Shown here: piece by piece, positions 1-64,000 of the stretch | How the letters are laid out: each line of letters starts with the position of its first letter | Numbering within the stretch: position 1 is the first letter of the stretch | DNA from: an uncultured bacterium | GTDB taxonomy: Bacteria > Patescibacteriota > Minisyncoccia > Phycocordibacterales > Phycocordibacteraceae | Assembly: GCA_947085985.1 (NCBI GenBank) | Contig: CAMTYL010000004.1 | Location: 61,547-125,546, forward strand | DNA length: 64,000 nt | Direction of reading: 5' to 3' | The notes under the pieces: generated by a model | What the model was told of the DNA's origin: nothing | Database searches by the model: none | The model's input: only the letters and a program-made list of their open reading frames with translations | Translations under genes and position numbers: made by a program

Positions 1-80
1 CCATTGTCGCCCCTTCGTGCCCCGACTACACCCACGTAAATGGTAAGTACAACTTCAAAGGAGTAGGTGTTGGGATCCCC

Positions 81-602
81 TTGTTGTCGCAACTTCACAT
101 CTCCTTTCTTGATGTGCTGGCTGCGAAACTACCGAGCGCCCATTACGAAATCGTAGTCGCCGACCAGGAAGCCGAGGATACTGCCCTGTGCGTCAGAACC
201 GGCCTTACTCAAGATGAGTTTAGAAGTAGAATTCATCAATCACTGTTGGCGACAAGCGAGCTTCTGGCCGGTCGCGGGTGGAGGGTTTGCGCAATGACAA
301 AGCGCTTCCCTAGTTTGCGTCGTCTGGAGGGAGAAGTCGCAAAAGAGATAGCGGAAGATGTGGATCTTCGTGATCGAATCAAAAGCGACACCATGGCTCG
401 ATCAAACATGTATCGCAGTATAGGCGTTCACGATTATGAAGCTATGAAACTTCGCACAATCCGAACTGCCTCTCAGTATGGTGCGCTCGCCAAGATTGCA
501 GCTCAGGAGCAGATACTTATCTGCAACCACGAAACGGTAAATCTTGGTTGGTACAACCGTTATGGCGCGGCTGTGCTGCATAACCCGGTATCGGTGTACT
601 GA
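81..602 (+). CDS. hypothetical protein; the frame stays open to the window start, so the gene may begin upstream
   Basis: 173-aa ORF from TTG 81; no in-frame stop between position 3 and 81; no motif recognised. Confidence 0.35.
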   Translation: MLSQLHISFLDVLAAKLPSAHYEIVVADQEAEDTALCVRTGLTQDEFRSRIHQSLLATSELLAGRGWRVCAMTKRFPSLRRLEGEVAKEIAEDVDLRDRIKSDTMARSNMYRSIGVHDYEAMKLRTIRTASQYGALAKIAAQEQILICNHETVNLGWYNRYGAAVLHNPVSVY

Positions 603-610
603 AAACTAGT

Positions 611-1225
611 GTGCGGCTCGAACAGGGTCGCACACTTTTTTATGCTCTAATAATAAATAATCGTATGCACATCCGAAAAATACTTACCTACGACGTATAT
701 GCCAATACCGTTGGGGCGGCTCGCTACCAGCACGTAGTAAAACTACTCAACCAATCAATTGACCCGGATACACTACTGACCGATTCATTGGACTGTGGCA
801 AACAAGCTGTACTCACTTCGCCTCTAAAGCGAGCTGTGCAGTGCATAAAGAGAGACTCTGCACTATCAATTACGGCTTCACCACAACTTACAGAAATAGC
901 ATTTCCGCTACAGGAATATTGTACGGAGAATGACTTTCTTGAATATGGAAGCGTGGCCGTGAGAAAGGCATTTGTTCAGGCGTTTATAGAAGACAAACTA
1001 TGTGTTCCTCATAAGCAGCTGAAGAAGGAACTGGAAGACATTCTCATATTACGGGGGCAAGCGAAACCGCCACTGTGCATTTCGCATACTTTCAGAATGA
1101 AGTTACTCGAGATATACGCAAGTATAGGGGACGACTTATTCCGCAACCCATCTTTACTAGGTACATATGTCAGCCCGGAAAAGCACCTATACGAATTTGG
1201 CGAGATAATTGAAGTTCGAATATAG
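611..1225 (+). CDS. hypothetical protein
   Basis: 204-aa ORF from GTG 611 (first ATG at 665); AT-richer than neighbours; no motif recognised. Confidence 0.35.
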   Translation: MRLEQGRTLFYALIINNRMHIRKILTYDVYANTVGAARYQHVVKLLNQSIDPDTLLTDSLDCGKQAVLTSPLKRAVQCIKRDSALSITASPQLTEIAFPLQEYCTENDFLEYGSVAVRKAFVQAFIEDKLCVPHKQLKKELEDILILRGQAKPPLCISHTFRMKLLEIYASIGDDLFRNPSLLGTYVSPEKHLYEFGEIIEVRI

Positions 1226-1229
1226 CTCA

Positions 1230-1910
1230 CTACTTCCCAAGCTTCTTATCACTCACAATTTGCCCGTCATCAATTTTGATAATGCGCTCGGCATGGCTCG
1301 CAAACTCTTCCTCGTGCGTAACCATAATGATGGTCTGCCCTGCCTGGTAGAACTCGGTGAAAATAGCAAGAATGGCCTGCGACGATTCGTTATCCAGGTT
1401 TGCGGTTGGCTCGTCTGCGAAAAGAATGCCCGGCTCATGCGCTACCGCACGCGCAATAGACACGCGCTGCTGCTCTCCTCCTGAAAGCTGACTTGGCAGC
1501 CCCGCCACACGGTGTGCAAGGTGCACCTTTGCGAGTGCCTTCTCTGCTTTCTCATACGCTGCCTTTTTATCAAGTCCCTGCATCAACAGAGGCATGGCCA
1601 CATTCTCAAGCGCCGTGAGCTCGGGAAGGAGTGCGTAGTCTTGGAACACAAATCCAAATCGGTTGAGACGAAACGCGGATTTCTCATCGGCACTCATGGT
1701 GCGTGCGTTCACCCCTTCAATGACTATCTCTCCACTGGTGGGCTCGTCCAAAAGCGAAAGTTGATACAACAGCGTACTCTTCCCTGCTCCCGAGCGGCCC
1801 ATGATAGACACAAACTCTCCCGAATCAATCGTGAGATCAATCCCTCGCAGTACGGGCGTAGTGACCGTTCCATTTATAAAAGTGCGCGTGAGGTTGGTGG
1901 TGGTGATCAT
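1230..1910 (-). CDS. ABC transporter ATP-binding protein (MacB/LolD/FtsE-like)
   Basis: Walker A GRSGAGKST, signature LSGGEQQRVSIARA, Walker B ILFADEPT; starts 3 nt after the permease stop. Confidence 0.9.
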   Translation of the reverse strand: MITTTNLTRTFINGTVTTPVLRGIDLTIDSGEFVSIMGRSGAGKSTLLYQLSLLDEPTSGEIVIEGVNARTMSADEKSAFRLNRFGFVFQDYALLPELTALENVAMPLLMQGLDKKAAYEKAEKALAKVHLAHRVAGLPSQLSGGEQQRVSIARAVAHEPGILFADEPTANLDNESSQAILAIFTEFYQAGQTIIMVTHEEEFASHAERIIKIDDGQIVSDKKLGK

Positions 1911-1913
1911 AGG

Positions 1914-3179
1914 CTAATTGCGTCCGAGGATAGAACTAAGGGTATTCTTTCGCACAATGATGCGCGCAGGAATGTAGCCCGCGAGCAGTGTGACGGATAT
2001 CAGAATTCCGATACGGGTGAACGTCTCCCCGAGAGGGGCCACCAAGATGCCGTCAGAGAACGGGAAATCAATCGGGTTTGCTGCAATCGCCGGAGACAGG
2101 AGTCCGTAGAGAAGCACCAAACCAATTGCAGAACCTGCCACTGCATAGAAGATGGACTGAAATACGTAGGAGAATTCAATAGCTTGCCCACTAATACCGA
2201 TACCCTTCAGGATACCGATAAACTTGCGACGTGTGATGGCATTGATGAAAATCACAATGAATATGGTGATGGCAGCCACCGCAAGACCAAGCGAGCTGAA
2301 CACTGTGCCAAGCAGTGCAAAGGTCGCAATCATATCTTTCAGAAACTTTGGCTGCGCGTCTTCAAAGGTCTGCACTTTTGCCACATTCCCCACTCCATAG
2401 AGAAGCAGGTGGTCGCGCACCACTGCTGGGTCAATACCGTCCTTCACCTTTATCGCAATCTCGTCCACGTTCCCGTCGCTTCGCCCAATAAGGCCGCGCA
2501 TTTGTGAGTCCGACATGAACGCTGAGAGCGATATTTCGTCCACCTTCGTCTTCACAATTCCTTTCACGGTGACTTCTTTAGTAACATCGCCAACACGCAT
2601 GCGAATCTTGGTACCGACACCAACATCTTCAAGGGTGGTAAACGCTGGGGACTCAATGGGCAGGTACTGCTTTAGCAGATAGTGGCCGAGCACCACCTGG
2701 TCGTAGTCGCCCGCTTCAATAAACGAGCCCTCTACCAGGTTGTCACGGATGCTGGTGACCGCGTGCTCGCTACTTGCATCAATACCAACCAACTGTGCAC
2801 CGGCAGTGTTCGGCTTCTCGTCGTCGCGACGAGTCTTGTAGTTGGCTTCAAGGCGCGCGGATTCACGATAGCGCGGCGTGAACGACTCCACCTCTGGCAT
2901 TGCGTCAATAATTGAGAGCACGTTCCCTGTCGTTTCAATGTACTCCTTGTCCGAGAGCGAAGAGACGATAACGTCCGACGTGTACTTCTCGCGGGTGGCG
3001 TCCACTGCGCCTTGGATAAGACCTACCAAAATACCCGATACCACCACGAGGTTTAAGAATGTAAGCACCATCACAAAGATGATGAGCGAGGTGGTCCACG
3101 GATTTGAGCGCCGTAGCTGACGGAGTGCTAAGAAGAGCCCGACCTTCGCATTTAGTGCTGTGTGCGAATGACGAGCCAT
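1914..3179 (-). CDS. ABC transporter permease, FtsX/MacB-type with a large extracytoplasmic domain
   Basis: N-terminal TM helix, ~250-aa periplasmic domain, C-terminal TM bundle; start taken at ATG 3179 (ORF runs to GTG 3212). Confidence 0.8.
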   Translation of the reverse strand: MARHSHTALNAKVGLFLALRQLRRSNPWTTSLIIFVMVLTFLNLVVVSGILVGLIQGAVDATREKYTSDVIVSSLSDKEYIETTGNVLSIIDAMPEVESFTPRYRESARLEANYKTRRDDEKPNTAGAQLVGIDASSEHAVTSIRDNLVEGSFIEAGDYDQVVLGHYLLKQYLPIESPAFTTLEDVGVGTKIRMRVGDVTKEVTVKGIVKTKVDEISLSAFMSDSQMRGLIGRSDGNVDEIAIKVKDGIDPAVVRDHLLLYGVGNVAKVQTFEDAQPKFLKDMIATFALLGTVFSSLGLAVAAITIFIVIFINAITRRKFIGILKGIGISGQAIEFSYVFQSIFYAVAGSAIGLVLLYGLLSPAIAANPIDFPFSDGILVAPLGETFTRIGILISVTLLAGYIPARIIVRKNTLSSILGRN

Positions 3180-3189
3180 GACGTAGAAA

Positions 3190-4656
3190 CTATGGAAGCA
3201 CCACCACCTCACCGACAGACAAGCCCTCTAGAACCTCTACCATACCAAGAGAGGAAACAGGTCCGGTGACTACTGCGCGACGCTCGTCGGCCTTCCCAAC
3301 ACGAACGGTCACATAGGAGGTGGCATTCTTCTTTGCAACTGCGCCCTGCGGGACACTGACCACACCCTCTCGCTCGTCAGTGGTTATAACAATGTTTGCA
3401 GTCATGCCAGACTTCACGCGCTCGTCCTCTTCATTAAAGTGAAGAATGACGCGGTAGGTAGACACGCCGTCTCTGACCGTCTCTGCGGGGTCAATAGCAA
3501 CCACGTGTGCGGCGAACACCACACTCTCTCCATATGCTTCAAGCGTAACGGTTGCAGGATCACCTACTTCCAAATACGAGATCTGAATTTCTGGCACAAA
3601 ACTTTCGATTTCCAGTTTTCCAGCACTCATAATTGTGACCGCTGGGGTTCCCTGACTAACGGTGTCTCCGACTTCTATATCAAGCCGAGTAACTGTTCCA
3701 TTAAATGGAGCGCGCAGTACATACTTCTTCAACTCTGCGTCAAGCCGTGCAACTTCTGCACGAGCAACCGCAAGCATAGCGTCTGCAATAGTGGTGCCCT
3801 CCGTGCGCTGTTCAAGTTTTGCCTGTGCTTCTTCAATGGCGCGAGTGCGCTCGCGCACTGCCTGCTGGTACGCGTTGTAGTTTGCAGGATAGGTGGTGCT
3901 CTTAATGTTTGGCACGCTCACGAGCCAAATAGTACCGTGATACGTTGAAAGGTTCCCTGGAAATCGTACATAAAGCCCCTGTGTTCCGAGTGGTGTTGGA
4001 TCAGTCTCAGAAATAGATGACGCACCAACCTTCTCTAGACCAAATGTGTAAAGCCGATACTGATTCGTGTTTGCGTACTGCTCAACTCGAAATTTGTACG
4101 ATCCTTCCACAGAGCCCGCGTACAGACCAGTAATAATAGGAGGTGTGGCCGTGTAGGTAGCAGACTGTGGTATAGCCTCTAGATTTTCAGAAAGAAGTGT
4201 GCGGTAGGCGCTCGCAACCTTTGTATCTTGTTGGTTGCGTATCTCATCTAAATTCACTTGCTGATTTGCGCGCTCTACACGTCGTTGCGATTCCTCTGCA
4301 CGCGCAGCGGCCAGCTGTGCAGCAACGTTATCTGATGCAATTGCCGCCAACGGACTTCCTTCTTTTACTGAATCACCGACGCGTGCGTACACACGGGTGA
4401 TTCTGCCCACCTGCTCAAACGACATATCAACACTCTCCGCAGGTTCTACCTTTCCTGAAACCGATACCTTTTGAACAAAAGTGCCTGCATCTACTACGTA
4501 GAGCTCCTCTCCATTCTTTCCATGAGAGATAACGGCATAGACAGAAACAGCAACCACCACAACCAGGATGACAATCGCAACTCGCATATGCTTCCGGAAA
4601 AACGTACGCCCGCGCACTGCAAAACTACGCAATGCGGAAATACTTTTTTGTATCAT
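3190..4656 (-). CDS. efflux periplasmic adaptor subunit (HlyD/MacA family)
   Basis: TM anchor, long coiled coil (AAQLAAARAEESQRRVERANQQV..., AQAKLEQRT...), C-terminal beta-domain; first gene of the adaptor-permease-ATPase operon. Confidence 0.8.
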   Translation of the reverse strand: MIQKSISALRSFAVRGRTFFRKHMRVAIVILVVVVAVSVYAVISHGKNGEELYVVDAGTFVQKVSVSGKVEPAESVDMSFEQVGRITRVYARVGDSVKEGSPLAAIASDNVAAQLAAARAEESQRRVERANQQVNLDEIRNQQDTKVASAYRTLLSENLEAIPQSATYTATPPIITGLYAGSVEGSYKFRVEQYANTNQYRLYTFGLEKVGASSISETDPTPLGTQGLYVRFPGNLSTYHGTIWLVSVPNIKSTTYPANYNAYQQAVRERTRAIEEAQAKLEQRTEGTTIADAMLAVARAEVARLDAELKKYVLRAPFNGTVTRLDIEVGDTVSQGTPAVTIMSAGKLEIESFVPEIQISYLEVGDPATVTLEAYGESVVFAAHVVAIDPAETVRDGVSTYRVILHFNEEDERVKSGMTANIVITTDEREGVVSVPQGAVAKKNATSYVTVRVGKADERRAVVTGPVSSLGMVEVLEGLSVGEVVVLP

Positions 4657-4729
4657 GTGTTCTCATAATAGCATTCTATCTATCTAGACATTGGATGAGT
4701 ACTTAAGGGTGCGCTGCACATGTGCTGTA

Positions 4730-5404
4730 TTAGATACTGTTTTGCGCGATGGATTGCTCAAACAGTTCAGGCAACGGTGGGTGGTGTGCGTCCAGCGCTT
4801 CAACAAACTCATGCTTTGGCAGCAGGAATCGCGGGTTGTGTGCTCGCTCGTCCCCTATGGTTGAGTGCGTGCGGCTCTTATAGTCGTGCGCTGGATACAC
4901 TACCGTACTGTCTGGAAGTGCACCAAACACTTCGTGGAGCGATGTGTAGAGTGCCTCACTGTCCCCGAGCTGAAAGTCGGTGCGCCCGGTGCCACCAATA
5001 AGGAGCGCGTCGCCCGCGAACACCGCCCCACCCACAAGCAGTGAAATGCTTTCGTTTGTGTGTCCTGGTGTTGCAAGAATATGTAGTTCGGAGCTGCCGA
5101 GAGTTATCCGCTCGCCACCCTGTACGGGCATATCGTTTAGTTTAGACGGAGCAAGTGCGTGACGCACCAACAGTGCGCCAGTCTTCTCCTTTAGCACTGG
5201 TGCAGATGAAATATGATCAGCATGGGTGTGCGTTTCTATAATGTAGCGCAGGACTGCCTTTTGCTTTTGGAGCGCGTCTAGATAGTCCTCAAGAGGAATC
5301 TCCTGCGAAGGATCAATAAGCGCCGCCTCGTTGGACACCTCGTCCACCACTAGGTACGAGAGGCATCCTCTGGGCGAATGAAATGGGTAGTAGTTCATGG
5401 TCAT
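4730..5404 (-). CDS. MBL-fold metallo-hydrolase; persulfide dioxygenase (ETHE1/CstB-like) candidate
   Basis: HTHADH metal-binding motif, glyoxalase-II-like layout; directly abuts the rhodanese gene. Confidence 0.7.
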   Translation of the reverse strand: MTMNYYPFHSPRGCLSYLVVDEVSNEAALIDPSQEIPLEDYLDALQKQKAVLRYIIETHTHADHISSAPVLKEKTGALLVRHALAPSKLNDMPVQGGERITLGSSELHILATPGHTNESISLLVGGAVFAGDALLIGGTGRTDFQLGDSEALYTSLHEVFGALPDSTVVYPAHDYKSRTHSTIGDERAHNPRFLLPKHEFVEALDAHHPPLPELFEQSIAQNSI

Positions 5405-5734
5405 CTATTTCTTTGTTGGTAGCTTTGCCTGTTGCCACGCAATAATGCCGCCCGACACGTTCTTGGCGTGCGTCATACCAAGCCCGTGGAGGGCGCTTGT
5501 AGCCATTGCGCTCCTGCCACCCGAGCGACACATCACGTGAATAGAGCGGTAATCTTTGAGCTTGTGCGCGTGTGCTTCAAGTTGGTGGAGTGGAAGGTGT
5601 AGTGCGCCTGGCACAGCTACTTCAGACACCTCGTCATGGGTACGCACATCCACAAGAGCGTGCCCATCACTCCCAAGTGTTGCGTGCGCTTCTTCCACCG
5701 TCACGTTCTTAGGTCCAAATGACATTCCAAACAT
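5405..5734 (-). CDS. rhodanese-domain sulfurtransferase
   Basis: single rhodanese domain, active-site loop CRSGGRS. Confidence 0.85.
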   Translation of the reverse strand: MFGMSFGPKNVTVEEAHATLGSDGHALVDVRTHDEVSEVAVPGALHLPLHQLEAHAHKLKDYRSIHVMCRSGGRSAMATSALHGLGMTHAKNVSGGIIAWQQAKLPTKK

Positions 5735-5746
5735 AGATAGAGGAGA

Positions 5747-6022
5747 TTATGCGAGCGTAAACGCGGTGCTAATAATCTGGTCCAGACTCTTCTCCAGGTG
5801 CGCTTTACTCTTCCCTTCACGTACGCACTCCTGCGCATACTCACGAGCAAACGCCTCTCCGAAACGCTTTAGTCCATTAGTGGCTGCTTTCAACTGATAC
5901 AGCGTCTGGGTACAGTCCTCAGTATTCTCTGCCTCTATAGAGCGACGGAGTGCACCAATCTGTCCTTCAATGCGGTTCAACCGCTTTACGAGTTCACGCG
6001 ATGCTGTGGTGGATTTCTTCAT
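5747..6022 (-). CDS. CsoR/RcnR-family repressor (CstR-like persulfide/metal sensor)
   Basis: ~90 aa, LVKRLNRIEGQIGALRRSIE helix, conserved Cys in EDC and QEC; alternative start ATG 6040. Confidence 0.8.
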   Translation of the reverse strand: MKKSTTASRELVKRLNRIEGQIGALRRSIEAENTEDCTQTLYQLKAATNGLKRFGEAFAREYAQECVREGKSKAHLEKSLDQIISTAFTLA

Positions 6023-6040
6023 ATGGACCCAGTGTACCAT

Positions 6041-6057
6041 ATACCCCCCTGGGGTAT
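6041..6057. promoter_or_regulatory. CsoR-type operator palindrome ATACCCC-CCT-GGGGTAT immediately upstream of the repressor start
   Basis: perfect 7-bp inverted arms around a G/C tract, as in known CsoR/CstR operators. Confidence 0.55.
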
Positions 6058-6137
6058 GCAAGGGACCCTAACCACGTTGACCGACCGGTACTTAGGCTGT
6101 AGAACAGCAAAGGAGAAACAACGGCCGGGAGGGTCAA

Positions 6138-6485
6138 ATGGGAAGAAAGAATCGCCCGAGAACAGAGCCACGTGTTGGCGAGCCACCGAAGCTTTCCAAA
6201 TACGCTGACAAAAGAATGAGGCGTACTGAACGGTGTCCGCACCAAACTGAACAACACCAGGCCAGGGGGACTCGAGCAACAGTTTTCGCAGTTCCTATCA
6301 ACAAAGGCATCGTGTTCGTTCGAACAGACGCAGGACTCGAGCTGTCTATCAATATGTCCGTAGTGCGCCGCGACTACAAAAGTGGCGCGCCGCCCATCGG
6401 TTGGATTGTGGACTACGACTACGAGGCGAATCCCAAATGGAAGCGTCCTCGCGTGACTCGCATTCACAGCGTCACCCCTGCCTGA
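6138..6485 (+). CDS. hypothetical basic protein
   Basis: 115 aa; SD GGGAGGG 5 nt upstream of the ATG; terminator downstream. Confidence 0.45.
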   Translation: MGRKNRPRTEPRVGEPPKLSKYADKRMRRTERCPHQTEQHQARGTRATVFAVPINKGIVFVRTDAGLELSINMSVVRRDYKSGAPPIGWIVDYDYEANPKWKRPRVTRIHSVTPA

Positions 6486-6492
6486 AGAAGTG

Positions 6493-6530
6493 GGCCCCGC
6501 GGAGCAATCCGCGGGGCCTTTCTTATTTCT
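6493..6530. terminator. bidirectional rho-independent terminator
   Basis: GGCCCCGCGG-agcaa-CCGCGGGGCC hairpin followed by a T-tract. Confidence 0.6.
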
Positions 6531-7155
6531 TACTACAAACGGAGTTCAAAATAGGAGTAAGTCGCTCCGCGATTCTCTCATACCCTGCCTCGTTCGGGTG
6601 CACCTGATCACTCATATACTTTGAATTCGCAATAAGACCCGAGAGGATGTTTGGCACAAATGTGACATCGTACTCTTTTGCCAACTCTTTAAACATGGGC
6701 GCGTACGGGTCGCTCGGGAAACCGCCGAGCACTCCCACCAGTACCACGTGCGTCTTCCCGCCAGCCTGAAGACGCTCAATAAGCGTTGCGAGGTTTTTCT
6801 TTGTCTCTGCTAGCGGCGTCTTTCTAAGCGCGTCGTTGCCCCCAAGAAGCAGTATGGCAATGTCTGCCTTCCCTTCAGCTTCTTTCACCCTAGCAAGTCC
6901 GTCCGTAGTGGTGTCTCCACTGCGCCCATAGTTCTGAATAGGTATTCCAATACTTGCAGAGAGTTTTGTGACGAAATCTCCACCACGTGGCGCGCCGTAC
7001 CCTTCCACAAGACTATCTCCAAACGCAATGATTACCGGCCTCGGTACAATCGTATCGCAAGATGCTAACGCACTTTGCCTATTCAAAAAGAAGACGGCCG
7101 CAACACCCACCACGACAAGTACCAGAACGCTGCTGACAACAAGTGTCCTATTCAT
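6523..7155 (-). CDS. SGNH/GDSL-family hydrolase (lipase/esterase) with signal peptide
   Basis: block I FGDSL, block III LLGGND, C-terminal DQVHP. Confidence 0.8.
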   Translation of the reverse strand: MNRTLVVSSVLVLVVVGVAAVFFLNRQSALASCDTIVPRPVIIAFGDSLVEGYGAPRGGDFVTKLSASIGIPIQNYGRSGDTTTDGLARVKEAEGKADIAILLLGGNDALRKTPLAETKKNLATLIERLQAGGKTHVVLVGVLGGFPSDPYAPMFKELAKEYDVTFVPNILSGLIANSKYMSDQVHPNEAGYERIAERLTPILNSVCSKK

Positions 7156-7693
7156 GATTATTGAGATGACGTAACAGAACGAGCGCGCTGCGCTCTTCTG
7201 ACACCTGTCCGTCTAAACACATATTGCGTACCTCGTCTTTACTATAAAACGCAAAAGAAATATCTTCTCCCTCTTCTAGCTCCTGCTCTGTTTGCACATA
7301 GTCATTCACCACAAAGTAAAACAAATCCCATACCACTGTTGCGCCGCACACTGACCGGTGCAGGAACGAAATATCTTTTACTTCAATGCCAGCCTCTTCT
7401 CGTGCTTCTCGTATAGCTGCGCGCTTTGCCGCTTCTAAAATATCTACATCGCCTTGGAGCGCTGTATTATATTCCTCTAAGGAATCGTATACCTTCCCAC
7501 CTGGCAGCCGGTAATCATATGCGCCAAGCTCGCGCCGAAACTCCCTCGTCAGAAGAATATTTCCGTCCTTTTCAATAATCAGTCTTGTGCCCGGGGATCG
7601 TCTAGCAAATTCAAAGGTCTTCGTACGGTCTCCCACAAGAACCTCCTGTTGCACGACCTCAATGATAGTGCCCCGATGAGTGATTTTTTCCAT
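7148..7693 (-). CDS. NUDIX hydrolase
   Basis: Nudix box GGKVYDSLEEYNTALQGDVDILEAAKRAAIREAREEAGIEV; 8-nt overlap with the downstream gene start. Confidence 0.8.
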   Translation of the reverse strand: MEKITHRGTIIEVVQQEVLVGDRTKTFEFARRSPGTRLIIEKDGNILLTREFRRELGAYDYRLPGGKVYDSLEEYNTALQGDVDILEAAKRAAIREAREEAGIEVKDISFLHRSVCGATVVWDLFYFVVNDYVQTEQELEEGEDISFAFYSKDEVRNMCLDGQVSEERSALVLLRHLNNHE

Positions 7694-7710
7694 ACGATGT
7701 GAGTGAGCGA

Positions 7711-8673
7711 CTAATCTACAGCAAACCTAATGAGATTTCCTGTTTGTACAAGCAGGAACAGGATATAGAACACCAGCAACACGACACCCTCCCATCGCGA
7801 TAGCTGGCAACTTGTACGCAAGAATATAAACAGCAACACAAATCCGACAGCCATAAGGATACCCGTTTCAATGAACTGGCTTGGTTCAAGCATGACCGTG
7901 CCGCTTGCCACAGCTAATCCACCGAAAATAAGTGTGTTCATCGCAGCCGAACCAAGATAGTCTCCAAACGCAATATCTGCTCGACTGCGCAACACCGACC
8001 GCAGTGCAATTACCAGCTCCGGAAGGTTGGTGCCGATAGAAAGCATAAGGAGTCCAACCAGCGAGGCGGGCACGCTTAGACTGGTAGCCACAAACACTGC
8101 TTCCTCCACAAGAAAGTGAGCGGCGATAAAAATAGCAATAGCGGCGACACCTACCCTAAGCACGTAGCGATGGGTTGGTTCTGCTCGGTCTTCTTTAGTT
8201 TCCACCGTAAAAGTCCCGGGAGCACGTGTGTGGTAGAGCGCAAAGGCAACCGTTCCGTACACAAGCAATGCGAGGAGTCCTTCTGACTGTGTCACGTTGC
8301 CATCAAGAGTCACTAACACAGGCACCAAAATTACCGCCAACAGCATCAGCAGGGCTCGTGGCGATACCGTTCCCCGAAGCGACACTGTTCCACCAGCTAT
8401 AGCAAGGAGAGGAACAATAAGAAGCGTTATAACGAATGAGGCTCCAATAAGATTTCCAATGGATACGTCTGGTACACCAGCAATTGTGGAGTTAATAGCG
8501 ACTGATATCTCACCAATGGAAGTGAGGAAACCGAGCACAAAGAACGCCATGATAAACCCAGTGAGTTTGAACCTGGTTGCAAGGCGTGAGACCGCATCAA
8601 TAAGAACTCCCGCAAAAAACCAAATAATGGCAGCGGAGCAAAGAAACATAACTAAGTGTACAAAGGCTTCCAT
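7711..8673 (-). CDS. Ca2+/cation antiporter, CaCA family (YrbG-like)
   Basis: ~10 TM helices; alpha-repeats GEISVAINS and GTNLPELVIAL. Confidence 0.75.
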   Translation of the reverse strand: MEAFVHLVMFLCSAAIIWFFAGVLIDAVSRLATRFKLTGFIMAFFVLGFLTSIGEISVAINSTIAGVPDVSIGNLIGASFVITLLIVPLLAIAGGTVSLRGTVSPRALLMLLAVILVPVLVTLDGNVTQSEGLLALLVYGTVAFALYHTRAPGTFTVETKEDRAEPTHRYVLRVGVAAIAIFIAAHFLVEEAVFVATSLSVPASLVGLLMLSIGTNLPELVIALRSVLRSRADIAFGDYLGSAAMNTLIFGGLAVASGTVMLEPSQFIETGILMAVGFVLLFIFLRTSCQLSRWEGVVLLVFYILFLLVQTGNLIRFAVD

Positions 8674-8740
8674 ATCCAGATTCTACCCCACCCCCTGGTG
8701 CTCTCCCCAGTCTCGCTAAGACGCGGTACACTGTAGGGGT

Positions 8741-9010
8741 ATGAATATCAAGAAACAGCTCACCGTCGCCTGGAGCCTCGTCGTCGTGCTCGGCTTCCTC
8801 CTTATTGTCTCTCTTTTCTTCCTCGCTAACCCTAGGGGACAAAAAGACACAAATATTACCGCGCAGCGCGACCTCGTGCGCGAATACTGCACCAAAACTG
8901 ACCAAGAAAGCAAAGATGCCTGTGCAAAAGAGCTCCAGGACCTAAGCGATATGCTACGGGATTTCAGCACCGACCTTACCAAGGACGCCACCGTCAAGGG
9001 TAGCCTGTAA
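8741..9010 (+). CDS. small membrane-anchored hypothetical protein
   Basis: 89 aa, N-terminal TM helix, strong terminator downstream. Confidence 0.45.
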   Translation: MNIKKQLTVAWSLVVVLGFLLIVSLFFLANPRGQKDTNITAQRDLVREYCTKTDQESKDACAKELQDLSDMLRDFSTDLTKDATVKGSL

Positions 9011-9022
9011 AAAGTCCAGGAA

Positions 9023-9070
9023 GTAGGCCACGGAGTCCCCTTGGGACTCCGTGGCCTACTTGTTTATCCG
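9023..9070 (+). terminator. rho-independent terminator
   Basis: 17-bp perfect stem GTAGGCCACGGAGTCCC / GGGACTCCGTGGCCTAC then TTGTTTAT. Confidence 0.7.
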
Positions 9071-9112
9071 GCATTGGTGTGCTAAAATAACCAGTACCTA
9101 AGCCAATCACAC

Positions 9113-9682
9113 TTGAGTACTACAGAACGGACACGAATAAATCGCGAGATTCGCGCAGAAACGCTACGCGTTGTCGGCCCTGAGGGAGAAAACCTAGGGG
9201 TTCTCTCGTTTTCTGAGGCCCTCGCGGCAGCAGAACGCATGGGACTAGACCTGATCGAAATCTCGCCAAATGCGGTCCCGCCGGTTGCCAAGGTCATGGA
9301 TTATGGTAAATTTCAGTACGAGCAGAAGAAGCGAGAAAGCGCTGCCCGAAGCAAAGCCAAGGTCTCTGAGACTAAGGAAGTACAGATAAAGGTGGGCACT
9401 GGAGAGAACGACATGCGTCTAAAGGCCAACAAGGCCGCTGAGTGGCTAGAAGAAGGCCACCGGGTGCGTGCTGAGCTCTTCCTCAAGGGTCGGTACAAGG
9501 GAATGGATGAAGCCTTCCTAAAGACCCGCCTTGAGAAGTTCATCATGCTGATTCCTTACCAGTACAAAATCGCCGAGCCAGTAGCAAAGGCCCCAAAGGG
9601 ATTTGCGGCCATTCTGGAGCGCGAAGCCAAGGTAAAGCCAACGAGTGCGAGTATCGACAAGACCCCAATACCAACACCATGA
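9113..9682 (+). CDS. infC: translation initiation factor IF-3
   Basis: INREIRAETLRV..., LIEISPNAVPPVAKVMDYGKFQYEQKK; only an in-frame TTG start downstream of the TAA at 9083. Confidence 0.9.
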   Translation: MSTTERTRINREIRAETLRVVGPEGENLGVLSFSEALAAAERMGLDLIEISPNAVPPVAKVMDYGKFQYEQKKRESAARSKAKVSETKEVQIKVGTGENDMRLKANKAAEWLEEGHRVRAELFLKGRYKGMDEAFLKTRLEKFIMLIPYQYKIAEPVAKAPKGFAAILEREAKVKPTSASIDKTPIPTP

Positions 9683-9933
9683 AAACCAACAAGTCATTCA
9701 CAAAGCGCATAAAGGTGACCCGCACCGGCAAGTTAGTCGTGCGCAAGGCCGGACAGGACCACTTCAACGCAAAGGAGCGCGGGCGCACCAAGCGTGTGAA
9801 GAACCGCACCCAGTCGCTTACCGTGACTAACGACGTTATGCGTCGCTTCCTTGGTGGCCATGGTGGCAGCAAGAAGAGCGCAGCAGCAAAGCAGGCTATC
9901 GTGGTGGTAGAAACACCAGCAACTGCTGAGTAA
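9679..9933 (+). CDS. rpmI: 50S ribosomal protein L35
   Basis: MKTNKSFTKRIKVTRTGKLVVRKAGQDHF; ATGA overlap with the infC stop. Confidence 0.9.
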   Translation: MKTNKSFTKRIKVTRTGKLVVRKAGQDHFNAKERGRTKRVKNRTQSLTVTNDVMRRFLGGHGGSKKSAAAKQAIVVVETPATAE

Positions 9934-9957
9934 TTTCAGTAAATTAATTAATTCTGT

Positions 9958-10308
9958 ATGGCACGAGTAAAAGGAGGAGTAGCGTCAGCAAAGCGTAGGA
10001 AGAATATCCTTCTTCGCGCAAAGGGATACCGACACGGTCGCTCTACTAAGGTGCGCCTTGCAAAGGAGTCGTTGGTACACGCTGGTAAGAACGCGTTCAA
10101 CCACCGCCGCGACAAGAAGACGGTATACCGCCAGCTTTGGATTGTTCGCTTGAACGCTGCCCTTCGTGACCTTGGCTTTAAGTCATACAGCACATTCATC
10201 GCTCAGATGAAGGCAAAGAACATTGGCCTAGACCGCAAGGTACTTGCGACATTTGCTGCTACCGAGCCAGAAGTATTTGGCCGCATCGTAGACCAGGTGA
10301 AGGGCTAA
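9958..10308 (+). CDS. rplT: 50S ribosomal protein L20
   Basis: MARVKGGVASAKRRKNILLRAKGYRHGRS... Confidence 0.95.
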   Translation: MARVKGGVASAKRRKNILLRAKGYRHGRSTKVRLAKESLVHAGKNAFNHRRDKKTVYRQLWIVRLNAALRDLGFKSYSTFIAQMKAKNIGLDRKVLATFAATEPEVFGRIVDQVKG

Positions 10309-10329
10309 TCACTTCCCCACCCTAAGAAA

Positions 10330-10360
10330 GGCCCCGCTCTCGCGGGGCCTTTCTTAATTA
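10330..10360. terminator. bidirectional rho-independent terminator
   Basis: GGCCCCGC-tctc-GCGGGGCC flanked by AAGAAA and TTTCTTAATT. Confidence 0.65.
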
Positions 10361-11031
10361 CTGATAGGAATATGAATGACAGTAGTTGGCTTGGGTTCAC
10401 TATTTCCCGTAAGGTATGCTTCGGTTCGCTTATACACCCTTAGCAACACCGTCGAGTTATCTACCCACGAACCACGCCCATAAAATGCAGGAAGTTCTGA
10501 GAGGAGTCCTAATGACGTGTTTGCATCCGCAACATATACATCTTGCATGATTCCAGTTTCTACATCAACAACAGTAGCCGTATCATGTTCGAATGGAACA
10601 CCAATACCAGTATTTGAACCCGGCCGAATAATAAGAATATGTTTGGAATCAGGACTGGTAATTAAACTTGAAGGAGCGTCTTCGACAAAAATTTTTTCCT
10701 GGTTTGGATTCAAACCAGTTTCCTTGGAAAGAACTTCCAATCTGCAGCTATCCGAGTCGCTATAGCAAGCGGAGCGACACATAAAGGTGAATGAGCGAGA
10801 TTCGGAAACGACATGATCGCATTCTCCTTCTCTTTCAAACACAACTGCTTGTGCGGCTTCACTCACCACTTTCTTATCCATATCTTCGGACGGGCTTGCC
10901 ACGAGCACCGGCTCGGTGTTCGTAGTATGAGGGGGTTCAGGATTCGTAGCAAAAATGAAGTACGCGTAAATAACACTAACACAAATGAAAATCATCAGGG
11001 CAGCGAGGAAGGTCTTCCGACTGAGAGACAT
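10354..11031 (-). CDS. hypothetical membrane-anchored extracytoplasmic protein
   Basis: TM helix then Cys-containing domain; ATG 11031 sits 2 nt after the upstream stop. Confidence 0.5.
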   Translation of the reverse strand: MSLSRKTFLAALMIFICVSVIYAYFIFATNPEPPHTTNTEPVLVASPSEDMDKKVVSEAAQAVVFEREGECDHVVSESRSFTFMCRSACYSDSDSCRLEVLSKETGLNPNQEKIFVEDAPSSLITSPDSKHILIIRPGSNTGIGVPFEHDTATVVDVETGIMQDVYVADANTSLGLLSELPAFYGRGSWVDNSTVLLRVYKRTEAYLTGNSEPKPTTVIHIPISN

Positions 11032-11033
11032 AT

Positions 11034-12422
11034 CTATGATACTTTCTTCGCACCCTGCTTGGTCACTTCCCACACCTCCCCTTTCGTCGGGGCATAGGCC
11101 GTGGCGCCCAGATAGCCGTGGATGCGCTGCGCAAGGAAGCGAGAAGACGCAGGCTCACCAAGCGCCGTGAAGAAGGTCTTGGTGCGCGGGAGTGCATTCT
11201 TTGCAAACTCCATAAGGCCGTCGCGGTCAGCGTGCGCACTCCAGCCCATATAGCTGCCAATCTTTGCCCGCACTTTCACCGGCCTGCCATCAATCTTCAC
11301 CACCTTAGCGCCACTTTGAAGCAGGCGGCCTGGTGAACCTGGAGCCTGGTATCCCACAATAAAGAGCGTGGTGTCGGGGTCTGGCAAGTACTTCTGCTCC
11401 CAGCGACCAATGCGACCGCCATGACTCATGCCCGCGCCCGCCATAATAATCTTTGGGTTTGGTGCCAGTTCAATATCTTGCGACTCTCCACGAGAGAGGG
11501 TCTCCTGCAACGAGCCGAACGAAAAGATATCCTTCTCTCGAGTAAGCTCTGATGCTACTTTCTCGTTAAAGTACTCCACGCTCCACTTGCGGTACACATC
11601 CGTCACATGGATTGCCAGTGGTGAGTCCAGGAACACACCAATACGTGGCAGTTTGCCCTCGTCCATAAGGTTAGAGATGGTGTACAGAAGCAACTGTGTG
11701 CGCTCTATGGAGAATGCTGGCATCAAAATCACGCCGCCACGCTTTATGGCGATGTTTAACTGCTCGCATAATTCCTCCTCTCTGTTTGCACGCCCGGTGT
11801 TGACTCGGTCGCCATACACACTCTCCATAATCATGACGTCAGCGTCTGGGATTGGCTCTGGGTCTTGCAGGTACGCCTCACCAGTGGCACCAATGTCGCC
11901 CGTGATAGCGAGCGTGACACCCTCGTCGTCCTTTATGCGGACGCTCGCAGAGCCCAAGATATGGCCCGTGTGGCGAAGGAAAATAGAAAGCCCGGGCGCC
12001 ACCTTGTGCTCGGTGTGATACTTCACAATTTCCACGCGCGCCATAAGTGCATCAATGTCTGCCTCGGTGTACATGGGCTCCCGATTATCTGCTTGTGCTT
12101 CTCTATTCAAAATCACTACTGAGTCGCGCAGCATAAGGTCAGTCAGGTCTGCCGTTGGTGCAGTCATGTAGACTTTTCCCTTAAACCCTTCACGCATCAA
12201 CTTTGGCGCGCGCCCGATGTGGTCTAGGTGCGCGTGGGTGATGACGAGGGCATCAATACTTGGCACATCATACGGAAACGGCTCGTACATGCAGGACTCG
12301 CACATGTCCCTACCCTGCTCAATGCCACAATCAACCAGAAGCTTGCCATGCAAGCCTTCTACTAAGAAGTTAGAACCGGTGACGGTGCCTGCGGCACCTG
12401 CAAATGTTACGCGGAGTGCCAT
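11034..12422 (-). CDS. MBL-fold beta-CASP ribonuclease (RNA-metabolising metallo-beta-lactamase, CPSF/RNase J-like)
   Basis: HAHLDH motif, beta-CASP region, C-terminal RNA-specificity domain; 462 aa. Confidence 0.8.
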   Translation of the reverse strand: MALRVTFAGAAGTVTGSNFLVEGLHGKLLVDCGIEQGRDMCESCMYEPFPYDVPSIDALVITHAHLDHIGRAPKLMREGFKGKVYMTAPTADLTDLMLRDSVVILNREAQADNREPMYTEADIDALMARVEIVKYHTEHKVAPGLSIFLRHTGHILGSASVRIKDDEGVTLAITGDIGATGEAYLQDPEPIPDADVMIMESVYGDRVNTGRANREEELCEQLNIAIKRGGVILMPAFSIERTQLLLYTISNLMDEGKLPRIGVFLDSPLAIHVTDVYRKWSVEYFNEKVASELTREKDIFSFGSLQETLSRGESQDIELAPNPKIIMAGAGMSHGGRIGRWEQKYLPDPDTTLFIVGYQAPGSPGRLLQSGAKVVKIDGRPVKVRAKIGSYMGWSAHADRDGLMEFAKNALPRTKTFFTALGEPASSRFLAQRIHGYLGATAYAPTKGEVWEVTKQGAKKVS

Positions 12423-12766
12423 ATGGTGTAGCGAGCTAATACGTACGCGACAGAGCCACCAATTGCGTTGTTCAGTAGATCCTTTGCGGTATCAAACACG
12501 TAGTCGGCCGATTGTGGGGTGCCTATAAGTACTTCAAACACTTCCCACCCTACGGAAATAGCGACCATGCCAAGCAACAAGTACACTGGGCGGTACCTAA
12601 ACAAAAACGCAATAAGAAGACTTGCCATGCCGAAACCTCCTAGAAGATGCATGGGCACATCAAGCCAGCGATAGGTCCAGTACAAAGACTCCGCTGTCGC
12701 CACATTGTGAACGAGCGCCAGTATCGCACAGGAAAAGAGTGCCAGAAGGAACCAATATAATCGCAT
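12407..12766 (-). CDS. small polytopic membrane protein (VanZ-like, weak)
   Basis: four predicted TM helices; start taken at ATG 12766. Confidence 0.4.
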   Translation of the reverse strand: MRLYWFLLALFSCAILALVHNVATAESLYWTYRWLDVPMHLLGGFGMASLLIAFLFRYRPVYLLLGMVAISVGWEVFEVLIGTPQSADYVFDTAKDLLNNAIGGSVAYVLARYTIWHSA

Positions 12767-12791
12767 TGCTACTACTCTAGCATGCGTAGAA

Positions 12792-12825
12792 ACGAACAAA
12801 CTCGCATTACTGCGAGTTTGTTCGT
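12792..12825. terminator. 15-bp perfect hairpin ACGAACAAACTCGCA-ttac-TGCGAGTTTGTTCGT
   Basis: lies far downstream of ndk and just upstream of the VanZ-like start. Confidence 0.45.
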
Positions 12826-13067
12826 GGAGCCGCCTCTATGTGGCAACTCTTATATGCCACGTGGGTGTCCGCACCGCGTTCGTTAGACTATAAAAAGTGC
12901 ACCCGAACGCGTGAATATAAGACTCCCGAAATTGAAGCAAGTTGCATTGCGAGACGACTCCTCTGAAATTATACCCCCTCCCCAATATCGGTCTGTGGAA
13001 AACAAGAAACTGCCCTTTCAGGCAGTGTTCTTGTAGTGAACAGGGACGTTCTAAAAGGTTTCAGATA

Positions 13068-13200
13068 CAAGGCGCGAGTTCAGACTGGAGCGAGTCGTAC
13101 TAGAAGTACGGTGAGCGTGCCAGAATTTCTTGAGCGAAGCGATTAGAAATTCAAATACTCTTGGGGTGAACAGTTCGAGCGAGAAACGCTGTAGATGAGC
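13068..13200 (+). repeat. conserved intergenic element, copy A (CAAGGCGCGAG ... CGTACTAGAAGTACGGTGAGCGTG ... GAGCGAGAAACGCTGTAGATG)
   Basis: shares hairpin and GTGAGCGTG block with copy D and the ...CGC..AGATG end with all copies; carries an extra ~55-nt insert with a GAATTTCT/AGAAATTC inverted repeat. Confidence 0.6.
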
Positions 13201-13218
13201 CTTTTTGGACGTGCCCCC

Positions 13219-13830
13219 TTACTCCATTACGCCATCCAGATTCACATCGTACAGAATCTCATCCTGTACGTGTCGGTAGCTATAGAGATCAGACTCTGGG
13301 AACCACATAGCAAGCTCCTTGTTTGCGTTCTCTGGCTCGTCTGAGCAGTGAATAAGGTTTCGCACTGCGCGGTCGTCTACGGCGCAGATTGCGTACGAAT
13401 CAATGGTAAGGTCGCCACGAATAGTACCCACGTCGCTTGTAGCAGGCTCAGTCTCACCCACAATCTTCTTCACTACTGCTACCGCCTGATTACCTTCAAG
13501 CGCCATCATAACGACTGGACTTACGGTCATGTACTTCACGAGTGCGCGGATGATGTCCTTTCCGTACTCAATAGGCTCCTTGTCTACGGACATACCTGCA
13601 GCAGCACGGTCTTCAGCAATCTTTGTTCCCTTCTTTAGGAACCACGCATCGTCCTTATCGTAGTGCTTCCAAAGGAGATCCTCAGGAAGAACGGCCATTC
13701 GCATGCCGACAATCTTGAGACCAGTGTTCTCAAAGCGACGAGTAATTTCTCCAACGAGTCCGCGCTGTACGCCGTCCGGCTTCACAATCACGAATGTTCG
13801 CTCTTTCTTTGGGTGGGAAGGGTTTGCCAT
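13219..13830 (-). CDS. ndk: nucleoside diphosphate kinase, unusually long (203 aa)
   Basis: ERTFVIVKPDGVQRGLVGEI N-terminus; insertions compared with the ~140-aa canonical form. Confidence 0.8.
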   Translation of the reverse strand: MANPSHPKKERTFVIVKPDGVQRGLVGEITRRFENTGLKIVGMRMAVLPEDLLWKHYDKDDAWFLKKGTKIAEDRAAAGMSVDKEPIEYGKDIIRALVKYMTVSPVVMMALEGNQAVAVVKKIVGETEPATSDVGTIRGDLTIDSYAICAVDDRAVRNLIHCSDEPENANKELAMWFPESDLYSYRHVQDEILYDVNLDGVME

Positions 13831-13913
13831 ATTGTTTATTAAAAACCGCCTTACGGCGTTGATATATATGCACTATAACGCATACGTACGTATTCTGCCA
13901 CGCTGATCCACTA

Positions 13914-14483
13914 CTACGACTTGGCGAGTGCAGCCGAAACCGCCGGAATCTCTATCTGCTCAAATAACTCCATCTCCTGCGTAGAATCAATCCCGACGGC
14001 CTTGCCTGTGACGGTATACAGCGATACATGAGCAGGCTGCACCGGAACGTCAACGTTGAGAACACGGCGAACTGTTTCAAAATAGCCCCCGAGCCCCTGT
14101 ATTCGGCACCTTGCAGCAATGCTTGTTCGTTCTGCAGTTTTCGCGAGCCGCAGGTCGCCCACAAAACCTGAGAATGAAAGGGTGTGTGTGCGCACATACT
14201 CTGCTAGCAACCGCTTCAATTCCTCCTTGAGGAAATCCTCCTTTTTAACGTCTCCTTCAGCAAGAGTACGCGCTATTCCGCGTGCGTTTATTATCGTTAC
14301 GTGGAATTCGTCCTTTTTCTGAAACACCTGACCCCCTACTTCAAGAGATTCTGGCAGGTCAAGAAATTTGCCTGGGTCTAATACGAGCCACAGATATCCT
14401 TCGGGGTGAGCATAATACTCAGCTGGGAATTGAGCTTTTTTCAGTTCCACTGACTCTGCCTGTGGCATCTGCTCTTTTGTCAT
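13914..14483 (-). CDS. hypothetical protein
   Basis: 189-aa ORF in the operon position downstream of map; no motif recognised. Confidence 0.5.
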   Translation of the reverse strand: MTKEQMPQAESVELKKAQFPAEYYAHPEGYLWLVLDPGKFLDLPESLEVGGQVFQKKDEFHVTIINARGIARTLAEGDVKKEDFLKEELKRLLAEYVRTHTLSFSGFVGDLRLAKTAERTSIAARCRIQGLGGYFETVRRVLNVDVPVQPAHVSLYTVTGKAVGIDSTQEMELFEQIEIPAVSAALAKS

Positions 14484-14485
14484 AT

Positions 14486-15262
14486 CTATTCCCCAGGACG
14501 ACGAGTCACTACTATGGTTCCCTCATCCTCCACAAGAATCGTATGCTCAAAGTGCGCAGAGCGAGAACCGTCTCGTGTGCGATAGGTGTACCCGTCTGGC
14601 GCAATTACGACAGATGCCTTGCCGGCGTTTGCGATAGGCTCAAGTGCGAGCACCATGCCACTCACAATCTCTGGGCCCGTGCCTGGGTGGCCAGCGTTGG
14701 CGATAAACGGTTCCTCGTGCACGCGCTCCCCTACCGCGTGCCCGCCAAGCATCTTCACCACTGAAAAGCCTGTGCCGACGAATGCTTGCTCCGTGGAGTG
14801 GGAAATGTCGCCAATACGGTTCCCAGGTCGTGCAACCGCTATTGCGGCCTCCAGAGCTGCCTGAGTGGCGTTCATAAGCTCGTACGACTCCTTACCCACC
14901 TTCCCAACGGGCACCGTAATAGCAGTGTCTGTTATGAAACCCTTATGGGTAAGACCGATATCAAGCGCGACAATATCTCCCTCCTTGAGGATGCGTGGGT
15001 CCTCGTTTGGAATACCGTGCACCACCTCCTCGTTTACCGACACACACAGCGTGGCTGGGTACGGGCGCCCTCCCCCTTCTGGGGTATAGCCCTTAAACGC
15101 AGGCGTATCTCCTCCCTCAAGAATAAGGCGCTCAGCCTCTCTATCAAGCACATCTACGGAAACCCCAGGCGCTACAAGTGCGGCCACCTTTTCAAGCACG
15201 ATACCAAGTCGGCGACCCGACTCAATAATGCCTTCACGCTGCTCGTTCGTGCGAACTATCAT
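14486..15262 (-). CDS. map: type I methionine aminopeptidase
   Basis: pita-bread fold metal ligands (D..D..H..E..E). Confidence 0.9.
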   Translation of the reverse strand: MIVRTNEQREGIIESGRRLGIVLEKVAALVAPGVSVDVLDREAERLILEGGDTPAFKGYTPEGGGRPYPATLCVSVNEEVVHGIPNEDPRILKEGDIVALDIGLTHKGFITDTAITVPVGKVGKESYELMNATQAALEAAIAVARPGNRIGDISHSTEQAFVGTGFSVVKMLGGHAVGERVHEEPFIANAGHPGTGPEIVSGMVLALEPIANAGKASVVIAPDGYTYRTRDGSRSAHFEHTILVEDEGTIVVTRRPGE

Positions 15263-15831
15263 ACGAGATTAAGCGCCTTCTCTATATCCAAAGCTACTGC
15301 TTCGGGCGCCTGGTTCCCATTAATCTCAATTAATACCCCAAGATTTCTGAATAGGTCCAGTGCTTTTGTCGTATAGGTATTGTACTCTTCCATACGCTTC
15401 TCAACATAATGGTCGTCAGCTCTGCCAGATGTCTCTGCGCGACCCGCAAGACGCTTGGCCACTTCTTCTTCTGACACGTTAATCTCCAGAACTGAGAAGG
15501 GTCTCTCAAGCCACTTAAGCGAATCAATAATAAGCTGAGCCTCCTGCTCCTTGCGATTAAATCCGTCAAAAATGATGCTTTCGTCTGCAGATACGGAGAA
15601 AAGGCTGCGTAGATACACATACATAGCAAACCAATGAGGAGACAGAAGTCCCTTATCCATCTCTTCCTTTGTGCGACGACCCGCAGGAGTGTCTTCAGTG
15701 GCAATTTCTCTAAACTGATCACCCGAAGCAAGGACATGCCATCCCGTCTTTGCGGCAAGCATTTTTGCTTGAGTACCTTTTCCACAACCAGGTCGACCAA
15801 TAAAAAATACTGTTTTTGGGCTAGATTCCAT
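15259..15831 (-). CDS. adk: adenylate kinase
   Basis: P-loop GRPGCGKGTQA, NMP-binding and lid regions. Confidence 0.9.
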   Translation of the reverse strand: MESSPKTVFFIGRPGCGKGTQAKMLAAKTGWHVLASGDQFREIATEDTPAGRRTKEEMDKGLLSPHWFAMYVYLRSLFSVSADESIIFDGFNRKEQEAQLIIDSLKWLERPFSVLEINVSEEEVAKRLAGRAETSGRADDHYVEKRMEEYNTYTTKALDLFRNLGVLIEINGNQAPEAVALDIEKALNLV

Positions 15832-15902
15832 TTAAGAAAGATTATTACAAACGTACTGTATCACGAAGCGTACTTGTGTCAGCTCGGTTTGAAATGCGCC
15901 GA

Positions 15903-15986
15903 GATGCTAGGCGCGGGGAGATGAGAAGCGTAGACGTACTAGCAGTACGACGAAGCGACGAATCGGGACCCGCAACAACGCAGATT
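15903..15986 (+). repeat. conserved intergenic element, copy B (GATGCTAGGCGCGGGGAG ... CGTACTAGCAGTACGACGAAGCG ... GGGACCCGCAACAACGCAGATT)
   Basis: between the secY stop and adk start, written on the opposite strand to both. Confidence 0.7.
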
Positions 15987-16007
15987 GGCGTAGTTCGAAA
16001 CGAGCTT

Positions 16008-17276
16008 CTAATACTCGCGAAGAGATGCCTGCGCATCAACCTTGCGAATAAGATCAAGCACCACGGTGACCGCAATCAAGAGCGCCGTACCACCCACAAG
16101 AATCGCAGAGATTCCGGTAATACCCTGGATAATAAACGGAATGACTGCCACAAGACCCAAGAAGGTAGAACCAGGAAGCGTGATGCGACTCACCACCTTT
16201 GCAAGGTAATTCTCTGTCTCGCGACCCGGACGAACGCCAGGAATAAATGCGCCAGACTTCTGCAAGTTCTCGGCAACACGGTGTGGCTCAAAGGTGATAG
16301 AGGTGTAGAAGTAGGTGAACATCACAACAAGCGCAAAGTACGCGGCGCCGTACGCAAACGGATTAGCAGCAAACGCGTTGTAGCCGTTTAGTACCGCGTC
16401 CATACCCGCTACACCCACAGACGAGAGTGCCGTGATAATCATCTGCGGAAGCAGCAAGAGTGAAAGCGCGAAAATGATTGGAATAACACCGGCTTGAAGA
16501 AGACGAATCGGCAAGTATGACGGTCCGGTAGCACCCTGCCCGCGGCTCGTGCGTGCGTAGTTAATTGGAATTGAGCGTTCACCCTCTGACACCACGACTA
16601 CAAGGAAGGTGACAATGAGTGCAATCACTGCAAAGGCAACGTAGGCCGGGATATTTGCAGCCGAAGCCGAGAAGATGGCCTGACCAATACCTGCAGGAAG
16701 TGACGCCACGATACCCGCAAAGATGATGATTGAAACACCGTTTCCAACACCAAACTCAGTGATAAGCTCACCAATCCACATAAGGAGCATGGAACCAGCG
16801 GCTACAAGGAAGACGTTTAGTGCAAACGCAAACGGAGAGAGTGACGAAACAATGCCCTGGCTTTCAAGAAGCGAGAGGAATGCGATTGCCTGAAGAATGG
16901 CAAGCGGGATAGAAAGTACGCGTGAAATGGCGATGAAGCGAGTACGACCCGCCTCTCCCTCCTCCGAGTACATCGCCTTCACCTGCGGGAACACCACCGT
17001 TGCGAGCTGCATGATGATGCTTGCAGTGATGTAGGGACCAACACCGAGCATCACAAGGGAAAGGTAAGAGAAACCACCTCCCGAGAACACGGAAAGAAGA
17101 CCGAGGAACTGGTTGTTATTGAAAAACTGAGCGAGCGCAACCTCGTCAACGCCCGGAATTGGCACTGCAGCCAAAATACGGAACACGACAAGGGCAGCGA
17201 GAATAAAGAGGATGCGGTTGCGCAGCACCCGGTCGCCGAAGATAAGCCCTAGTTTGTGTGTAATCTGCTTAAGCAT
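16008..17276 (-). CDS. secY: preprotein translocase subunit SecY
   Basis: 10-TM SecY family. Confidence 0.95.
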   Translation of the reverse strand: MLKQITHKLGLIFGDRVLRNRILFILAALVVFRILAAVPIPGVDEVALAQFFNNNQFLGLLSVFSGGGFSYLSLVMLGVGPYITASIIMQLATVVFPQVKAMYSEEGEAGRTRFIAISRVLSIPLAILQAIAFLSLLESQGIVSSLSPFAFALNVFLVAAGSMLLMWIGELITEFGVGNGVSIIIFAGIVASLPAGIGQAIFSASAANIPAYVAFAVIALIVTFLVVVVSEGERSIPINYARTSRGQGATGPSYLPIRLLQAGVIPIIFALSLLLLPQMIITALSSVGVAGMDAVLNGYNAFAANPFAYGAAYFALVVMFTYFYTSITFEPHRVAENLQKSGAFIPGVRPGRETENYLAKVVSRITLPGSTFLGLVAVIPFIIQGITGISAILVGGTALLIAVTVVLDLIRKVDAQASLREY

Positions 17277-17724
17277 TGGATAGGATGGAACCTCCGGCTG
17301 CCTCTACTGCCGTCTTAGCGCTCTCTGAATAGGCGCAGTCGGAAATCTTCAAGGCCTTCGTAAGGGTACCAGTTCCAAGTACTTTCACATAGCTGATGCG
17401 TCCACCGCGTGCACGCACGAGTCCCTTCTTGTAGAGGGTCTCTGGGTTCACCAGGTCGCCCGCAACAAACGAGTTCTCTAGCACAGAGAGGTTTACTCCC
17501 TCGTACGGGGCCTTAACACGCACGGTGCGTGAGCGGTTCTTTCCGTGACCACGAAGCTTTGGAAGCTTCTTGATGAGGTCGCGCATCTCAGGGCGCTTCT
17601 TGTGTCCTGCGCGTGCGTTCTGACCCTTGGTACCACGACCAGAGGTCTTGCCGCGCTTACCACCACGACCAACACGAGGAGTCTCAATGCGAGGGGTCTT
17701 TGGAGCGAGTGTGTTTGACTGCAT
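17269..17724 (-). CDS. rplO: 50S ribosomal protein L15
   Basis: G/R-rich N-terminus GRGGKRGKTSGRG; only 11 nt from rpsE, so no rpmD between them. Confidence 0.9.
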   Translation of the reverse strand: MQSNTLAPKTPRIETPRVGRGGKRGKTSGRGTKGQNARAGHKKRPEMRDLIKKLPKLRGHGKNRSRTVRVKAPYEGVNLSVLENSFVAGDLVNPETLYKKGLVRARGGRISYVKVLGTGTLTKALKISDCAYSESAKTAVEAAGGSILSNA

Positions 17725-17735
17725 AGTAAAAGTGA

Positions 17736-18338
17736 TTAGCGGGCTGAAGCAAGAGCATCAACGGTTGCGCGAGCAATGGTGAGCTTATTCTTAGTGCGGG
17801 TCAAAATCTTTGCAACCACGTCGGTGACACCAGCGTGCTCTAGCACGATGCGCATAGCGCTTCCTGCCACCACACCGCGTCCTGGAGAAGGAACGATAGT
17901 GACAATAGATGATGAATTTTTTACAGAAACGTCGTGCGCAATAGAGTTGTCCTTGGTGCGCTTAACGGTGATCATGTGCTTCTTCGCGTCGCGAACTGCC
18001 TTATCAATAGCAAGCGCGGTGTCTGCTCCCTTTCCAAGACCAACACCAACACGACCCTTCTTGTCACCAATAACTACGGTCACACTGAAGGAGAAGCGGC
18101 GTCCTCCTGCCATCACACGAGCCACGCGGCGAACGTCAATCGTTGCCTGCTCAAACTCGCTGCGCTCGCGAGGAGCACGGTCACGTGGACGGCCACGGCC
18201 ATCTCCGCGACCACCTCCCTGTGGACGACGTCCACGAACAGCCCCACGAGGGTCGGTGGTAGCAGCTGCAGCCTCGGTTACCGGAGTCTCTACGGGAGTC
18301 TCGGTGGTTGCTTCTGGTTTGATCTCAGTGTCAGTCAT
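17736..18338 (-). CDS. rpsE: 30S ribosomal protein S5 with an R/G-rich N-terminal extension
   Basis: conserved S5 core RVARVMAGGRRFSFSVTVVIGDKKGRVGVGLGKG. Confidence 0.9.
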   Translation of the reverse strand: MTDTEIKPEATTETPVETPVTEAAAATTDPRGAVRGRRPQGGGRGDGRGRPRDRAPRERSEFEQATIDVRRVARVMAGGRRFSFSVTVVIGDKKGRVGVGLGKGADTALAIDKAVRDAKKHMITVKRTKDNSIAHDVSVKNSSSIVTIVPSPGRGVVAGSAMRIVLEHAGVTDVVAKILTRTKNKLTIARATVDALASAR

Positions 18339-18346
18339 AAAAATAA

Positions 18347-18697
18347 TTAGAACGTAAGTCCCTCTGCACGAGCAGTGTCAGCAAGGAGCTTTATCTGTCC
18401 GCCATACTCGTATCCACCACGGTCAAATACAACCGTATCAATTCCAGCCTTCTTGCTAGCAACAACGATTGCCTTTCCAACCGCCTCTGCCTGCGCTGAA
18501 AGCGCTCCGCCAAATGCCTTGCCGTGAGCAGCCGCGAGCGTTACGCCAGCGCTGTCGTCAATAACCTGCGCGCTGATGTAGCGGTTTGACTTAAATACTG
18601 CAAGACGAGGGCGCGCAGTTGTTCCAGACACACGAGCGCGTACGCGCTTGTGGCGACGATCGCGAAGTCCTTTCTTTGTAAGTAGTGTAGTAGCCAT
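18347..18697 (-). CDS. rplR: 50S ribosomal protein L18
   Basis: RLAVFKSNRYISAQVIDD... Confidence 0.9.
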   Translation of the reverse strand: MATTLLTKKGLRDRRHKRVRARVSGTTARPRLAVFKSNRYISAQVIDDSAGVTLAAAHGKAFGGALSAQAEAVGKAIVVASKKAGIDTVVFDRGGYEYGGQIKLLADTARAEGLTF

Positions 18698-18706
18698 AGA
18701 TCAATC

Positions 18707-19252
18707 TTATACAGCCTTCTTGCCCTGCTTGCGGCGGATAACCTCGTTGTCGTACGCAATACCCTTTCCAAGGTATGGCTCGGGTGGCTTGATTGCACGA
18801 ATCTCTGCAGCAAACTGTCCAACCTTCTGCTTGTCAGAGCCTTCAATGGTGATGGTCAGCTTCTCAACCTTCGCCTCAAGTCCCTCAGGAATAGCGAGTG
18901 TCACCGGGTGAGAGAATCCAACGGCAAACACGAGGTCGCGACCCTTAAGCTCTACCTTGTATCCCACACCCTTCATGATGAGCACCTTCTTAAAAGGAGT
19001 CTCAACACCAGTCATCATAGAACGGGCGTGTGCAGCAAAGGTGCCGGTAAGTGCGCGCGCAAGCTTTGAAGACTCAGCAGGTGCAATAACAAGTCCCTCG
19101 CTCGTCACCTCAATGGTGATGCTTGGGTGAATAGGCATAGAAAGTGTTGCCTTTGAACCCTTCACAGAAAGCACACCATCGTTAGTGTCTACTGACACTT
19201 TTGCAGGAATGATGATGGGCTTCTTTGCGAGACGAGAGAGTGAAGTAATCAT
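18707..19252 (-). CDS. rplF: 50S ribosomal protein L6
   Basis: two L6 repeats; start taken at ATG 19252. Confidence 0.9.
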   Translation of the reverse strand: MITSLSRLAKKPIIIPAKVSVDTNDGVLSVKGSKATLSMPIHPSITIEVTSEGLVIAPAESSKLARALTGTFAAHARSMMTGVETPFKKVLIMKGVGYKVELKGRDLVFAVGFSHPVTLAIPEGLEAKVEKLTITIEGSDKQKVGQFAAEIRAIKPPEPYLGKGIAYDNEVIRRKQGKKAV

Positions 19253-19262
19253 ACGTAACCAA

Positions 19263-19652
19263 TTACCAAATCTTGAAGAGCTCTTCCCCACCAACATGGA
19301 GTCGGCGTGCCTCGCGATCAGAGAGGATTCCCTTTGGCGTAGACATGATGCGGGCACCCACACCGTTCTTAACGCTGTGTGTATCGTCTGCACCTGCGTA
19401 GAGGCGGCGTCCTGGCTTTGATACGCGCTTTACGTCAGTAATCTTACTGTCGCCAGCATCGTTCAGTGCAAGCTGTACTTCAAAACTGTACGGCACCTTG
19501 CTCTTTCCTACTTCAGAAAGGTAGCCAAGCTCCTTAAGCTTGTAGGCGATAGCCTCTACGTGCTTTGAATACGGCACCACAACAGTGTGCTTGCCGATTG
19601 CGCCAGCATTCTTGAGGCGAATAATGAAGTCTCCTACGCGGTCAGTTACCAT
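19263..19652 (-). CDS. rpsH: 30S ribosomal protein S8
   Basis: MVTDRVGDFIIRLKNA... Confidence 0.9.
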   Translation of the reverse strand: MVTDRVGDFIIRLKNAGAIGKHTVVVPYSKHVEAIAYKLKELGYLSEVGKSKVPYSFEVQLALNDAGDSKITDVKRVSKPGRRLYAGADDTHSVKNGVGARIMSTPKGILSDREARRLHVGGEELFKIW

Positions 19653-19663
19653 AGTACGAAAAA

Positions 19664-19933
19664 TTACCAAGAAGCTTTCTTAACGCCAGGAATCTTTCCC
19701 TCGCGAGCGAGCTCGCGGAACTGGATGCGAGAAAGACCGAATGCGCGCATGTAGCCACGAGGGCGACCAGTGACGACGCAGCGATTCTTCACACGAACAG
19801 GGGAAGAATTCTTTGGCAGCTTCTGTAGACCCTCCCAGTCACCCGCAAGCTTTAAAGCCGCACGCTTTGCAGCGTACTTGAGCGTTAGCTTCGCCTTCTT
19901 GGCGTTGCGAGCGATTTGAGAGGTTTTTGCCAT
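19664..19933 (-). CDS. rpsN: 30S ribosomal protein S14 (long, non-zinc type)
   Basis: [15 protein letters not shown] ... [26 protein letters not shown]. Confidence 0.85.
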
Positions 19934-20074
19934 AAAAAATAGCTCCGGAGAGCCGTTCATGTAATCTATCAGTAAGTATATAGGCTGTCAAATAAGGGAC
20001 GAGCTGATATGACAAATGCCCGGCGCCACAGATGAGAATCTGCAGCACCGGGCCCGTATGCCCAGGAAATGGCT

Positions 20075-20572
20075 CTACAGCAGGCTGAAAATCAGCTTGC
20101 GTTCCGGTTCCCAGACCCGTTGCGGATCGAGGCGCCGCGCATACAGCCACCGAATTCCGCGCTCCTCCGCCACCACCAGGTGATGGGGCTGATCGTTGCC
20201 GTCGAGGACCGGCTCGGTGTAGACCACGCCGGCAAGCTGCGTACCCTTCGGCGCCGCCCACAGGTCAAGAGCGAACGCCAGAGAGAGAGGCTTGGCGCCC
20301 ATCTTCGAAAGCTGGCCGAGGACGGCCGTTTCGCGGACGGGAACACCGTGCTTGAATCCGAGGTGCGCCAGCGTGACCTGGCCAACCAGGCCCTTGTGCT
20401 CGTAGACCGCGAGACAGCCCTTCGTCTCGCTGCTGGCCAAAGTCGCCAGCAACTTGCGGGCGTGCTCGTCCATCTGATGACTCGGGTCAGCGAACGCGAG
20501 GAAGTGGGACACGTGGTCCATGTTGCTTTCCAGCGAGTAACGAACGCGCGGAATATCGAGAATGTCCCCCAT
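20075..20572 (-). CDS. hypothetical protein inserted between rplE and rpsN; GC3-rich, foreign-looking
   Basis: 165 aa, SD AAGGAGG 6 nt before the ATG; ~65% GC against ~53% for flanking r-protein genes; no family recognised. Confidence 0.55.
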   Translation of the reverse strand: MGDILDIPRVRYSLESNMDHVSHFLAFADPSHQMDEHARKLLATLASSETKGCLAVYEHKGLVGQVTLAHLGFKHGVPVRETAVLGQLSKMGAKPLSLAFALDLWAAPKGTQLAGVVYTEPVLDGNDQPHHLVVAEERGIRWLYARRLDPQRVWEPERKLIFSLL

Positions 20573-20650
20573 AGGGCCTCCTTACTGAGCAGAGGTGCGG
20601 AATGCACCAATGAACTCCTCCTCTCTGGATACCACGAAATGCATAAAAGT

Positions 20651-20674
20651 AAAACCCCGGCACTGCCGGGGTTT
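20651..20674. terminator. bidirectional rho-independent terminator directly after rplE
   Basis: AAAA-CCCCGGC-act-GCCGGGG-TTTT. Confidence 0.65.
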
Positions 20675-20693
20675 TACTTGTAAGAAATGCTAC

Positions 20694-21230
20694 TTACGCA
20701 GTCTTAATCGGAAGCCCAAGCATACGAAGGAATGCCTCTGCCTCTTCCTTGGTCTTTGCGGTTGTCACAAAGGTGATAGCAAGACCAAATACGTCCTTCA
20801 AGTCCTCTTCTGAGGTCTCAGGGAAGATGGTGTGGTCCTTGATACCGATGGTGTAGTTGCCCATCTCATCAAACGACCCAGCAGAAAGTCCACGGAAGTC
20901 GCGCGTACGAGGAAGTGCAATGTGAATCAGCTTGTCCACGAAGTGGAACATGCGTGTTGAACGAAGCGTCACCTGGTAACCTACGATTTCACCCTGACGC
21001 ATCTTGAACTGTGCAATTGACTGCTTAGACGCACGCGGCGCAGCCTTCTGGCCCGTAATGCGAGCAAGACGCCCTTCAATAAGAGTCTTTCGGTTCTTGT
21101 CAGCCTTTCCTACTCCCGTAGAAACCACCACCTTTACAAGGCGTGGAGATGAGAACACGTTGGTGTATCCGAAACGCTCCTTAAGCGTATCAAATGCCTT
21201 GCTCTGCTTTTCTTTAGTAATCATTGTCAT
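20694..21230 (-). CDS. rplE: 50S ribosomal protein L5
   Basis: L5 family conservation. Confidence 0.9.
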   Translation of the reverse strand: MTMITKEKQSKAFDTLKERFGYTNVFSSPRLVKVVVSTGVGKADKNRKTLIEGRLARITGQKAAPRASKQSIAQFKMRQGEIVGYQVTLRSTRMFHFVDKLIHIALPRTRDFRGLSAGSFDEMGNYTIGIKDHTIFPETSEEDLKDVFGLAITFVTTAKTKEEAEAFLRMLGLPIKTA

Positions 21231-21241
21231 AAATACGGTGG

Positions 21242-21586
21242 TTACGCGAGTTTGGTGCCGCTCTTTACGGTGACACGGGTACGCTTTCCATCAATCTCTT
21301 CGCGCTTTACGCGAGTACCCTTCTTCTCCTTTGGGTCATAGACCATCACATTTGAGATAGCCATAGCGCGTGGGCGCTCTACGATGCGGCCAGACTGACC
21401 ACGGCCAGTACCACGAAGGTGGCGCTTTACGATAGCTGCGCCCTCTACTACTACCTTAGCCTCAAGCGGAATAACACGCTCAACAACGCCGGTCTTACCC
21501 TTGTCCTTTCCAGAGATAACGAGAACCGTATCTCCCTTCTTGATCTTAAACTTTGCGGTCTGCTGACCCATGCTTGCCTTTGACAT
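21242..21586 (-). CDS. rplX: 50S ribosomal protein L24
   Basis: KOW motif KGDTVLVISGKDKGK. Confidence 0.9.
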   Translation of the reverse strand: MSKASMGQQTAKFKIKKGDTVLVISGKDKGKTGVVERVIPLEAKVVVEGAAIVKRHLRGTGRGQSGRIVERPRAMAISNVMVYDPKEKKGTRVKREEIDGKRTRVTVKSGTKLA

Positions 21587-21597
21587 ATAGATAGAGG

Positions 21598-21975
21598 TTA
21601 TACAACTTCAGGCGCAATAGACGCAATGTTCTGCCATCCGCGCTCTACAAGGTCGCGCGGTACTGGACCAAACACACGGTTACCCTTGGGGCCCATTTCC
21701 TTACCCTGCTTCTCAATAAGCACGACTGCGTTGTCATCAAAACGCACGTAGATACCAGATGCGCGACGGAAGGCCTTCTTCTGGCGCACCACCACAGCCT
21801 TGTAGATGTCCTTCTTTTTTACTGCCTTGCGTGGCTCTGCGGTCTGGACTGATACCACAACCACGTCGCCAATCTCAGCGTAGCGGCGCTTTGAACCACC
21901 AAGCACCTTGAACACGCGCGCAATCTTTGCGCCTGAGTTGTCTGCAACGGTGACGATACTTTGTGGCTGTAGCAT
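21598..21975 (-). CDS. rplN: 50S ribosomal protein L14
   Basis: MLQPQSIVTVADNSGAK. Confidence 0.95.
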   Translation of the reverse strand: MLQPQSIVTVADNSGAKIARVFKVLGGSKRRYAEIGDVVVVSVQTAEPRKAVKKKDIYKAVVVRQKKAFRRASGIYVRFDDNAVVLIEKQGKEMGPKGNRVFGPVPRDLVERGWQNIASIAPEVV

Positions 21976-21986
21976 AAATAATAGAG

Positions 21987-22229
21987 TTACTTGGCGATTT
22001 TGAATGACTTACGCTTTGAGATAGGTGCGCAGGCCACGATGGTAACCTTGTCCCCTTCCTTTGCGGTGTTGCCCTCGTCGTGCACGAGGAACTTCTTGGT
22101 CTTCACCTGGAACTTCTTGTACTTCGGGTGCATGACGTAGCGAGATACCGCAACGGTAGCCGTGTCCTTCATTGCCGTCTTTACAACGACTCCCTCAAAA
22201 TGCTGTGGCTGTGTGGTGGTCTTTTCCAT
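21987..22229 (-). CDS. rpsQ: 30S ribosomal protein S17
   Basis: S17 OB-fold consensus. Confidence 0.9.
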   Translation of the reverse strand: MEKTTTQPQHFEGVVVKTAMKDTATVAVSRYVMHPKYKKFQVKTKKFLVHDEGNTAKEGDKVTIVACAPISKRKSFKIAK

Positions 22230-22234
22230 AATAA

Positions 22235-22435
22235 TTAGTTGGTCTTCTGTGCGGTCATCTGGGTCAAGATGCGTGCGATGTCCTTGCGAGTCTTCTTTGG
22301 GAGAGACGCATCTGCTGGGCGAGCGCCTGCCGCTGCAAAGCGAAGCTTGCGAAGCTCTTCACGCTTCTCTCCAAGGAGTAGAGCGAGCTCTTCGGCGGTC
22401 TTTTCGGTTAGGGTGAGTTTCTTAGACATACGCAA
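22235..22435 (-). CDS. rpmC: 50S ribosomal protein L29
   Basis: 66 aa helical L29. Confidence 0.85.
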   Translation of the reverse strand: MRMSKKLTLTEKTAEELALLLGEKREELRKLRFAAAGARPADASLPKKTRKDIARILTQMTAQKTN

Positions 22436-22439
22436 AGAG

Positions 22440-22859
22440 TTAGCGGGTTACAACGGTTGTCTTCATAGGAAGCTTTGCGCCAGCACGACGGATGGCATCA
22501 CGTGCCTTCACGTCCTCTACGCCATCCATCTCAAAGAGTACGCGTCCTGGGCGAACCTCAAAGACGAAGCCCTTCGGGTCTCCCTTACCCTTACCCATGC
22601 CCACCTCAGCTGGCTTTGCAGTCACCGGGCGGTCTGGGAATACGCGAATCCACATCTTGCCGGTCTTGCCACATGCACGAGAGAGCACCTTACGGGCAGC
22701 CTCAATCTGATTGCTGGTGATGCGTCCTGGTGTGGTCGCCTTCATTGCGTATGAACCAAATGACACAGTGATGCCACGAGTATCAGGGCGCGCGAGCTTC
22801 TCTGGACTCTTTCGTCCAGTCTGCCACTTGCGGTGTTTTACTTTCTTAGGGAACAACAT
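22440..22859 (-). CDS. rplP: 50S ribosomal protein L16
   Basis: L16 consensus. Confidence 0.9.
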   Translation of the reverse strand: MLFPKKVKHRKWQTGRKSPEKLARPDTRGITVSFGSYAMKATTPGRITSNQIEAARKVLSRACGKTGKMWIRVFPDRPVTAKPAEVGMGKGKGDPKGFVFEVRPGRVLFEMDGVEDVKARDAIRRAGAKLPMKTTVVTR

Positions 22860-22865
22860 ACGCGT

Positions 22866-23558
22866 TTATTTAGACTGAGCGTTACGAGGAGCGGTTGCAG
22901 ACTCTGCGAAGGTCTCGCCAAGGTAGATCCACACCTTAATACCAATCACACCGTACGGAAGGTATGCACGCTCCTGAGCGTAATCAATGTTTGCACGGAA
23001 GGTCTGAAGTGGAATACGTCCCTTCTTAATCTGCTCGGTGCGGCTCATGTCGGCTCCTCCGAGGCGGCCAGACACTACAATGCGCACACCCACTACCTCG
23101 CGAACAGACATTACCTTTTCAACCGTTGACTTCAGAACACGGCGGAAGGTCATGCGCTTCTCAAGACCCTCAGCGACCATGTACGCAACAATTGCGGCAC
23201 TGGTCTCTGGCTGACGAATTTCAATGATGTCCAGCTTTACTGCGCGACCATGAAGCGGTGATGCTTTGCGAACAACGGTGGTTAGTTCTGCGCGAAGTTT
23301 GGTAGCGTTCTCACCTGAGCGACCGATAACGAGACCTGGGCGAGCCGTGTGAAGAATCACACGGATTTCAGCAGCTGAGCGCTCAATCTCAATATCGGCA
23401 ACGTGCATTGAGCGAAGGCGCTTCTTCAAAAAGCCACGGATAGCAGCATCCACCGCAATGTTCTCGCGGTAACTCTTCTTATCTGCAGCAAACCAGCGAC
23501 TCTTCCAGTCGCGAATGATGCCGAGGCGGTGTGCGTAAGGATGTACGGTGTGTGTCAT
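22866..23558 (-). CDS. rpsC: 30S ribosomal protein S3
   Basis: KH domain plus S3 C-terminal domain. Confidence 0.9.
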   Translation of the reverse strand: MTHTVHPYAHRLGIIRDWKSRWFAADKKSYRENIAVDAAIRGFLKKRLRSMHVADIEIERSAAEIRVILHTARPGLVIGRSGENATKLRAELTTVVRKASPLHGRAVKLDIIEIRQPETSAAIVAYMVAEGLEKRMTFRRVLKSTVEKVMSVREVVGVRIVVSGRLGGADMSRTEQIKKGRIPLQTFRANIDYAQERAYLPYGVIGIKVWIYLGETFAESATAPRNAQSK

Positions 23559-23566
23559 GGTAAAAA

Positions 23567-23974
23567 TTATGCACTTGGCACAGATGGATTCTCTACAGAA
23601 AGAGTAACGATAACGTTACTACGGCGCTTGCGAATAGGAGCAGCACGTCCCATAGCGCGCGGCATGTACTTCTTAATCATGCCCGCACTGTTCACCTGAA
23701 TGTTAGCCACGCGAAGTGAGTCCTTGTCCTCTCCCTTAGCAACACCGTTAGCGACAGCACTCTCAATAAGCTTCTTGATAGGAAGCGCTGCGCGCTTTGG
23801 AAGGAACGAAAGCGCTGCTACTGCGTCAGCAACCTTCTTGCCCTTTACCATGTCGGTCACCAGGCGAACCTTGCGTGGAGACTGGTTATAGGTAGCAAGC
23901 TCGGCCTTGATTGCCTTCTTCTGCTCTGCCTTACGAATTGCAGCGGGTGCCTTGTGTGTGCCAGTAGATGCCAT
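23567..23974 (-). CDS. rplV: 50S ribosomal protein L22
   Basis: L22 consensus. Confidence 0.9.
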   Translation of the reverse strand: MASTGTHKAPAAIRKAEQKKAIKAELATYNQSPRKVRLVTDMVKGKKVADAVAALSFLPKRAALPIKKLIESAVANGVAKGEDKDSLRVANIQVNSAGMIKKYMPRAMGRAAPIRKRRSNVIVTLSVENPSVPSA

Positions 23975-23980
23975 AGTAGA

Positions 23981-24328
23981 TTATTTCTTCTTAGGAGCGG
24001 CAGGGGCTGCCTTTGCAGCCTTAGCTGCTGCAATCTCAGCAGCCTGCTTCTTCTGCTCAAGCTGCTTCTGCATCTTACCTCCGTGACGGACGAACTTCTT
24101 GGTTGAAGAGAATTCGCCAAGCTTGTGGCCCACCATGTCCTCGGTGACGAGTACGTCTATGTGGCTCTTGCCGTTGTGCACCCCGAAGGTGAATCCAACG
24201 AACTCAGGCGCAATCTGACTGTTGCGCGCCCATGTCTTAATAGAGGCCGTATCAGACGGCTTTTTGCCATCAACCTTCTTAAGAAGCTTGATGTCGACGT
24301 ATGGGCCTTTTTTAAGTGAGCGTGACAT
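23981..24328 (-). CDS. rpsS: 30S ribosomal protein S19 with K/A-rich C-terminal tail
   Basis: [12 protein letters not shown] ... GHKLGEF core. Confidence 0.9.
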
Positions 24329-24462
24329 AGATAGACAATGGAAAGCCCGCCAAGCGGGATAGGTAAAATCTATATTAAAGCTGGCCTGGTGTCAAACTTT
24401 GGGTGTTGTGGTAGGGTGCTGGCAGGTGTTCAAATGCTAGATGATCTACTGGAGGTCAAGTT

Positions 24463-24915
24463 ATGACGATGGTTCCCGTTGTTGAATTGCGCGTCTGGAC
24501 GCGCTATCCGGGCCAGTTCAGAGGCCAGGTGCCTGTTAGAGACCGTGCCAGCTATATGCTGACGGACCCCACCGGTCACCTTTCTGCTCTTATCAAAAGG
24601 AGCGAAGAGCTGACCAAGCAATGCGCTAAAAACAGCTTGCGGACGGACTTTCTCCCCTCCTTGAGGGCGAAGTGGCTGGCCTGGGCATCAAAGCGACTCA
24701 TCAAGAGGCTTGCTTCGCGCACCAAAAGGGCGCTCAGCCAGCTAGTGGTCACAAGCAATAAGTCTGCCAGGGTACTGGAGAGCCATGAAAAGCACCGTGT
24801 TGTGCAAAGCATGGACAGGGCCGTGAGATTGGACTTTGTTGCTTACCAGGCTAAGGAGCCTTTTGACGGAGAAACCCTTCTCTTGGTGGCATACGCAAGT
24901 ACCGTCCTAAAATAA
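24463..24915 (+). CDS. hypothetical protein, opposite strand, inside the rplB-rpsS junction
   Basis: 150 aa, SD GGAGGT 8 nt upstream of the ATG, terminator downstream. Confidence 0.55.
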   Translation: MTMVPVVELRVWTRYPGQFRGQVPVRDRASYMLTDPTGHLSALIKRSEELTKQCAKNSLRTDFLPSLRAKWLAWASKRLIKRLASRTKRALSQLVVTSNKSARVLESHEKHRVVQSMDRAVRLDFVAYQAKEPFDGETLLLVAYASTVLK

Positions 24916-24924
24916 GCCCACCCC

Positions 24925-24960
24925 GGACCCTGCACCATGCAGGGTCCGCGCTTATTAAGG
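24925..24960 (+). terminator. rho-independent terminator
   Basis: GGACCCTGCA-ccat-TGCAGGGTCC then GCGCTTATT. Confidence 0.6.
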
Positions 24961-24982
24961 ATGGGGGAGTATACTTTCTTAT

Positions 24983-25795
24983 ATGACCGACCGCATAAAG
25001 TACTTCCTTCCCGCAGCAATCTTACTCGTAATTCTCTTGGGCGGTGTCGTTTGGTACATGATGAGCACTCCCGCTCCTACACCAAATTTTGGTACTGACA
25101 CACCAGCTGCCGCCACAGAACCCGTCACCGTCACGGATGAAGCCACCTACTACACCGTAAGGGCGCTGTACCCGAGTGAAACACCCCTTAAAGCTTCTGC
25201 AGGGGCACAGGCCGACCAGACAGCTGTTTCAGTCATGAAGACCTTCGTAGAGCAAGAAATTGCCCGGTTCAAAGACAACGGGAACTTTGCGAACCTATCG
25301 CACGACGATGTGCAGATGTTGGGGCTCGATCAGCGCAAGTATGAGCTGGATCTTGAGTACACTACACATGCTGGTAACGCGACACTCACCTATGTGTACC
25401 AAATGTACATGGATACGGGTGGAGCCCATCCAAATGTGTTTTACCGAACCTTTACTTTTGATGTAAAGACGGGAGCCCAGCTCAGCATGCACGACCTCTT
25501 TGCGGAAGATGCGCCTTACCTTGAGACTCTCTCTACCCTCTCGCGCAGCAAACTGCCTGCGTTTATGGCTGCGCGTAGCGGCGTAGCGGTAAGCGAAGTA
25601 GATACCGACTACATCGCGAGCGGCACCATGGCTGTGGAGGACGCGTTCCAAAACTTCTACTTCAAGGACGGAAACTTGGTACTCCTCTTCCCTCCCTACC
25701 AAATCGGCCCGTATGTTCTGGGCATGATTGAACTTCCTATTCCAGTGTCAGAACTTTCAGATCTACGCGTTGAGTACAAAAATAGTGCCCGTTAA
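24983..25795 (+). CDS. membrane-anchored DUF3298/DUF4163-domain protein (RsiV/PdaC-like fold)
   Basis: N-terminal TM helix; hallmark YQMYMDTGGAHPNVFYRTFTFD block. Confidence 0.65.
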   Translation: MTDRIKYFLPAAILLVILLGGVVWYMMSTPAPTPNFGTDTPAAATEPVTVTDEATYYTVRALYPSETPLKASAGAQADQTAVSVMKTFVEQEIARFKDNGNFANLSHDDVQMLGLDQRKYELDLEYTTHAGNATLTYVYQMYMDTGGAHPNVFYRTFTFDVKTGAQLSMHDLFAEDAPYLETLSTLSRSKLPAFMAARSGVAVSEVDTDYIASGTMAVEDAFQNFYFKDGNLVLLFPPYQIGPYVLGMIELPIPVSELSDLRVEYKNSAR

Positions 25796-25870
25796 CAGCT
25801 TACTCTTTACGTGCACTACTGCGCTTTATTTGCTAGGGTTACGGCAGGTGAACAGAAGGGGGAAACCCAA

Positions 25871-26089
25871 ATGTGTGAAGCTTGCGGCCCCAGTAGCGGG
25901 GTACCCGAACGAATAAGCCCGGAGCTTATGGAGCGGTTCCGAGAAATCGGCCGTCAGGAAGCTGCCCGTCGCGGCATCACAGAGGAGGAGTATCTGGATG
26001 CCAACGTCACGGTGAGCCCGCCAAACCGCCTTATGGCGTGGCTGCGGGAAGCCTGGACCAACATCCAGCTCTTGAAGCCGTGGCTCTAA
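25871..26089 (+). CDS. small hypothetical protein
   Basis: 72 aa from ATG 25871, with SD GGGGGA upstream. Confidence 0.4.
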   Translation: MCEACGPSSGVPERISPELMERFREIGRQEAARRGITEEEYLDANVTVSPPNRLMAWLREAWTNIQLLKPWL

Positions 26090-26102
26090 GACCACGCAAG
26101 TG

Positions 26103-26174
26103 GGGCCCGTCGCGAGACGGGCCCTTCGTGTGCCTGGAGTATAAACAAAAAGCCGCTCGTTGGAGCGGCTTTTT
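26103..26174 (+). terminator. two consecutive hairpins; the second is a bidirectional A-tract/T-tract terminator
   Basis: GGGCCCGTC-gcgag-GACGGGCCC, then AAAAAGCCGCTC-gttg-GAGCGGCTTTTT. Confidence 0.6.
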
Positions 26175-26198
26175 GCTAGGGAGCAGAAAATTGCTGCA

Positions 26199-26283
26199 GA
26201 TGCTAGGCGCGAGGAGGAAATTTCTGGAGGCGTACTGGCAGTACGACGGAAGAAATTTCTGAACTCGCAACAACGCAGATGTA
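26199..26283 (+). repeat. conserved intergenic element, copy C (GATGCTAGGCGCGAGGAG ... CGTACTGGCAGTACGACGGAAG ... CTCGCAACAACGCAGATG)
   Basis: between the insertion terminator and the rplB stop. Confidence 0.7.
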
Positions 26284-26301
26284 GTAATTTTGTGCTCACT
26301 A

Positions 26302-27147
26302 CTACCCCTTCTTGCCGACTTTGCGACGAGAAACAATATGCTTGTTTGAGTACTTCTTCGGAGTACGAGTCTTCTGACCCTTGCCGGTTGGCTTACCCCA
26401 CATGCTCTTGGCACGGCGGAGTCCGCGTCCCTGCTTACCTTCTCCACCTCCGTGTGGGTGATCAACTGGGTTCATCGCAGTACCGCGAACAGTAGGACGG
26501 ATGCCGAGCCAGCGGCTGCGACCTGCCTTACCAAAGTTAGCTAGGCGCTGCTCCTCGTTGCCAACCGCACCGATAGATGCCCAGCAGAGCTCGTTGACCT
26601 TGCGTACTTCAGACGAAGGAAGCTTGATCTGCGCGTAGCCAGCGTCGTGAGCTACTACTTCAGCGTAGTTTCCGGCAGAGCGTACAAGACGTGCACCTGC
26701 TCCTGGCTGCAGCTCAATGTTGTAGATAAAGGTTCCGGAAGGAATCTTTCCAAGGGGAAGACGGTTTCCGGTCTTGATCGGTGCTGCCTCTCCTACAAGG
26801 AACGTGTCTCCAACCTTCATATCCTTTGGTGCAAGCACGTAGCGGCGCTCTCCATCAGCAAATACGGTGAGTGCGATGAATGCAGTTCGGTATGGATCGT
26901 ACTCAATTGTCTCAATACGTGCAGGAATGTTCTTCTTGTCGTACTTGAAATCAATATCACGAAGCAAGCGCTTGTGACCACCTCCCTGGTGACGCACGGT
27001 AATGCGTCCAGAGTTGTTGCGTCCACCCTGACGCTTCTTGTGTGAGGTAAGTGCCTTGTGTGGCTTCACACCCGGAGTGAGTACGCCACGGTACGTGACA
27101 ACACTCATCTGGCGGCGACTCTTGGATGTTGGTTTGTAAGTCTTCAT
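26302..27147 (-). CDS. rplB: 50S ribosomal protein L2
   Basis: L2 consensus. Confidence 0.95.
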   Translation of the reverse strand: MKTYKPTSKSRRQMSVVTYRGVLTPGVKPHKALTSHKKRQGGRNNSGRITVRHQGGGHKRLLRDIDFKYDKKNIPARIETIEYDPYRTAFIALTVFADGERRYVLAPKDMKVGDTFLVGEAAPIKTGNRLPLGKIPSGTFIYNIELQPGAGARLVRSAGNYAEVVAHDAGYAQIKLPSSEVRKVNELCWASIGAVGNEEQRLANFGKAGRSRWLGIRPTVRGTAMNPVDHPHGGGEGKQGRGLRRAKSMWGKPTGKGQKTRTPKKYSNKHIVSRRKVGKKG

Positions 27148-27158
27148 ACGTAAATGGG

Positions 27159-27524
27159 CTATGCGAAGCTGATGGTGTCTCCCTTCTTGAGAGTCACATA
27201 CGCCTTGTGGCGACGGCTACGTGTTCCTACTCCACGACGTGAGCGAAGTGAAACAGTCTTTGCAGGAAGGTTCACAAGACGAACCTGAGCAGGTACCACG
27301 CCATATGCCTTCTCAATTGCGTTTGCAATGTCGGTAGAGGTTGCAGCTGGAAGCACCTCAAAGGTGTATACGCCGTTCTCGGTACCAATAAGCGCCTTCT
27401 CGCTGAACCATGGGCGCTTTAGTACGTTTGCAAGACGTGCATCGTCAGCAGCAAGTACACCGCGAGCCTTTGCAGGCGCCGCCTTCTTGGTTGTCTTCTT
27501 TGAGTTAGAGGAAAAGAGTGCCAT
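27159..27524 (-). CDS. rplW: 50S ribosomal protein L23
   Basis: L23 consensus with N-terminal extension. Confidence 0.85.
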   Translation of the reverse strand: MALFSSNSKKTTKKAAPAKARGVLAADDARLANVLKRPWFSEKALIGTENGVYTFEVLPAATSTDIANAIEKAYGVVPAQVRLVNLPAKTVSLRSRRGVGTRSRRHKAYVTLKKGDTISFA

Positions 27525-27535
27525 ACGTAATTCTG

Positions 27536-28297
27536 TTATGCCTTCTCTGCAGAAGCAGTCTTCTTCCCGAGGCGAAGCTGTAGAAGTGCGAACGCCTCTG
27601 TTGGGTTCTCGATAATGAGGTAGCGCTTGGTTACGAGGTCTACCGGGTTTAGGTTGCGCACCTCCTCAAGGGTGAGGCTGCCAATGTTGCGAAGAGACTT
27701 CTCAGCAACAAGGTCCTTCTTTGAGAAAGCGATAACCGCTGCGTTCTTGCGCTTGGTTGCAAGGTCCGCCTTGCCTGACGCGGTTGCTACTGCAACGATA
27801 GCTGCCTTTGCCTCCTTGGTGCTTGGCGCTGCGAAACCGAGCTTGTCTACGAAGATAACCTCACCATCGCGGTGCTTGCGTGAGAGAATCGTTGCGAGTG
27901 CAGCGATACGCATCTTGCGGTTAATCTTTACAGAGTAATCCTTCTCAGCGCGTGGACCGTGGGTCACACCTCCTCCGCGCCAAATTGGAGAGCGAGTAGA
28001 GCCGTGACGAGCGCGACCTGTACCCTTCTGCTTCCATGGCTTCTTGCCACCTCCTGCTACTTCTCCACGGAACTTTGTGTGCGCAGTCACCGGGCGAGCG
28101 TTTGCCTGCATACCGGTTACCACCTGGTGTACGAGGTCAGAGTTCCAAGACACACCGAAGAGCTCCTCTGGAAGCTTGATTGTCCCAGCTGATGCACCAG
28201 CGACGGTGTACATAGTTGCCTCCATAGAAACAGCTTCTGCCTTCTTTGGAGCGACCTTCTTCGTGGTTGTTTTCTTTGCAGTTGCCATACGTATCAA
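27536..28297 (-). CDS. rplD: 50S ribosomal protein L4
   Basis: L4 consensus. Confidence 0.9.
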   Translation of the reverse strand: MIRMATAKKTTTKKVAPKKAEAVSMEATMYTVAGASAGTIKLPEELFGVSWNSDLVHQVVTGMQANARPVTAHTKFRGEVAGGGKKPWKQKGTGRARHGSTRSPIWRGGGVTHGPRAEKDYSVKINRKMRIAALATILSRKHRDGEVIFVDKLGFAAPSTKEAKAAIVAVATASGKADLATKRKNAAVIAFSKKDLVAEKSLRNIGSLTLEEVRNLNPVDLVTKRYLIIENPTEAFALLQLRLGKKTASAEKA

Positions 28298-28299
28298 AA

Positions 28300-28914
28300 T
28301 TATGCAGAAATGATCTCCACGAGTGCACCCGGAGCGCCTGGAATAGCGCCAGAGATAATCATCTCTCCGGTAGCAGCGTTTACCTTCAAGACCTTTAGGT
28401 TCTTGATGGTTACACGGTCGTTACCCATGCGTCCTGCCATGCGCATACCCTTAGCGACGCGTCCTCCGGCGCGACCTCCTCCTCCGATGGAACCAGCCTC
28501 GCGCTCAGAGTGCTTCTGACCGTGTGAGCGGCGTCCTCCATGGAAGCCGTGGCGCTTAACCACACCAGCAAATCCGTGACCCTTAGAGGTAGAAGAGATA
28601 ACAACGGTGTCACCCTCAGCAAATACGTCAGCCTTGATTTCGCTTCCAACGGTTAGGTCGCCTGCCTCAGTCTTGAATTCCTTTAGGAAACGGTATGCCT
28701 TGCCCTTGGTGTGACCAAGCTGTGGCTTTGCTACACGGCTTTCCTTCTGCTCTCCAAAAGCAACCTGCACAGCAGCGTATCCATCCTTACCAGCAGCCTC
28801 CTTCACCTGTGTGACCACAACAGGACCTGCCTGTACGACAGTTCCAGCGTATACACGACCAGACTCATCAAAAATCTGAGTCATGCGGCCTTTACGAGCG
28901 AGGATGAATTTCAT
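28300..28914 (-). CDS. rplC: 50S ribosomal protein L3
   Basis: MKFILARKGRMTQIFDESG; start taken at ATG 28914. Confidence 0.9.
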   Translation of the reverse strand: MKFILARKGRMTQIFDESGRVYAGTVVQAGPVVVTQVKEAAGKDGYAAVQVAFGEQKESRVAKPQLGHTKGKAYRFLKEFKTEAGDLTVGSEIKADVFAEGDTVVISSTSKGHGFAGVVKRHGFHGGRRSHGQKHSEREAGSIGGGGRAGGRVAKGMRMAGRMGNDRVTIKNLKVLKVNAATGEMIISGAIPGAPGALVEIISA

Positions 28915-29106
28915 GAGGTAAAAATAAATCGCGCTAACACGTAGCGCGAGGTCGCTCAAAAGCGACTTCGGCTAGTGGTCTACCGCCCAAATGACGGTGT
29001 ACATAGCAACTCAAGGACTATACAGGGTCTGTCTCTGGAATGCAACTTTCCATGCTATATTCGCAGGTGTCAGGGTTGCCTGACGGAAAGGAACGGTAAG
29101 CCCATG

Positions 29107-29199
29107 TGGGAAATCACTTTCGGAGATGGGGGTTCCGACGGCCTGAAGCAGGGCGACGGTGGAACCACCATCATCGGAGACGGCGGCACCAAGATCTAG
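29107..29199 (+). CDS. candidate 30-aa small peptide MWEITFGDGGSDGLKQGDGGTTIIGDGGTKI
   Basis: three GDGG repeats; possible extended -10 TGcTATATT about 35 nt upstream; terminator just downstream; alternative 74-aa reading from GTG 28975 adds a CxxxCxxxxCxxC motif. Confidence 0.3.
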   Translation, partial: WEITFGDGGSDGLKQGDGGTTIIGDGGTKI

Positions 29200-29218
29200 C
29201 CGTCCCCGCCCAGAATGG

Positions 29219-29250
29219 GACCCGGCGCGGATGCGCCGGGTCTTTCTCAT
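29219..29250 (+). terminator. rho-independent terminator
   Basis: GACCCGGCGC-ggat-GCGCCGGGTC then TTTCTCAT. Confidence 0.55.
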
Positions 29251-29259
29251 ATACAGTTT

Positions 29260-29286
29260 GGGCCGCGAGCGTGTTGCTCGCGGCCC
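29260..29286. terminator. 11-bp perfect hairpin GGGCCGCGAGC-gtgtt-GCTCGCGGCCC just after the 77-aa gene
   Basis: seen directly; no clear T-tract on either strand. Confidence 0.4.
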
Positions 29287-29288
29287 TG

Positions 29289-29522
29289 TTAATGAGGTAT
29301 GCAGTGCGGGGACACGTACCGGTGGGTTTTCTTGCTCTTCCAGCGAAGAGAATTGTCACACCAGTACACTTCTCGAGCCCTCATCGGAGTAGGCTCATAA
29401 TCCCGATGATGTTCTGGGTTCGGGTGCAGAGCCTTCCCTATCCGATGGTTTCGATCATACTCTCGCTGTCGCTCCGCCGTCGGCTTTCCGCCGCCAGGCA
29501 CATTGCGGTTATTACCGTACAT
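29289..29522 (-). CDS. hypothetical 77-aa basic, His-rich protein
   Basis: SD GAAGGAGAG 5 nt upstream of the ATG; convergent with the small peptide gene. Confidence 0.45.
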   Translation of the reverse strand: MYGNNRNVPGGGKPTAERQREYDRNHRIGKALHPNPEHHRDYEPTPMRAREVYWCDNSLRWKSKKTHRYVSPHCIPH

Positions 29523-29585
29523 CTACTCTCCTTCTCTACCGATGAACAGAGGGGAGCATACCGCGCTTTGTGCGAAAGGAAAAGC

Positions 29586-29613
29586 AAAAACCGCCCCTTG
29601 CGGGGCGGTTTTT
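29586..29613. terminator. bidirectional terminator immediately after rpsJ
   Basis: AAAAA-CCGCCCC-ttgc-GGGGCGG-TTTTT. Confidence 0.65.
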
Positions 29614-29635
29614 GCTTTTGTTATCCGAGCGAATC

Positions 29636-29998
29636 TTACACCATCTTCACGTCGATAGTAACACCAGACGGAAGGTTGAGGTTGGTAAGGGCTTCAATAA
29701 CCTTCGCGTTTGGCGAGAGGATATCGATAAGACGCTTGTGGATACGCATCTCGAACTGCTCGCGCGCGTCCTTGTGAACGAACGTTGAGCGGTTCACGGT
29801 CCAACGCTTGATTTCCGTTGGAAGCGGTACGGGTCCTACAATCTTCGCATCAAAGCGATTTGCGGTGTCCATAATCTGCTTCACCGAAACATCAAGAATC
29901 TTGTGCTCGTAGGCACGCACCCGGATGCGTAGCTTCGGCTCTGCAGGAGCCTCCGCTGTAGCGGCCTTCTTGACGGTCTTTTTCGCGGTTGTTGCCAT
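29636..29998 (-). CDS. rpsJ: 30S ribosomal protein S10
   Basis: KLRIRVRAYEHKILD core; start taken at ATG 29998 (ORF reaches TTG 30028). Confidence 0.9.
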   Translation of the reverse strand: MATTAKKTVKKAATAEAPAEPKLRIRVRAYEHKILDVSVKQIMDTANRFDAKIVGPVPLPTEIKRWTVNRSTFVHKDAREQFEMRIHKRLIDILSPNAKVIEALTNLNLPSGVTIDVKMV

Positions 29999-30020
29999 AC
30001 GAGTAAGAATTAGATTGGAT

Positions 30021-31223
30021 TTAGGCAACGATCTTCGTTACCACACCTGCTCCAACCGTCTTGCCACCCTCACGGATAGCGAAGTGCTGAGACTCCTCAA
30101 GCGCGATAGGCGCAGTGAGCTTTACCTTGAAGGTAACGGTGTCTCCCGGCATAACCATCTCCTTTCCTTCTGGAAGGGTCACCTCACCTGTTACGTCCGT
30201 TGTGCGAACGTAGAACTGAGGCTTGTAACCAGAGAAGAATGGAGTGTGACGTCCTCCCTCGTCCTTACCAAGGATGTATACCTCGGCTTCAAAGTCAGTA
30301 CGAGGAGCAACGGATCCCGGCTTCGCGATAACCTGACCGCGATGCACGTCCTCCTTCTTAGTACCGCGGAGCAAGATTCCTGCGTTGTCTCCAGCCATAC
30401 CTTCGGTGAGCTGCTTGTTGAACATCTCAATACCGGTAATGGTGGTCTTTGCAGTTGGGTGGAGGCCGATGATTTCAACTTCCTCTCCCACCTTGATAAC
30501 ACCGCGCTCGATACGACCAGTGATAACTGTTCCGCGTCCTTCAATTGAGAACACGTCCTCAACAGGCATTAGGAATGGCTTGTCGGTCTCGCGAACTGGG
30601 TCTGGGAAGTATGAGTCCATCGTGTCGACGAGCTCCTTCACCTTAAGTGCCCACTCATCGTTAGCATCAGTTGCCTCAAGTCCCTTAAGACCTGATCCCT
30701 TGATGATAGGAGTAGTAGCACCATCGTAGCCGTTCTTGGTGAGAAGCTCACGCATCTCCTCTTCAACGAGCTCTACCATGTCAGCGTCCTCTACCATGTC
30801 TACCTTGTTGAGGAAGATGATAAGACGAGGCACACCAACGTTCTTTGCAAGAAGAATGTGCTCGCGGGTCTGAGGCATAGCACCGTCAGTTGCGGCAACT
30901 ACGAGTACTGCACCATCCATCTGGGCAGCTCCCGTAATCATGTTCTTGATGTAGTCGGCGTGGCCTGGCGCGTCAATGTGCGCGTAGTGGCGATTTGGTG
31001 ACTCGTACTCTGAGTGGTGAAGGGCGATGGTGATTCCACGAGCCTTTTCCTCAGGTGCGTTGTCGATGTTTTCAATCTTCTCAGCGCGGGCCTTGTAGCC
31101 TGCAGCTGCGTTCAGGTTGAGAACGTTAAGAATACCGGCAGTGAGCGTAGTCTTACCATGGTCCACGTGACCGATGGTTCCTACGTTCATGTGCGGCTTG
31201 CTGCGGTCGAATGCGTCTGCCAT
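30021..31223 (-). CDS. tuf: elongation factor Tu
   Basis: [24 protein letters not shown]. Confidence 0.97.
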
Positions 31224-31497
31224 ACGTTTGTAAATTACTGGTAGCTAAATTTGTGTAATTTCGCTGCCGCGCCTGCCTGCCAGCCGGGGATGGCAGCAGG
31301 CGACCAAGGCGCAGACACGAACTTTCCGCGCAACGCCTTTCAGCCACCCCCTGCCTCCCTGTGGAGACCTGGAATACTAAAAAGAGCGCCGTTCTCGCGT
31401 TACTAGTAAAAGTACCCGAGCGAATACTAAAGGTCAAGGCCCTTTTAGAGCCTTGCAACTACGAAGGGGCGGCCAGATGGCCGCCCCTACTCTACTT

Positions 31498-31740
31498 CTA
31501 GCGCGCCAAGGCGAACCGTCGGTGCGATGTGTACCGCTTTGGAGCAACCTCAGCCCGATACGGCTTATTGCCGAGCTCCGGTCCCAGGTACGCAGGAACG
31601 GGAGTCGGCTTTTCCGGTCTGCTACGCCGGGCGCCGTGCCGTAGCGGGTAGCGACCCGGGAACGCCAAGCGCACAAGCGCAAACGGCACAAAAAAGAACA
31701 TGTACAACCGGAATATCCGGTCACTGATAGCTGCAATCAT
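31498..31740 (-). CDS. hypothetical 80-aa membrane-anchored basic protein (could instead be a non-coding GC-rich leader)
   Basis: SD GGGAGGAAG upstream; palindrome GGGGCGGCCAGATGGCCGCCCC downstream. Confidence 0.35.
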   Translation of the reverse strand: MIAAISDRIFRLYMFFFVPFALVRLAFPGRYPLRHGARRSRPEKPTPVPAYLGPELGNKPYRAEVAPKRYTSHRRFALAR

Positions 31741-31769
31741 AGCTTCCTCCCTGCCCAGGCGAGCATACT

Positions 31770-31809
31770 ACCACAAAAATTCATCCCCCGGCCACGCTGT
31801 GGCCGGGGG
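31770..31809 (-). terminator. rho-independent terminator after the 95-aa gene
   Basis: CCCCCGGCCAC-gct-GTGGCCGGGGG followed, on the minus strand, by TGAATTTTTGTGG. Confidence 0.6.
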
Positions 31810-31821
31810 ATACTTGGTGGT

Positions 31822-32109
31822 CTAACGGCAGCCCCACCCGCCGCAGGGGCGTCTGACGCCCCGATTGGGCACCTCGCGAGCTGGAATGGAGCGCCCAAGA
31901 GCGCGAGGCGGCTGCGGAAAGGTCTCCCAGATGGTCTTCTCGCGAATGAGTTCTGCCCGGATGAGCTGCTCCAGCGCGAAGAGTGCCGAATCTGCGCGCG
32001 GAAAGACCATCAGTACGGACCCTTCAGTCGCCACAATCGTGCGACTGAAAATCGGCGATTGGTCGGTATCATCCACGACGATAATGCCAGACGAATTAAC
32101 TGGGCTCAT
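31822..32109 (-). CDS. hypothetical 95-aa protein between fusA and tuf
   Basis: SD GAGGGAGGTG upstream of the ATG; C-terminal CGGWGC. Confidence 0.5.
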   Translation of the reverse strand: MSPVNSSGIIVVDDTDQSPIFSRTIVATEGSVLMVFPRADSALFALEQLIRAELIREKTIWETFPQPPRALGRSIPAREVPNRGVRRPCGGWGCR

Positions 32110-32200
32110 GCCCACCTCCCTCTTAGTTACATTTCCCAGAGAGACCATATCACAAAAGCCGCCAAATGGCGGCTTTTGTGCTACTTCGCTGCAAAACAGT

Positions 32201-34348
<2,148 letters not shown>

Positions 34349-34422
34349 AGATGGGAATAAATAAAATAAAAGCCGCCAGGGCGTTATCTACAAGATACGT
34401 AATCTAAGGACAAAAAGCAAAC

Positions 34423-34451
34423 GGGCGCGAACCAAGTTTTGGTTCGCGCCC
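34423..34451 (-). terminator. terminator after the NlpC/P60 gene
   Basis: 13-bp perfect stem GGGCGCGAACCAA / TTGGTTCGCGCCC followed, on the minus strand, by a T-rich run. Confidence 0.6.
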
Positions 34452-34458
34452 AGGTGAG

Positions 34459-35346
34459 CTAGTTCACGTCGCGTGCAACAATCGGGAGCCCGCGCTCGTC
34501 AACGACGTTCTCGTATCGCTCAGTAATCACGCGTCCAGCGTTGCCGCTCGCATGCACTACGTAGTCACGACCCAGACTGATGGCCACGTGCCCCTCCCAG
34601 AACAATAACTGGTCCCTGGTCCAGGAACCGAGTTCTCCGGGCTTAGGCACTTCCGCTTCCTTGCCGAGCGACATTTGCATGTCGGCGTCGCGCGGCACCT
34701 TCCGGCCCAAGGCATGGAACCCTAGCTGGACGAGCGCCGAGCAGTCTAGGCCGAGCGCCGTACTCCTCGCAGCCCAGACATACGGCACACCGAGCATTTT
34801 GTACGCCGCCGTTGCTGGACCAACATAGTCCAACTCCTTCTCTTCAAAGAAGCCCCGATGCAGAGGGAGCAAGGTATCTTCTTTCACCCACCCCACACCA
34901 GGAATCTCCGAGAAGCCATTCTGTAGCCTCGCGACATGCACCTCGGTCCACAGACCAAGGCGCTCGAAGGTCGGAAGGGTATGACTCGGACCCGCGTATA
35001 CGAGCGCGGAGAGGGCCGTCACCCGGTGTGTAAGCACGGGCGCTGGTCGCTCCGACAGGTTGAAGTCCTCCGTGCGCGCAAACCCCACGTAGGAGTCGTG
35101 TTCGCACTGGACCATGACCCAGCTCGAACGGTGCGGATACAACACCGCCTTCTCGTTTAGGTTGAGCATACTGACCCGGGACGAACGTGGGTCGGGTTCC
35201 TCGTGAAGAAAGATTTGTGGCTTCTTAACACGAGCCGCACTGCCTTCTACATAGAACCGGGCATTGATACCAGCAGATCCGCGCAGATGCACGGCCGCCA
35301 GACCATCCCGAAACGGCAGGACACGCTTATCTACAACGTTCTGCAT
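34459..35346 (-). CDS. NlpC/P60 (C40) cell-wall endopeptidase with N-terminal SH3-like domains, inserted between rpsG and fusA
   Basis: catalytic Cys in GLDCSALVQ and His in WEGHVAI; GC3-rich (~63% GC). Confidence 0.75.
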   Translation of the reverse strand: MQNVVDKRVLPFRDGLAAVHLRGSAGINARFYVEGSAARVKKPQIFLHEEPDPRSSRVSMLNLNEKAVLYPHRSSWVMVQCEHDSYVGFARTEDFNLSERPAPVLTHRVTALSALVYAGPSHTLPTFERLGLWTEVHVARLQNGFSEIPGVGWVKEDTLLPLHRGFFEEKELDYVGPATAAYKMLGVPYVWAARSTALGLDCSALVQLGFHALGRKVPRDADMQMSLGKEAEVPKPGELGSWTRDQLLFWEGHVAISLGRDYVVHASGNAGRVITERYENVVDERGLPIVARDVN

Positions 35347-35425
35347 TTCTGTCTCCATCCAATCTGTCCAGGCACGGGTGCCGGAACTCCGGTTGAAGCT
35401 TCAATCCAAGACCCTTAAAAGTCAA

Positions 35426-35453
35426 CAAAAAGCGCCCTCTCGGGCGCTTTTTT
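35426..35453. terminator. bidirectional terminator downstream of rpsG
   Basis: AAAAAGCGCCC-tctc-GGGCGCTTTTT. Confidence 0.65.
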
Positions 35454-35586
35454 ATTCTTACGGGGCGAGGAAAAATGCCTGTATACCAGGCGCAAGAAGT
35501 AGAGTTCTCGAAGTGTGCGCGACTGTACAGTGAGAGAAGTCTACGCATTTGCAACGCAGTAGACAGGTATTTTAACCGACCCGTCT

Positions 35587-36051
35587 CTACCAAGCGAAGT
35601 GAGCGAAGGCCTTGTTCGCATCCGCCATGCGGTGCATGTCGTCGCGCTTCTTGATAGCTGAACCTTCGTTCTTGGCAGCTAGGAGGATTTCCTCTGCAAG
35701 CTTGTCAGCCATAGGCTTTCCCTTCTTAGCGCGCGCCGCGTTGATGAGCCAACGGTATGCAAGAGATGTACGGCGCTGCTGTGGTACCTCGCGAGGAACC
35801 TGGTAGTTAGCACCTCCCACACGACGTGAGCGCACTTCCATAAGTGGAGCAACGTTTCTAATTGCCGTCTCAAACGTCTCAAGTGGGTCCAACTCAGCGG
35901 CCTTGATTTTATCAAGCGCGTCGTAGACCACCTTAGTTGCGGTGTCCTTCTTTCCGTCCCACATAACCGTGTTGATGAAGCGTGAAATAGCTTCTGAACC
36001 GTACACGAGGTCAGGACGACGAGGATACTTGTTTTTTACGGGATGACGCAT
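35587..36051 (-). CDS. rpsG: 30S ribosomal protein S7
   Basis: S7 consensus. Confidence 0.95.
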
Positions 36052-36069
36052 GGTAGTAGAAAAATAAAA

Positions 36070-36480
36070 CTAAGCCTTAGGCTTCTTAGCACCGTACTTA
36101 GAACGGCCACGGCGACGCTTATCAATACCTGCGGTATCAAGACGACCACGCACGATGGTGTACTGCACGCCAATGTCCTTCACGCGACCACCACGAAGGG
36201 TGACCACTGAGTGCTCCTGGAGGTTGTGACCCTCACCTGGGATGTAGGCAGTAACCTCCATACCGTTGGTAAGGCGCACACGAGCAATCTTACGAATAGC
36301 CGAGTTTGGCTTGCGAGGAGTCTTGGTCGTTACCTTCACACATACACCGCGCTTGAAAGGAGACGCGTAAAAGGTTGGACGGTTCTTAAGAGTGTTAAAA
36401 CCACGTCCAAGTGCCACCACCTTCGTCTTACGAGCGGTGGTCTTGCGCGCCTTCTTTGTGAGCTGCTGAATTGTTGCCAT
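36070..36480 (-). CDS. rpsL: 30S ribosomal protein S12
   Basis: [13 protein letters not shown] ... S12 core; start taken at ATG 36480. Confidence 0.95.
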
Positions 36481-36584
36481 GTGTAGATAAAAACCCCCGC
36501 TTGGGAGCTCCATGGACTATATACGGACCAGTAAATAAATGCAACCTACTTTCGCAGCAGAAACAGCGCACGACGGCCAGATAC

Positions 36585-36613
36585 TTGACTTTTTGAACAG
36601 CATGTGCTAATAT
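36585..36613 (+). promoter_or_regulatory. near-consensus sigma70-type promoter TTGACT-17-TAATAT for the XRE gene
   Basis: hexamers and 17-nt spacing read directly; SD AAGGGAGGG follows. Confidence 0.6.
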
Positions 36614-36642
36614 ATATATTCCGTTAACCAAGGGAGGGCCAC

Positions 36643-37140
36643 ATGGCCTTTGATAGCAGTTCTTCTGAAAATACGACCCTCGACGCTTCGGCGGCCGAAA
36701 CGACTGGCCGTTCCCCCAACCCGGTGGACCTGCACGTCGGCGGACGCATCCGCATGCGCCGCCGGCTGCTCGGCGTCAGCCAGGAACTCCTCGCCGACGA
36801 CCTCGGCCTGACCTTCCAGCAGGTGCAGAAGTACGAGCGCGGCGCAAACCGCGTCTCGGCGTCCAAGCTGTACGAAGTCGCCAAGAGCCTGCAGACCTCG
36901 ATCGGCTACTTCTTCGACGGCCTCAACGACCCGGCGACGGCCAAAGCCGACGGCGTAACCGACAGCGGCGCCGAGCTGACCATCCACGACTTCCTGATGA
37001 CTTCGGAAGGACTGGAGCTGGCCCAGCTCTTCCCCAAAATCAAGAAGGGGGGCGTTCGCCGGCGGATCCTCGACCTGGCTCGCGTCATGGTCGAGGATGA
37101 AGAAGTCGCTGAAGACGACGAAGATCGCGCCGCCCCCTAG
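36643..37140 (+). CDS. XRE-family helix-turn-helix transcriptional regulator with acidic C-terminal tail; GC3-rich, foreign-looking
   Basis: HTH_3 block GRIRMRRRLLGVSQELLADDLGLTFQQVQKYERGANRVSASKLYEVA; ~67% GC. Confidence 0.75.
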   Translation: MAFDSSSSENTTLDASAAETTGRSPNPVDLHVGGRIRMRRRLLGVSQELLADDLGLTFQQVQKYERGANRVSASKLYEVAKSLQTSIGYFFDGLNDPATAKADGVTDSGAELTIHDFLMTSEGLELAQLFPKIKKGGVRRRILDLARVMVEDEEVAEDDEDRAAP

Positions 37141-37164
37141 AACCTGGGCGCCGGCACAACATCA

Positions 37165-37203
37165 GGGGCGGTTCCGCAACGCGGAACCGCCCCTTTTCTT
37201 TTT
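37165..37203 (+). terminator. rho-independent terminator
   Basis: GGGGCGGTTCCGC-aa-GCGGAACCGCCCC then TTTTCTTTTT. Confidence 0.7.
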
Positions 37204-37212
37204 ATATACTCG

Positions 37213-37839
37213 CTACCCTACGAGGAGGTGGTAACAAAAACGCACAAACGCAAAGAATGGTGCGGAGAAGAACTGCATGAGGATAAAAAGCACCAAAATA
37301 AGGACGAAAATGCCCCCAGCCCGCATCCTGTCTTCAAGACGAGCCATGACCATGCTCATTTTATACGGAACAATGCCACGTAGCACGGTGTAGCCATCGA
37401 GTGGTGGAATGGGTATCAAATTAAATAGACCCAGAGAAAGGTTCACCAGAACAACGATGGCTGCCAGACTGGCGAACTCGCCCATCCCCTGCATCACTGC
37501 AACGCGCGCAATAATGGCAAACAGCACTGCGATGAGCAGGTTGGTGGCTACACCCGCCACCCCAACAAACGCTTCGCCCCAACGCTGATTGCGCAGATTG
37601 TATGGGTTATAGGGCACCGGCTTTGCCCAGCCGAAGAGAATGCCTGCCTGGGTGAACACCAAAATGGCCGGAATAATGATTGAGCCCAAGATATCTACGT
37701 GCGGAATCGGGTTTAGCGTGAGGCGGCCTGCCAGCTTTGCGGTAGGGTCGCCAAGAGACTGCGCAGCGTAGCCGTGGGCCACTTCATGCAGAATGATGGA
37801 GAATATGAGCACTATAATGGTGAAAATGGCTATTTCCAT
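37213..37839 (-). CDS. site-2 protease family zinc metalloprotease (M50)
   Basis: HEVAHG HExxH motif in a TM helix, LNPIPHVD. Confidence 0.8.
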   Translation of the reverse strand: MEIAIFTIIVLIFSIILHEVAHGYAAQSLGDPTAKLAGRLTLNPIPHVDILGSIIIPAILVFTQAGILFGWAKPVPYNPYNLRNQRWGEAFVGVAGVATNLLIAVLFAIIARVAVMQGMGEFASLAAIVVLVNLSLGLFNLIPIPPLDGYTVLRGIVPYKMSMVMARLEDRMRAGGIFVLILVLFILMQFFSAPFFAFVRFCYHLLVG

Positions 37840-37906
37840 GGTGGATTATTGAATGGCGGCAGTACTGTTGCCTATTTAGATGAGTATATGCTAGCATGCA
37901 GGAACT

Positions 37907-38149
37907 ATGGCACGCGAATGCGCAGTAACAGGAAAGACAACTCAAGTAGGCGGACGGTACTCTAACCGTACGCGTGCTACTCAGTTCAACCCAACGGGAA
38001 AGGTGCGCCGCCAGGCAAACCTCCACAAGCGCCGCATTTTCGTAGCGGAGCTCGGAAAGACTATCCTTGTGACCATCTCTGCAAAGGGTATGCGCCACAT
38101 CAAGAAGAACGGCGCGCACGCGACGCTCTCCAAAGCTGGAGTCATCTAG
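37907..38149 (+). CDS. rpmB: 50S ribosomal protein L28
   Basis: MARECAVTGKTTQVGGRYSNRTRATQFNPTGKVRRQANL. Confidence 0.9.
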   Translation: MARECAVTGKTTQVGGRYSNRTRATQFNPTGKVRRQANLHKRRIFVAELGKTILVTISAKGMRHIKKNGAHATLSKAGVI

Positions 38150-38157
38150 CAGACAAG

Positions 38158-38189
38158 AAAAGCCGGGCCCCTACGGGCCCGGCTTTTTC
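38158..38189. terminator. bidirectional terminator
   Basis: AAAAGCCGGGCCC-ctac-GGGCCCGGCTTTT. Confidence 0.65.
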
Positions 38190-39052
38190 TATTTCCGTCT
38201 CCACAAACTGACACCATCACTCACGAACGTTATTGTGCCCTCCTCTATAGTAGAGACGACTGCTGCACCTTGGCGTTCAATTCTTTGCAGCACCTCGGGA
38301 GCTGGGTGCCCATGGGTATTTTCCTTTCCAGCAGACACGACCACCACGCTCGGTGCTACCTGTGACAGCCACTTCGCGCTCGTAGAATATTTTGACCCAT
38401 GGTGCCCTGCCTTAAGCACATCACTTTTAAGCGAACCATCACCGACCTTCACAAGAGTGTCCTCTACGTTTGAAGACAAGTCTCCCGTCAGAAGAAACGA
38501 CGTGTCTCCATACACAACCCGAAGTGCGATAGACGCGTCGTTAGTCGCTTTCAAGCGCGACACATCTTTGTTCGGGTAGAGGACCTCCATGTACGCTCCT
38601 CCTCCGAGAGAAATTTTCTGACCTGCGTGAGCTAGGTACGATTGCAGCCCCGACTCGTTCGCAACCGTTGCCACGAATCGGTCGTACCCGTCCGTATCAC
38701 TTGCAAGTCCAGGTGTCAGTAACGTGTCTACGTCATACAACAGAAACACATCGGACAATCCTCCGATGTGGTCCTTGTCAGGGTGCGTGGCGACAACCAT
38801 ATCAAGCTGTCTATCAAGGGGACCCATGATGCGCGGCAACTCGCGCACAACACTTCTGTCAGGTCCACCGTCAACAAGCACATTCACACCAGTTGGCCCT
38901 TCAATGAGAATCGCGTCGCCCTGTCCCACATCAAGAAACGAAACGGTGAGCACTCCTGATTGGCGCGCAGAAAGTTGCACCACAACGAGAGCATTCACTA
39001 TCACCAACCCCGCAAGAAATACCCCGAGCACCAGTGCTCTTCGTTGCTTCAT
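38189..39052 (-). CDS. ComEC-type MBL-fold domain protein (stand-alone C-terminal metallo-beta-lactamase domain of ComEC/Rec2)
   Basis: TM anchor; LDVGQGDAILIE, HPDKDH, GHHGS motifs. Confidence 0.75.
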   Translation of the reverse strand: MKQRRALVLGVFLAGLVIVNALVVVQLSARQSGVLTVSFLDVGQGDAILIEGPTGVNVLVDGGPDRSVVRELPRIMGPLDRQLDMVVATHPDKDHIGGLSDVFLLYDVDTLLTPGLASDTDGYDRFVATVANESGLQSYLAHAGQKISLGGGAYMEVLYPNKDVSRLKATNDASIALRVVYGDTSFLLTGDLSSNVEDTLVKVGDGSLKSDVLKAGHHGSKYSTSAKWLSQVAPSVVVVSAGKENTHGHPAPEVLQRIERQGAAVVSTIEEGTITFVSDGVSLWRRK

Positions 39053-39122
39053 GTCTATAAGTATAGGGTCGTGCAAGTTGTTTGTGCTGGGGTATACTCC
39101 AAACGTCTAAGAACCCTTACCT

Positions 39123-39710
39123 ATGTACACCGCAAAAACATTTTCACTTCCTGAACTTACCGGCCTCTCACCAAAGCAAATTGAGGTTCACCTCGCTCTC
39201 TACCAGGGCTACGCGAAGCACACCAATCTCATCATGGAGAAGATTGAAAAGCTTCGTGAAGAAGATGCAGCCGAGAACGCTTACGTCATCAACGAACTTC
39301 GTCGTCGTCTTGGATTTGAGTTTGATGGCATGCGCATGCACGAGTACTACTTTGAACAACTTGAAGGAGGCGCAGCCGACATCACCAGTGGCTCGTTTGC
39401 AACACTTGCCGAGAAACGCTACGGAAGTTGGGACGGATTTATTTCGCACCTTCATGAAGTCGCGGGCACTCGCGGCATTGGCTGGGTAGTCGTCTACTTT
39501 GACACTGTTGCAAACACGCTCCACACGGCGTTTGTAAACGACCACGAGCTAGGACAACTATCAGGACTTCCAGTTATGTTTGCGATTGATTTGTGGGAGC
39601 ACGCGTACATGGTGGACTACATTCCTGCAGAAAAGAAAACGTACGTTGAAGCATTTCTATCAAACGTAAATTGGAACGTGGTAGAGGCGCGCGCAGCAGT
39701 GGTAGTGTAG
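39123..39710 (+). CDS. sodA: Fe/Mn superoxide dismutase
   Basis: all four metal ligands alignable (IEVH, MHEYYF, DLWEHAYM). Confidence 0.75.
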   Translation: MYTAKTFSLPELTGLSPKQIEVHLALYQGYAKHTNLIMEKIEKLREEDAAENAYVINELRRRLGFEFDGMRMHEYYFEQLEGGAADITSGSFATLAEKRYGSWDGFISHLHEVAGTRGIGWVVVYFDTVANTLHTAFVNDHELGQLSGLPVMFAIDLWEHAYMVDYIPAEKKTYVEAFLSNVNWNVVEARAAVVV

Positions 39711-39721
39711 AGATTTTTTTC

Positions 39722-39760
39722 AACTACCCCGCACCCCTTGGGTGCGGGGTAGTTTTTGTA
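39722..39760. terminator. bidirectional terminator overlapping the comEC stop codon
   Basis: AACTACCCCGCACCC-cttg-GGTGCGGGGTAGTT then TTTTGTAT. Confidence 0.65.
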
Positions 39761-41223
39761 TAGCGATGCACGAGTAGGAATAGTGCGCCATACAAAAGCA
39801 CGACGATAAAAAATGGAAACTGCGCAATCGTGTGTGCGGCGAGCGGAAGCTCGGCACTTATCGTTGCAATTGAAATGATTACGGAGAGTACCACGTATGC
39901 GGGAAGCCCTGCGATTGGTGCTACGACAGGAAGCACGAGCCCCACGATTCCTGCAACGAACGATAGCAGCATCGCAAGCGGCACGAGTGGAAGCGCAAGT
40001 ATGTTTGCAGGAACTGATACGAGTGAGAGTGTGCCGGTTTGGTAGAGAAGAAGTGGAAGCACAAACGCCTGCGCGGAAATAGTTGTGGCACACACCTCAC
40101 GCAGCACGCTACTACGTATCCATGCTAGCCATCCTGAAACAATGGGTGCGCCCACAATGATGCCAAGTGTTGCGGCAAACGAAAATTGAAACCCGGGATC
40201 GTGAAGAAGCAGGTAGGGATTCCACGCAACCATCAGCACAAACACTACGAGCAAGATACGTAACGCGTCATACGTTCTACCTGTGGCACGAGCAAACAAA
40301 CCGACACACGCCATTGCTCCTGCACGGAACGCCGAAGCTCCGGCGCCGGCAGAAAGTACAAAGAGTACAATCGTAAGCGCGGCCGCACTTGTGGCAAGCA
40401 TCTTTGGCGCACGTCGCAACATGCGCATGACCGCCTCGGCGACAATCATGACGTTGTACCCGGACAAAACCACAATGGGGAGCAGTCCCGAGAGAGTGAA
40501 CGCAAGCAGTAACTCTTTCCCAAGACCTTGTTTGCCACCTACAAGCATTCCCATTGCAAGCGAGCTTGCCGGTTCGGGAATGGCTGCTGACACTCCTTCT
40601 GCAAATTCTTTGCGCACGATAAAGAGTGTGCGGAGTATCTGCATAGAGAGTGGCACTGATGCTCCCCCTATTTCTACGTCGGCTCTGGGCAGCATGAGTA
40701 CAATGCCGTCTTTGCGAAGATAGGCTGGGTAATCAAACACGCGCCCGCCAAGTGTTTCAAATGGTTCCGGGTAGGAGAGCTCGCCCGTGACACGCACCGA
40801 GTCTCCATAGAGCAGTACGGGGTGCAGTGGCACCACCGCAAGCACGCGCTCACGCGCACTTCCTCGCACTACCTCCACAACAACTCTCTGTGATGACTCA
40901 CGAATGTCGGGGTCTGCTACGATCACCCCGTCATACGTCCCCGCCGTGTGGATGTGTGCCACAAACACTTCCGGCACACGGTGCTCTGCGAGCGTCATGC
41001 GCGCACTGCCAAGCACTACGCTCAACAGAAACACTGCCGTGAGTGTGTACGCAAGAACTCTCCACAACACTCCAGCACCCACAAGTACAAGTGCCACAAG
41101 AACGATGAACGCCAGCACGTGCCACTCGTATATAAAAAGTGAGCGGCATGCAATGCCGCTCACTAGTCCGATTCCTCCTATCAAAAGACCCGGGCGCATC
41201 ATTGCTCCTAAGCGTATGTTCAA
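39724..41223 (-). CDS. comEC: ComEC/Rec2 competence channel protein (DUF4131 plus competence domain, no MBL domain)
   Basis: polytopic membrane protein with the ComEC core. Confidence 0.8.
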   Translation of the reverse strand: MNIRLGAMMRPGLLIGGIGLVSGIACRSLFIYEWHVLAFIVLVALVLVGAGVLWRVLAYTLTAVFLLSVVLGSARMTLAEHRVPEVFVAHIHTAGTYDGVIVADPDIRESSQRVVVEVVRGSARERVLAVVPLHPVLLYGDSVRVTGELSYPEPFETLGGRVFDYPAYLRKDGIVLMLPRADVEIGGASVPLSMQILRTLFIVRKEFAEGVSAAIPEPASSLAMGMLVGGKQGLGKELLLAFTLSGLLPIVVLSGYNVMIVAEAVMRMLRRAPKMLATSAAALTIVLFVLSAGAGASAFRAGAMACVGLFARATGRTYDALRILLVVFVLMVAWNPYLLLHDPGFQFSFAATLGIIVGAPIVSGWLAWIRSSVLREVCATTISAQAFVLPLLLYQTGTLSLVSVPANILALPLVPLAMLLSFVAGIVGLVLPVVAPIAGLPAYVVLSVIISIATISAELPLAAHTIAQFPFFIVVLLYGALFLLVHRYTKTTPHPRGAG

Positions 41224-41239
41224 AAATTTTCATATGCAA

Positions 41240-41316
41240 GGCACGAGCGAGGACGACGGCGAGCTGTACGAGTCTGTACAGCGAACCGTTCCCGCAGCAA
41301 GAAACGCAGCAGATGG
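41240..41316 (+). repeat. conserved intergenic element, copy F (GGCACGAGCGAGG ... CTGTACGAGTCTGTACAG ... CCCGCAGCAAGAAACGCAGCAGATGG)
   Basis: between the comEC start and rnhA stop; more diverged. Confidence 0.55.
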
Positions 41317-41335
41317 AAGTTTTGGGACGTGCGCC

Positions 41336-41752
41336 CTAGCGACCTCGGTCCATCGCTTCATTCGCTAATGCATCAGCCTCTGTGTTGTCCTCGCGATACA
41401 CGTGCGTAAACGTAAGTGCCTTAAAATTTCTTCCGACCTCTTTTACCTTTGCTGCCAGTGGCACAATATTTGGATGCTTGATTTTGTATTCCCCATTCAT
41501 CTGCCTCACCACCAGCTGACTATCAAGCCGTGCTTCTACTGACGCGCTAGCACTCGCTGCACCAAGCAGTGCGAATAGTCCTTCTAGTGCAGAGAGGAGT
41601 GCGGTGTACTCTGCGACGTTATTGGTTGTGACACCAAGATACTGCGAGACCGTCACCACCTGCACACCCTCCTCGTCGCGCACGAGTGCACCTGCCCCAG
41701 CAGGACCTGGGTTTCCACGAGAGCCTCCATCGGCGTACAAAACAAAATGCAT
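41336..41752 (-). CDS. rnhA: ribonuclease HI
   Basis: YADGGSRGNPGPAG and the DEDD catalytic residues. Confidence 0.85.
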   Translation of the reverse strand: MHFVLYADGGSRGNPGPAGAGALVRDEEGVQVVTVSQYLGVTTNNVAEYTALLSALEGLFALLGAASASASVEARLDSQLVVRQMNGEYKIKHPNIVPLAAKVKEVGRNFKALTFTHVYREDNTEADALANEAMDRGR

Positions 41753-41837
41753 GATGGCAGCAGTATACCAAACCTCTCCCTACCAAATTCAAAACACTAC
41801 CATATATGGTAGTGTTTCCGTTTTGTGATTCTGACTA

Positions 41838-43562
41838 CTATCTGATACCAAGCAGGCGTAGTCGTACGGGCTGACCGCGAGAGAACTGATCGCGCTCAAG
41901 GAAGGCGTGCACATGCACCTCACTTCCTGGTGAGATTCGATCGGGAGCCTTGCCCAAATCACGGCGGGCAAAAAATGCAATCGCCTCGAGCGGTCCCTCT
42001 TCGCGCTTGATGTACACACGTAAATGCTCAGACGATTTTCCAAACCACGCGATTCGCTCAATGCGAACATGTTGCAGTGACACCGTTGGCTTTGGATTGC
42101 CCATACCAAACGGAGCGAGCATTTCTAACTGCTTCAAAAGCGCGTGAGTAATGTCGCTTGCAGAAAGTACTAAGTCCGCACGAACATCTTCCACTCCTCC
42201 CTTGTGGGCCAACCGTGCGTGCGCTTCTGCCAACTTCTTTGGTAAATCAAACACTGCTTCTGGAAGCACAGAGAATCCGCCCGCCGCTGCGTGCCCACCA
42301 AACCCCGCAAGCACTCCCGCGTCTACTTCTTGCATCAACTCCACCACATGCACATTTCCCGGGCCTCCACGACAGGAACCCTTCAGTGCCTCATTCCCCT
42401 CGCGTCCCCACAAAAAAACTGGTCGCTCGTATTCGTCGGCAATACCACTTGCAACCAGCCCCAGTAGTCCTGGTCGCCACTCGGGGTCACCAAGCACGAT
42501 GACGGAGGGAATGTCGCCTTCAGCTTCGCGCAAACGCTCAAGCTTAGCGTGCACACTTTTGGTAATTGCTCCTGCCGACGCTTTGCGAGAACGGTTCACT
42601 GCCTCAAGCGTGCGGGCGAGTTCTGTGGCCTCGTCTTCACTTGTCGTAGTGAGAAGTTCAAATGCGTCGCGCGGGTTTCCCATGCGACTCGCCGCGTTGA
42701 TTCGGGGCGCTATCATAAAGCCGACATCATCCTCGGTTATGAATCGTTGATTCACGCGCGCTATGGCGCAGAGTTTCTGAAAGCCAATGCGTGGAGACTT
42801 GCGCATTACTAAGAGTCCGTACTTTGCAATAACTCTGTTCTCTCCAGTCAGCGGCACCATGTCGGCAATGGTTGCGAGTCCTGCCAAATCTAGGAGCCAC
42901 TTTTCCCAGCCGACCGGTATAAGCTCTCGCCCGACAAAGCCGTGAGCCAACACCGCGCACACGAGTTTCCAGGCAACGCCTGCACCACAGAGAGACTTGT
43001 ATGGATACGTTTCTTCTTCGCGAGCGTTTGGGTTTAGAATCGCAAACGCATCTGGCAGCTTTTCTTGCGGCAGGTGGTGGTCGGTGACAATCACGTCCAT
43101 GCCAAGCTCGCGCGCGCGTGCAATTGCCTCCACATCAGTAATACCTGAATCAACGGTGATGATGAGCGTGGTTCCCTCTTTAGCGAGCGTTTCAATTCCC
43201 GCACTGTTCACGCCGTATCCTTCTAGGTGGCGGTGCGGAATGTAGTTGGTAAAGTTTGCGCCCGCCTTTTTTAGAAAATCATGCATCAAGGAGCCTCCGG
43301 GAATCCCGTCGCAGTCGTAATCACTCCACACCGTGATGCGCTCGTGGTTATTGATAGCTTCTGCAACACGCGCAGCGGCCTTTGCCATATCCAACATTAA
43401 AAATGGGTCGTGGATGTGCTCTTCGTAGGAGGGGGCGAGAAACGCAGCAGCCTCTTCCCGAGTAGTGACTCCGCGGCGAACCAAGAGCGAGGCGGTCAGG
43501 TCGTCGTACGCAGAAAGCTCCTTGCGAATGGTCTCATCTATGACGTCGTGGAGGGTGAACAT
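41838..43562 (-). CDS. recJ: single-stranded-DNA-specific exonuclease RecJ
   Basis: DHH motifs (DYDCDG, VTDHH) and DHHA1 domain. Confidence 0.9.
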   Translation of the reverse strand: MFTLHDVIDETIRKELSAYDDLTASLLVRRGVTTREEAAAFLAPSYEEHIHDPFLMLDMAKAAARVAEAINNHERITVWSDYDCDGIPGGSLMHDFLKKAGANFTNYIPHRHLEGYGVNSAGIETLAKEGTTLIITVDSGITDVEAIARARELGMDVIVTDHHLPQEKLPDAFAILNPNAREEETYPYKSLCGAGVAWKLVCAVLAHGFVGRELIPVGWEKWLLDLAGLATIADMVPLTGENRVIAKYGLLVMRKSPRIGFQKLCAIARVNQRFITEDDVGFMIAPRINAASRMGNPRDAFELLTTTSEDEATELARTLEAVNRSRKASAGAITKSVHAKLERLREAEGDIPSVIVLGDPEWRPGLLGLVASGIADEYERPVFLWGREGNEALKGSCRGGPGNVHVVELMQEVDAGVLAGFGGHAAAGGFSVLPEAVFDLPKKLAEAHARLAHKGGVEDVRADLVLSASDITHALLKQLEMLAPFGMGNPKPTVSLQHVRIERIAWFGKSSEHLRVYIKREEGPLEAIAFFARRDLGKAPDRISPGSEVHVHAFLERDQFSRGQPVRLRLLGIR

Positions 43563-43607
43563 GCCGTCGCATTGTACCCCAGAGTGTCTATTGTATGCTT
43601 GGGGGAT

Positions 43608-44021
43608 ATGGAAGACAGCATTTTTTCAAAGATTGTTCGAAAGGAAATCCCTGCAGATATTGTGTATGAGGACGAGCACACCCTCGCCTTTCTAGACATT
43701 GCACCAAACGTACTAGGGCACACACTCGTGATTCCAAAAGAGCCGTTCAGAAACATCTTTGATATCGACGAGGAAACTCTTGCACGGGTTATGGAGACGG
43801 TGCGGAAAGTGGCCCCAGCAGTTCGCGACTCTGTAGGAGCCAAGGGTGTGCATATTAACTCAAATCACGAGCACGAGGGTGGTCAGGAAGTATTCCACCT
43901 TCACTTCCACATCATTCCTCGTCACGCACGCGAAGAATTTGAATTTTGCTGGCCTAAAATTGAGCTTAATCGTAGTAAGGCCGACGCAATCGCCGAAGCT
44001 ATTCGCAAGAATATTGTTTAA
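43608..44021 (+). CDS. HIT-family (histidine triad) hydrolase
   Basis: HLHFHIIPR triad; start at ATG 43608 with SD GGGGGA. Confidence 0.85.
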   Translation: MEDSIFSKIVRKEIPADIVYEDEHTLAFLDIAPNVLGHTLVIPKEPFRNIFDIDEETLARVMETVRKVAPAVRDSVGAKGVHINSNHEHEGGQEVFHLHFHIIPRHAREEFEFCWPKIELNRSKADAIAEAIRKNIV

Positions 44022-45151
44022 CGCGAAAGCGCGCCTATTCCTGGGAGCGACCCCTGTGCTAAGAATTCAAGCATAGCGCCCCCTCCCGTTGAGATAAATC
44101 CGAAGCGGTCGTTTAATCCGAGCTTTTCTATCGCTGCAACAGTGTCTCCCCCACCCACAATGGAGTGCGCGCTACTCTTTGCGATGGCACGCGCAAGCGC
44201 CTCGGTCCCCTCGGTATACCCATTCTCATAATTCCCCAGTGGCCCGTTCCACAGAATAGTCTTTGCTTTACTGCAAAGTCCCGCAAGCATCTCCACCGTC
44301 TTTGGGCCGTCGTCCAAAATTGCTTCAAATGGCGCGACACCATCAAGCACGCCGACACGCCCCCCACCCCTACTCCCAGGCTCTCCAATCACCGTATCAA
44401 GCGGTAGCAGAAGTCGCTTATGAAGAAGCAGTGCACGTATTTCTTCCTGTCCCTCCGTAGAGCGTAGCGACAACTCGGTCGGAATACCTTGCTCTGCCAT
44501 AAAGTCGTTTGCCAGTGCTCCTCCCACAAATACGTTGGTGTAGCCAGACAACAATCGCCTCAGTACCGCTTGTTTTGTCGCGAATTTTGCGCCACCGATA
44601 ATGGCAAGTGAGGGTGATTTTGGCTTTAGCGCACGCGAGAGCTCGCGCACTTCTTCTTCGACCAAGAGCCCTGCATAGGAAGGCAGAAATGTGGGAACGC
44701 CAACAACCGAGGCGTGCGCCCGGTGACACACATCAAACGAGTCCTGCACAAATACATCCGCAAGTTGCGCTAACTCGCGCGCAAACGCTTCATCGTTCAG
44801 CTTCTCGCCCCGCTGCCTGCGCACGTTTTCAAGCATTAAAACTTCTCCCGCAGGGAGCGCCCTCACAGCGGCAAGCGCCTGTGGCCCCGTAGTGACCGGG
44901 CAAAAAGCGATGCGCGGAAAGAACTCTTTCATTGCCTCATACACGGGGAGTAGCGTCTCCGTCCCCTGGTCTCCTATGTGTCCCAGCAAAATTACTTTTG
45001 CGTGCCGCGAAAGTAAATACTCAATCGTTGGCAGTGCTTGGCGCAACCGGAAGTTCCCAGCCACTTTCCCATCTGCAACGGGAACGTTCAGTGCGCACCG
45101 CACTAAGACAGGGACATTTTCCAATTTTTTGCATTCTGAGAGCAACTTCAT
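44018..45151 (-). CDS. pgk: phosphoglycerate kinase
   Basis: C-terminal FISTGGGAMLEFL, N-terminal substrate-binding region. Confidence 0.9.
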   Translation of the reverse strand: MKLLSECKKLENVPVLVRCALNVPVADGKVAGNFRLRQALPTIEYLLSRHAKVILLGHIGDQGTETLLPVYEAMKEFFPRIAFCPVTTGPQALAAVRALPAGEVLMLENVRRQRGEKLNDEAFARELAQLADVFVQDSFDVCHRAHASVVGVPTFLPSYAGLLVEEEVRELSRALKPKSPSLAIIGGAKFATKQAVLRRLLSGYTNVFVGGALANDFMAEQGIPTELSLRSTEGQEEIRALLLHKRLLLPLDTVIGEPGSRGGGRVGVLDGVAPFEAILDDGPKTVEMLAGLCSKAKTILWNGPLGNYENGYTEGTEALARAIAKSSAHSIVGGGDTVAAIEKLGLNDRFGFISTGGGAMLEFLAQGSLPGIGALSR

Positions 45152-45191
45152 TCCCCCATACTACCGCACGCGTGTCGTATACTATCCATAT

Positions 45192-45386
45192 ATGGAACCA
45201 ACACTCGCCGACGTAGCCCAAAAATTGGACGTCGTAGCTGCGTCAGTTGAAAAGACCCGCCGCTATATGCAGTGGACATTCATTATTACTACCGTTGCAC
45301 TCCTGCTTCCGCTTGTGGCGGCAATAGTGATTGTGCCGTTTGCGCTTTCTGGCTACGCCACGACTCTTGAAGCGCTCGTTCAGTAG
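45192..45386 (+). CDS. possible 64-aa single-TM protein
   Basis: ORF between pgk and tpiA; no SD. Confidence 0.25.
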   Translation: MEPTLADVAQKLDVVAASVEKTRRYMQWTFIITTVALLLPLVAAIVIVPFALSGYATTLEALVQ

Positions 45387-46124
45387 CTACTTGAGCGCCT
45401 GCAGAAGTGCAGTGTAGGTGAGCGGGTCAGCGCTTGCGTGGCCTACCAGAAATCCGTCTATTCCAGAACCGTCTGCAAGCACGGGTGCGTTGGCAGCTTC
45501 TGCAGACCCTCCGTAGAGCACGCGAATCTTTGCCGCTGCCTTTCCTGGCACAAAATCGCCGAGCACCTTTCTAATGTAGGAAACCATCTCGCGCAGGTCC
45601 TCTGCAGTGATTGCTTCGTCTGCCGTTTTCCCAATCGCCCACAGTGGCTCGTAGGCAACTATCACCTCCATACGTTCTTTCTGTGTGAGTGCATCAAAGA
45701 GTGAAGAGAGCTGCGAGCGGACCGTCTTTAAATACTGGGCGTCTTCATCTCGCTCGCGCTCCCCTACGCACAAAATAGGGGTGAGGCCGTGCGCAAGCGC
45801 ATGGCGCACTTTCTCAATAATGACAGCGTCTGTCTCTCCCATGGCGCGACGCTCTGAGTGACCAACGATAGTATAGGTGGCACCAAGAGACGCGACCGCT
45901 CCTGCAGTCACCTCTCCTGTTGCGGCTCCTCCAAGCGTAGCGGAGACATCCTGTGCTCCAAGTGAGAAACCTTTTTGCCCGGAGAACATTCCTATGTAGG
46001 GAGCAGGTACACAAAGTACGAGCTCGTGAGTACTTCCCTTTCCGAGCTTTTGTGCGGCTGTCACGAGCGCCTTTGCCGAAGCGCTTGATTCTACGTAGGC
46101 CTTCCAATTTGAGACGATGAGCAT
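45387..46124 (-). CDS. tpiA: triosephosphate isomerase
   Basis: NWK, GHSERR, VAYEPLWAIG, YGGS. Confidence 0.9.
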   Translation of the reverse strand: MLIVSNWKAYVESSASAKALVTAAQKLGKGSTHELVLCVPAPYIGMFSGQKGFSLGAQDVSATLGGAATGEVTAGAVASLGATYTIVGHSERRAMGETDAVIIEKVRHALAHGLTPILCVGERERDEDAQYLKTVRSQLSSLFDALTQKERMEVIVAYEPLWAIGKTADEAITAEDLREMVSYIRKVLGDFVPGKAAAKIRVLYGGSAEAANAPVLADGSGIDGFLVGHASADPLTYTALLQALK

Positions 46125-46213
46125 ATGCCCATAATGCTAGCACGCACACAAAAGAAAACAGCCCGTGACTTGGCACGAGCCGTTTTAGCCCCATGAAACT
46201 CTAGACCCGAAGG

Positions 46214-46624
46214 CTAGGGCTTATAGGAACAAAGGATTTCTTCTACGTCGCTCCCCATGCGGGCCAGCGCGAGAGGAGAGTACTCGCGTACCAACCCTTC
46301 GGACTGAAGAAGGAGTATTGGACCGGTGTAGAGAAAGTACAGAGTGAACAGTTCCTCCCCGCAAACGTTCTCACCGAAGAACTGCCACGCCTGCCGGCCA
46401 CCCGTTACAGGTGCAAAGAAGCGCAGCAGCGCAATACGCTCCAGCCGATAGTCCGCGTGGCTAGGCATGCCGTGCCCCGCTTCTTTCGTAGCGGTGACTA
46501 TGACTGCCCGGTGCAGGTGGATATTTTTCACCTGAGCAGCAACGATTCGCCGCTTCGCGTGCTCCATGCGTACATGAACGCTTGGCTCAAACAGACCAAT
46601 CGTCAATCTAGAAGGTACCGACAT
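46214..46624 (-). CDS. hypothetical protein at the distal end of the pilus cluster
   Basis: 136-aa ORF; no motif. Confidence 0.45.
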   Translation of the reverse strand: MSVPSRLTIGLFEPSVHVRMEHAKRRIVAAQVKNIHLHRAVIVTATKEAGHGMPSHADYRLERIALLRFFAPVTGGRQAWQFFGENVCGEELFTLYFLYTGPILLLQSEGLVREYSPLALARMGSDVEEILCSYKP

Positions 46625-46699
46625 TTCCCCACTCCCTTACTGACCTCCCGACGAAGTCTCTGTATCTGTTTTGCACGATAACTCAATAAAACGCAAGGA

Positions 46700-48121
46700 T
46701 TACTCCTGACGCCAGTCCACAAACTCGTAGTCGGTGGAGGTGTGTGGGGTGAACGGAGGCGGGTCGGTGGAAAGCTTTCTATCAAATGCATCAATACGCA
46801 ACTGGTACCCTGCGTCCCCTGACCAGCCGCACCCGTTTATCCACTGCGTACCCGTGCGGAGATTTGAAACGGTAGTTCCCAAAATAGTGAGCGTGCCCCG
46901 TGGCTCATAGGTTCCTGGGCAGCTGTAGAGGTTGCGACCAAATGCTCCGCCTTGTGCAATAAATACGCCGTTGAGCGTCATGTTCTGTGGCGAGTTTGGC
47001 GTAATGAGTACGTTATTTTCAGCGATGAGTGTGAGTCCGTCCGTGCCATCTGTAGCTGCGTACGTTAGATTTCCTGGAAGCATCACGTTTGGGGCAATAC
47101 CCGTAGTGGTCACGTTTGCTGCGACCACAGTCACCTTTCTATCCACCACGCCATCCACCCACAAGTTGTCCTCCACAAAGATGAGGCCGCAGTTTGCGGG
47201 AATAGTGTATGTGCCATACAGCGTTTCGTTTGAGATCAGAGTCCTATCAAGAGAGTCCGCTGGGTTTATGTACGTGGAGGAGAGCGAGGTGGTGGAAGTC
47301 ACCCTACGCACCGTCACCGTCCCATTACCATTAAACGTGAGCCGGTAGCCGCGCCAATAGTTAGCCTGATTACTGTTTCCCGAGCTGTAGCGCGGAAAGT
47401 ATAGGCCGCTTGCGTTAGCAGTTGTTTTCAAGTTAGTGAAGTCCGCAGCAATACCGGCAAAATCTACCTGTGGCACCGGGTATTCCCACAAGGACTGATT
47501 CGGCCCCGCTCCCCACACACCAGCCTTTGTCTGATTTGGCGAGCAACCAAACGACGAGGTGCACAACCATGACGCGAGTGAACTGGTCACCGGAGCATTG
47601 GCCGTTCCGTCCATACGAATACCGCCATTGCTGTGGTAGGGGCCTGAAATAATGCGGTCATCGCCCGCCCATACGGTGCTGTTTAGCACGTAGGAGAACT
47701 GTGCCACGGTTGGCCTAGCGTAGCGCGCGACAATGGTTCGGTCGGCCGTGGGGTTCTCAATAGGTGTTCCGGTAGAGCGAATATCAATTGAGGTGGTTTG
47801 ACCGCAGGATGCGTTGCCAGTGATATTGAGCGTAACGGTTCCGGTCTGTCCGCCTTCTGGATCTTGATAGGGAATGGTGTAGGGACCGGGGGCTCCCGTG
47901 CCGTTTTGCAAATCGTTCGGGTTATGTGCCAAGACCCAGCGGTAGTACTCAAGTCCGGCTTCTGCAATAGCCAGGCCACGCGTACCTTCTGTCGCGTTCA
48001 TTTGAAGTCTGTTTTCAGTGAGCACGAAGCTTGCGAGAGCCCCGAGCACGCCAAAAAAGATTGAACCGAACACCAGTGCAGTGAGCATGAGGTAGCCACG
48101 AGTTGGTGCGTAGTGTTTCAT
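46700..48121 (-). CDS. large pilin-like/pilus-associated protein (non-canonical N-terminal TM segment, Asn/Thr/Gly-rich body)
   Basis: start at ATG 48121 abutting the upstream pilin gene; N-terminal hydrophobic helix then ENRLQ. Confidence 0.5.
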   Translation of the reverse strand: MKHYAPTRGYLMLTALVFGSIFFGVLGALASFVLTENRLQMNATEGTRGLAIAEAGLEYYRWVLAHNPNDLQNGTGAPGPYTIPYQDPEGGQTGTVTLNITGNASCGQTTSIDIRSTGTPIENPTADRTIVARYARPTVAQFSYVLNSTVWAGDDRIISGPYHSNGGIRMDGTANAPVTSSLASWLCTSSFGCSPNQTKAGVWGAGPNQSLWEYPVPQVDFAGIAADFTNLKTTANASGLYFPRYSSGNSNQANYWRGYRLTFNGNGTVTVRRVTSTTSLSSTYINPADSLDRTLISNETLYGTYTIPANCGLIFVEDNLWVDGVVDRKVTVVAANVTTTGIAPNVMLPGNLTYAATDGTDGLTLIAENNVLITPNSPQNMTLNGVFIAQGGAFGRNLYSCPGTYEPRGTLTILGTTVSNLRTGTQWINGCGWSGDAGYQLRIDAFDRKLSTDPPPFTPHTSTDYEFVDWRQE

Positions 48122-48122
48122 A

Positions 48123-48701
48123 CTAATTGCGAAGATTTCGGAGCGTGGCAGTTCGCTCAAGCGTGACAATGTTTGGTGCGCGCTGTGGGTTTAAGTCAGT
48201 TTGCAACTGAATCCGCACCGAACGAATTGCTGCCACATCAATGGCGCCCGTCAGTTCAACACCCGCAGCGTTGTAGTAGCGAAAGAGCGGTGATGCGGCC
48301 GTGTTAGTAACGTACGTAGCCAGAGTAGAAATAGTCTCTGGTTGCGAAGCGTAGGAGGGCGGGTTCCCTCCTGCATTGGTGACTGCGCGGTACAGCGTAC
48401 CACCTGAGAGATAGAGTCGTATTTTTTCAACGGGTCTGTCGCTGTCTACATCGCTAAAGAACGTAATGGTTGACGTTGCTGCCGCGGATATGGGATAGGA
48501 GCCATCTTCACCATAGGAGGCCTCACGAATGTCTCGGTGCGATACGGTAAGACCGCGTGTAGCACTATCAATGGCGCTTGTCTGTTCTAGCAGGTAGGCG
48601 TTGGAGCGGTAAAAAAACGCAATCATGCCTGAGAGAGCGATACCTGCCGTACCAAGTATCGCAACCACTACCAATGTCTCCGCCAACGTGAATGCTTTCA
48701 T
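48123..48701 (-). CDS. type IV pilin-like protein with prepilin-type N-terminal cleavage/methylation motif
   Basis: MKAFTLAETLVVVAILG (near-canonical G/A-FTL-E). Confidence 0.7.
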   Translation of the reverse strand: MKAFTLAETLVVVAILGTAGIALSGMIAFFYRSNAYLLEQTSAIDSATRGLTVSHRDIREASYGEDGSYPISAAATSTITFFSDVDSDRPVEKIRLYLSGGTLYRAVTNAGGNPPSYASQPETISTLATYVTNTAASPLFRYYNAAGVELTGAIDVAAIRSVRIQLQTDLNPQRAPNIVTLERTATLRNLRN

Positions 48702-48703
48702 AG

Positions 48704-50185
48704 TTACTCTAGTATAAGGTTGGCTTCAAACGGAACTCCTGGATCGAGAGTGAACGGACTTGGAGTTGAAGAGGCCGAATTGATTGAAAGCGTGATGCCA
48801 CTGAGTGTGTACACGTCCCACTCAAGTGACCCCGTGTAGGTGGCGATGCTTCCTGTCGTGCTCGCTATGGTTGTTTTGTAAATAGGTACGCCGGCTCCTG
48901 TAGAGCCCTTTTGCTTAGCTCCCGTTAGGGTGAAGGAGATATTTGGTAGTGGCACAGGCCCCTCGTCATACATAATCCCCCAATCAAGTATCTGTGACGT
49001 CGTGGTGGTGCTTGTCGTATTCAGTGTTGCAGCAAGTGCAAGTGTTGGGTACGTACTAGTTGCGACACTAGCAAGTGAAACGGGGAATGAAGAAAAACCA
49101 GCCGCATTTCCAGGAAGCACTCCGTCTGGCAGTGGCACACCAGCACTATCTACAACGCGCACCAGGGCAGTGGTTCCAGCTGGCACGGTGAGCGTGCCTT
49201 GAAGCTGTTTCCATGCAACTAGATACTGAGGAGCAATAGCTACTCCACGGGCGCTTCCCGAAAGCTCATACCCTGCCCCACCACTTGAAAGACGCAGACT
49301 CCCCCCACTTACGGCAGTACCTGTCTGCGAAGAAAGGCCTGCGGCATTCGCAAAGGTGTCTGTCGTTGTCGTAGCTCGAACTGGTGAGAATGTGCGGAGG
49401 GTAAACGGTGTCAGCGTATCAATACTAAAGGTGCTCGTCGTCGTCTGCGCCTTGGCAACCGTTAGATAGCCTGGTGTCGGGTTCTGGTTTGTGGCGTCGC
49501 GTGCGTAGGTCTGCGCGCTTGAATACCCACCCTTATCTACCGTTATTCGATACTCTGTGGACGTGGGTGCGCCCGGTAGCTGCACATAACCCAGAGCATT
49601 GCTAAAGGTGCTGAAGGAAATTGCGGGGGTCGTGGCGCTGTTTTGAATTGAGACCGTGGCACCCGCAACAGGTGCGCCAGCAGCGTTTACTACTGCCACT
49701 GCTAGCGTGCCACCGTCCCCCGTTGTCTCAAGTCCAGGCGGTGCGTAGTTAGAGAGTAGCGAAACAGTGTGCGGCACACTGCGCACGGTGTAGCTTACTT
49801 CAACCTTTATTTGCTTATAATCAGTTTGAATTCCATTAGTGTCAGCCGCACCATACCCGTCCTTTGGGTCATCTATATACACAATAAGTGTGCGCGTATT
49901 GTAGGTGACACCATTTACCATCTGAGTACTGGTAGCCTGCACGACCCCCGCGGGTATTCCGCCGATGGTTCCAACCAGGTCGTAGTCAAGACCGCGAATG
50001 TATTCAAGCTGTGTTTCCGCAACGGACGTGGCACCAGCGCGCGCTTTTGCTATGCCGGAAATAAGAAGAGAGGCACGCAAGAGTCCGATGAGTCCCACGA
50101 ACACAATAAGGATGAGTGCGCAGCCAACAATCACATCTACAAATGACATACCGCGCGGTGCGTTCATGTTTGTATGATAGCGCAC
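48704..50185 (-). CDS. pilin-like protein with degenerate prepilin N-terminus and CarboxypepD_reg-like beta domains
   Basis: RGMSFVDVIVGCALILIVFVGLIG hydrophobic N-terminus; T/S/G-rich repeats. Confidence 0.55.
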   Translation of the reverse strand: MRYHTNMNAPRGMSFVDVIVGCALILIVFVGLIGLLRASLLISGIAKARAGATSVAETQLEYIRGLDYDLVGTIGGIPAGVVQATSTQMVNGVTYNTRTLIVYIDDPKDGYGAADTNGIQTDYKQIKVEVSYTVRSVPHTVSLLSNYAPPGLETTGDGGTLAVAVVNAAGAPVAGATVSIQNSATTPAISFSTFSNALGYVQLPGAPTSTEYRITVDKGGYSSAQTYARDATNQNPTPGYLTVAKAQTTTSTFSIDTLTPFTLRTFSPVRATTTTDTFANAAGLSSQTGTAVSGGSLRLSSGGAGYELSGSARGVAIAPQYLVAWKQLQGTLTVPAGTTALVRVVDSAGVPLPDGVLPGNAAGFSSFPVSLASVATSTYPTLALAATLNTTSTTTTSQILDWGIMYDEGPVPLPNISFTLTGAKQKGSTGAGVPIYKTTIASTTGSIATYTGSLEWDVYTLSGITLSINSASSTPSPFTLDPGVPFEANLILE

Positions 50186-50244
50186 GAATGTACTGTTCCC
50201 TCAGACCTTCGGTGCTCTCAAATTTCTTCGGTGCTTTGTGCCTA

Positions 50245-51450
50245 CTAAATCTTGTCCGAAAGAGAGTAAATCGGCGTGATCATTGAAACAGCAAAGACTC
50301 CCACGAACACGCCGATAAAGAGCATCAAAAGCGGCTCAATAATGGTGGAGAGGTCTTTCGTTCTGTCCTCCACATCAGTCTCGTAGTACTCTGCCACCTG
50401 TCCCAACATGTCAGACACCTTTCCTGTTTCCTCGCCCACCAAAATCATGTCGGTAAAAAATGCTGGGTAGAGCTTTGGATACTTATTAAATGTTGCGGAG
50501 AGCGCTTCTCCTTTGCGCACACTCTCCTCCGCTTCAACAAGCACCGCACCAAACACATTCTTCCCTACCACCTCCCCGGCAATGCTGATAGCAGTAAGCA
50601 TTTCAACTCCAGAGGAGAGGAGTGAGGAAAGTGAACGTGCAGCACGAGCACCCATGGTCTCGCGCACCAAGTCTCCAATGACGGGGATACGCAAAGCAGC
50701 CTGCAAAATAAGTGCGCTTCCGACACGTGAGTGGGTGAAGGCATACACAGCACCAAAGAACCCCGCAAGGAGGAGGAGCGAAACGATTATGTTGTTTGCC
50801 AGGAAGTCAGAGACCCCAATAATAATCTTTGTCGCCGTAGGAAGCTCAACACCAAGCGACTCAAACGTGGCAGAAAGTGTTGGCACCACAAACATAAGCA
50901 TCAGCACGCCAATCACCACAATGGCAGAGAGAATAATGCTTGGGTAAATCATGGCCCCCTTTACTTTCTTTTGCAGCGTAAAGGAGCGGTCCATTTGCTT
51001 GGCAATAGACTTGAGAGACTCGGCAAGAGTTCCCGATTCTTCGCCTGCCTTTGCCATTGCGATGAACAACTCGGGAAACACTTTCCGATGCATCATCAGT
51101 GCTTCGTGGAACGACCCGCCTGTTTTGATTTTCTCTTCAATGCTTGCGACTACCGCTTTCAAGTATTTGTTCTTTGACTGACGCTCAATAACGGACAGTG
51201 CGCGCGAAAGTGTGAGTCCTGCGGAAAGCATGGCTCCGAGGTTCTTGGTAAACGTAATCTTCTCCTCGGTTTTAATACCGGTACCAAACACAATGCCACC
51301 CGTTTTTTTTGGGTCCTTTGCTTCAGCAACATCAAGTACCGTCACACCCTCTGCTTCTAGTTGCGAATACACCGAGAAACGATTCTCCGCATCTATCATT
51401 CGCTTCTCTTTTGCACCGTCTTTTGTTTGAACGGATACGCGAAATTTCAT
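50245..51450 (-). CDS. pilC: type IV pilus assembly platform protein PilC (GspF family)
   Basis: two T2SSF repeats, 3 TM. Confidence 0.85.
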   Translation of the reverse strand: MKFRVSVQTKDGAKEKRMIDAENRFSVYSQLEAEGVTVLDVAEAKDPKKTGGIVFGTGIKTEEKITFTKNLGAMLSAGLTLSRALSVIERQSKNKYLKAVVASIEEKIKTGGSFHEALMMHRKVFPELFIAMAKAGEESGTLAESLKSIAKQMDRSFTLQKKVKGAMIYPSIILSAIVVIGVLMLMFVVPTLSATFESLGVELPTATKIIIGVSDFLANNIIVSLLLLAGFFGAVYAFTHSRVGSALILQAALRIPVIGDLVRETMGARAARSLSSLLSSGVEMLTAISIAGEVVGKNVFGAVLVEAEESVRKGEALSATFNKYPKLYPAFFTDMILVGEETGKVSDMLGQVAEYYETDVEDRTKDLSTIIEPLLMLFIGVFVGVFAVSMITPIYSLSDKI

Positions 51451-51521
51451 TACTGCTATCGTAGCATGCAAAAAGTTTTGGGCCGGACTTTCTCATGGAG
51501 AGTCCGGCCCGAAGTTGGTGG

Positions 51522-51854
51522 CTAGTGCCATACGTGCGTTCGCACAAAGTCCACCGAAGCGGCGATCGCGGAGGCAATAGCGATGCCGAGCGCAACCGTT
51601 GCCACCCATTCAAGCGCGACTGGCAGCTGTGGCACGAATGCAAGACTCACGCTAGGAACGCCGAGTGCGAGGCTCCACATACAGAGCCCGTCGCGCGAGG
51701 GTCTCGCAAAAACGAGCAGGATTCCTGCAGAGAGTCCGCAGGCGCCCACATACAGCGGGTCAAACCCGAGCACGGCGCCTAAAAGAGCGCCGCTGACGCC
51801 GGCGAAAGCACCCACACAAAGAGCAATATCTCCTTCAATTACAAATTTAGTCAT
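51522..51854 (-). CDS. small hydrophobic membrane protein between pilB and pilC
   Basis: ~110 aa, 3-4 TM; palindromic hairpin downstream. Confidence 0.4.
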   Translation of the reverse strand: MTKFVIEGDIALCVGAFAGVSGALLGAVLGFDPLYVGACGLSAGILLVFARPSRDGLCMWSLALGVPSVSLAFVPQLPVALEWVATVALGIAIASAIAASVDFVRTHVWH

Positions 51855-51946
51855 TGAATAGCCCTCCACCACAGTCAAACAGGTAGTCCGTTTGATACTA
51901 CGGCTCTGTAGTAGATATACACCCGAGCGAGTGAAGGTACCAGCGA

Positions 51947-53698
51947 CTACTCGGTGACTGCACGAAGCACTTCTTCAAGACTAGTGATGCCTCGCGCCGC
52001 TTTGTATATACCGTCGTCAAGCATGGTGAGCATTCCTTCTTTGCGCGCCTGCGCCTCAATCGCGTCAGGAGACGCATTGTGAAGTATCAAATCACGAATG
52101 GTAGGAGACACGGTCATAATTTCGTGAATACCGATACGGCTCTTGTATCCATCTTCGCACTCCGTAGACGGTTGCGGGTGGTAGAACGGCAGCTCGGTAA
52201 GCTTTGTCCCCGCCTTTACTAACTTTTCCTCGGTGAGTGAATTAAGCGCAGCCATGAAGTGGTCCTCGCTCGCCACTTTTTCGCGCTCTGCTTTATCAGG
52301 AATGTATTCCTCCTTGCTGTCGCAAAGTCTGCGCACCAAGCGCTGCCCCACTACCAAGCGAAGCGTGGAGACAAGGAGGAACGGCTCCACACCCATATCA
52401 ATGAGACGCGGAATAGCGCCTGCTGCCGAGTTGGTGTGAATGGTAGAGAGCACAACGTGTCCGGTGAGCGCGGCGTTAATAGCAAGCGAAGCGGTCTCGC
52501 TGTCACGAATCTCTCCCACCATGATGATGTTTGGGTCCTGGCGAAGGAGCGAGCGCAGTCCCTGCGCAAACGTAAACCCAATAGCAGGGTTCACCTGCGT
52601 TTGATTCACGCGCTTCATCTGGTATTCAATCGGGTCTTCTACTGTGGAAATGTTTACGTCGGGCGTATTTAAAATATCCAGAATGGTGTAGAGCGTGGTG
52701 GTTTTTCCGGAACCAGTAGGGCCCGACACGAGGATGATGCCCGTCGTCTGCTTCATTGCCTTGTGAATGCGCTCCATCGTCTCCCCGTGGAAGCCGAGCG
52801 TTTCAAGAGAGAAGCCCTCCCCCGTCTCGCGAAGCAAGCGCATCACGATTTTTTCTCCGTAGTAGGTTGGCAGCATGGACACACGGAAGGACACTTTGTC
52901 GCCATCACTCTCCATTTTGAATCGGCCGTCCTGCGGCAAACGTTTCTCGTCCAGCTTGAGTGAGGACAACACCTTAATACGCGCAATGATTCCCGGCCCC
53001 GCGTCTTTGGGCAGAGTCATCGCGTCGTGGAGCATGCCGTCAATGCGATAGCGCACAAGTACTTGGTCCTCTAACTGTTCAATATGAATGTCGGAGGCTG
53101 CCTGAATAATGGCGTGACGAAGGAGCGTGTCCACAATACGTACAATCGGCAAATCTTCCGCCATTTTTTTGAGGTCGTCGCCCGACACTTCGTTCCCGTC
53201 ACTGTCCTTAATGAGGTTGATGCGCCCCGACTCGGTTGCAATCAAGTCACCAAACTCTTCTTTGAGAGACTTCTGATACTGAAGCAATGTGTGCTTCAGC
53301 GAGTCGTCGTCGGTAAGACGCGCCAAAATAGTAAGCCCCGTAGTTTTTCGCACGGAATCAATTGCAGGCAGGTCCTCCGTATCAAGCATCGCTACCTCAA
53401 GCTCCTTGTCTCCTTTACGAAACGCCACAATGCTGTGCGTGCGTGCGATTGGCTCTGGAATAAGTGAAAGCACTTCAAGAGGAATCTTTCTGTCCTTCAA
53501 GTTTATAAACGGAATGCCGAGCACGTACGCTTTAATGCGACGGAGTGCATCAGTTGAAAGCTGGCCGCTTGATACTAAAATATCTCCGATTGATTGCTTT
53601 CGCTCCTTTGCCTCCTTGTCTGCAGCTTCAACGTCCTTCCGGGAAACGAGTCCGGAATCAAGAATAAATTCTTTTAGTTCGCTTTCAGATACTTGCAT
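51947..53698 (-). CDS. pilB: type IV pilus assembly ATPase PilB (GspE family)
   Basis: Walker A GPTGSGKTT, Asp box, His box, N-terminal GSPII domains. Confidence 0.9.
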   Translation of the reverse strand: MQVSESELKEFILDSGLVSRKDVEAADKEAKERKQSIGDILVSSGQLSTDALRRIKAYVLGIPFINLKDRKIPLEVLSLIPEPIARTHSIVAFRKGDKELEVAMLDTEDLPAIDSVRKTTGLTILARLTDDDSLKHTLLQYQKSLKEEFGDLIATESGRINLIKDSDGNEVSGDDLKKMAEDLPIVRIVDTLLRHAIIQAASDIHIEQLEDQVLVRYRIDGMLHDAMTLPKDAGPGIIARIKVLSSLKLDEKRLPQDGRFKMESDGDKVSFRVSMLPTYYGEKIVMRLLRETGEGFSLETLGFHGETMERIHKAMKQTTGIILVSGPTGSGKTTTLYTILDILNTPDVNISTVEDPIEYQMKRVNQTQVNPAIGFTFAQGLRSLLRQDPNIIMVGEIRDSETASLAINAALTGHVVLSTIHTNSAAGAIPRLIDMGVEPFLLVSTLRLVVGQRLVRRLCDSKEEYIPDKAEREKVASEDHFMAALNSLTEEKLVKAGTKLTELPFYHPQPSTECEDGYKSRIGIHEIMTVSPTIRDLILHNASPDAIEAQARKEGMLTMLDDGIYKAARGITSLEEVLRAVTE

Positions 53699-53838
53699 GT
53701 AAAAAGTTCGTATTAAAAGTATAGCGCGCACACGCTTCGCGTTCGCGCGTTTATATTTTTGCTACGGGGAAAAGAAGAACGCCCGCACATTGCTGTGCGG
53801 GCGCTTTCGTCTCCATGGTGTGTTGAAAGGTTGTGCGA

Positions 53839-54396
53839 TTACTCGCAGCAGGGGGCAGTGATCACCAGCGGCGAGACCGTCGTGACCTTGGACGGCGGCG
53901 CCTGCGTGAACCTGCCGGCGCGCGCGTCCATGATGTCGCCCGGATGGAGCGGAATGTTCAGCTCCACCGTCTTCTGATAGCGGGCGAGGTGACGGGCGTG
54001 CTGGTACGTCACCAGGAAGCTCCGGCCGCAAAGCCCCTTCGGGAGTTGCGGTACGTCGGCCTTACAGGACTCCGTCGCGTAGACGGGCAGGTCGACACGT
54101 TCGGCCGCCCTGACGGCGATCCGGAGCTTTGCCACCGGGTCTTTGGTCGCGGTGACGTAGTTCACCACCGCGTCGTCCTGCTTGGCCGTGAATGCCGCCG
54201 GCAGCTGGTTGATCTGCCATTTCTGGTAGATGCCCCACCCCATCACGACCAGAATGATGGCCACGATGGTGAAGCCGGCAGCAATGACGGTGGGCACGAA
54301 GTCAAAGCGGTCAGGGTCACCACTGATACTGTCCTCGTACTCCGTCGCCGGAGTTATGGGATCGGTGCAACTGCTACAAGTGGTGGTGTCGCTCAT
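53839..54396 (-). CDS. hypothetical membrane-anchored protein, GC3-rich
   Basis: 185 aa, one TM helix, Cys pairs at both termini; terminator hairpin downstream. Confidence 0.45.
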   Translation of the reverse strand: MSDTTTCSSCTDPITPATEYEDSISGDPDRFDFVPTVIAAGFTIVAIILVVMGWGIYQKWQINQLPAAFTAKQDDAVVNYVTATKDPVAKLRIAVRAAERVDLPVYATESCKADVPQLPKGLCGRSFLVTYQHARHLARYQKTVELNIPLHPGDIMDARAGRFTQAPPSKVTTVSPLVITAPCCE

Positions 54397-54662
54397 GTTC
54401 AGATTCCCCTTTCAAGGGTGTATGGAGACGGTCAAAGAGCAGTGCGCCCTTGATCCAGTCTCCAGCTAATGGAAATGGAGGGCCAAAACAAAAGCCCAAA
54501 CGCATATATATATTACACCACTATGACCCAATAGTCAAGCTGGGCATATTGACTGAATCTACCTATATATGGTATGTTTTACCTATCTGAGATGTCCGGG
54601 AACCCGGGCATTTCTTGTTAAGAATGCAGTGTTTGCATGAACCTGAGGTAAAATTGCCAAAT

Positions 54663-54745
54663 GCGAGGCGTGGGCAGGCCAGCGAGTGAGGCGTACTGAA
54701 TAGTACGATGAACGAGCTGGACGGGGGCCCGCAACGAAGCAGGTG
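54663..54745 (+). repeat. conserved intergenic element, copy E (GCGAGGCGTGGGCAGG ... CGTACTGAATAGTACGATGAACGAGC ... GGGGGCCCGCAACGAAGCAGGTG)
   Basis: terminal GTG 54743 opens the nusA ORF in frame. Confidence 0.65.
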
Positions 54746-54808
54746 GTGATTTTAGACAGGTTCCCTGGGCGACAATTACATACAGGTACTACAACTAAAT
54801 ACAGGCTT

Positions 54809-56200
54809 ATGTTGGATCTAAAGACAATCAATTCAGTGCTCGGCGAGTTTGAGGAGCGTGGCATCACCAAGGAGGTGATGGTGGACGCTATTGAGCAGGC
54901 CATGGCTACTGCCTACAAGAAGGAGTACGGAAAGCGCGGACAGGTAATCCGTGGCATTTTGGACATGAATACGGGCACCGTTGCGTTTGAGCAGGTAAAG
55001 ACCGTCGTAGACGAGTCCATGGTGCGCTTCCCTGAGGAAGGCGAGGAGGAAATTGTGCACGCTCCAGAACAGCACGGACACCGTGAGGAGGTAGAAATAC
55101 TCAACGAGGGCGAGCTTCCACGCTTTGATGCCGAGAAGCACATGTTGATTGACGACGCCAAGCGTATTAAGCGTGGTGTTGAGGTGGGCGAGGAAATGAT
55201 TTTCCCGCTTGAGCCACAGGACGACTTTGGCCGCATTGCTGCACAAACGGCAAAGCAGGTAGTTATTCAGAAGATTCGCGAGGCTGAGAAGCTTTCTATC
55301 TTGGACGAGTTCGGTCACAAGAAGGGCGAGATTGTCTCTGGTATCGTGCAGCGCGTTGAGCGCGGTGCAGTATTTATTGACCTTGGTCGTGCTACCGGCA
55401 TCATTCCCTACGAGGAACAGATTCCTGGAGAGCGCTTCCGTGGTGGCGAGCGCATTCGCGCATACCTCTACGCCGTAGACGAAGGATTCCGTGGCGTATA
55501 CCTACGCCTCTCCCGCTCTCACCCGCGTTTCATCGTGAAGCTGTTTGAGCTTGAGGCTCCAGAGCTTGCAAACGGTGCTATTGAAGTAAAGGGTCTTGCG
55601 CGCGAGCCAGGAAGTCGCACCAAGATTGCTATTGCTTCAACCGACCCACACGTAGACCCTGTAGGCTCACTCGTAGGACAGCGCGGCGTACGTGTGTCTA
55701 CGGTGATGAGCGAGCTTGGTGGTGAGCGCATCGATATTATTGAGTGGTCAGAGGACCAGGCTGCCTACATCAAGGAGTCTCTCTCCCCCGCTACCGCACT
55801 TGATATTGTGCTCGACGAGGAAGGACACCGTGCAACGGTGACCGTGTCTGAAGACCAGCAGTCACTGGCCATTGGTCGTGGCGGACAGAATGTGCGCCTC
55901 GCTGCAAAGCTCACCGGCTGGAACATTGATATCAACTCTGTTGGTGGGGCTCACGCAGAGGCAGAGGCAGCAGTTGCAACACCTGAAGGCGTAAGCGACG
56001 AGGTGATTGAAGAGCTAGAAGCAGCGGAAGACGCTGACCCAGCAGTTGCTGCAGGCATTGACCCAACCGAGACTGAGTCCGTTATCACTGAGGAAGAGCC
56101 AGAATCTTCAGCGCTACCCGCTGAGGAGGAGCTCACCAAGAGTGACGAGTCTAACGATTCAATCGTGGACGAGAACGAGGCTCGCGACGAAGCTAAGTAA
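54809..56200 (+). CDS. nusA: transcription termination/antitermination factor NusA with acidic C-terminal tail
   Basis: S1 and tandem KH domains; frame is open from GTG 54743, first ATG at 54809. Confidence 0.9.
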   Translation: MLDLKTINSVLGEFEERGITKEVMVDAIEQAMATAYKKEYGKRGQVIRGILDMNTGTVAFEQVKTVVDESMVRFPEEGEEEIVHAPEQHGHREEVEILNEGELPRFDAEKHMLIDDAKRIKRGVEVGEEMIFPLEPQDDFGRIAAQTAKQVVIQKIREAEKLSILDEFGHKKGEIVSGIVQRVERGAVFIDLGRATGIIPYEEQIPGERFRGGERIRAYLYAVDEGFRGVYLRLSRSHPRFIVKLFELEAPELANGAIEVKGLAREPGSRTKIAIASTDPHVDPVGSLVGQRGVRVSTVMSELGGERIDIIEWSEDQAAYIKESLSPATALDIVLDEEGHRATVTVSEDQQSLAIGRGGQNVRLAAKLTGWNIDINSVGGAHAEAEAAVATPEGVSDEVIEELEAAEDADPAVAAGIDPTETESVITEEEPESSALPAEEELTKSDESNDSIVDENEARDEAK

Positions 56201-56215
56201 TTCCAATCTAATTGT

Positions 56216-56737
56216 ATGAACTTGCTACACGATGTAGTGTCCGGCACCGCCGAGGAGATGAATGTCATTATTGAGATTCCAAAAGGTTCTAAGAACAAGT
56301 ACGAGATTGATAAGGAGACAGGGCTTATTGCGCTTGATCGCGTGATGCACTCTGCTCAGGACTACCCGTTTGATTACGGATTTGTGCCACAGACCCTGTG
56401 GGACGATGGCGACGCACTGGACGTGGTACTGCTTACCACCTATCCACTGATGCCAGGCATCCTCGTGCGTGCTCGCCCGGTTGCTATTCTTCCTATGGTT
56501 GATGGTGGCGAGTCTGATGCAAAGATTCTAGCGGTTCCCTGCGACGACCCTCGTTTCAAGGAGATTGCTGACCTTGCCGACGTGAACAAGCACACGCTCA
56601 AGGAAATCACGCACTTCTTCTTGACCTACAAGACGATTCAGGACAAGGAAGTGACGCTTGGTGAGTGGGGTGGCAAGGCGGATGCTGAAGCTGCGTTTAC
56701 TCGCTCTCGCGAGATGTACGACGCAAAGAAGGACTAG
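56216..56737 (+). CDS. ppa: inorganic pyrophosphatase
   Basis: family I PPase motifs (DGDALDVVL, KIL). Confidence 0.9.
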   Translation: MNLLHDVVSGTAEEMNVIIEIPKGSKNKYEIDKETGLIALDRVMHSAQDYPFDYGFVPQTLWDDGDALDVVLLTTYPLMPGILVRARPVAILPMVDGGESDAKILAVPCDDPRFKEIADLADVNKHTLKEITHFFLTYKTIQDKEVTLGEWGGKADAEAAFTRSREMYDAKKD

Positions 56738-56753
56738 GAATTTGGACGTGTTC

Positions 56754-56784
56754 AAAAGGCCACAGCATTCTGTTGTGGCCTTTT
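56754..56784 (+). terminator. rho-independent terminator
   Basis: AAAA-GGCCACA-gcattctgt-TGTGGCC-TTTT. Confidence 0.6.
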
Positions 56785-56821
56785 GTCGTGCCCAGCACGA
56801 GAGGGGTATACTGATATAACT

Positions 56822-57019
56822 ATGGAACCAGCAAATACCCCAATCCCACAGAAAGCGCCCGGCGCATACGGCAGCCTATTCTCTATCATCATGATTGTCG
56901 TCATCCTCGTGGTGGGCGCCTTCTACGTATGGAACAAGCGTGTGGCACAGAATTACCAGTACGCAACGCCAGAACAAGAGACGGTGCAAGTAGAGGCTGC
57001 GGTGTCAGCTCAAGAGTAG
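56822..57019 (+). CDS. possible 65-aa single-TM protein
   Basis: ORF with weak SD. Confidence 0.35.
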   Translation: MEPANTPIPQKAPGAYGSLFSIIMIVVILVVGAFYVWNKRVAQNYQYATPEQETVQVEAAVSAQE

Positions 57020-57077
57020 CCCACATTCGTCTCTGTCTGTTTTTCTGGTACTATTCCCCCACTAACCCACTATATAT

Positions 57078-57683
57078 ATGAGTAAAGAAACCCCACGCGC
57101 TTCAATGCTTGTCCCGATGGTGATTGAGAAGTCACAGTTTGGCGAGCGTGCATACGACATCTACTCACGCCTCCTTCGTGAGCGCATTGTGTTCCTCTCT
57201 GGTGGTGTGGACGACGACGTGGCAAACCTCGTCGTGGCACAGCTCCTTTTCCTTGAAGCAGAGGACCCAAAGAAAGACATCTTCCTCTACATCAACTCTC
57301 CGGGAGGTTCTGTCTCTGCAGGTCTTGCGATTGTGGACACCATGAATCACATCAAGCCGTCTGTTGCGACGGTTGTGGTTGGTATGGCGGCTTCTATGGG
57401 TTCAGTGATTCTAGCCTCTGGTGCCAAGGGTAAGCGCTTCGCACTTCCAAACGCTGAGGTGATGATTCACCAGCCGTGGGGCGGAGTGCAGGGACAGGCA
57501 GCCGATATTGAGATCACGGCGCGTCACATCCTCGCTACCCGCGACCGCTTGAACAAGCTTCTCGCAAAAGCATCTGGTCAGACACTGGCTAAGGTTGAGA
57601 AGGACGTGGACCGCGACTTCTTTATGACCGCAGACGAGGCCAAGAAGTACGGCCTGATTGATACCGTCTACAAGACTAAGTAG
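57078..57683 (+). CDS. clpP: ATP-dependent Clp protease proteolytic subunit
   Basis: catalytic Ser in GMAASMG, His in MIHQP; TATATAT immediately precedes the ATG (possibly leaderless). Confidence 0.95.
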
Positions 57684-57695
57684 TGCACGCAGGAT

Positions 57696-57734
57696 GAACG
57701 AGAAACGGCGCCCTCCGGGCGCCGTTTCTCGTTC
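57696..57734 (+). terminator. 18-bp perfect-stem terminator after clpP
   Basis: GAACGAGAAACGGCGCCC-tcc-GGGCGCCGTTTCTCGTTC. Confidence 0.65.
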
Positions 57735-57855
57735 ATTTGCGCCCCCACCGCGCTGTGGCACACTGACTACAGCGGTTGTGTTCCTGAAGTACTGAGTATG
57801 GCTGATTATCTGAATCGATTTTATTTGCTCTAAATGCGCGTTCAGAAAGGCGGCA

Positions 57856-57940
57856 GTTGCTAGGCGCGGGAAGGTCGGCTCGCGAGCCGTACATAGAAGT
57901 ACGGTGAGCGTGACGACCGGGACCCGCAACAACGCAGATG
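57856..57940 (+). repeat. conserved intergenic element, copy D (GTTGCTAGGCGCGGGAAGG ... CGTACATAGAAGTACGGTGAGCGTGACGACCGGGACCCGCAACAACGCAGATG)
   Basis: terminal ATG 57938 opens an 8-codon uORF whose TGA stop lies 1 nt before the rny ATG. Confidence 0.7.
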
Positions 57941-57965
57941 CCCATTTCTGAGCGTGCACACTGAT

Positions 57966-59495
57966 ATGTCTATTAAATTAATACTGGCCCTGCTGGCCTT
58001 GAGTGGTCTTGCAGGAATCGCACTCGGATACACCCTGCGATTCCTCATTGCTCTTGGTCAGCGAGGCTCGCTTGAGCTTGAAGTGAAGCAAAAGCTCCTT
58101 GAAGCCAAGGAGCGCGCAGCGCGTATTATCCAGGAAGCAGAACTTCGCGCGGACGAAGTGGAGAACGAGCTCGCAGGACCGCTAAAAGAGCGCGAAGAAA
58201 AGCTTGATAAGAATACTGAACGCCTTGCTAAACGTGAAGAGTTTCTGGACGAACGCGAGCGTGCGCTCGCAGACGATACGGAAGAAGTGCGCAATCGCGA
58301 GAACGAAGTAGTGAACATAAAGCGCGAAGCGGACAAGCTGCTCGCGGAGCGCCGACTAGAACTTACTCGCCTGGGCAGACTCTCAGAAAACGAGGCGCGC
58401 GCCATGCTCATGCGCGATTTGGAGGAGACCTTAGAGGAATCTATTCTTGCGCGCCTGCAGAAGCTTGAAGCGCACGGCAAGGCGCGCCTTGAAGACAAGG
58501 CCCGCTCCATTCTCCTTACCACCATTCATCGCCTTGCTGCGAATGTGAACGCAGACGTCATGACGCTGTCTATCACTATTGCGTCAGAGGAGGTGAAGGG
58601 AAAGATTATCGGAAAAGAAGGCCGCAACATCAAAGCATTTGAGCGCGCCACGGGCGTGGAGGTGATTATTGACGACGCTCCGGACAAAATTACGATTTCT
58701 TCCTTTGACCCAATCCGCCGCCACACCGCAAAGCTTGCACTTGAGTCTTTGATTGAAGACGGCCGCATTCAGCCGGCAAAGATTGAGGAAGCGGTAGAGA
58801 AAGCAAAGGCGCAGATTCATGAAGTCATTAAGCAAAAGGGTGAAGAAGCAGCGTACGAAGTAGGGGTGGTTGGACTTGATTCCAAACTCGTGGCGCTCCT
58901 TGGTCGCCTACACTTCCGCACCAGCTACGGACAGAATGTGTTGCAGCACTCTATAGAAATGGCACACCTCTCTGGCATGCTCGCTGAAGAGCTTGGTGCT
59001 GATGCAGAGGTAGCGCGCACAGGCGCACTGCTTCATGACATCGGAAAGGCGGTGGACCACGAAGTACAGGGTACGCACGTAGAAATCGGGCGCAGAATTC
59101 TAGAGAAGTTTGGCGTGGATATACGCGTGATACAGGCAATGCAGTCGCATCACGAGGAATATCCGTATGAAACACCGGAATCAATGATTGTGCAGGTGGC
59201 AGACGCAATTAGTGCTGGGCGCCCTGGTGCGCGTCGCGATACGGTAGAGCGATACCTGGAGCGTTTGGGCGACCTAGAGCGCCTTGCAGCCTCGTATCCT
59301 GGCGTTGAGAAGGTATACGCCATCAGCGCAGGCCGCGAATTGCGTATCTTTGTGAATCCAGGCAAGGTCTCAGACATTGCCATGCACAAAATGGCGCGCG
59401 ATATTGCAAAGCGCGTGCAGGACGAGCTCAAATATCCAGGAGAAATTAAGGTAAACGTCATCCGCGAAAACCGTGTGGTGGAGTTTGCTCGGTAA
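57966..59495 (+). CDS. rny: ribonuclease Y
   Basis: N-terminal TM helix, coiled coil, KH domain, HD domain (LHDIGK). Confidence 0.9.
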   Translation: MSIKLILALLALSGLAGIALGYTLRFLIALGQRGSLELEVKQKLLEAKERAARIIQEAELRADEVENELAGPLKEREEKLDKNTERLAKREEFLDERERALADDTEEVRNRENEVVNIKREADKLLAERRLELTRLGRLSENEARAMLMRDLEETLEESILARLQKLEAHGKARLEDKARSILLTTIHRLAANVNADVMTLSITIASEEVKGKIIGKEGRNIKAFERATGVEVIIDDAPDKITISSFDPIRRHTAKLALESLIEDGRIQPAKIEEAVEKAKAQIHEVIKQKGEEAAYEVGVVGLDSKLVALLGRLHFRTSYGQNVLQHSIEMAHLSGMLAEELGADAEVARTGALLHDIGKAVDHEVQGTHVEIGRRILEKFGVDIRVIQAMQSHHEEYPYETPESMIVQVADAISAGRPGARRDTVERYLERLGDLERLAASYPGVEKVYAISAGRELRIFVNPGKVSDIAMHKMARDIAKRVQDELKYPGEIKVNVIRENRVVEFAR

Positions 59496-59514
59496 CACAT
59501 TGACACTTTTGAAG

Positions 59515-59540
59515 AAAATCGCCCCAATTGGGGCGATTTT
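59515..59540 (+). terminator. rho-independent terminator
   Basis: AAAATCGCCCC-aatt-GGGGCGATTTT. Confidence 0.65.
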
Positions 59541-59659
59541 CGCTATCCCCGTCAAGTTTTCCCAGCTATTGCAATATATGGCTCATTTCCTATACTTTCT
59601 TCGGTAGCCCTCTTGTGGGGCTCAGAGCCCTAGAGGAATTAACCCCCTAACGATTTCCT

Positions 59660-59932
59660 ATGAACAAAGCAGATATTGCAGGTAAGGTGCAGGAAGTGCT
59701 CGGTGGCACGAAGGCTGACGCAGAGCGCGCAGTTGAGTCTGTGATTGAGAGCATCACTTCTGGCCTTAAGTCTGGTGATGAGGTTTCAATTGCAGGTCTT
59801 GGTATCTTCAGTGCAAAGGCTCGTCCAGCACGCACCGGCCGCAACCCTCGCACTGGCGAGACCATTCGCATCGCTGCGACTCGCACTCCTAAGTTCCGCC
59901 CAGCAAAGGCGCTTAAGGACGCAGTAAAGTAG
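59660..59932 (+). CDS. hup: DNA-binding protein HU
   Basis: MNKADIAGKV ... GLGIFSAKARPARTGRNPRTGETI. Confidence 0.9.
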   Translation: MNKADIAGKVQEVLGGTKADAERAVESVIESITSGLKSGDEVSIAGLGIFSAKARPARTGRNPRTGETIRIAATRTPKFRPAKALKDAVK

Positions 59933-59951
59933 TTTCCAACTATTTCTCAAT

Positions 59952-59978
59952 AAAAGCCCCGCACACGCGGGGCTTTTA
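59952..59978. terminator. bidirectional terminator
   Basis: AAAAGCCCCGC-acac-GCGGGGCTTTT. Confidence 0.65.
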
Positions 59979-59990
59979 TTGTTTGCTCAT

Positions 59991-64000: not shown

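Follow-up and report, generated by a model that had tools for sequence, protein, structure and literature searches.

A predicted minimal cst-like persulfide detoxification operon, probably autoregulated by a CsoR-family dithiol repressor, in a Candidatus Saccharibacteria genome

We analyzed a 64-kb stretch of DNA (here called the window) in which three tightly coupled minus-strand genes had been predicted to encode a CsoR-family repressor, a rhodanese, and an MBL-fold dioxygenase, an arrangement likened to the cst operons for sulfide/persulfide detoxification. Open reading frames and Pfam matches agreed on all three: the repressor gene (5747 to 6022 once its start was corrected; 91 aa; PF02583, E value = 4.5e-15), the rhodanese gene (5405 to 5734; 109 aa; PF00581, E value = 8e-13, 49.1 bits against a cutoff of 22.2), and the dioxygenase gene (4730 to 5404; PF00753, E value = 8e-20), all on the minus strand. 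The dioxygenase is 224 aa long from ATG 5404, or 222 aa from ATG 5398, the start used in most homologs. The gaps, 12 nt between repressor and rhodanese and 0 or 6 nt between rhodanese and dioxygenase, indicate that the genes are tightly coupled. The motifs that had been pointed out were also present, namely, CRSGGRS in the rhodanese, HTHADH in the dioxygenase, and two Cys residues (C37 and C66) in the repressor. The nearest relatives are Candidatus Saccharibacteria MAGs, in keeping with the CPR-like genome of the original prediction; close relatives are known from the Hainich groundwater wells, and public data hold a 222-aa protein (P0025) that is 100% identical to the dioxygenase.

The surroundings of the cassette were searched as well. 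No GC anomaly, and hence no signal of horizontal transfer, was seen near it. A divergent 115-aa gene (6138 to 6485) was rejected as part of the system, as just 2 other loci have it and it matched neither Pfam nor NCBIfam. The sole convincing terminator in a scan of positions 4500 to 6600 lies past this gene (6492 to 6519), and an Rfam search of the intergenic region gave nothing above threshold, with a subthreshold chance match on the terminator alone. The Fe/Mn superoxide dismutase expected at 39123 was found (39123 to 39710, PF02777); lying in the same 64 kb, it provides an oxygen context for the cassette.

Next, we compared the cassette with 17 related loci from Saccharibacteria, Paceibacterota, Minisyncoccota, and metagenomes, of which 15 distinct (nonredundant) sequences were aligned. 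A rhodanese follows the repressor in 17 of 17. The dioxygenase comes next in 10 of the 14 loci whose contig reaches past the rhodanese, a count that takes in one locus (L005) in which only the first 27 aa precede the contig end; three others (L011, L013, and L016) fall outside the 14 because their contigs stop at the rhodanese.

The alignment changed the reading of the repressor start. The open frame was first listed as 5747 to 6061 on the minus strand, with its start at TTG 6061 and the palindrome directly against it, and both placements proved wrong. TTG 6061 is just the earliest codon at which the frame could begin, and it belongs to a −35-like hexamer, TTGCAT (6056 to 6061, minus strand); the homologs and the promoter alignment place the start at ATG 6022, so that the palindrome lies 18 nt upstream of it, within the predicted promoter. 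Database gene calls of 97 aa begin at ATG 6040, which contains the TG of a putative extended −10 element, and the residues that they place before M1 show no conservation at the protein level and coincide with the predicted promoter. This exposes a systematic annotation error, in which the database calls start within that promoter.

TTGCAT was read from the sequence, and it or a near match is found at the same register in most related loci; its final two bases are the first two of the candidate operator (6041 to 6057, strandless). The putative extended −10 element, TGG-TACACT (6031 to 6039, minus strand), comprises a TG at 6039 to 6038 and a hexamer at 6036 to 6031. Two hexamer positions never vary (A at position 2, T at position 6), and nearly all loci have rTGn in front of the hexamer. 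Between these two elements, the operator fills the spacer. In the subclade of the window, the ATG always lies 8 nt past the −10 hexamer although the intervening sequence differs, and the repressor mRNA is predicted to be leaderless, probably, or to have a leader of at most 2 nt. A generic sigma-70 scan (4500 to 6600) called no promoter at this site, its rule not allowing for hexamers as degenerate as these. The comparative footprint thus gives a precise predicted promoter: a −35, an operator in the spacer, an extended −10, and a probable leaderless start. A literature search on leaderless transcription in Saccharibacteria returned nothing relevant beyond PMC10811913.

The palindrome itself is exact at 6041 to 6057, as had been described (ATACCCC and GGGGTAT around CCT); read on the coding strand, it is ATACCCCAGGGGGGTAT, with 7-nt arms and a 3-nt center. 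A 7+7 inverted repeat is by itself not rare in 64 kb, and the significance of this one derives from its family-specific sequence, its position, and its conservation in related loci. CATACCC..GGGTAT is invariant in the 15 aligned loci while the flanks diverge, and it is invariant across loci whose repressors share only 43 to 57% identity. Moreover, it is the only such site in the window (0.04 matches expected with 3 or fewer mismatches). The original prediction had proposed scanning the genome for other copies; the scan covered the 64-kb window and found no second copy there. A looser pattern (ATACC-N3-9-GGTAT) gave two further matches, at 18759 and 36125, which were rejected as operator copies because both are inside coding regions and lack G/C tracts.

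The predicted likeness to the G/C-tract inverted repeats bound by CsoR and CstR was borne out by comparison with the experimentally bound Streptococcus mitis cst operator, ATACCCTTATGGGGTAT, which has the same 17-bp frame and shares 13 of the 17 bases (PMC8643695); CstR binds that operator reversibly with persulfide (PMC8643695). CsoR-family operators have been defined as pseudopalindromes that overlap the promoter and in which AT-rich inverted repeats flank 4 or more consecutive G or C (PMC10318464), and the candidate site has this form in both sequence and position. The same operator type is found with C-H-C relatives, Cu sensors included; since it is generic for CsoR-family proteins, it is uninformative on the effector. 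The case for autoregulation, part of the original prediction, is strengthened by an operator that lies in the predicted promoter spacer and whose conservation extends to each of the related loci examined, all of which suggests that the repressor would control its own transcription.

The repressor is a member of the CsoR/RcnR (DUF156) superfamily (PF02583, 56.2 bits against a cutoff of 22.8, residues 9 to 85), and it carries RLNRIEGQ, with the R-I-E-G-Q motif typical of helix 1 in the superfamily, in which the E, G, and Q are invariant in homologs. An alignment against CstR and CsoR had been named in advance as the comparison that could count against a CstR-like role; it yielded the sensing pattern x-C37-Y62-C66, and the Cu(I) pattern x-C-H-C was absent. 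C37 and C66 are invariant in 24 homologs and in all rhodanese-linked loci. The hallmark of CstR is x-C-x-C, with both Cys residues conserved and no His at the third position (PMC8643695), and the window repressor combines this pattern with a sulfide/persulfide gene neighborhood. Tyr62 aligns with the Cu-ligand His of the Streptomyces and Geobacillus CsoR proteins and with the wedge Asn55 of SpCstR. The residue preceding C37 is Asp, as in SpCstR, where Cu(I)-sensing CsoR has a second-shell Tyr. In the rhodanese-linked clade, the third sensing position may be Y, H, Q, A, S, or R, so selection does not maintain it as a metal ligand; for the same reason, Tyr at this position was rejected as a signature of the clade.

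These residues bear on whether the repressor could instead sense Cu(I) or another metal in the manner of CsoR or InrS, its linkage to sulfur genes being secondary, which we consider very improbable. The clade profile scores about 1e-13 against both InrS and Cu-CsoR, its best PDB matches, and 1.4e-8 against SpCstR (7MQ1), which is the only solved CstR and stands for SSN cluster 10 alone among the RSS-sensor clusters 3, 4, and 10. In addition, C-H-C occurs in 80 of the 150 nearest representative relatives and in a member of the clade itself (L013/L014), where a C-H-C sensor heads the same operon; a convergent His-rich P-type ATPase adjoins one related locus (L012), and the operator type is common to Cu sensors. 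Apart from the count of 80 in 150, these observations were also counted against our preferred explanation. Set against a metal sensor are the Tyr in place of His at a ligand position that is unconstrained in the clade, the Asp in place of the second-shell Tyr, and the absence of copA and copZ from the window and from 16 of the 17 related loci. The Cu(I)-sensing CsoR class was rejected on Tyr62, on the Asp before C37, and on the lack of a P-type ATPase or CopZ nearby. Among the fetched relatives, three C-H-C proteins adjoin P1B-type ATPases, and none of these three adjoins a rhodanese. The RcnR, InrS, and FrmR classes, for which we used the motifs H-C-H-H or H-C-H-C (RcnR/InrS) and Pro2 with P-C-H-x (FrmR) (PMC8643695), were rejected because the N terminus is M-K-K-S-T-T, with neither an N-terminal His nor Pro2, and the residue at the third position is not His; the NCBIfam models for FrmR, RicR, and RcnR scored far under their cutoffs.

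The clade of the repressor is small and separate: of the clusters formed at 50% identity, just 2 reach scores below 1e-30. Because the solved CstR resembles the repressor in sequence no more closely than Cu or Ni sensors do, we use "CstR-like" for a functional analogy that draws on the Cys pair and the gene context, and we claim no orthology. The repressor is a probable persulfide (dithiol) sensor and autoregulator.

A dithiol could also respond more broadly. The repressor might be a general sensor of thiol oxidation or electrophiles (peroxide, hypochlorite, disulfide stress, or aldehydes), with the operon part of a wider redox-stress response. H2O2, tetrathionate, and glutathione disulfide also react with characterized CstRs in vitro (PMC8643695), simple oxidation abolishes DNA binding by TTHA1953, a CsoR-family dithiol protein (PMC10318464), and a superoxide dismutase is encoded in the window. 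We nevertheless judge this reading to be quite unlikely: only a sulfurtransferase and a persulfide dioxygenase stand under the operator, which are enzymes of sulfane sulfur rather than of peroxides or electrophiles, their gene linkage is conserved across phyla, and the 64 kb hold no second operator.

We then evaluated the MBL protein, for which greater similarity to glyoxalase II had been set beforehand as the result that would speak against a dioxygenase. Persulfide dioxygenases (PDOs) scored far better (Myxococcus PDO 4YSB, E value = 5e-48; human ETHE1 4CHL, 2e-35; Arabidopsis 2GCU, 8e-34; best glyoxalase II structure, 5e-19). Type I PDOs are recognized by T-H-h-H-A-D-H-h-T/S with the third His kept, His/His/Asp Fe ligands, R-x-D, and H-x-Y (PMC6060420). 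In the window protein, the corresponding elements are T58-H-T-H-A-D-H-I-S66, H115, GDALL, G-R141-T-D, and H173-D-Y175, which are invariant or nearly so among 121 sequences; H59, H115, and the Asp of GDALL are likely the Fe ligands. By its motifs and PDB matches, the protein is predicted to be a type I (ETHE1-like) persulfide dioxygenase. Its clade, of the 222-aa form, takes in Paceibacterota and Minisyncoccota proteins.

That the protein is a glyoxalase II-type thioesterase, in a cassette for methylglyoxal or thioesters, is in our view extremely improbable. The GloB model TIGR03413 is the top NCBIfam match, and some sources label homologs "glyoxylase-like hydrolase"; the GloB score of 106 bits is, however, far under the cutoff of 200.8, and with the PDB scores this led us to reject the class. 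The solved PDOs lie some 30 orders of magnitude ahead of any glyoxalase II, the PDO-specific GRTD and HDY as well as T-H-x-H-A-D-H-I-S are invariant in 121 clade members, and the gene conserved alongside encodes a rhodanese instead of glyoxalase I.

The predicted PDO departs from its characterized relatives around the substrate. A C-terminal Cys (C247 in hETHE1 and C224 in AcPDO) has been described as strictly conserved in type I enzymes and essential in those two (PMC6060420). The window protein lacks it, ending in ...IAQNSI two residues past the last aligned position of MxPDO, and a ...N-S-x ending is found in 120 of the 120 clade members listed. Of the two basic residues with which AcPDO contacts glutathione (R190 and K212), the first corresponds by alignment to the Arg of N-P-R, which is invariant, and the second to the Lys of P-K-P, which is Leu here and Lys in only 58 of 121 clade members. 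The Cys of R-G-C-L-S-Y is invariant in the CPR subclade; MxPDO has Thr13 there, as does AcPDO by numbering offset. The missing C-terminal Cys and glutathione-contacting Lys were counted against our preferred explanation. So was the need of such an enzyme for O2, given that CPR bacteria are usually held to be fermentative.

The rhodanese has the active-site loop C69-R-S-G-G-R-S (C-[RHQ]-S-G-x-R-S in relatives). With PF00581 and a six-residue C-R-x-G-x-R loop, it is predicted to be a catalytic single-domain rhodanese of the thiosulfate sulfurtransferase type. Among its single-domain PDB matches, the rhodanese domain of 3TP9, an MBL-rhodanese fusion, ranks first (domain E value = 2.5e-14).

Several known systems combine similar parts. 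The Firmicutes cst operons (cstR-cstA-cstB-sqr in Staphylococcus aureus and cstR-rhdA-coaP-rhdB in Enterococcus faecalis and S. mitis) likewise place an x-C-x-C dithiol repressor without a His ligand ahead of sulfurtransferase and persulfide-clearing genes, and they have a 17-bp operator of the ATACCC-N4-GGGGTAT type. In contrast to them, the window operon has one single-domain rhodanese and a stand-alone type I dioxygenase, has no SQR, multidomain CstA, CoA-persulfide reductase, or TauE, and has a single operator inside a predicted extended −10 promoter with a probably leaderless mRNA. Its repressor is only remotely similar to SpCstR, with an α1-α2 loop that is 2 residues longer and a Tyr as the "wedge." The dioxygenase shares with ETHE1, 2GCU, and MxPDO the His/His/Asp Fe ligands, T-H-x-H-A-D-H, GRTD, HDY, and the NPR Arg, together with the partnership with a rhodanese; unlike hETHE1, the whole CPR subclade stops at ...N-S-x, before the C247 equivalent. 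The PDO-rhodanese fusions (S. aureus CstB, Paraburkholderia PRF 5VE3, Alicyclobacillus 3TP9, and Blh) couple the same two catalytic modules, which in the window are separate, translationally coupled genes. CstB, moreover, is type III, whereas the window dioxygenase is type I; CstB has a specific Cys-Gly loop (PMC12934615).

Taking the comparisons together, we think it probable that the three genes of this Candidatus Saccharibacteria genome constitute a minimal cst-like operon for persulfide detoxification, in which the CsoR-family dithiol repressor also controls its own expression; the x-C-Y-C sensor and the PDO-type MBL protein support the cst-like architecture first proposed. By analogy with CsoR and CstR, the reduced repressor would bind the 17-bp palindrome as a tetramer, two per operator. 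Since the palindrome takes up the spacer that separates the −35 from the extended −10, the bound repressor would be expected to occlude RNA polymerase, a step predicted from the observed position and conservation of the operator. Organic or inorganic persulfides or polysulfides would attack Cys37, and Cys66' of the neighboring protomer would resolve the adduct into di-, tri-, or tetrasulfide cross-links. The DNA affinity of the cross-linked repressor would then fall, and the operon would be transcribed, probably leaderless, from within 2 nt of ATG 6022; CstR biochemistry, the invariant Cys pair, and the unconstrained third position all point to such a derepression. The dioxygenase would use O2 to convert the sulfane sulfur of a low-molecular-weight thiol persulfide to sulfite, and the rhodanese would form thiosulfate by passing a second sulfane sulfur to sulfite, or shuttle sulfane sulfur among carriers. 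The outcome would be that persulfide is cleared and free sulfite avoided. This chemistry is modeled on ETHE1 with rhodanese and on the fusion enzymes PRF and CstB. The window was found to lack genes for a sulfide:quinone reductase, a sulfite exporter, and thiol biosynthesis; with no sulfide:quinone reductase there, the persulfide would come from chemistry, the host, or the environment.

The enzyme pair has already been reported from the same radiation: Valentin-Alvarado et al. (2024, PMC10811913) described neighboring genes for a PDO and a rhodanese in Doudna-, Kaiser-, Pace-, Moran-, and Gracilibacteria. Saccharibacteria are not among the carriers named in the passages of that paper available to us, and its text as searched contains none of the terms "CsoR," "repressor," and "transcriptional regulator." The PDO-rhodanese pair in CPR is therefore already known, and its regulator and operator go unmentioned in the searched text. 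A literature search on H2S or rhodanese in Saccharibacteria returned nothing relevant beyond the same paper.

The published interpretation of the pair differs from ours. In that paper, thiosulfate oxidation with energy gain is proposed for the adjacent genes of other CPR genomes, and a sulfur-assimilation role proposed for the Paraburkholderia PRF fusion is cited (PMC10811913). On that model, the cassette of the window would be metabolic, turning thiosulfate or persulfide into sulfite for sulfur assimilation or "energy-yielding" sulfur oxidation, and the repressor would tune supply; the enzymes alone cannot tell the direction of flux. We regard a metabolic role as unlikely. ETHE1-type PDOs insert O2 directly, with no coupling to an electron transport chain. 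Sulfite reductase, APS, and sulfate-transport genes were found neither with the cassette nor elsewhere in the window or in any fetched locus. Furthermore, the pair stands here behind a thiol-switch repressor and a conserved operator, and control by such a repressor from within its own promoter marks a stress-inducible system, which argues for inducible detoxification over the energy metabolism put forward in that paper.

As a detoxification operon, the cassette is an expected variation on cst-type systems and introduces no new principle. The usual picture of CPR bacteria, Saccharibacteria among them, is one of minimal, fermentative episymbionts that have few regulators. What the window would add is a complete, O2-requiring sense-and-respond circuit for reactive sulfur in such a genome, and its 17-bp operator is directly testable in vitro or in a heterologous reporter, which is rare for uncultivated lineages.

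A further proposal, which we offer as doubtful, is that CPR bacteria have a persulfide-clearing module of their own that works on a nonglutathione thiol, possibly a host thiol, or on an enzyme-bound intermediate, and that pairs interchangeable CsoR- or ArsR-type repressors with a leaderless extended −10 promoter. The invariant, active-site-proximal Cys of R-G-C-L-S-Y, the absent C-terminal Cys, and the variable Lys make a nonglutathione substrate, or an enzyme-bound intermediate passed to the rhodanese, possible. If true, the module would give an episymbiont an inducible, O2-dependent interface with its host's sulfur chemistry, and it would be the first CPR promoter-operator pair defined well enough for testing. 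In more distant CPR genomes with an approximately 55% identical dioxygenase (L093 and L094), an ArsR-family regulator occupies the slot upstream of the rhodanese-PDO genes. The ArsR family includes the persulfide sensors SqrR, BigR, and HlyU, and we also count this replacement of the regulator in favor of the detoxification operon proposed above. The PDB scores of the two regulators are similarly weak for metal sensors, HlyU, SqrR, and BigR and do not place them in the SqrR/BigR subgroup. The ArsR systems (BigR-blh, SqrR, HlyU, and YgaV) resemble the window operon in having a small Cys-containing repressor directly upstream of sulfurtransferase and dioxygenase genes, and differ from it in the fold of that repressor.

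Finally, the HlyD/FtsX/ABC genes downstream of the cassette (1230 to 4656) were rejected as part of the system, because they are not adjacent to it in other species. They have a promoter-like start of their own (TGC-TATTAT-N8-ATG), and transcription may read through into them from the cassette.

The interval 4730-6061 holds three consecutive open reading frames, all on the minus strand, and Pfam placed them in the families that had been proposed for them: a CsoR/RcnR-type repressor with its stop at 5747 (PF02583, E value = 4.5e-15), a rhodanese starting at 5734 and stopping at 5405-5407 (PF00581, E value = 8e-13), and a metallo-beta-lactamase (MBL) fold gene starting at ATG 5404 (PF00753, E value = 8e-20). 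The gap between the repressor stop and the rhodanese start is 12 nt, and ATG 5404 directly abuts the rhodanese stop; an alternative MBL start at ATG 5398 gives 222 aa, the length of most homologues. The motifs CRSGGRS (the rhodanese catalytic loop) and HTHADH and the two repressor cysteines were all present as originally described. The cassette belongs to the known cst-type systems, and the best-supported model is that it is probably a persulfide-inducible, autoregulated detoxification operon. When reduced, the repressor would occlude its own promoter, and sulfane sulfur would crosslink Cys37 to Cys66', so that the repressor leaves the DNA; with O2, the dioxygenase would convert the persulfide of a putative thiol carrier to sulfite, and the rhodanese would combine sulfite with a second persulfide to yield thiosulfate.

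Next, we named the sensing positions of the repressor by the family's W-X-Y-Z scheme (PMC8643695). The N terminus (M-K-K-S...) is without His or Pro, and positions X, Y, and Z are Cys37, Tyr62, and Cys66. The rival reading of the repressor as a metal sensor bears on position Y: in the CstR-versus-CsoR alignment that the original prediction had called for, Tyr62 occupies the place of the Cu(I)-ligand His of the Streptomyces and Geobacillus CsoRs and aligns with the wedge residue Asn55 of Streptococcus pneumoniae CstR (SpCstR). Furthermore, the residue preceding Cys37 is Asp, as in SpCstR, whereas it is Tyr in the aligned Cu-CsoRs. Both cysteines are retained without exception by 24 close homologues and all rhodanese-linked relatives, and position Y varies across loci (mostly Tyr; His in L013 and L014, Gln in L011, Ala or Ser in L015 to L018, and Arg in L091), a drift that fits a predicted dithiol sensor whose wedge residue is not a ligand, rather than a metal site.

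By sequence, the repressor clade is nevertheless not orthologous to the solved CstR, as its profile E value was 1.4e-8 against SpCstR versus approximately 1e-13 against InrS and the Cu-CsoRs, and only two clusters at 50% identity, from 1.84 billion representatives, scored below 1e-30. The C-H-C pattern occurs in 80 of the best 150 relatives and C-Y-C in 42. Three C-H-C proteins among the fetched relatives adjoin P1B-type ATPases, and rhodanese or dioxygenase neighbors go with the x-C-x-C clade, the exceptions being L013 and L014, which pair C-H-C with the same operon, and L012. This pattern is an internal control that supports reading function from context. L012 (3203-5263) has a convergent His-rich P-type ATPase. 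Another CsoR-family group with a C-G-C pattern (L036, L044, L049, L058, and L059; ~34% identical) lies divergently beside a 250-aa MBL protein resembling persulfide dioxygenase (PDO; ~32% identical), with a ATACCCCAAAGGGTAT-type site between them, and looks like a separate cst-like lineage.

A rival to the original dioxygenase call, that the MBL protein might be a glyoxalase, was weighed against its matches in the PDB. Solved PDOs scored best (Myxococcus MxPDO 4YSB, E value = 5e-48; Paraburkholderia PRF, 6e-36; human ETHE1, 2e-35; Arabidopsis ETHE1, 8e-34), and the best glyoxalase II match was far weaker (5e-19). Moreover, the protein carries the hallmarks that PMC6060420 lists for type I (T-H-T-H-A-D-H-I-S, the His/His/Asp iron ligands, G-R-T-D, H-D-Y, and the N-P-R arginine), all invariant or nearly so across 121 clade members. 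The same paper describes a C-terminal Cys that type I enzymes strictly conserve and require, whereas every member of the CPR PDO subclade (P0025 to P0144) ends at ...N-S-x, ahead of that Cys. In addition, every full-length member carries a Cys in R-G-C-L-S-Y (Cys14 in the window), where MxPDO and, by numbering offset, AcPDO have Thr13, a second-sphere residue in AcPDO hydrogen-bonded to the His of H-D-Y. These two departures define the CPR dioxygenase subclade. Judged from the alignment, the predicted glutathione-contacting Lys is Leu in the window and is kept in just 58 of the 121 members. For the rhodanese, the best single-domain PDB match was to the corresponding domain of 3TP9, a fusion of MBL and rhodanese, in line with the way these two functions are known to be coupled in the PRF and CstB fusions.

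The predicted palindrome ATACCCC-CCT-GGGGTAT lies exactly at 6041-6057, and no other site like it occurs in the window (expectation with 3 or fewer mismatches, 0.04 sites); the relaxed pattern ATACC-N3-9-GGTAT added only two sites, both intragenic and without G/C tracts. CsoR-family proteins typically bind promoter-overlapping pseudo-palindromes with a run of at least 4 G or C (PMC10318464). The window site ATACCCCAGGGGGGTAT shares its 17-bp frame and 13 of 17 bases with the Streptococcus mitis cst operator ATACCCTTATGGGGTAT, to which SmCstR and SpCstR bind and from which cysteine persulfide or tetrathionate displaces them (PMC8643695). This operator type is also found ahead of many distant C-H-C relatives, and it thus identifies the protein family, not the effector.

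We then aligned 15 nonredundant upstream regions whose repressors are merely 43 to 98% identical. A conserved block stood out amid divergent sequence, cTTGCAT-ACCCC-N2-3-GGGGTAT-rTG-n-TAnAnT, in which no locus departs from C-A-T-A-C-C-C, G-G-G-T-A-T, or the last hexamer's A and T. It reads as a putative minus-strand promoter with a -35-like TTGCAT (6061-6056), an extended -10 TGG-TACACT (6039-6031), and the putative operator (6057-6041) filling the 18- to 19-nt spacer. The TTG previously taken as the repressor start therefore falls on the putative -35 hexamer. Most database gene calls are 97 aa long and take as their start the counterpart of ATG 6040, which overlaps the TG of the extended -10; their six extra residues show no conservation as protein and are most probably translated promoter DNA, a start misannotated systematically across the clade (window 6023-6061; proteins P0001, P0002, P0005 to P0011, and others). 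A generic promoter scan made no call at this site. In P0019 (95 aa, on a 969-nt contig), the N-terminal part contains V-H-T-P-G-G-Y, the translated palindrome, suggesting a rearrangement or assembly artifact there.

In the window subclade (window, L001 to L005, L008, L009, and L092), the distance from the -10 hexamer to the true ATG is always 8 nt, though the bases between vary, which points to an mRNA that may be leaderless or have a leader of at most 2 nt; more distant loci have leaders of roughly 20 to 45 nt. The pattern TGnTAnnnT-N7-9-ATG recurs at three other window gene starts (4656, 41752, and 46124; background, 0.0024 per start triplet), as in TGC-TATTAT-N8-ATG ahead of a HlyD-like gene (4656-4673), and Shine-Dalgarno-like motifs are not enriched ahead of genes (17/70 versus 19% at random positions). 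Together these suggest that leaderless or non-Shine-Dalgarno initiation may be widespread in this genome, a reading that, like that of the promoter, we infer from conservation.

The repressor-rhodanese pair was found in 17 of 17 loci with a repressor at least 43% identical, and the dioxygenase came next in 10 of the 14 whose contig runs past the rhodanese; L012, L015, L017, and L018 have the pair without it, and the contigs of L011, L013, and L016 stop at the rhodanese. A dioxygenase search added a Minisyncoccota MAG and a 645-kb JGI scaffold with the same three genes, operator, and promoter. Flanking genes vary from locus to locus, and we rejected the downstream HlyD/FtsX/ABC genes and the upstream divergent 115-aa gene as parts of the module. 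Several loci other than the window have a conserved membrane protein of ~225 aa, unmatched in Pfam, that ends immediately upstream of the operator (L001, 3279-3959; L002, 3278-3958; L004, 3219-3938; L009, 1803-2474); in place of this protein, L003 has one of the MntP family. In L015 (1287-2462), a divergent ThiF-family (E1-like) gene adjoins the repressor.

Two more distant CPR genomes with a dioxygenase ~55% identical carry a 92-aa ArsR-family protein (PF01022) ahead of the rhodanese-PDO pair (L093, 1868-3867; L094, 1830-3169). The ArsR family, to which these proteins are assigned at the family level, includes the persulfide sensors SqrR, BigR, HlyU, and YgaV. The swap of one small Cys-bearing repressor family for another in the same slot supports reactive sulfur as the regulated signal. 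A less likely, rival reading takes the repressor for a general oxidant sensor. In L093, the pair is followed by a glutaredoxin and a second, membrane-anchored rhodanese.

The PDO-rhodanese pair was reported in CPR in 2024 by a paper whose passages state that PDO had no earlier link to CPR and propose that in other CPR the pair serves assimilation or "energy" (PMC10811913). Such a role is a rival to persulfide-inducible detoxification, which remains the better-supported model for the cassette. The carriers in those passages do not include Saccharibacteria, a search of the paper's text returned no "CsoR," "repressor," or "transcriptional regulator," and we found no related literature beyond it. 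The repressor clade and the dioxygenase subclade of this cassette are each distinct, and its promoter-operator architecture is defined unusually well.

The nearest loci (species-level genome collection, tblastn) are "Candidatus Saccharibacteria" MAGs with repressors 73 to 98% identical, followed by one MAG labeled Paceibacterota and one unclassified MAG; a 100% identical dioxygenase is present on public contigs of up to ~228 kb. GC content near the cassette is not unusual, and a Pfam scan of 36 window ORFs turned up no further sulfur-metabolism genes. The remaining genes are housekeeping (IF-3, EF-Tu, EF-G, ComEC, RecJ, PGK, TIM, a type IV pilus ATPase and platform protein, NusA, ClpP, and RNase Y). 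The Fe/Mn superoxide dismutase noted earlier was recovered at 39123-39710 (195 aa, only the C-terminal domain scoring in Pfam), back-to-back with a second MBL-fold protein (38189-39076) adjoining ComEC. The divergent 115-aa basic protein (6138-6485, plus strand), without a Pfam or NCBIfam match, has its own promoter-like site TTGACC-17-TAGAAC (6077-6105), an AAGGAG-like ribosome-binding site, and a strong GC-rich terminator (6492-6519), and is conserved in L002 and L005 only.

Follow-up and report, generated by a model that had tools for sequence, protein, structure and literature searches.

The window analysed here, a stretch of 64,000 nucleotides from a Saccharibacteria-like genome, carries seven copies (A, B, C, H, D, E and F) of an interspersed, imperfectly palindromic ~130-nt (~125-130 nt) element. 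These elements are one family, in which a single specific strand folds as a rod, and this structure is selected on the written strand alone. The closest resemblance is to repeats of the REP/REPIN type, not to an ordinary small-RNA gene. In the window, the written strand is the + strand for 7/7 copies. The copies, the genes that adjoin them and the neighbouring terminators are as follows.

13009-13026, both strands: canonical terminator-like hairpin lying 5' of copy A (terminator scan)
13045-13215, + strand: copy A, degenerate and branched, its base 3 nt from the ndk stop codon
13219-13830, minus strand: ndk (Pfam), adjoining copy A
15259-15831, minus strand: adk (Pfam), the other neighbour of copy B
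15881-16006 (model match 15878-16010), + strand: copy B, R1 109.5 bits, E 3e-30, fold z-score -4.1
16008-17276, minus strand: secY (Pfam), adjoining copy B
26150-26178, both strands: bidirectional terminator directly 5' of copy C (hairpin in the sequence; Rfam partial terminator-type matches)
26177-26301 (model match 26174-26305), + strand: copy C, R1 109 bits, fold z-score -6.4
26302-27147, minus strand: rplB (Pfam), adjoining copy C
35418-35446, both strands: bidirectional terminator (AAAAAGCGCCC-TCTC-GGGCGCTTTTTT), 13 nt from the 5' side of copy H
35460-35584 (model match 35457-35588), + strand: copy H, R1 60.6 bits, R2 74.5 bits
35587-36051, minus strand: rpsG (Pfam), adjoining copy H
41134-41167, rnhA sense: gene-sense terminator hairpin near copy D, after the element in the direction of rnhA transcription
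41211-41335 (model match 41208-41339), + strand: copy D, R1 60.2 bits, R2 75.2 bits, fold z-score -4.3
41336-41752, minus strand: rnhA (Pfam), adjoining copy D
54638-54764 (model match 54635-54768), + strand: copy E, R1 91.7 bits, fold z-score -5.7
57078-57683: clpP (Pfam), adjoining copy F, as does rny (Pfam)
57834-57959 (model match 57831-57963), + strand: copy F, R1 105 bits, fold z-score -6.4

A preliminary description of this DNA had listed six copies of an ~85-nt unit. Copies B, C, D, E and F were recovered by a covariance model, together with the overlooked copy H (35457-35588), at E-values of 1e-15 to 1e-30, and copy A is real but degenerate. Copy A has an additional ~60-nt branch; R1 matches its tip hairpin only and R2 gives 18.5 bits over 13039-13165, and its long hairpin folds at -57.5 kcal/mol vs -38.9 for the reverse complement. 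A supposed seventh copy at 61146-61195 is not supported, giving no match at E<=10 with filters off and a fold z-score of -0.95. The unit itself is larger than described, since a ~22-bp outer stem flanks the 85-nt core to form a hairpin of ~125-130 nt. Shared sequence blocks 1, 2 and 4 were found where they had been placed, on the + strand only, with 5, 3 and 5 pattern matches against 0.85, 0.11 and 0.17 expected, whereas block 3 (GTGAGCGTGACGACCGGGA) does not count as conserved: it belongs to copy F, where it forms the 3' strand of the variable inner stem. The gene contexts had been permuted, copy D lying after rnhA, copy E before nusA and copy F before rny. Our analysis supports the view that the element is non-coding.

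From the outside inwards, the rod begins with the outer stem P1 (~22 bp), whose 5' arm carries an A-tract and whose 3' arm carries a T-tract, followed by a tandem G-A/G-A loop and a 3-bp helix, UGC/GCA. Next comes a near-invariant asymmetric loop, with nAG-G-GC on one strand and AA-C-RAM on the other, and inward of it the helix GCGGG/CCCGC, a second G-A junction, a variable stem P4 and a third G-A motif. In Patescibacteria the tip hairpin is CGTAC-N4-7-GTACG. The consensus ends are CAGATGC ... GCAGATG, and AAC triplets stand unpaired on the 3' strand. Past the inner part of P1 lies a conserved T-tract, and pairing runs 10 bp beyond it; A-5'/T-3' tracts occur in this orientation at two positions in 62-70% of copies. 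The outermost 10 bp differ between the otherwise near-identical copies L003 and L055, and the whole 22-bp outer stem is common to L030, L086 and L012, which belong to one lineage.

Single copies in the window fold with z-scores of -4 to -6.4. A model-free alignment recovered P1, P2, P3 and P5, with both sides changed in 23 of 31 pairs. Across 99 sequences, 86.4% of cells pair, compared with 32-43% (~36%) in slid controls, and double changes were found in 45 of 49 pairs; the observed values were reached by none of 500 shuffles. G-U and U-G pairs (306) outnumber A-C and C-A mismatches (95), which marks the written strand as the one that is structured; purine-purine mismatches are likewise far commoner than pyrimidine-pyrimidine ones. 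The written strand folds better than its complement in 95/99 sequences with RNA parameters (mean -10.9 kcal/mol) and in 97/99 with DNA parameters. In the core, the n/M pair co-varies in a non-Watson-Crick manner, n=U being accompanied by M=C in 35/35 cases and n=G by M=A in 35/40. The suggestion that a secondary structure is under selection is thus borne out by covariation, by the G-U and A-C counts and by the folding-energy asymmetry. The picture of a kept hairpin with a variable loop was right about selection on structure and understated it, as covariation extends over five helices and three tandem G-A motifs are kept.

As had been anticipated, the element has no match to a known RNA family. 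In Rfam 15, the whole window gave only tRNA-Gly at the gathering threshold; at E<=10, copy F gave no match and copy C only partial terminator-type matches, to the neighbouring hairpin. The family was found genome-wide and phylum-wide, in MAGs of Saccharibacteria, Parcubacteria groups, Dormiibacterota, Planctomycetota, Nitrospirota, Proteobacteria and others, with a near-invariant core common to many phyla. Individual sites turn over. Of 80 relatives, ~10-12 carry an element after secY, and the closest relatives have an empty site there; filled and empty site pairs were found at ~80% flank identity, and in relative L001 the copy A site is empty and the copy B ortholog is present. Recent copies lie at different loci (variable-column identity 87% for L030/L086, 76% for the L071 pair and 74% for L003/L055), and L163 carries a tandem pair. 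Some sites have been kept in more than one genus, with compensatory changes. Mean identity in variable columns is 0.41 within Patescibacteria genomes and 0.35 between genomes, with few pairs at >=74%.

Elements sit at gene ends, the hairpin base typically lying 0-3 nt from a stop codon. In the window the base contacts the stop codons of rplB (copy C) and rnhA (copy D, whose core is diverged), and stands 1 nt from that of secY (copy B, between secY and adk and antisense to the operon) and 2 nt from that of rpsG (copy H); in L027 the neighbour is a tRNA gene on the opposite strand, whose 3' end the copy adjoins. In ~75-80% of copies the structured strand runs antisense to the abutted gene, and in ~20-25% it has the opposite orientation. 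Both neighbours lie on the opposite strand for 49/99 copies, the stop codon of the 3' neighbour typically falling at -3 to -7 nt relative to the end of the model. Compared with the strand that most local genes use, 53 copies are on the opposite one and 13 on the same. Both orientations occur inside one run of same-strand genes in L055 and L079, which indicates that replication polarity alone does not set orientation. Copies E and F are in sense orientation, copy E ~45 nt upstream of the likely start codon (ATG ~54809) of nusA, identified by Pfam, and copy F between clpP and rny, with the likely rny start codon (57967) ~8 nt past the hairpin. Orthologs of copy F are kept upstream of rny in L047 and L037, and in all three genomes the start codon lies 8-10 nt past the hairpin.

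These contexts bear on the roles proposed in the preliminary description. An sRNA family is disfavoured because canonical terminators 0-48 nt upstream, or the start of the next gene 2-30 nt away, leave no room for a promoter. In the window, copies A, C, H and D have such a terminator on their 5' side, each of these four being enclosed between it and a stop codon; L033, L040, L094 and L109 have one 6-14 nt away on the same side. Read in the sense of ndk, the order at copy A is stop codon, element, terminator. Many copies are operon-internal, and most have a terminator or a neighbouring start codon 0-48 nt upstream, with no conserved promoter motif upstream. A 5' UTR module fits only a minority class, namely copies E and F and their orthologues. 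A MITE-like module and a strand-polar architecture motif come closest, because there are filled and empty sites, recent duplicates, and ~80% of copies antisense to local genes. The MITE families ERIC/IRU, Correia and RUP are similarly intergenic imperfect palindromes of ~100-150 nt that are co-transcribed with their neighbours in either orientation. MITEs carry conserved terminal inverted repeats and target-site duplications. In our family the termini are not fixed and are the most variable part, and comparison of filled with empty junctions showed neither a direct repeat nor a target-site duplication.

We tentatively favour, at somewhat less than even odds, the reading that this is an interspersed REP/REPIN-like element acting in the form of single-stranded DNA, its function being putative. 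REPINs are ~100-nt hairpins (PMC3337134, PMC3116915), and REP extragenic palindromes lie after stop codons or between operon genes, form single-strand hairpins with G-T wobbles, and are non-autonomous, with long vertical persistence and only occasional duplication. The present element likewise is extragenic, lies at gene 3' ends and forms a single-strand hairpin with strand-specific imperfections; its distribution in a proteobacterial MAG (L073), fdx-element-iscX-element-ndk-element, is also REP-like. A REP family is specific to its lineage and its copies are nearly identical within a genome, whereas here the core spans phyla, the stems vary among the copies that a genome carries, and the within- and between-genome identities given above do not describe a near-identical, high-copy master-sequence population. 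A REPIN consists of two inverted REPs and a variable spacer, whereas our element has a conserved asymmetric internal loop and arms that are not inverted copies. The element showed no GTAG-type foot. A cognate RAYT (Y1 transposase) gene, which the repeats typically flank in REP systems, was not seen in the 8-kb loci and the 64-kb window, and no such gene recurs among 488 clustered neighbouring ORFs.

According to the REP/REPIN-like reading, the structured strand of most copies would not be transcribed from its own promoter, and the mRNA there would carry the weaker reverse complement; given both, the selected form would most likely be single-stranded DNA. The element would be a non-autonomous repeat whose folded strand is recognised by a putative trans-encoded enzyme, by analogy with Y1/HUH transposases acting on REP hairpins and with the integron integrase acting on the attC bottom strand. 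A transposase or recombinase partner was not identified in the 8-kb loci and the one 64-kb window, and no protein family among 488 clustered neighbouring ORFs is linked to the element, which fits a partner encoded elsewhere. The host may tolerate the element because a self-folding rod past the stop codon, usually upstream of the real terminator, would leave expression undisturbed, and the outer stem may hold the upstream stop codon beside the downstream start codon. Against single-stranded DNA, the structured strand appears on the leading-strand template, where it is least exposed in that form. Divergence within genomes, together with orthologous sites showing compensatory changes, is closer to what long-term purifying selection for a host function would leave than to the pattern of an active transposon.

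The same features can be read at the RNA level. Functional RNAs typically show G-U wobbles, tandem G-A motifs and purine-rich loops, and our element has all of these, with three tandem G-A motifs, besides the non-Watson-Crick n/M covariation. It could therefore be a structured RNA in the element sense: an antisense RNA, a terminator against antisense transcription entering gene 3' ends, or a leader of rny, nusA or other genes in the sense-oriented minority. The model consensus has a U-tract after the hairpin in this sense, and the hairpin is ~11 kcal/mol stabler than its reverse complement, a gap that would make a terminator strong one way and leaky the other. Nonetheless, we consider an element-sense RNA unlikely for the family as a whole, as the terminators immediately 5' and the start codons 2-30 nt from the 5' arm leave no promoter space, and a simple terminator would not need a phylum-wide core. 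At copies E and F and the rny-upstream orthologues an RNA-level role is plausible, because these sites are transcribed in the element sense and the rny start codon lies 8 nt past the hairpin. Read in the gene sense instead, the reverse complement might be an mRNA hairpin that protects the 3' end, a leaky intercistronic terminator or a device for stop/start translation coupling, the asymmetric core being a relic of origin. The hairpin sometimes takes in the last 4-5 codons of the gene, with the far arm co-varying (L041, L061), the following gene often begins 2-30 nt past the far arm, and plain terminators occupy the same sites in relatives. P1, with its A-tract, GC-rich stem and T-tract, resembles the plain bidirectional terminators of the window, which the model aligns as P1 without the interior. 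The element differs from a bidirectional intrinsic terminator in that an ~85-nt structured core replaces the loop and pairing extends past the T-tract; several copies are then followed by a separate canonical terminator. A gene-sense role is improbable in our view, given that pairing is optimised on the other strand, gene-sense positions being A-C and pyrimidine-pyrimidine mismatches, that ~20-25% of copies are oriented against it, and that the conserved core loops are left without a role.

A recombination site like integron attC, at which a tyrosine recombinase would act on the folded antisense strand and shuffle the preceding gene, matches the layout closely: post-stop position, antisense structured strand (window copies A, B, C, H and D), imperfect palindrome, unpaired conserved bases, variable distal stem, and a length within the attC range. 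attC works as folded single-stranded DNA, as we propose for our element; runs of ORF-element-ORF-element occur in L073, L041, L071 and L032, and the neighbouring genes include a small XerC/D-like cluster. However, the R''/R' consensus (RYYYAAC ... GTTRRRY) and the R/L boxes are absent, the unpaired AAC triplets having no GTT partner, and the element has an extra ~22-bp outer stem. No integrase gene adjoins the element, recombinase genes number only 4 in ~100 loci, and the neighbours are not cassette-type genes but core housekeeping genes in conserved order (secY-adk, rplB, rpsG, fdx-iscX-ndk). An attC-like site is thus very improbable.

It is possible, though we hold it with less confidence than the REP/REPIN-like reading, that the rod with its three tandem G-A motifs and near-invariant asymmetric loop represents an undescribed phylum-spanning class of structured single-stranded nucleic acid, with a dedicated putative trans-acting partner and serving as a strand-specific mark of gene ends. 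If so, Patescibacteria and many uncultured lineages would possess a system of genome architecture or of gene ends whose scope compares with that of REP/RAYT or integron attC and which is unrelated to both.

The six sites with shared sequence blocks named in the preliminary description, all on the + strand, were confirmed at their places. In a pattern search the three conserved blocks gave 5, 3 and 5 matches, compared with expected values of 0.85, 0.11 and 0.17. The unit size of ~85 nt proposed for them did not hold, and the sites fold as rods of ~125-130 nt, far larger than the 85-nt core. Fold z-scores of copies B to F ranged from -4.1 to -6.4 against dinucleotide shuffles, and in every window copy the + strand folded 11-19 kcal/mol better than the reverse complement. 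A first-generation covariance model (R1) was built from four window copies and 20 relatives, and the window was scored with filters off; R2 denotes the second-generation model.

Copies of the element in the window
13045-13215 (extent of the fold), + strand: copy A, with an extra branch; R1 matches the tip only, R2 18.5 bits
15878-16010, + strand: copy B, R1 109.5 bits
26174-26305, + strand: copy C, R1 109 bits
35457-35588, + strand: copy H, absent from the preliminary description, R1 60.6 bits
41208-41339, + strand: copy D, R1 60.2 bits
54635-54768, + strand: copy E, R1 91.7 bits
57831-57963, + strand: copy F, R1 105 bits

A probable seventh copy that had been placed at 61146-61195 was rejected, being undetected by R1 and R2 and not unusual in its fold, and the third block formerly listed as a family feature turned out to be part of the variable inner stem of copy F. 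The seven structurally intact copies make up ~1.4% of the window sequence, a density that extrapolates to ~100 copies per genome.

The rod consists of five helices, P1 at the base to P5 at the tip. P1 (~22 bp) contains 10 variable base pairs, followed by a stretch where the 5' arm has an A-tract and the 3' arm opposite it a T/U-tract, and finally by ~7 GC-rich pairs; inside it lies a 2x2 loop with 5'-GA-3' on both strands, which together with its CA and UG flanks reads CAGAUG on each strand. P2 (UGC/GCA) is followed by an asymmetric core loop, with n-A, G and G-C on the 5' strand facing A-A, C and R-A-M on the 3' strand, and by P3 (GCGGG/CCCGC) with a purine-rich junction. P4 comprises 8-11 variable base pairs and then a third GA/GA motif, and the tip loop has 4-7 nt of free sequence. 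P5 is nCGUAC/GUACGn in Patescibacteria and co-varies outside them (for example GCGCAUC/GAUGCGU and CAAUAU/AUAUUG), so that the compensatory changes in the tip stem, which the preliminary description had proposed checking, are found across genomes. The n and M positions of the core loop co-vary in a non-Watson-Crick manner (n=U with M=C in 35 of 35, n=G with M=A in 35 of 40); the cause may be a non-canonical pair or the existence of two old subfamilies. The P3/P4 junction, whose bulge varies from 1 to 3 nt, is a possible K-turn in some copies. Among the ~8-kb comparison loci from other genomes (L numbers), L005, L006, L042, L066 and L097, from Casimicrobiaceae and relatives, carry a shorter betaproteobacterial variant with the same 5' and 3' core blocks and another interior (GGCGCG ... 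CAGTAC-N-GTACGG ... CGAGCGCC), which scores weakly or not at all with the element model. In the Dormiibacterota loci L096, L103, L111, L117, L049 and L022, pairing extends far past P1 to form hairpins of ~200 nt, whose outer arms are common to different MAGs.

In a MAFFT alignment independent of the model, P1, P2, P3 and P5 were recovered, and both sides had changed in 23 of 31 pairs. In a 99-sequence alignment fitted to the model, standard pairs filled 86.4% of cells, compared with 32-43% when the partners were slid by 1-3 columns. Double changes occurred at 45 of 49 pairs and in 1425 cells, against 468 cells in shuffles, and the observed pairing and double-change values were reached by none of 500 shuffles. 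In these 99 sequences G-U and U-G pairs numbered 306 and A-C and C-A mismatches 95 (188 versus 45 in P1, 68 versus 4 in P5), the remaining mismatches being chiefly purine-purine. Under RNA parameters, alignment-free folding gave the written strand, which is the + strand of the window copies, the lower energy in 95 of 99 copies, the mean difference being -10.9 kcal/mol; under DNA parameters it did so in 97 of 99. Established mutation spectra lead one to expect the opposite asymmetry from cytosine deamination on an exposed coding or lagging-template strand; mutational bias was therefore rejected as the source of the G-U excess, and we infer that the strand asymmetry reflects selection on the written strand.

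The finding is real, and it is larger and wider-spread than first stated. When one genome per species was scanned with the pattern, at least 117 stretches were found, and R1 at E<=1e-3 confirmed 86 plus 13 regions among the pattern matches listed; the other listed matches are chance hits in GC-rich genomes, where all named isolates among the matches listed belong. By their labels, the verified Patescibacteria MAGs are Saccharibacteria, Kaiser-, Taylor-, Lloyd-, Wolfe- and Harrisonbacteria and Paceibacterota, and the other verified MAGs are Dormiibacterota, Planctomycetia, Omnitrophota, Nitrospirota, Syntrophales and other Deltaproteobacteria, Binatia, Thermoanaerobaculia, Verrucomicrobia, Spirochaetes, Bdellovibrionota, Burkholderiales genera, Gammaproteobacteria and Clostridia. 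The window has a Saccharibacteria-like character; in its flanks the identity to the MAGs CAZNVT01 and CAYITJ01 is 82-84%. A scan of a viral collection gave one match, probably by chance, and BLAST found no match to the element in plasmids. No Rfam 15 family matched, either at the gathering threshold or at E<=10. A literature search and a sequence-string search found no description of the element, and no such motif appears in Weinberg 2017; it is apparently undescribed so far. A 22-bp outer stem (AGCAGTCTGCTSAAAAAG) is common to L030, L086 (Planctomycetia MAG) and L012 (Omnitrophota MAG), whose MAGs are assigned to different phyla, and points to horizontal transfer of the full-length unit or to a binning error.

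Pfam assignments place ndk before copy A, secY before B (with adk next), rplB before C, rpsG before H and rnhA before D; all five genes run on the minus strand, with stop codons 0-3 nt from the base of the hairpin. Copies E and F are sense-oriented; by Pfam, nusA follows ~45 nt after E and rny ~8 nt after F. The likely rny start is the ATG at 57967 (region 57955-57970), without a recognisable Shine-Dalgarno sequence, and the same layout is seen in L047 and L037, a hint that RNase Y synthesis may be under structure-dependent control. Across ~99 copies analysed with a crude ORF caller, both neighbours were opposite to the element in 49 and both the same in 14, the upstream neighbour was opposite and the downstream one the same in 13, and the reverse applied in 11. 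When both were opposite, the 3' neighbour ended at the helix base, its stop codon -3 to -7 nt from the end of the model. Compared with the local gene majority in the 8-kb loci, the element was opposite in 53 cases and the same in 13. One copy in L027 lies between two opposite-strand tRNA genes, against a tRNA 3' end, and the element is therefore tied to transcript ends rather than to translation stops as such. This locus has two copies ~160 nt apart among opposite-strand tRNA genes (L027:6184-6605), one of which abuts the tRNA CCA end. In L041 and L061, P1 reaches into an orthologous gene and takes in its last 4-5 codons, with matching changes in the far arm. No enzyme or protein family recurs beside the element, the largest cluster covering 7 of ~100 loci and consisting of housekeeping genes.

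Several further features of the window were observed. Plus-strand genes for a DUF3298 protein and small ORFs lie directly downstream of rplB (24463-26089), where a ribosomal-protein operon normally continues into rpsS; an S10-type operon thus appears interrupted at the site that also carries copy C. Genes for ComEC, PilB and PilC (39724-41223 and 50245-53731) are consistent with natural competence in this lineage. An ORF of 534 aa (61312-62916, minus strand) had no Pfam match, and a tRNA-Gly(UCC) at 63060-63133 (minus strand) was the only Rfam or ARAGORN match in the window.

Of 80 secY loci of relatives, ~10-12 carry the element directly behind secY, always antisense and once as a tandem pair; in the closest relatives this site is empty. 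The tandem copies directly after secY at L163:3238-3504 (minus strand) comprise one well conserved (64-74 bits) and one diverged copy (36-41 bits). Filled and empty sites at ~80% flank identity were found for window copy A versus L001 and for L141, L144 and L150 versus L143, L145, L146 and L159, with no evident target-site duplication at these pairs. At the empty ndk site only sequence like the 5' arm is left, which makes loss as probable as gain. Compensatory changes are found at other sites, which are old: B and L001, F and both L047 and L037 upstream of rny, a sense-oriented copy at the pilB-pilC junction in L003 and L090, and L018 and L100. A small number of genomes have near-identical copies, judged on variable columns, at different loci (L030/L086 87%, the L071 pair 76%, L003/L055 74%). 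Most copies from one genome show no more similarity to each other than randomly paired copies do. In one proteobacterial MAG, three successive genes, fdx, iscX and ndk, each have an element after them, a REP-like pattern.

A canonical terminator lies 0-48 nt from copies A, C, H and D on their 5' side, so that in gene sense the stop codon comes first, then the element as its reverse complement, then the terminator. The same order holds in L144, L150, L033, L040, L094 and L109. By a strict count, perfect terminators are present on the 5' side of only 7 of 98 copies, and the 5' arm of many operon-internal copies lies 2-30 nt from the start codon of the next gene. No conserved upstream promoter motif is visible at the copies. 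With a terminator or start codon immediately 5', these copies leave no room for a promoter, and the only transcript that terminator-flanked and operon-internal copies allow is therefore the weaker reverse complement. The window also contains ~20 plain bidirectional terminator hairpins (A-tract, GC stem, T-tract) beside the seven ornate ones, among them those at 9014-9067, 20637-20688, 29572-29626, 57690-57741 and 62831-62887, and the element model aligns such terminators as its outer stem, with everything inside it deleted. Insertion into terminator loops was attractive, given the likeness of P1 to plain terminators and the plain bidirectional terminator that L119 carries after secY. It was rejected as a general rule, because in L144, L150, A, H and D the element stands between the stop codon and an intact terminator.

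These observations bear on the form in which the element acts. Copies E and F are transcribed in the element sense, and a functional RNA of that sense is one candidate; we regard it as unlikely, since an RNA function that depends on the asymmetric core is hard to square with the 75:25 orientation split and the promoter problem. For the same reasons single-stranded DNA is most likely the form on which the strand-specific structure is selected. A hairpin acting in gene-sense mRNA, with the core as a relic, would correspond to the strand transcribed at terminator-flanked copies, which is the weaker folder, and seems to us about as unlikely. The best-supported reading, which we hold tentatively, is an interspersed element in which one strand carries the structure and which works in a REP/REPIN- or attC-like manner. 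A partner encoded elsewhere would recognise this strand as folded DNA, and gene ends would tolerate the element because the rod closes on itself and leaves expression undisturbed. The element does not fit the three known classes compared here: it is neither lineage-specific nor near-identical among copies, unlike REPs and REPINs, and it differs from MITEs in its variable termini and lack of target duplication. Integron attC identity was rejected because the R-box consensus is absent, and a recombination site merely resembling attC is very doubtful.

Patescibacteria genomes are ~1 Mb and strongly streamlined. The long-kept structure in such genomes, the phylum-wide core and the sense copies before rny and nusA are compatible with a genuine host function. 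The element provides a ready covariance model for annotating uncultured genomes, in which it marks the ends of transcription units, and it calls for care in gene calling and terminator prediction. A core kept from Saccharibacteria to Dormiibacterota, Planctomycetota and Proteobacteria, taken with compensatory changes in the hundreds, implies that there is a specific molecular partner, which to our knowledge nobody has named. If found, this partner would reveal either a new mechanism of mobile DNA based on a folded single strand or a new regulatory RNA of gene ends.

Follow-up and report, generated by a model that had tools for sequence, protein, structure and literature searches.

Conserved boundaries and changing cargo suggest an anciently partitioned ribosomal protein gene cluster in a member of the Parcubacteria/Paceibacteria

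The str-S10-spc supercluster located on the 64,000-nt stretch of DNA analyzed here (the window), whose host is a tiny-genome member of the Parcubacteria/Paceibacteria (CPR), was probably re-partitioned in ancient times into seven or more transcription units, the boundaries of which would serve as insertion hotspots; judging from the sequence, we put the probability of this reading at roughly 0.75. From rpsL to map, the canonical gene order is kept on the minus strand (identities confirmed by Pfam). It is broken at rpsG/fusA (1238 nt), fusA/tuf (977 nt), rpsJ/rplC (about 720 nt), rplB/rpsS (1973 nt), and rplE/rpsN (760 nt), so that the five broken junctions described in a first-pass annotation are borne out by gene order and coordinates (gaps of 720–1973 nt). 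The remaining junctions in the window measure ≤22 nt, except for secY/adk (176 nt), a sixth, weaker break.

The predicted modules, all on the minus strand, begin with rpsL (36070-36480) and rpsG (35587-36051), which occupy 35587..36480 (Pfam S12, 1e-32; S7, 2.5e-56) and are separated by 18 nt, a gap that is tight in 24/24 relatives. The second unit is fusA (32201..34348; Pfam EF-G domains), and the third (29636..31223; Pfam) consists of tuf (30021-31223) and rpsJ (29636-29998), 22 nt apart; in 2% of relatives they are separated by more than 300 nt. The fourth (26302..28914; Pfam) comprises rplC (28300-28914, with the start corrected to 28914), rplD, rplW and rplB (26302-27147), which in ≥99% of relatives follow one another across tight junctions. 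The fifth (20694..24328; Pfam) runs from rpsS (23981-24328) through rplV, rpsC, rplP, rpmC, rpsQ, rplN and rplX to rplE (20694-21230), and the sixth (16008..19933; Pfam and translations) from rpsN (19664-19933) through rpsH, rplF, rplR, rpsE and rplO to secY. The next minus-strand genes after secY, adk and map, would form the seventh.

About 100 relatives were compared overall, and junctions were tabulated for 80 genomes of Parcubacteria/Paceibacteria. Gaps >300 bp were present at fusA/tuf and rplB/rpsS in 83% of the 80 genomes each, at rplE/rpsN in 67%, rpsG/fusA in 52%, secY/adk in 36% and rpsJ/rplC in 25%, and at the other 20 junctions in 0–1%; gaps >100 bp were found at fusA/tuf in 100% and at rplB/rpsS in 95%. 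Since the same junctions are expanded in this set and the promoters of rpsS and rpsN are conserved class-wide (a term judged on the 80 nearest GTDB species, so that the real extent may be narrower or broader), the breakpoints appear to be ancient. A view of the breaks as unusual to this genome and stemming from recent insertions is consequently not supported. Identical insertions throughout the lineage had been named as the finding that would speak against accessory inserts; what is conserved across the lineage are the junctions, while their contents differ. Among 373 gap ORFs, 297 were singletons, and the 150 largest matched 82 Pfam families, among the gap-ORF families being pyrD/E/F, IS200-like Y1 transposases, pilins, HicAB/MazF-like pairs, Mur ligases and L10. 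Cargo is oriented like the ribosomal genes in 68% of cases (114 vs 54, p = 4e-6).

Directly 3' of rplE, rplB, rpsJ, fusA and rpsG, a stable hairpin followed by a U-tract is predicted (ΔG −19 to −34 kcal/mol), each upstream unit thus having a strong putative intrinsic terminator at its end. On the minus strand, these predicted terminators are located at 35427..35452 after rpsG (bidirectional; AAAAAGCGCCC-GAGA-GGGCGCUUUUU, ΔG −18.8), 32151..32180 after fusA (CACAAAAGCCGCC-AUUU-GGCGGCUUUUGUG, ΔG −27.5), 29586..29613 after rpsJ (ΔG −34), and 20651..20674 after rplE (ΔG −27.1; a homologous one is present in relative L081). A bidirectional terminator predicted at 26145..26176 (ΔG −23.4 on the minus strand) would be common to rplB and the convergent plus-strand gene o92, and its hairpin is also part of the plus-strand fold 3' of o92. 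Further predicted terminators follow the cargo genes NlpC (34422..34452, minus strand, ΔG −27.4, then UUUGCUUUUUG), o95 (31782-31812) and o165 (hairpin 20018-20053). In relatives, terminators 3' of the upstream gene were found at 4–14 loci per expanded junction, as compared to about 0.1 expected.

The downstream modules are preceded by putative promoters on the minus strand. Those of rpsS (24395-24367) and rpsN (19991-19963, with TG) both read TTGACA-N17-TAGATT; together with their 5'UTRs, which lack an SD sequence, they span 24329..24395 (hairpin 24346-24358 and a U-rich tract) and 19934..19991 (hairpin 19941-19954 and U7), respectively. Promoter-like sites occur before rpsS in 44/52 relatives (8.7 expected from shuffles), before rpsN in 27/32 (4.6 expected) and before tuf in 20/34 (7.7 expected). 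The hairpin and U-tract of the rpsS 5'UTR recur in 41/62 relatives (1.4 expected), with stem sequences varying between genomes, and the 58 nt before rpsN are 83–88% conserved in L001, L002, L003 and L020, from 1 nt upstream of the −35 box onward. The predicted promoter and 5'UTR of rplC (28915..29045; TTGCAT 29045-29040, N17, TATAGT 29022-29017) contain a hairpin and U-tract at 28929-28949, likewise without SD. For tuf (31224..31437; TTGACC 31437-31432, N17, TACTTT 31414-31409), the predicted promoter is followed by a leader of about 185 nt, which alignment and RNAalifold indicate to be conserved and structured; it has no Rfam match. The putative fusA promoter (TTGTCC-N17-TAGATA, 34385..34413), read from the sequence, is the weakest of the five and gave no match in a consensus promoter scan of the window; the last ~60 nt before fusA, from window position ~34422, are 84% conserved with L002. 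The proposed division of the cluster into separate units by terminators and promoters is in line with these predictions.

Conservation between close relatives ends and resumes with nucleotide-sharp limits. In sisters with identical S10, the core is 92–97% identical; similarity to L087, L089 and L093 stops at the rpsJ terminator (29579-29587) and starts again at the −35 boxes of the rplC (29045-29047) and tuf (31439-31440) promoters. Between such limits the sisters carry unrelated DNA, and from the rplC −35 box onward they are identical. In genus-level relatives, similarity restarts 0–30 nt upstream of the predicted −35 box at all five junctions. Turnover of cargo is evident from L105, whose EF-Tu is 99.75% identical to that of the window: the NlpC proteins at the shared junction are 27% identical, the cargo of junctions 1 and 4 (rplE/rpsN and fusA/tuf) and o150 are unrelated, and four off-junction neighbours compared are 75–79% identical. 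In L089, an inserted gene lies between copies of the fusA 3' end (139-bp duplication, 99% identical). A motif search located three copies of a repeat of about 85 nt in the window, at 57855-57937 (copy A), in the secY/adk spacer (copy B, 15902..15983, minus strand) and directly after the rplB stop codon (copy C, 26198..26278, minus strand), confirming the reported positions of B and C; copy C is missing at the matching site in L087.

We propose that the supercluster was split long ago in Parcubacteria/Paceibacteria into separately transcribed modules, each boundary combining the intrinsic terminator of the upstream module with a sigma-70-type promoter of the downstream module, frequently together with a 5' hairpin and a U-rich leader that lacks an SD; judged by their sequences, these motifs presumably do terminate and initiate transcription. 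An insert between terminator and promoter would leave the expression of the ribosomal genes free of polar effects, and the boundaries may therefore act as slots that tolerate insertion, or hotspots, in which short, mostly co-oriented cargo would be gained, lost and replaced at a far higher rate than that of divergence in the flanking core. Cargo may be swapped when DNA taken up by the cell recombines homologously within the conserved flanks, as hinted by a ComEC gene in the window (39724-41223) and by the fusA 3'-end duplication of L089, and is probably expressed from weak promoters of its own and/or by read-through.

Most of the small cargo genes are real. At rpsG/fusA (junction 5), the minus strand encodes an NlpC/P60 peptidase with an SH3_16 domain (295 aa, 34459..35346; PF00877 2.7e-10, SH3_16 1.8e-4; motifs DCSALV, GHVAIS and VVHAS). 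Its identity amounts to 27–33% with the NlpC proteins that L105 and L002 encode at this junction, and to 36–37% with homologues on high-GC non-CPR contigs (the contig of L104 has 64.7% GC; named matches are from Xanthobacteraceae, Roseibium and Kaistia), indicating xenologous replacement. The minus-strand cargo of fusA/tuf comprises o95 (31822..32109), a small protein gene with a strong SD (GGGAGGTG), whose C-terminal motif PPRxLGRSIPAR..GGWR also occurs in ORFs directly 3' of fusA in L087 (137 aa), L088 (120 aa) and L089 (123 aa), and o80 (31498..31740), whose small product is basic (pI 11.5) and carries a hydrophobic segment in its N-terminal part; aligned with its 80-aa L089 orthologue, o80 has 13/10/28 mismatches at codon positions 1/2/3, and 24 of the codon changes are synonymous and 20 nonsynonymous. 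Of the convergent pair of small genes that had been assigned to rpsJ/rplC (junction 3), just o77m (29289..29522, minus strand; SD AAGGAG), which encodes a small basic protein (pI 9.9), is supported. Of its codon changes relative to the L088 counterpart, 16 are synonymous and 3 nonsynonymous, and its mismatches (3/2/16 by codon position), like those of o80, are biased towards third positions. It belongs to a family of 10 proteins among 5.8e9 searched, and sits between rpsJ and rplC in L001, L087, L089 and L105–L108. The variable remainder (29048..29288, minus strand), which includes the ORF "o79m" (29011-29250), is probably non-coding: neither a homologue nor a codon-position signal was found for it, its part at 29048-29250 lacks evidence for the second gene of the pair, and L087, L088 and L089 have unrelated DNA in its place.

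At rplB/rpsS (junction 2), three genes lie on the plus strand (24463..26089). The product of the central one (24983-25795) is a membrane-anchored DUF3298/PdaC-like protein (DUF3298, 5e-14), so that this identification, like that of NlpC/P60, was correct; the gene is kept at this junction on the same strand in 10 relatives as well as in L105, L106 and L087. Its neighbours are o92 (probably 25871-26089), 69% identical over 32 aa to a 74-aa ORF of L105, and o150 (24463-24915), with a weak match only (26%, E 0.001) to its positional equivalent in L001. At rplE/rpsN (junction 1), o165 (20075..20572, minus strand; SD AAGGAGG, 63% GC) codes for an orphan protein without Pfam or PADLOC match, whose AF2 model has a pLDDT of 49. 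Its homologues show 80%, 54% and 53% identity, a profile search yielded 4 representatives among 1.84e9, and the members of known context (L081–86, L109) are all located between rplE and rpsN. The o165, o77m, o80 and o95 genes represent tiny orphan families, each limited to its junction, and every member of known context is from the window's clade. The claim of horizontal acquisition is supported for NlpC/P60 at least; for these four families (about 4–10 proteins among billions searched), no high-GC donor was found.

The inserts deviate in composition, as had been claimed for these accessory genes: GC3 is 0.667 in eight inserts, against 0.551 in 27 core genes (p = 1e-4, Mann-Whitney) and 0.539 in 37 further genes of the window (p = 1e-5). 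This could stem from recombination hotspots undergoing GC-biased gene conversion, or from young or orphan gene status, rather than from foreign high-GC origin, a possible but rather unlikely explanation. Recombination is reportedly linked to GC3 in bacteria (Lassalle et al. 2015), the junctions show recombination-like mosaicism, and GC3 is raised in almost all cargo regardless of family, with values of 0.80 in o165, 0.69 in NlpC/P60 and 0.68 in o95. The elevation is also retained in orthologues diverged to 53–75% identity, namely in the o165 family (0.72–0.80, at 53% identity and an unchanged junction) and the XRE gene (0.82/0.84, against a sister copy of 75% identity); high GC3 therefore does not imply recent arrival. 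However, DUF3298 and o77m have ordinary GC3 (0.57–0.58), and the closest NlpC homologues truly come from high-GC organisms.

A contiguous superoperon broken recently in this genome, when horizontally acquired islands arrived from a high-GC donor and new promoters had to evolve, is improbable and, as regards the breakpoints, largely refuted. The higher GC3 of cargo than of core, the outlier position (>3.5 SD) of o165 (0.80) and XRE (0.81), and an NlpC nearest to high-GC non-CPR homologues would fit such a history; yet most of the 80 related species show expansion at the five junctions, and the promoters of rpsS and rpsN are kept throughout the class. Relatives also carry members of the o165 and o77m families and DUF3298, with 53–75% identity, at the junctions where the window has them; XRE maintains its GC3 in the sister, and the orphan genes lack a donor in our searches.

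We likewise give little credence to the junction genes being lineage-specific translation factors, such as small basic ribosome-associated proteins or regulators, kept adjacent for co-expression. Fidelity of o165, o77m and o95/o80 to their junctions, the very basic nature of o77m, o80 and their relatives (pI 9.9–11.7), purifying selection on o77m and the prevailing co-orientation agree with it, as does the composition of CPR ribosomes, which lack L30 and often also L1 or L9 (bioRxiv 10.1101/2022.01.07.475337). L30 is missing from all CPR bacteria (same source), and rpmD, correctly reported as absent, does not occur in the 11-nt spacer between rpsE and rplO. Nevertheless, sisters whose S10 is identical or whose EF-Tu is nearly so lack these genes or have others in their place, the families are tiny and diverge at a rate far above that of any ribosomal protein, the class-wide cargo is a functional grab-bag, and terminators are predicted to insulate each cargo gene. 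Within the re-partitioned cluster, the faithfulness of o165, o77m, o95/o80 and DUF3298 to one junction could still reflect a position-linked function, and not neutral tolerance.

A chimeric contig joining cluster fragments to unrelated DNA is practically negligible as an explanation, although the source evidently is a metagenome-assembled genome, because the arrangement, with all five junctions, recurs on contigs that were assembled independently from the reads of several sequencing runs (L083–86, L090–92, L095, L097–103) and the same architecture is found in many independent MAGs.

The partition differs from that of E. coli in that the S10/spc boundary has no matching break: the rpsQ/rplN gap measures 11 nt in the window and exceeds 300 nt in 0/55 relatives, and the predicted fifth unit runs across this boundary.

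Between 14.5 and 36.5 kb of the window, the minus strand carries a 27-gene cluster, identified by Pfam matches or from translations, in the order rpsL, rpsG, fusA, tuf, rpsJ, rplC, rplD, rplW, rplB, rpsS, rplV, rpsC, rplP, rpmC, rpsQ, rplN, rplX, rplE, rpsN, rpsH, rplF, rplR, rpsE, rplO, secY, adk and map. According to Pfam identities and coordinates, the canonical order rpsL-rpsG-fusA-tuf-rpsJ-rplC...rplO-secY-adk-map is kept. The contiguity of the canonical str, S10 and spc operons, however, is broken by five gaps of 720–1973 nt with predicted terminators inside them, as the first-pass annotation had stated: rplE|rpsN (junction 1, 760 nt), rplB|rpsS (junction 2, 1973 nt), rpsJ|rplC (junction 3, about 720 nt), fusA|tuf (junction 4, 977 nt) and rpsG|fusA (junction 5, 1238 nt). 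The secY|adk gap measures 176 nt, and all remaining junctions are ≤22 nt. Operon boundaries of E. coli are closed (tuf|rpsJ, 22 nt; rpsQ|rplN, 11 nt), and a promoter and terminator scan at these two sites gave no match. Independent assemblies of several sequencing runs give the same arrangement, which rules out an assembly artefact. The noted absence of rpmD (L30) agrees with a distance of only 11 nt from rpsE to rplO; lack of L30 is a trait of all CPR bacteria (bioRxiv 10.1101/2022.01.07.475337).

The host, with a GC content of about 53%, is assigned to the CPR/Patescibacteria because its L2 protein is 64–86% identical to those of 80 species representatives labelled Parcubacteria, Paceibacteria, Kaiserbacteria, Nomurabacteria, Zambryskibacteria, Taylorbacteria or Minisyncoccia. 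Downstream of map (13219–14483, minus strand), an orphan 189-aa ORF and NDK are found instead of infA-rpmJ-rpsM-rpsK-rpsD-rpoA-rplQ; the alpha operon is therefore unlinked to the cluster, and rpoBC is not adjacent to it in the window. Lineage-specific extensions rich in Ala, Lys and Thr occur at the C-terminus of S19 (23981–24328) and at the N-termini of L4 (27536–28288), L23 (27159–27524), S10 (29636–29998) and S5 (17736–18338).

The 27 genes were located by tblastn in the loci of the 80 relatives (L001–L080), and every junction was measured. Gaps of >300 bp occur at rplB|rpsS and fusA|tuf in 83% of the relatives each (>100 bp in 95% and 100%, respectively), at rplE|rpsN in 67%, at rpsG|fusA in 52%, at secY|adk in 36% and at rpsJ|rplC in 25% (>100 bp in 43%). 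The other 20 junctions exceed 300 bp in 0–1% of the relatives, and tuf|rpsJ and rpsQ|rplN, which belong to them, in 2% and 0%. The class represented by these 80 loci has the breaks in common, and they are not particular to the window genome; the earlier view that they are a peculiarity of this genome, due to recent insertions, fails because the same junctions are expanded among the relatives. In a Nomurabacteria/Zambryskibacteria-like subgroup (L024, L026, L029, L030, L037–L039, L053, L065, L066, L072, L074, L075), tblastn did not find tuf between fusA and rpsJ, where a gap of about 900 nt occurs instead; tuf appears to have left the cluster in this subgroup.

A GC-rich hairpin followed by a U-tract lies directly 3′ of each of rplE, rplB, rpsJ, fusA and rpsG, with predicted free energies of –19 to –34 kcal/mol; several of these hairpins are flanked by A-tracts and could work in both directions. 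The inserted NlpC/P60 gene and the ORFs o95 and o165 are followed by hairpins of their own. Promoters had been postulated before all five downstream units, and sigma-70-like sequences on the minus strand were indeed found for four of them, namely rpsN (TTGACA-N17-TAGATT, 19991–19963), rpsS (the same hexamers, 24395–24367), rplC (TTGCAT-N17-TATAGT, 29045–29017) and tuf (TTGACC-N17-TACTTT, 31437–31409); the site proposed for fusA (34413–34385, minus strand) is tentative only. Among the relatives, expanded junctions contain promoter-like sites before rpsS in 44 of 52 loci, before rpsN in 27 of 32 and before tuf in 20 of 34, as compared to 8.7, 4.6 and 7.7 expected from shuffled sequences, and terminators 3′ of the upstream gene are present far above chance frequency. 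Searches of the gaps for tRNAs and Rfam families gave nothing above threshold, the weak matches being terminator hairpins only. Since the same junctions are expanded and both types of signal are enriched there, the cluster of the class is predicted to be modular, comprising [rpsL-rpsG] [fusA] [tuf-rpsJ] [rplC-rplB] [rpsS-rplE] [rpsN-secY] [adk-map]. The proposed split of the window cluster into several transcription units is consistent with these putative terminators and promoters.

The leaders of the predicted units have features of their own. The first gene of each ribosomal unit has no Shine-Dalgarno sequence, and the cargo genes, i.e., those within the junctions, have strong ones. In the ribosomal leaders, a short hairpin and a U-rich tract follow a few nucleotides past the –10 box, 10–16 nt before the ATG (minus strand; rpsS, 24346–24358; rpsN, 19941–19954; rplC, 28929–28949). 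When the regions upstream of these three genes were compared across L001–L080, 41 of 62 genomes had the hairpin with U-tract before rpsS, as against 1.4 expected; the stem sequences vary and the pairing is conserved. These hairpins might act as attenuators, 5′ stabilisers or sites of S1-dependent initiation. The tuf promoter is separated from the start of tuf by a conserved leader of about 185 nt (31224–31408, minus strand), for which a GCCUGC/GCAGGC hairpin and a long-range stem (CGCG..GGCGCUCUUUU / AAAGGCGUUGCGCG) are predicted. Five relatives (L001–L004 and L020) share this leader, with compensatory change in 10 of 44 predicted pairs. It has no Rfam match and is a candidate for a new cis-regulatory leader of the tuf-rpsJ unit.

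Sister genomes reveal how sharply the variable DNA is delimited. Four of them (L087, L088, L089 and L093) have an S10 protein identical to that of the window and core DNA 92–97% identical, and differ from it in the content of rpsJ|rplC and fusA|tuf. As had been suggested, the inserts are accessory. Similarity to the sisters stops right 3′ of the rpsJ terminator and restarts exactly at the –35 hexamers of rplC and tuf; 5′ of the hexamer four sequences are unrelated, and from the hexamer on they are identical. In genus-level relatives, similarity restarts 0–30 nt before the predicted –35 box at all five junctions. Because conservation ends at the terminator and restarts at the –35 box, this comparison is the strongest available evidence that the predicted terminators and promoters are functional, and that the DNA between them would be free to vary.

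The sister L105 (EF-Tu 99.75%, fusA 94.7% identical) shows which genes are exchanged. The XRE, M50, DUF3298 and o77m genes are kept at 59–79% identity, whereas unrelated ORFs take the place of o165, o95/o80 and o150, and the NlpC/P60 protein is only 27% identical. In this comparison alone, four neighbours outside the junctions (Lactamase_B, L28, M50 and XRE) are conserved, and 4–5 of about nine cargo genes are swapped. At rpsG|fusA, NlpC/P60 genes occur in the window (34459–35346), in L105 (L105:3190–4032) and in the relative L002 (L002:838–1689), their products sharing 27–38% identity with each other. The window protein is 36–37% identical to homologues on high-GC non-CPR contigs and thus closer to these than to the CPR copies at the same junction, and none of the same-junction copies is less similar to high-GC proteobacteria-like homologues than to the other copies. 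The affinity of the window copy to non-CPR proteins indicates xenologous replacement, and the comparison of the three copies indicates that one NlpC/P60 gene has been exchanged for another repeatedly.

Among the relatives, the gaps contain 373 ORFs of ≥60 aa, 297 of them without a counterpart in the other gaps; matches of the 150 largest cover 82 Pfam families, including pyrimidine and purine enzymes, IS200-like Y1 transposases, pilins, toxin-antitoxin pairs, Mur ligases and rplJ. The proportion of cargo co-oriented with the ribosomal genes is 68%. In five loci (L041, L051, L061, L067, L076), the rplB|rpsS slot is filled by a Y1 transposase gene (PF01797, about 220–245 aa) convergent to rplB, with the rpsS promoter in a short divergent spacer. 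The window contains no Y1 transposase, and its cargo has no integrase or transposase match in Pfam. The sister L089 has a gene for 256 aa inserted after fusA, and on either side of it lies a directly repeated 139-bp copy of the fusA 3′ end (L089:592–730 and 1576–1714, 99% identical), a scar left at junction 4 by recombination or insertion. A ComEC gene (Competence and DUF4131 domains; 39724–41223, minus strand) is located 3 kb upstream of the cluster. Together, the scar and ComEC suggest exchange by homologous recombination after DNA uptake.

At junction 5, the cargo gene of the window (34459–35346) codes for a peptidase with SH3_16 and NlpC/P60 domains (PF00877, 40.6 bits against a gathering cutoff of 23); the catalytic Cys/His motifs of the C40 family (DCSALV, GHVAIS, VVHAS) are visible in the translation, and homologues are annotated as gamma-D-glutamyl-L-lysine endopeptidase. 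Junction 2 contains o150, a membrane-anchored DUF3298/PdaC-like protein and o92, all encoded on the opposite strand and ending at a bidirectional terminator common to rplB. For the small ORFs, reality was judged by codon-position substitution counts against sister genomes; a 3-periodic Markov coding score trained on the window suffered from overfitting and could not tell real ORFs from doubtful ones. At junction 4, o80 has an 80-aa orthologue in L089 with mismatches concentrated at third codon positions (13/10/28), and o95 shares a C-terminal motif with post-fusA ORFs of three sisters. The convergent pair of small genes described for junction 3 was upheld in one member only: o77m (29289–29522), a small basic protein, differs from its L088 counterpart by 16 synonymous and three nonsynonymous codon changes, and the second ORF was rejected for want of support such as a codon-position signal against the sisters.

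The o77m family consists of 10 proteins among 5.8 billion searched and, where the context is known, always lies between rpsJ and rplC. At junction 1, o165 (20075–20572) has full-length homologues at 80%, 54% and 53% identity and one more distant relative, and all members of known context are located between rplE and rpsN. A profile run against 1.84e9 representatives yielded one further member at the same junction along with a spurious repeat protein, an HMM of the family detected no remote homologue among the gap ORFs of relatives, and an AlphaFold2 model from a four-sequence alignment (pLDDT 49) was too poor for use. The orphan cargo has no Pfam or PADLOC match; PADLOC returned nothing for any cargo and only generic HTH matches for the XRE gene. 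Locking of such families to one junction might point to a functional tie to translation, but this is unlikely, as orphan families are replaced between near-identical genomes.

The cargo deviates in composition, as the first-pass annotation had noted. Mean GC3 is 0.667 for eight cargo genes, 0.551 for the 27 core genes and 0.539 for 37 other genes of the window (Mann-Whitney p = 1e-4 against core and 1e-5 against other genes). The extremes among 64 genes (mean 0.55, SD 0.068) are o165 (0.80) and the XRE gene adjoining rpsL (0.81). The latter, an XRE-family HTH gene at 36643–37140 (plus strand) divergent from rpsL, occupies the same position in L105; the two copies are 75% identical, with GC3 values of 0.81 and 0.84. 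Judged from this pair, its codon composition, though extreme, is stable and does not point to recent transfer. A high GC3 does not show that a gene arrived recently, as diverged orthologues keep it, and biased gene conversion at recombination-prone sites is a plausible alternative to a high-GC donor.

The copies of an element of about 85 nt reported in the first pass are present, as revealed by motif searches; a repeat search with a 25-nt minimum had missed all of them. They are located on the minus strand at 57855–57937 (A), 15902–15983 (B) and 26198–26278 (C), with a possible degenerate copy at 13063–13114 and a further one in a relative (L020:7199–7275). The ends (CTGCGTTGTTGCG ... CGCGCCTAGCATCT) are conserved around a central hairpin (GTACNNNNNGTAC), and the element folds as one long, imperfectly paired hairpin, 8 of whose 21 pairs show compensatory changes across four copies. 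Copies C and B directly follow the stop codons of rplB and secY, respectively, and the L020 copy follows rpsJ; copy A is antisense in an unrelated spacer, and L087 has no copy at the rplB site. The element has no Rfam match, and a link to an IS200/RAYT-type transposase was discarded, as the window has no such gene. It may be REP/MITE-like or, alternatively, a small RNA.

In the best-supported reading of these data, the supercluster was re-partitioned long ago into modules predicted to be independently transcribed. The terminator-promoter boundaries would be selectively neutral landing sites, and hence would become hotspots of gene gain, loss and replacement. Rather improbable, to our mind, is that the slots are a selected expression platform, with the orphans as ribosome-associated or host-interaction factors and the leaders as a regulatory layer over seven modules. 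If it were so, the o165, o77m and o95/o80 families would ride on read-through from the strongest promoters of the cell, the orphans would be lineage-specific ribosome-associated or rapidly diversifying host-interaction factors of episymbionts, and the SD-less hairpin and U-tract leaders together with the structured tuf leader would represent previously undescribed coordination.

Few gene arrangements of bacteria are as conserved as the str-S10-spc cluster, whose 16 syntenic ribosomal proteins serve as the standard marker block for CPR phylogenies. If slots are class-wide, as proposed under the re-partitioning reading, multi-kb gaps and foreign-looking genes in this block would be normal rather than contamination, which matters for annotation and binning. 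The junctions may also serve as a natural map, with nucleotide-sharp limits, of insertion tolerance in an essential, highly expressed locus, and as a defined place to study how uncultivated symbionts with reduced genomes acquire and test genes. Candidate promoters, terminators and leaders are gained for organisms in which, to our knowledge, no regulatory element has been mapped.

As in the str-S10-spc clusters of E. coli and B. subtilis, the genes between rpsL and map have an identical order and a common orientation, and spacing within modules is tight. Unit boundaries, in contrast, are elsewhere in those organisms; here they fall at rpsG|fusA, fusA|tuf, rpsJ|rplC, rplB|rpsS and rplE|rpsN. Moreover, rpmD is missing, and the alpha operon and rpoBC are not adjacent. 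The late-1980s work on Methanococcus and Sulfolobus is said to have described a str operon S12-S7-EF-2-EF-1alpha-S10 and a separate L3-L4-L23-L2 operon. The pairing of S10 with an elongation factor gene and the start of the next unit at L3 recall tuf-rpsJ | rplC; the likeness may be no more than superficial, and nothing in the archaeal arrangement corresponds to the other four boundaries. Literature searches retrieved no description of ribosomal-cluster breaks in CPR bacteria.

In Gammaproteobacteria and Bacilli, insertions are the commonest rearrangements of the cluster (77 of 115), and 65% of the rearrangements spare operons and fall between those defined in E. coli, occurring sporadically in single lineages (Brandis 2021, PMC8046335). 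The "invasion-separation" of that study (PMC8046335) likewise places a few unrelated genes between modules of a cluster that stays together; here, small insertions interrupt the str, S10 and spc operons themselves, so the definition does not extend to them. Unlike those of PMC8046335, the invaded sites are inside operons, are fixed across a class, and undergo continual turnover, with content changing even between near-identical genomes. A classical genomic island was rejected as a model, there being no integrase domains and no flanking repeats; the only tRNA in the window is at 63060–63133.

Core-gene-flanked integration hotspots were reportedly described by Oliveira et al. (2017, Nat Commun), and Saunders and Snyder (2006) are said to have described "minimal mobile elements" in Neisseria, alternative cassettes at one chromosomal site. 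The behaviour of the slots resembles both: unrelated content is found at one site between conserved flanks in close relatives, and the window cassettes have no integrase, flank recombination and natural competence being plausible here by inference. The slots differ from both in that their flanks are ribosomal protein and elongation factor genes, and in that they are bounded, to the nucleotide, by a predicted terminator and a –35 box.

Follow-up and report, generated by a model that had tools for sequence, protein, structure and literature searches.

In Escherichia coli, the S10 leader mediates autogenous control by L4, a ribosomal protein encoded in the operon, with the assistance of NusA, and this mechanism is established (PMC3616713). 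In Bacillus subtilis, the L20 leader of the infC operon carries out ribosomal-protein-dependent transcription attenuation (PMC3616713). A further candidate, the L4-Archaeoglobi leader, lies upstream of rplC-rplD-rplW-rplB. It is described by comparative genomics only, and its ligand, L4, was assigned by precedent (Eckert & Weinberg 2020, PMC7247131).

In a full-text search of the literature, “ribosomal protein leader” and “Patescibacteria” did not occur together in any paper. To our knowledge, next to nothing is known of how CPR/Patescibacteria, which cannot be grown by themselves, regulate their genes.

The window analysed here is a stretch of 64,000 nucleotides from a tiny-genome bacterium of the CPR/Paceibacterota. 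Its ribosomal genes are on the minus strand, in the order tuf, rpsJ (29998..29636), a gap of 721 nt, and rplC, which begins at ATG 28914. The initial annotation had taken this gap for a spacer that normally does not exist. This is true for most bacteria, but in the clade of the host the gap ranges from 3 to 3910 nt, with 621-1472 nt in the nearest relatives. The ORFs and hairpins it had listed are all present in the sequence.

Our reading, to which we give a probability of about 70%, is that the gap is the junction of two units, tuf-rpsJ and rplC-rplD-rplW-rplB..., and that it contains three separate things rather than one system (Table 1). These are one real orphan gene, one doubtful antisense mini-gene, and one conserved RNA switch, the probable regulator of the rplC operon. 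The tuf-rpsJ unit is closed by the terminator immediately 3' of the rpsJ stop. Two small units do converge inside the gap, as had been proposed for a “convergent small-gene pair”, but the 77-aa ORF (p77) is convergent with the GDGG ORF alone and co-directional with the ribosomal operon.

Table 1. Features of the rpsJ-rplC gap, in coordinates of the window.
Feature	Position	Strand	Description
Attenuator	28920..28949	-	Terminator hairpin 28949..28929 and U-run 28928..28920 (terminator scan)
Variable hairpin P3 of the leader	28951..28966	-	GUCGCU-UUUG-AGCGAC
Leader 5' domain	28971..29012	-	P1, P1b and P2 hairpin; candidate protein-binding site
rplC operon promoter	29017..29045	-	TTGCAT-N17-TATAGT
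Front end of the GDGG unit	29053..29093	+	Extended -10, 5' hairpin, SD
GDGG ORF	29104..29199	+	31 codons, MWEITFGDGGSDGLKQGDGGTTIIGDGGTKI, three GDGG, pI 4.1
Intrinsic terminator of the GDGG unit	29219..29250	+	Hairpin 29219-29242 and TTTCTCAT
Hairpin just 3' of the p77 stop	29260..29286	-	Perfect 11-nt arms; no clear U-run
p77 (77-aa ORF)	29289..29522	-	dN/dS, conserved homologues
p77 5' UTR	29524..29558	-	Predicted hairpin, GCUCCC-CUCU with SD AGAGAAGGAGAG (core 29534..29526)
Bidirectional intrinsic terminator	29580..29619	both	Perfect 18-nt arms AAAAGCAAAAACCGCCCC/GGGGCGGTTTTTGCTTTT; kept in L081

The best-supported element of the gap is the one that had been named last among the alternatives, a cis-regulatory leader for the rplC operon. 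Comparative evidence establishes a promoter and a structured leader for this operon at 29045..28920 (-). They lie partly outside the coordinates first claimed, and they coexist with the coding genes and do not replace them. In terms of the promoter, TTGCA and TAnAGT are invariant across 9 genomes, and a promoter of this type is found 85-180 nt upstream of rplC in approximately 25 of 80 relatives. The window has only one second copy, directly upstream of rpsL, against a chance expectation of 0.

Downstream of the promoter is a structured leader of about 95 nt (29012..28920, minus strand). In its 5' domain, P1 pairs GCUA (29007..29004) with UAGC (28974..28971), P1b pairs 29002-29001 with 28979-28978, and the P2 hairpin occupies 28998..28982. 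The internal loop is conserved as GCUA-N-GU ... AC-CAA-UGGC, and the domain is likely a protein-binding site. P1b and P2 show compensatory changes (RNAalifold on an unfitted MAFFT alignment of 16 genomes). In the pair counts, 96% of the cells are paired and 7 pairs have double changes, a result reached by none of 500 shuffles, with slid controls at 24-44%. Among 35 CM matches to the leader, 95% are paired and 12 pairs have double changes.

The CM scores 69 bits at this locus, its one significant match in the window. Matches with E<1e-4 come from 23 sources, every one of them just upstream of rplC. The leader RNA precedes rplC in at least 23 Paceibacterota genomes (species-level), with strong covariation. 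P3 is more variable, having another sequence in the nearest relatives and being absent from a second subgroup of leaders. A Rfam 15 scan of 28700-29900 at E<=10 gave no match on 28920-29012 (-), the E. coli S10 leader and L4-Archaeoglobi leader families included. It returned terminator look-alikes only, among them rnk leader and STnc240, and each of these fell on the hairpin at 29580-29619; the scan of the whole window at the gathering threshold found one tRNA and nothing else.

The U-run of the leader ends 5 nt before the rplC ATG, and the terminator stem is kept with compensatory changes. With an intrinsic terminator this close to the start, every rplC transcript from the leader promoter must read through it. 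In the nearest relatives the distance from U-run to ATG is 0-8 nt, too short for a second promoter to fit, so that expression of rplC needs read-through. Furthermore, the 5' arm and loop of the attenuator (28945..28938) are complementary to leader positions 28977..28971, and we propose this pairing as an anti-terminator. It is found in 14 of 14 genomes, at -7 to -13 kcal/mol. The window has CACUAGC facing GCUA-C-GUG, a compensatory variant whose cognate pairing reaches -8.3, whereas non-cognate pairings average about -4. The columns of the anti-terminator are 87% paired with weak covariation and one double-change pair, and 31 of 500 shuffles equal the observed pairing.

The same conserved RNA could be a free-standing small RNA gene (promoter, ~95 nt, terminator) and not a cis leader, as its own strong promoter and canonical terminator with U-run would allow. 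We consider this very unlikely. The RNA is always oriented toward rplC and immediately upstream of it in the 23 or more genomes, rplC depends on read-through for want of space for another promoter, and the leader has a segment complementary to the terminator loop. There is also a short variant of the leader (L017, L019, L049 and others) that is without the terminator and runs directly into the ATG. The second subgroup (L010, L020, L055 and others) has no obvious anti-terminator. Taken together, this subgroup and the short variant indicate that the expression platform is not uniform.

For the cis-acting leader, a segment able to pair with either P1 or the terminator suggests attenuation, with a ribosomal protein as the probable trigger. 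In the proposed mechanism, the 3' strand of P1 (CCAAUGGC; CACUAGC here) would alternatively base-pair with the terminator, along its 5' arm and loop, and form the anti-terminator. An excess of a ribosomal protein encoded in the operon would bind the P1/P2 domain and lock it, the terminator would then form, and transcription would stop. The terminator hairpin may additionally hinder translation of rplC. By analogy with known leaders, the ligand is most likely L4, and L3 is the next candidate. A simple sequence motif search for a mimic of the internal loop in the 16S, 23S and 5S rRNA of E. coli found none. NusA is encoded within the window.

Next to the rpsJ end of the gap, the strong SD (GAAGGAGAG, 29534..29526) that had been noted upstream of the 77-aa ORF belongs to a real gene. 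Compared with two relatives, p77 has a dN/dS of 0.07-0.17 in frame, meaning purifying selection, and above 1 out of frame; the differences by codon position are 15/12/40. Its homologues have 74-75% identity and identical length, and the one in L081 occupies the same position between rpsJ and rplC. More distant relatives are P0004, P0006 and P0008. Codon-level comparison shows p77 to be a real gene, and its product is a lineage-restricted orphan protein. No match to p77 or its relatives was found in Pfam, NCBIfam, PHROGs, PADLOC or PDB profile searches, and in particular no ribosomal-protein model (Pfam, NCBIfam) and no solved ribosomal protein matches p77.

The protein is strongly basic (pI 9.9), very hydrophilic (GRAVY -1.6) and has no membrane segment. 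Most plausibly, it is a small nucleic-acid- or ribosome-associated protein. AlphaFold2 run on a 5-sequence alignment gave a model of low confidence (pLDDT 61) that places a helix at 16-25 and a beta-hairpin at 52-63; we judged it too weak for a fold search.

The 5' UTR of p77 is more conserved in nucleotides than the ORF itself. All 12 pairs of its hairpin are kept, with no compensatory changes (RNAalifold, 3 sequences), and this conserved hairpin is predicted to mask the SD. At the other end, L081 (GGACCGCGAGC/GCTCGCGGTCC) and L083 have paired changes that preserve the stem of the hairpin 3' of the stop, and this hairpin is probably a terminator or 3' stabiliser of p77.

As for its surroundings, genes of the p77 type come directly after rpsJ in the window, L081, L089, L002 and L004, with the rest of the gap differing. 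The family is tiny, and in some contigs it adjoins an IS element or a ParE gene, a neighbourhood as compatible with mobile cargo as with a role linked to translation. Scans of metagenomes and viruses for further p77 loci gave known contigs only, or nothing. Two ORFs found upstream of p77 relatives, of 166 aa (L083) and 181 aa (L086), are not related to each other.

The gap could be an insertion hotspot with decaying mobile cargo, in which p77 is a selfish or accessory passenger unrelated to translation. The variation of the gap in length and contents between relatives points this way, as do the rve-family IS inside the rpsJ-rplC gap of L086 and the interruption of further junctions of the gene cluster (fusA-tuf, rpsG-fusA and rplB-rpsS). 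The strong purifying selection on p77, the slot after rpsJ that its type keeps in several lineages, and the lack of p77 matches in viral contigs or PHROGs argue against it, and we regard a hotspot of this kind as rather unlikely. Also doubtful, and more so, is a bolder combination, in which p77 would be a clade-specific ribosome/NusE(S10)-associated factor recruited after rpsJ, the GDGG micro-protein its partner or antidote, and the rplC leader a new class of protein-sensing attenuator. If such a class were true, its ligand would show how CPR bacteria balance the synthesis of ribosomal proteins.

On the plus strand, the ORF with three GDGG repeats is present at 29104-29199 as described. The architecture of the unit around it, divergent from the rplC promoter region, is clear. 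Its extended -10 (TGCTATATT) had been noted as TGcTATATT, but lies at 29053-29061, not at 29068-29076. This 9-mer occurs once in the 64 kb, which is not unusual, as it is found in 25 of 100 shuffles. It is followed by the 5' hairpin GTCAGG-GTTG-CCTGAC (29069-29084), a purine-rich SD (GGAAAGGAA, 29085-29093), the ORF, and the terminator hairpin at 29219-29242, which has perfect 10-nt arms and is followed by TTTCTC.

All three lineages, the window, L081 and L002, have promoter, 5' hairpin, SD, ORF and terminator in this order, although L002 has a different 5' hairpin sequence. At the place of the terminator, L081 and L002 have a hairpin of different sequence, with a visible T-run in L081. In each lineage the ORF starts 183-190 nt upstream of the rplC ATG. 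The counterparts are of 40 aa (L081) and 43 aa (L002), and have DG(L/I)(K/R) and GDGGS in common.

The recurrence of this architecture in three lineages is contrasted by weak coding support. The peptide diverges fast, and its differences by codon position (29/18/38) give p=0.019. Of the three pairwise comparisons, two have another frame that scores at least as high. An open frame of 31-43 codons in DNA of 60% GC could arise by chance, which is not unlikely. Using the 40-aa peptide of L081 as query, no homologue besides the query itself was found among 5.8 billion proteins.

The ORF may be translated, or it may be part of a small non-coding RNA. The second option, that the unit is such an RNA or a divergent-transcription by-product of the rplC promoter with an incidental open frame, is one we rate at somewhat less than even odds. 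It agrees with the absence of protein homologues, with other frames aligning about equally well, with a loosely conserved peptide whose length changes through indels (31, 40 and 43 aa), and with conservation that is best in the promoter, 5' hairpin and terminator and not in the ORF. On the other hand, the ATG and purine-rich SD are equidistant from the 5' hairpin in the three lineages, and indels between the window and L081 are in frame. Codons for D, G and L are kept through synonymous changes, and differences fall in the order third, first, second position.

The initial annotation had also suggested that the two small units form a toxin-antitoxin-like pair. In such a pair, p77 would be a basic toxin, and either an acidic peptide or an antisense RNA convergent with it would neutralise it. 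The opposite charges (pI 9.9 and 4.1), the convergent arrangement, the predicted masking of the p77 SD, which resembles some type I toxin mRNAs, and the ParE gene adjoining a distant p77 relative are in line with this. We nevertheless find it highly improbable. The partners are separable, with p77 relatives in L004 and L086 occurring without the GDGG ORF, and the searches of PADLOC, Pfam and NCBIfam gave no matches. Type I systems have a hydrophobic or membrane toxin and an overlapping antisense RNA; p77 is strongly hydrophilic and without membrane segment, and each unit has its own terminator (29219-29242 and 29286..29260), so that the RNAs need not overlap. Type II systems are co-directional two-gene operons with a recognisable domain, whereas p77 and the GDGG ORF are convergent and without one.

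The GDGG peptide had also been suggested to be secreted and to bind calcium or another metal, or else to be RiPP-like, which would make it a RiPP precursor. A 74-aa form read from a GTG start would add a Cys4 metal site. Its three Gly/Asp-rich repeats with a period of 9-10 residues are RTX-like, and the 74-aa reading does have a C-x3-C-x4-C-x2-C cluster. This reading is now barely credible. No Pfam match was found even at E<=10, HemolysinCabind included, and the RTX nonapeptide GGxGxDxUx (PF00353) is not matched by the peptide. The number of repeats is not conserved, with three GDGG in the window and one each in L081 and L002, and the peptide has no signal peptide or hydrophobic segment. Lastly, the 28 largest ORFs of the window, of which 27 have 230 aa or more and one has 208 aa, are housekeeping, transport or uncharacterised genes, and no RiPP modification enzyme (radical SAM, YcaO, Lan or similar) was found in this set.

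The 74-aa form is already largely refuted. The ORF itself exists (28975-29199), but neither its frame nor its cysteines are conserved, and the Cys-cluster reading is an artefact of the strand opposite the rplC promoter and leader, both of which are conserved. The equivalent of the Cys stretch in L081 (ECNFLCYIPESQG) is in another frame, is not joined to the GDGG ORF, and is without the third and fourth Cys.

Two other ORFs of the gap were rejected. A 79-aa ORF at 29250..29011 (-), predicted by the gene caller on Logan contigs, crosses the rplC promoter and is not conserved in L081; its first codon positions are the variable third positions of the GDGG frame. A 223-aa ORF at 29106-29777 (+) lies opposite p77 and rpsJ, on the other strand, and Pfam gave no match for it. 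For the alternative ORFs in the gap, profile searches of Pfam, NCBIfam, PHROGs, PADLOC and PDB were empty. Annotators should be aware of the 74-aa Cys-cluster ORF and the 79-aa minus-strand ORF as spurious calls.

The rplC leader RNA is previously undescribed. It offers a concrete, testable example of what would be ribosomal-protein feedback control in the CPR radiation, where the tuf-rpsJ / rplC junction has become a separate regulatory boundary. For its part, p77 clearly illustrates an orphan small protein that is under selection and linked to a neighbourhood of translation genes.

In terms of known systems, p77 and the GDGG peptide resemble the orphan smORFs of CPR in being short, lineage-restricted and without known domains. 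The placement right after rpsJ is specific to p77, and no described family matches.

The leader RNA, with its conserved and covarying 5'-UTR structure, has the hallmark of ribosomal-protein autoregulatory leaders, and an intrinsic terminator between promoter and first gene, as in leader attenuation. It is likened to the B. subtilis L20 leader by logic alone, as operon, protein and RNA fold are different: in both, a protein on a leader helix would decide between anti-terminator and terminator. With the L4-Archaeoglobi leader it shares the position directly upstream of rplC-rplD-rplW-rplB, the basis in comparative genomics and a ligand, L4, put forward by precedent. That motif is archaeal and unrelated, whereas the rplC leader is bacterial and has a bacterial intrinsic terminator.

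Compared with the E. coli S10 leader, there is no homology in sequence or structure (Rfam 15, E<=10). The rplC leader has one irregular hairpin domain instead of five hairpins, and an anti-terminator alternative is proposed for it, while in E. coli the target of L4 is a paused complex. The E. coli leader sits upstream of rpsJ, the first gene, and the one described here between rpsJ and rplC; unlike in the E. coli S10 operon, rpsJ is here co-transcribed with tuf and has its own terminator. Autogenous control by a ribosomal protein is established for the S10 leader and, by analogy, would extend to the rplC leader. Both are 5' leaders of the L3-L4-L23-L2... block, and both consist of hairpins with an intrinsic terminator after them, immediately ahead of the first coding gene.

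The strongest signal in the gap between rpsJ and rplC is the promoter and leader RNA of rplC. The leader, the most useful result of this analysis, is a new family of ribosomal-protein leaders in CPR bacteria. The source genome belongs to Parcubacteria/Paceibacterota (CPR), as does every one of the closest L3 proteins among species-representative genomes (56-82% identity).

The initial annotation was largely correct in what it observed, with all of its ORFs and hairpins found in the sequence. The -10 element TGCTATATT, placed at 29068-29076, is at 29053-29061, and the 77-aa ORF (p77) is present but runs in the direction of the ribosomal operon. The spacer, described as abnormal, is unusual compared with most bacteria but ordinary within its clade, where the distance is 3-3910 nt in 80 related genomes and 621-1472 nt in the closest relatives. 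Logan contigs carry exact copies of this gap, and a homologous one of 751 nt is found in L081 (GCA_023264415; L3 93% identical).

Features of the rpsJ-rplC region and neighbouring ribosomal genes (window positions)
Feature	Position	Strand	Remark
Second exact promoter copy	36516-36544	minus	directly upstream of rpsL (S12)
fusA	34348..32201	minus	
108-aa ORF	32148..31822	minus	fusA-tuf gap
80-aa ORF	31740..31498	minus	fusA-tuf gap
tuf	31223..30021	minus	
rpsJ	29998..29636	minus	
rpsJ-rplC gap			721 nt, between rpsJ and rplC
p77	29522..29289	minus	
Hairpin and T-run	29219-29242	plus	3' of GDGG ORF
GDGG ORF	29104-29199	plus	ATG 29104, 31 codons
GGAAAGGAA		plus	between 5' hairpin and ATG of GDGG unit
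5' hairpin of GDGG unit	29069-29084	plus	
Promoter element TGCTATATT	29053-29061	plus	first element of GDGG unit
rplC promoter	29045..29017	minus	
rplC leader	29012..28920	minus	~95 nt, downstream of promoter
P1			GCUA with UGGC (UAGC in window), then 1x3 internal loop
P1b			GU/AC, covaries with GA/UC
P2			hairpin, many compensatory changes
P3			variable hairpin
Leader terminator			CGCGC...GCGCG hairpin and U-run, ends 0-8 nt before rplC ATG
rplC	ATG 28914	minus	then rplD, rplW, rplB

When the 300 nt preceding rplC are aligned for nine genomes, TTGCA(T/C)-N17-TA(T/G)AGT is invariant, and roughly 25 of the 80 relatives have a promoter of this type 85-180 nt before the ATG. The window contains two exact copies of the pattern, with zero copies expected. 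TTGCAT-N17-TATAGT thereby suggests itself as the organism's strong ribosomal-protein promoter consensus, and given the copy at rpsL, the listed start of that ORF (36513) must be too far upstream.

As for the leader, P1, P1b, P2 and the terminator were recovered by RNAalifold from an unfitted alignment of 16 genomes. In a 14-genome alignment 96% of cells are paired and 7 pairs carry double changes; none of 500 shuffles was as good, and slid controls reached 24-44%. A covariance model built from the latter alignment matched 23 sources at E<1e-4, each just upstream of rplC, with a single match in the 64-kb window (69 bits). Across 35 leader matches, in an alignment fitted to the model, 95% of cells are paired and 12 pairs show double changes. 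Structure, covariation and rplC-linked matches make a cis-regulatory leader, initially the least favoured alternative, the best-supported reading.

A short variant, ~60-105 nt upstream of rplC in six relatives (L017, L019, L049, L051, L056, L076), keeps just CGUCC-loop-GGACCAAUAG before running straight into ACAAC-AUG, with the terminator absent. It may use another expression platform, perhaps a translational one. Neither rplC nor rpsJ has a recognisable Shine-Dalgarno (28915-28928 and 29999-30020, minus), the rplC start being preceded by a U-rich tract and ACCUC; strong GGAGG-type sites precede p77 and the small orphan ORFs of the fusA-tuf gap.

Two ORF readings overlapping this region were rejected. 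The 74-aa form with a Cys cluster, starting at GTG 28975 and ending with the GDGG ORF, is antisense to the conserved rplC promoter and leader, and its L081 counterpart reads ECNFLCYIPESQG in a frame not joined to the GDGG ORF. A 79-aa ORF reported by a gene caller on public Logan contigs (L084 1113-1352; window 29250..29011, minus) crosses the rplC promoter, is unconserved and probably represents a false gene call.

Judging from conservation and dN/dS, p77 is a real gene. Its two homologues, one of them in the L081 gap, have exactly the same length and 74-75% identity. Pairwise comparison puts dN/dS at 0.07-0.17 for the coding frame and at >1 for both alternative frames, with 15/12/40 differences at codon positions 1/2/3. 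Searching 1.84 billion representatives with a profile gave just five more relatives. P0004 (74 aa) comes from a Hainich groundwater genome, where it shares a 3.2-kb rpsJ-rplC gap with four further ORFs and an rve-type IS, P0008 (112 aa) sits directly 3' of rpsJ, and P0006 adjoins a ParE gene. L002 and L004 carry longer ORFs at the p77 position (115 and 110 aa, respectively), which have in common with p77 an N-terminal G-x-KPTAER-x-EY motif and C-terminal pieces.

With a pI of 9.9, p77 is a basic and very hydrophilic protein in which Arg, Lys and His are abundant; its second Cys varies among relatives. Searches of Pfam, NCBIfam, PHROGs, PADLOC and PDB gave no match to p77, no relatives were found among viral contigs, and its AlphaFold model is of low confidence. 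The 5' UTR is more conserved than the coding region; its predicted fold pairs GCUCCC-CUCU with the Shine-Dalgarno, every pair being kept in three sequences with compensatory changes absent. The hairpin 3' of the stop codon is maintained via paired changes.

The gap may also be seen as an insertion hotspot with mobile cargo. Its length and content differ among relatives, the Hainich gap holds an IS, and the variable part is fairly described in this way, but both the selection on p77 and its fixed slot after rpsJ are left unexplained. In L086, a relative with 90% L3 identity, an rve-family integrase (IS element; 1383-2231) has inserted in the gap, and ~60 nt are also inserted between leader terminator and rplC ATG.

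The GDGG ORF and its hairpins are present in the sequence. L081 and L002 have the elements in the same order, with hairpins of different sequence and ORFs of 40 and 43 codons, respectively. Each of the three lineages has this ATG 183-190 nt upstream of that of rplC, and an ORF of this kind is missing from every other relative. The peptides are acidic, with DG(L/I)(K/R) and GDGGS in common, and vary in repeat number and length. Aligned codons show 29, 18 and 38 differences at their first, second and third positions (p=0.019 when pooled over comparisons that are not independent), other frames score about equally in two of three pairs, and a search of 5.8 billion proteins gave no homologue of the 40-aa version. 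Coding evidence is modest, with about even odds that the ORF is translated, and the original main proposal, a partnered GDGG/Cys peptide, is graded weak. We found no support for a toxin-antitoxin pair with p77, a RiPP or an RTX-like calcium binder. The motif TATAGCA/GTAGCA (29041-29061; alignment A2 columns ~209-218), which in the window precedes the rplC -35 by ~8 nt, is conserved in part even where the GDGG ORF is absent (L003, L015), and may serve as a regulator site or upstream promoter element beyond a mere antisense -10.

Other interruptions were seen in the cluster. The fusA-tuf gap (31224-32200, minus; 977 nt) is a second long one, with GC content up to 0.64-0.67 and two small ORFs, each with a strong Shine-Dalgarno upstream, a GC-rich hairpin downstream and no Pfam match; ~270 non-coding nt separate them from tuf. 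Two opposite-strand genes, one for a DUF3298 protein, occupy the rplB-rpsS junction (24463-25795, plus), likewise in L081, and an NlpC/P60 gene the rpsG-fusA junction (34459-35358, minus).

Returning to the leader, there is no space for a further promoter between U-run and ATG, therefore rplC expression from the leader promoter needs terminator read-through. The P1 3' strand (CCAAUGGC) is complementary to the 5' arm and loop of the terminator (GCGCUAUUGG), which would account for the conserved loop sequence. This proposed anti-terminator duplex has -7 to -13 kcal/mol in 14 of 14 genomes. The divergent CACUAGC of the window is matched by its own divergent loop GCUA-C-GUG (-8.3 for the cognate duplex versus about -4 for non-cognate combinations), and L040 shows an A-U to U-A swap. 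Column-wise covariation is weak in this helix, and no obvious anti-terminator was seen in a second leader subgroup.

The simplest model would be autogenous attenuation, in which a ribosomal protein from the rplC operon would bind the P1/P2 domain and block the anti-terminator, so that the terminator forms. The window contains a NusA gene. The leader has no match in Rfam 15, a crude search of E. coli rRNA revealed no sequence mimic, and a full-text literature search returned no paper with both “ribosomal protein leader” and “Patescibacteria”. Precedents for L4 as ligand are E. coli (PMC3616713) and the candidate L4-Archaeoglobi leader, also upstream of rplC (PMC7247131).
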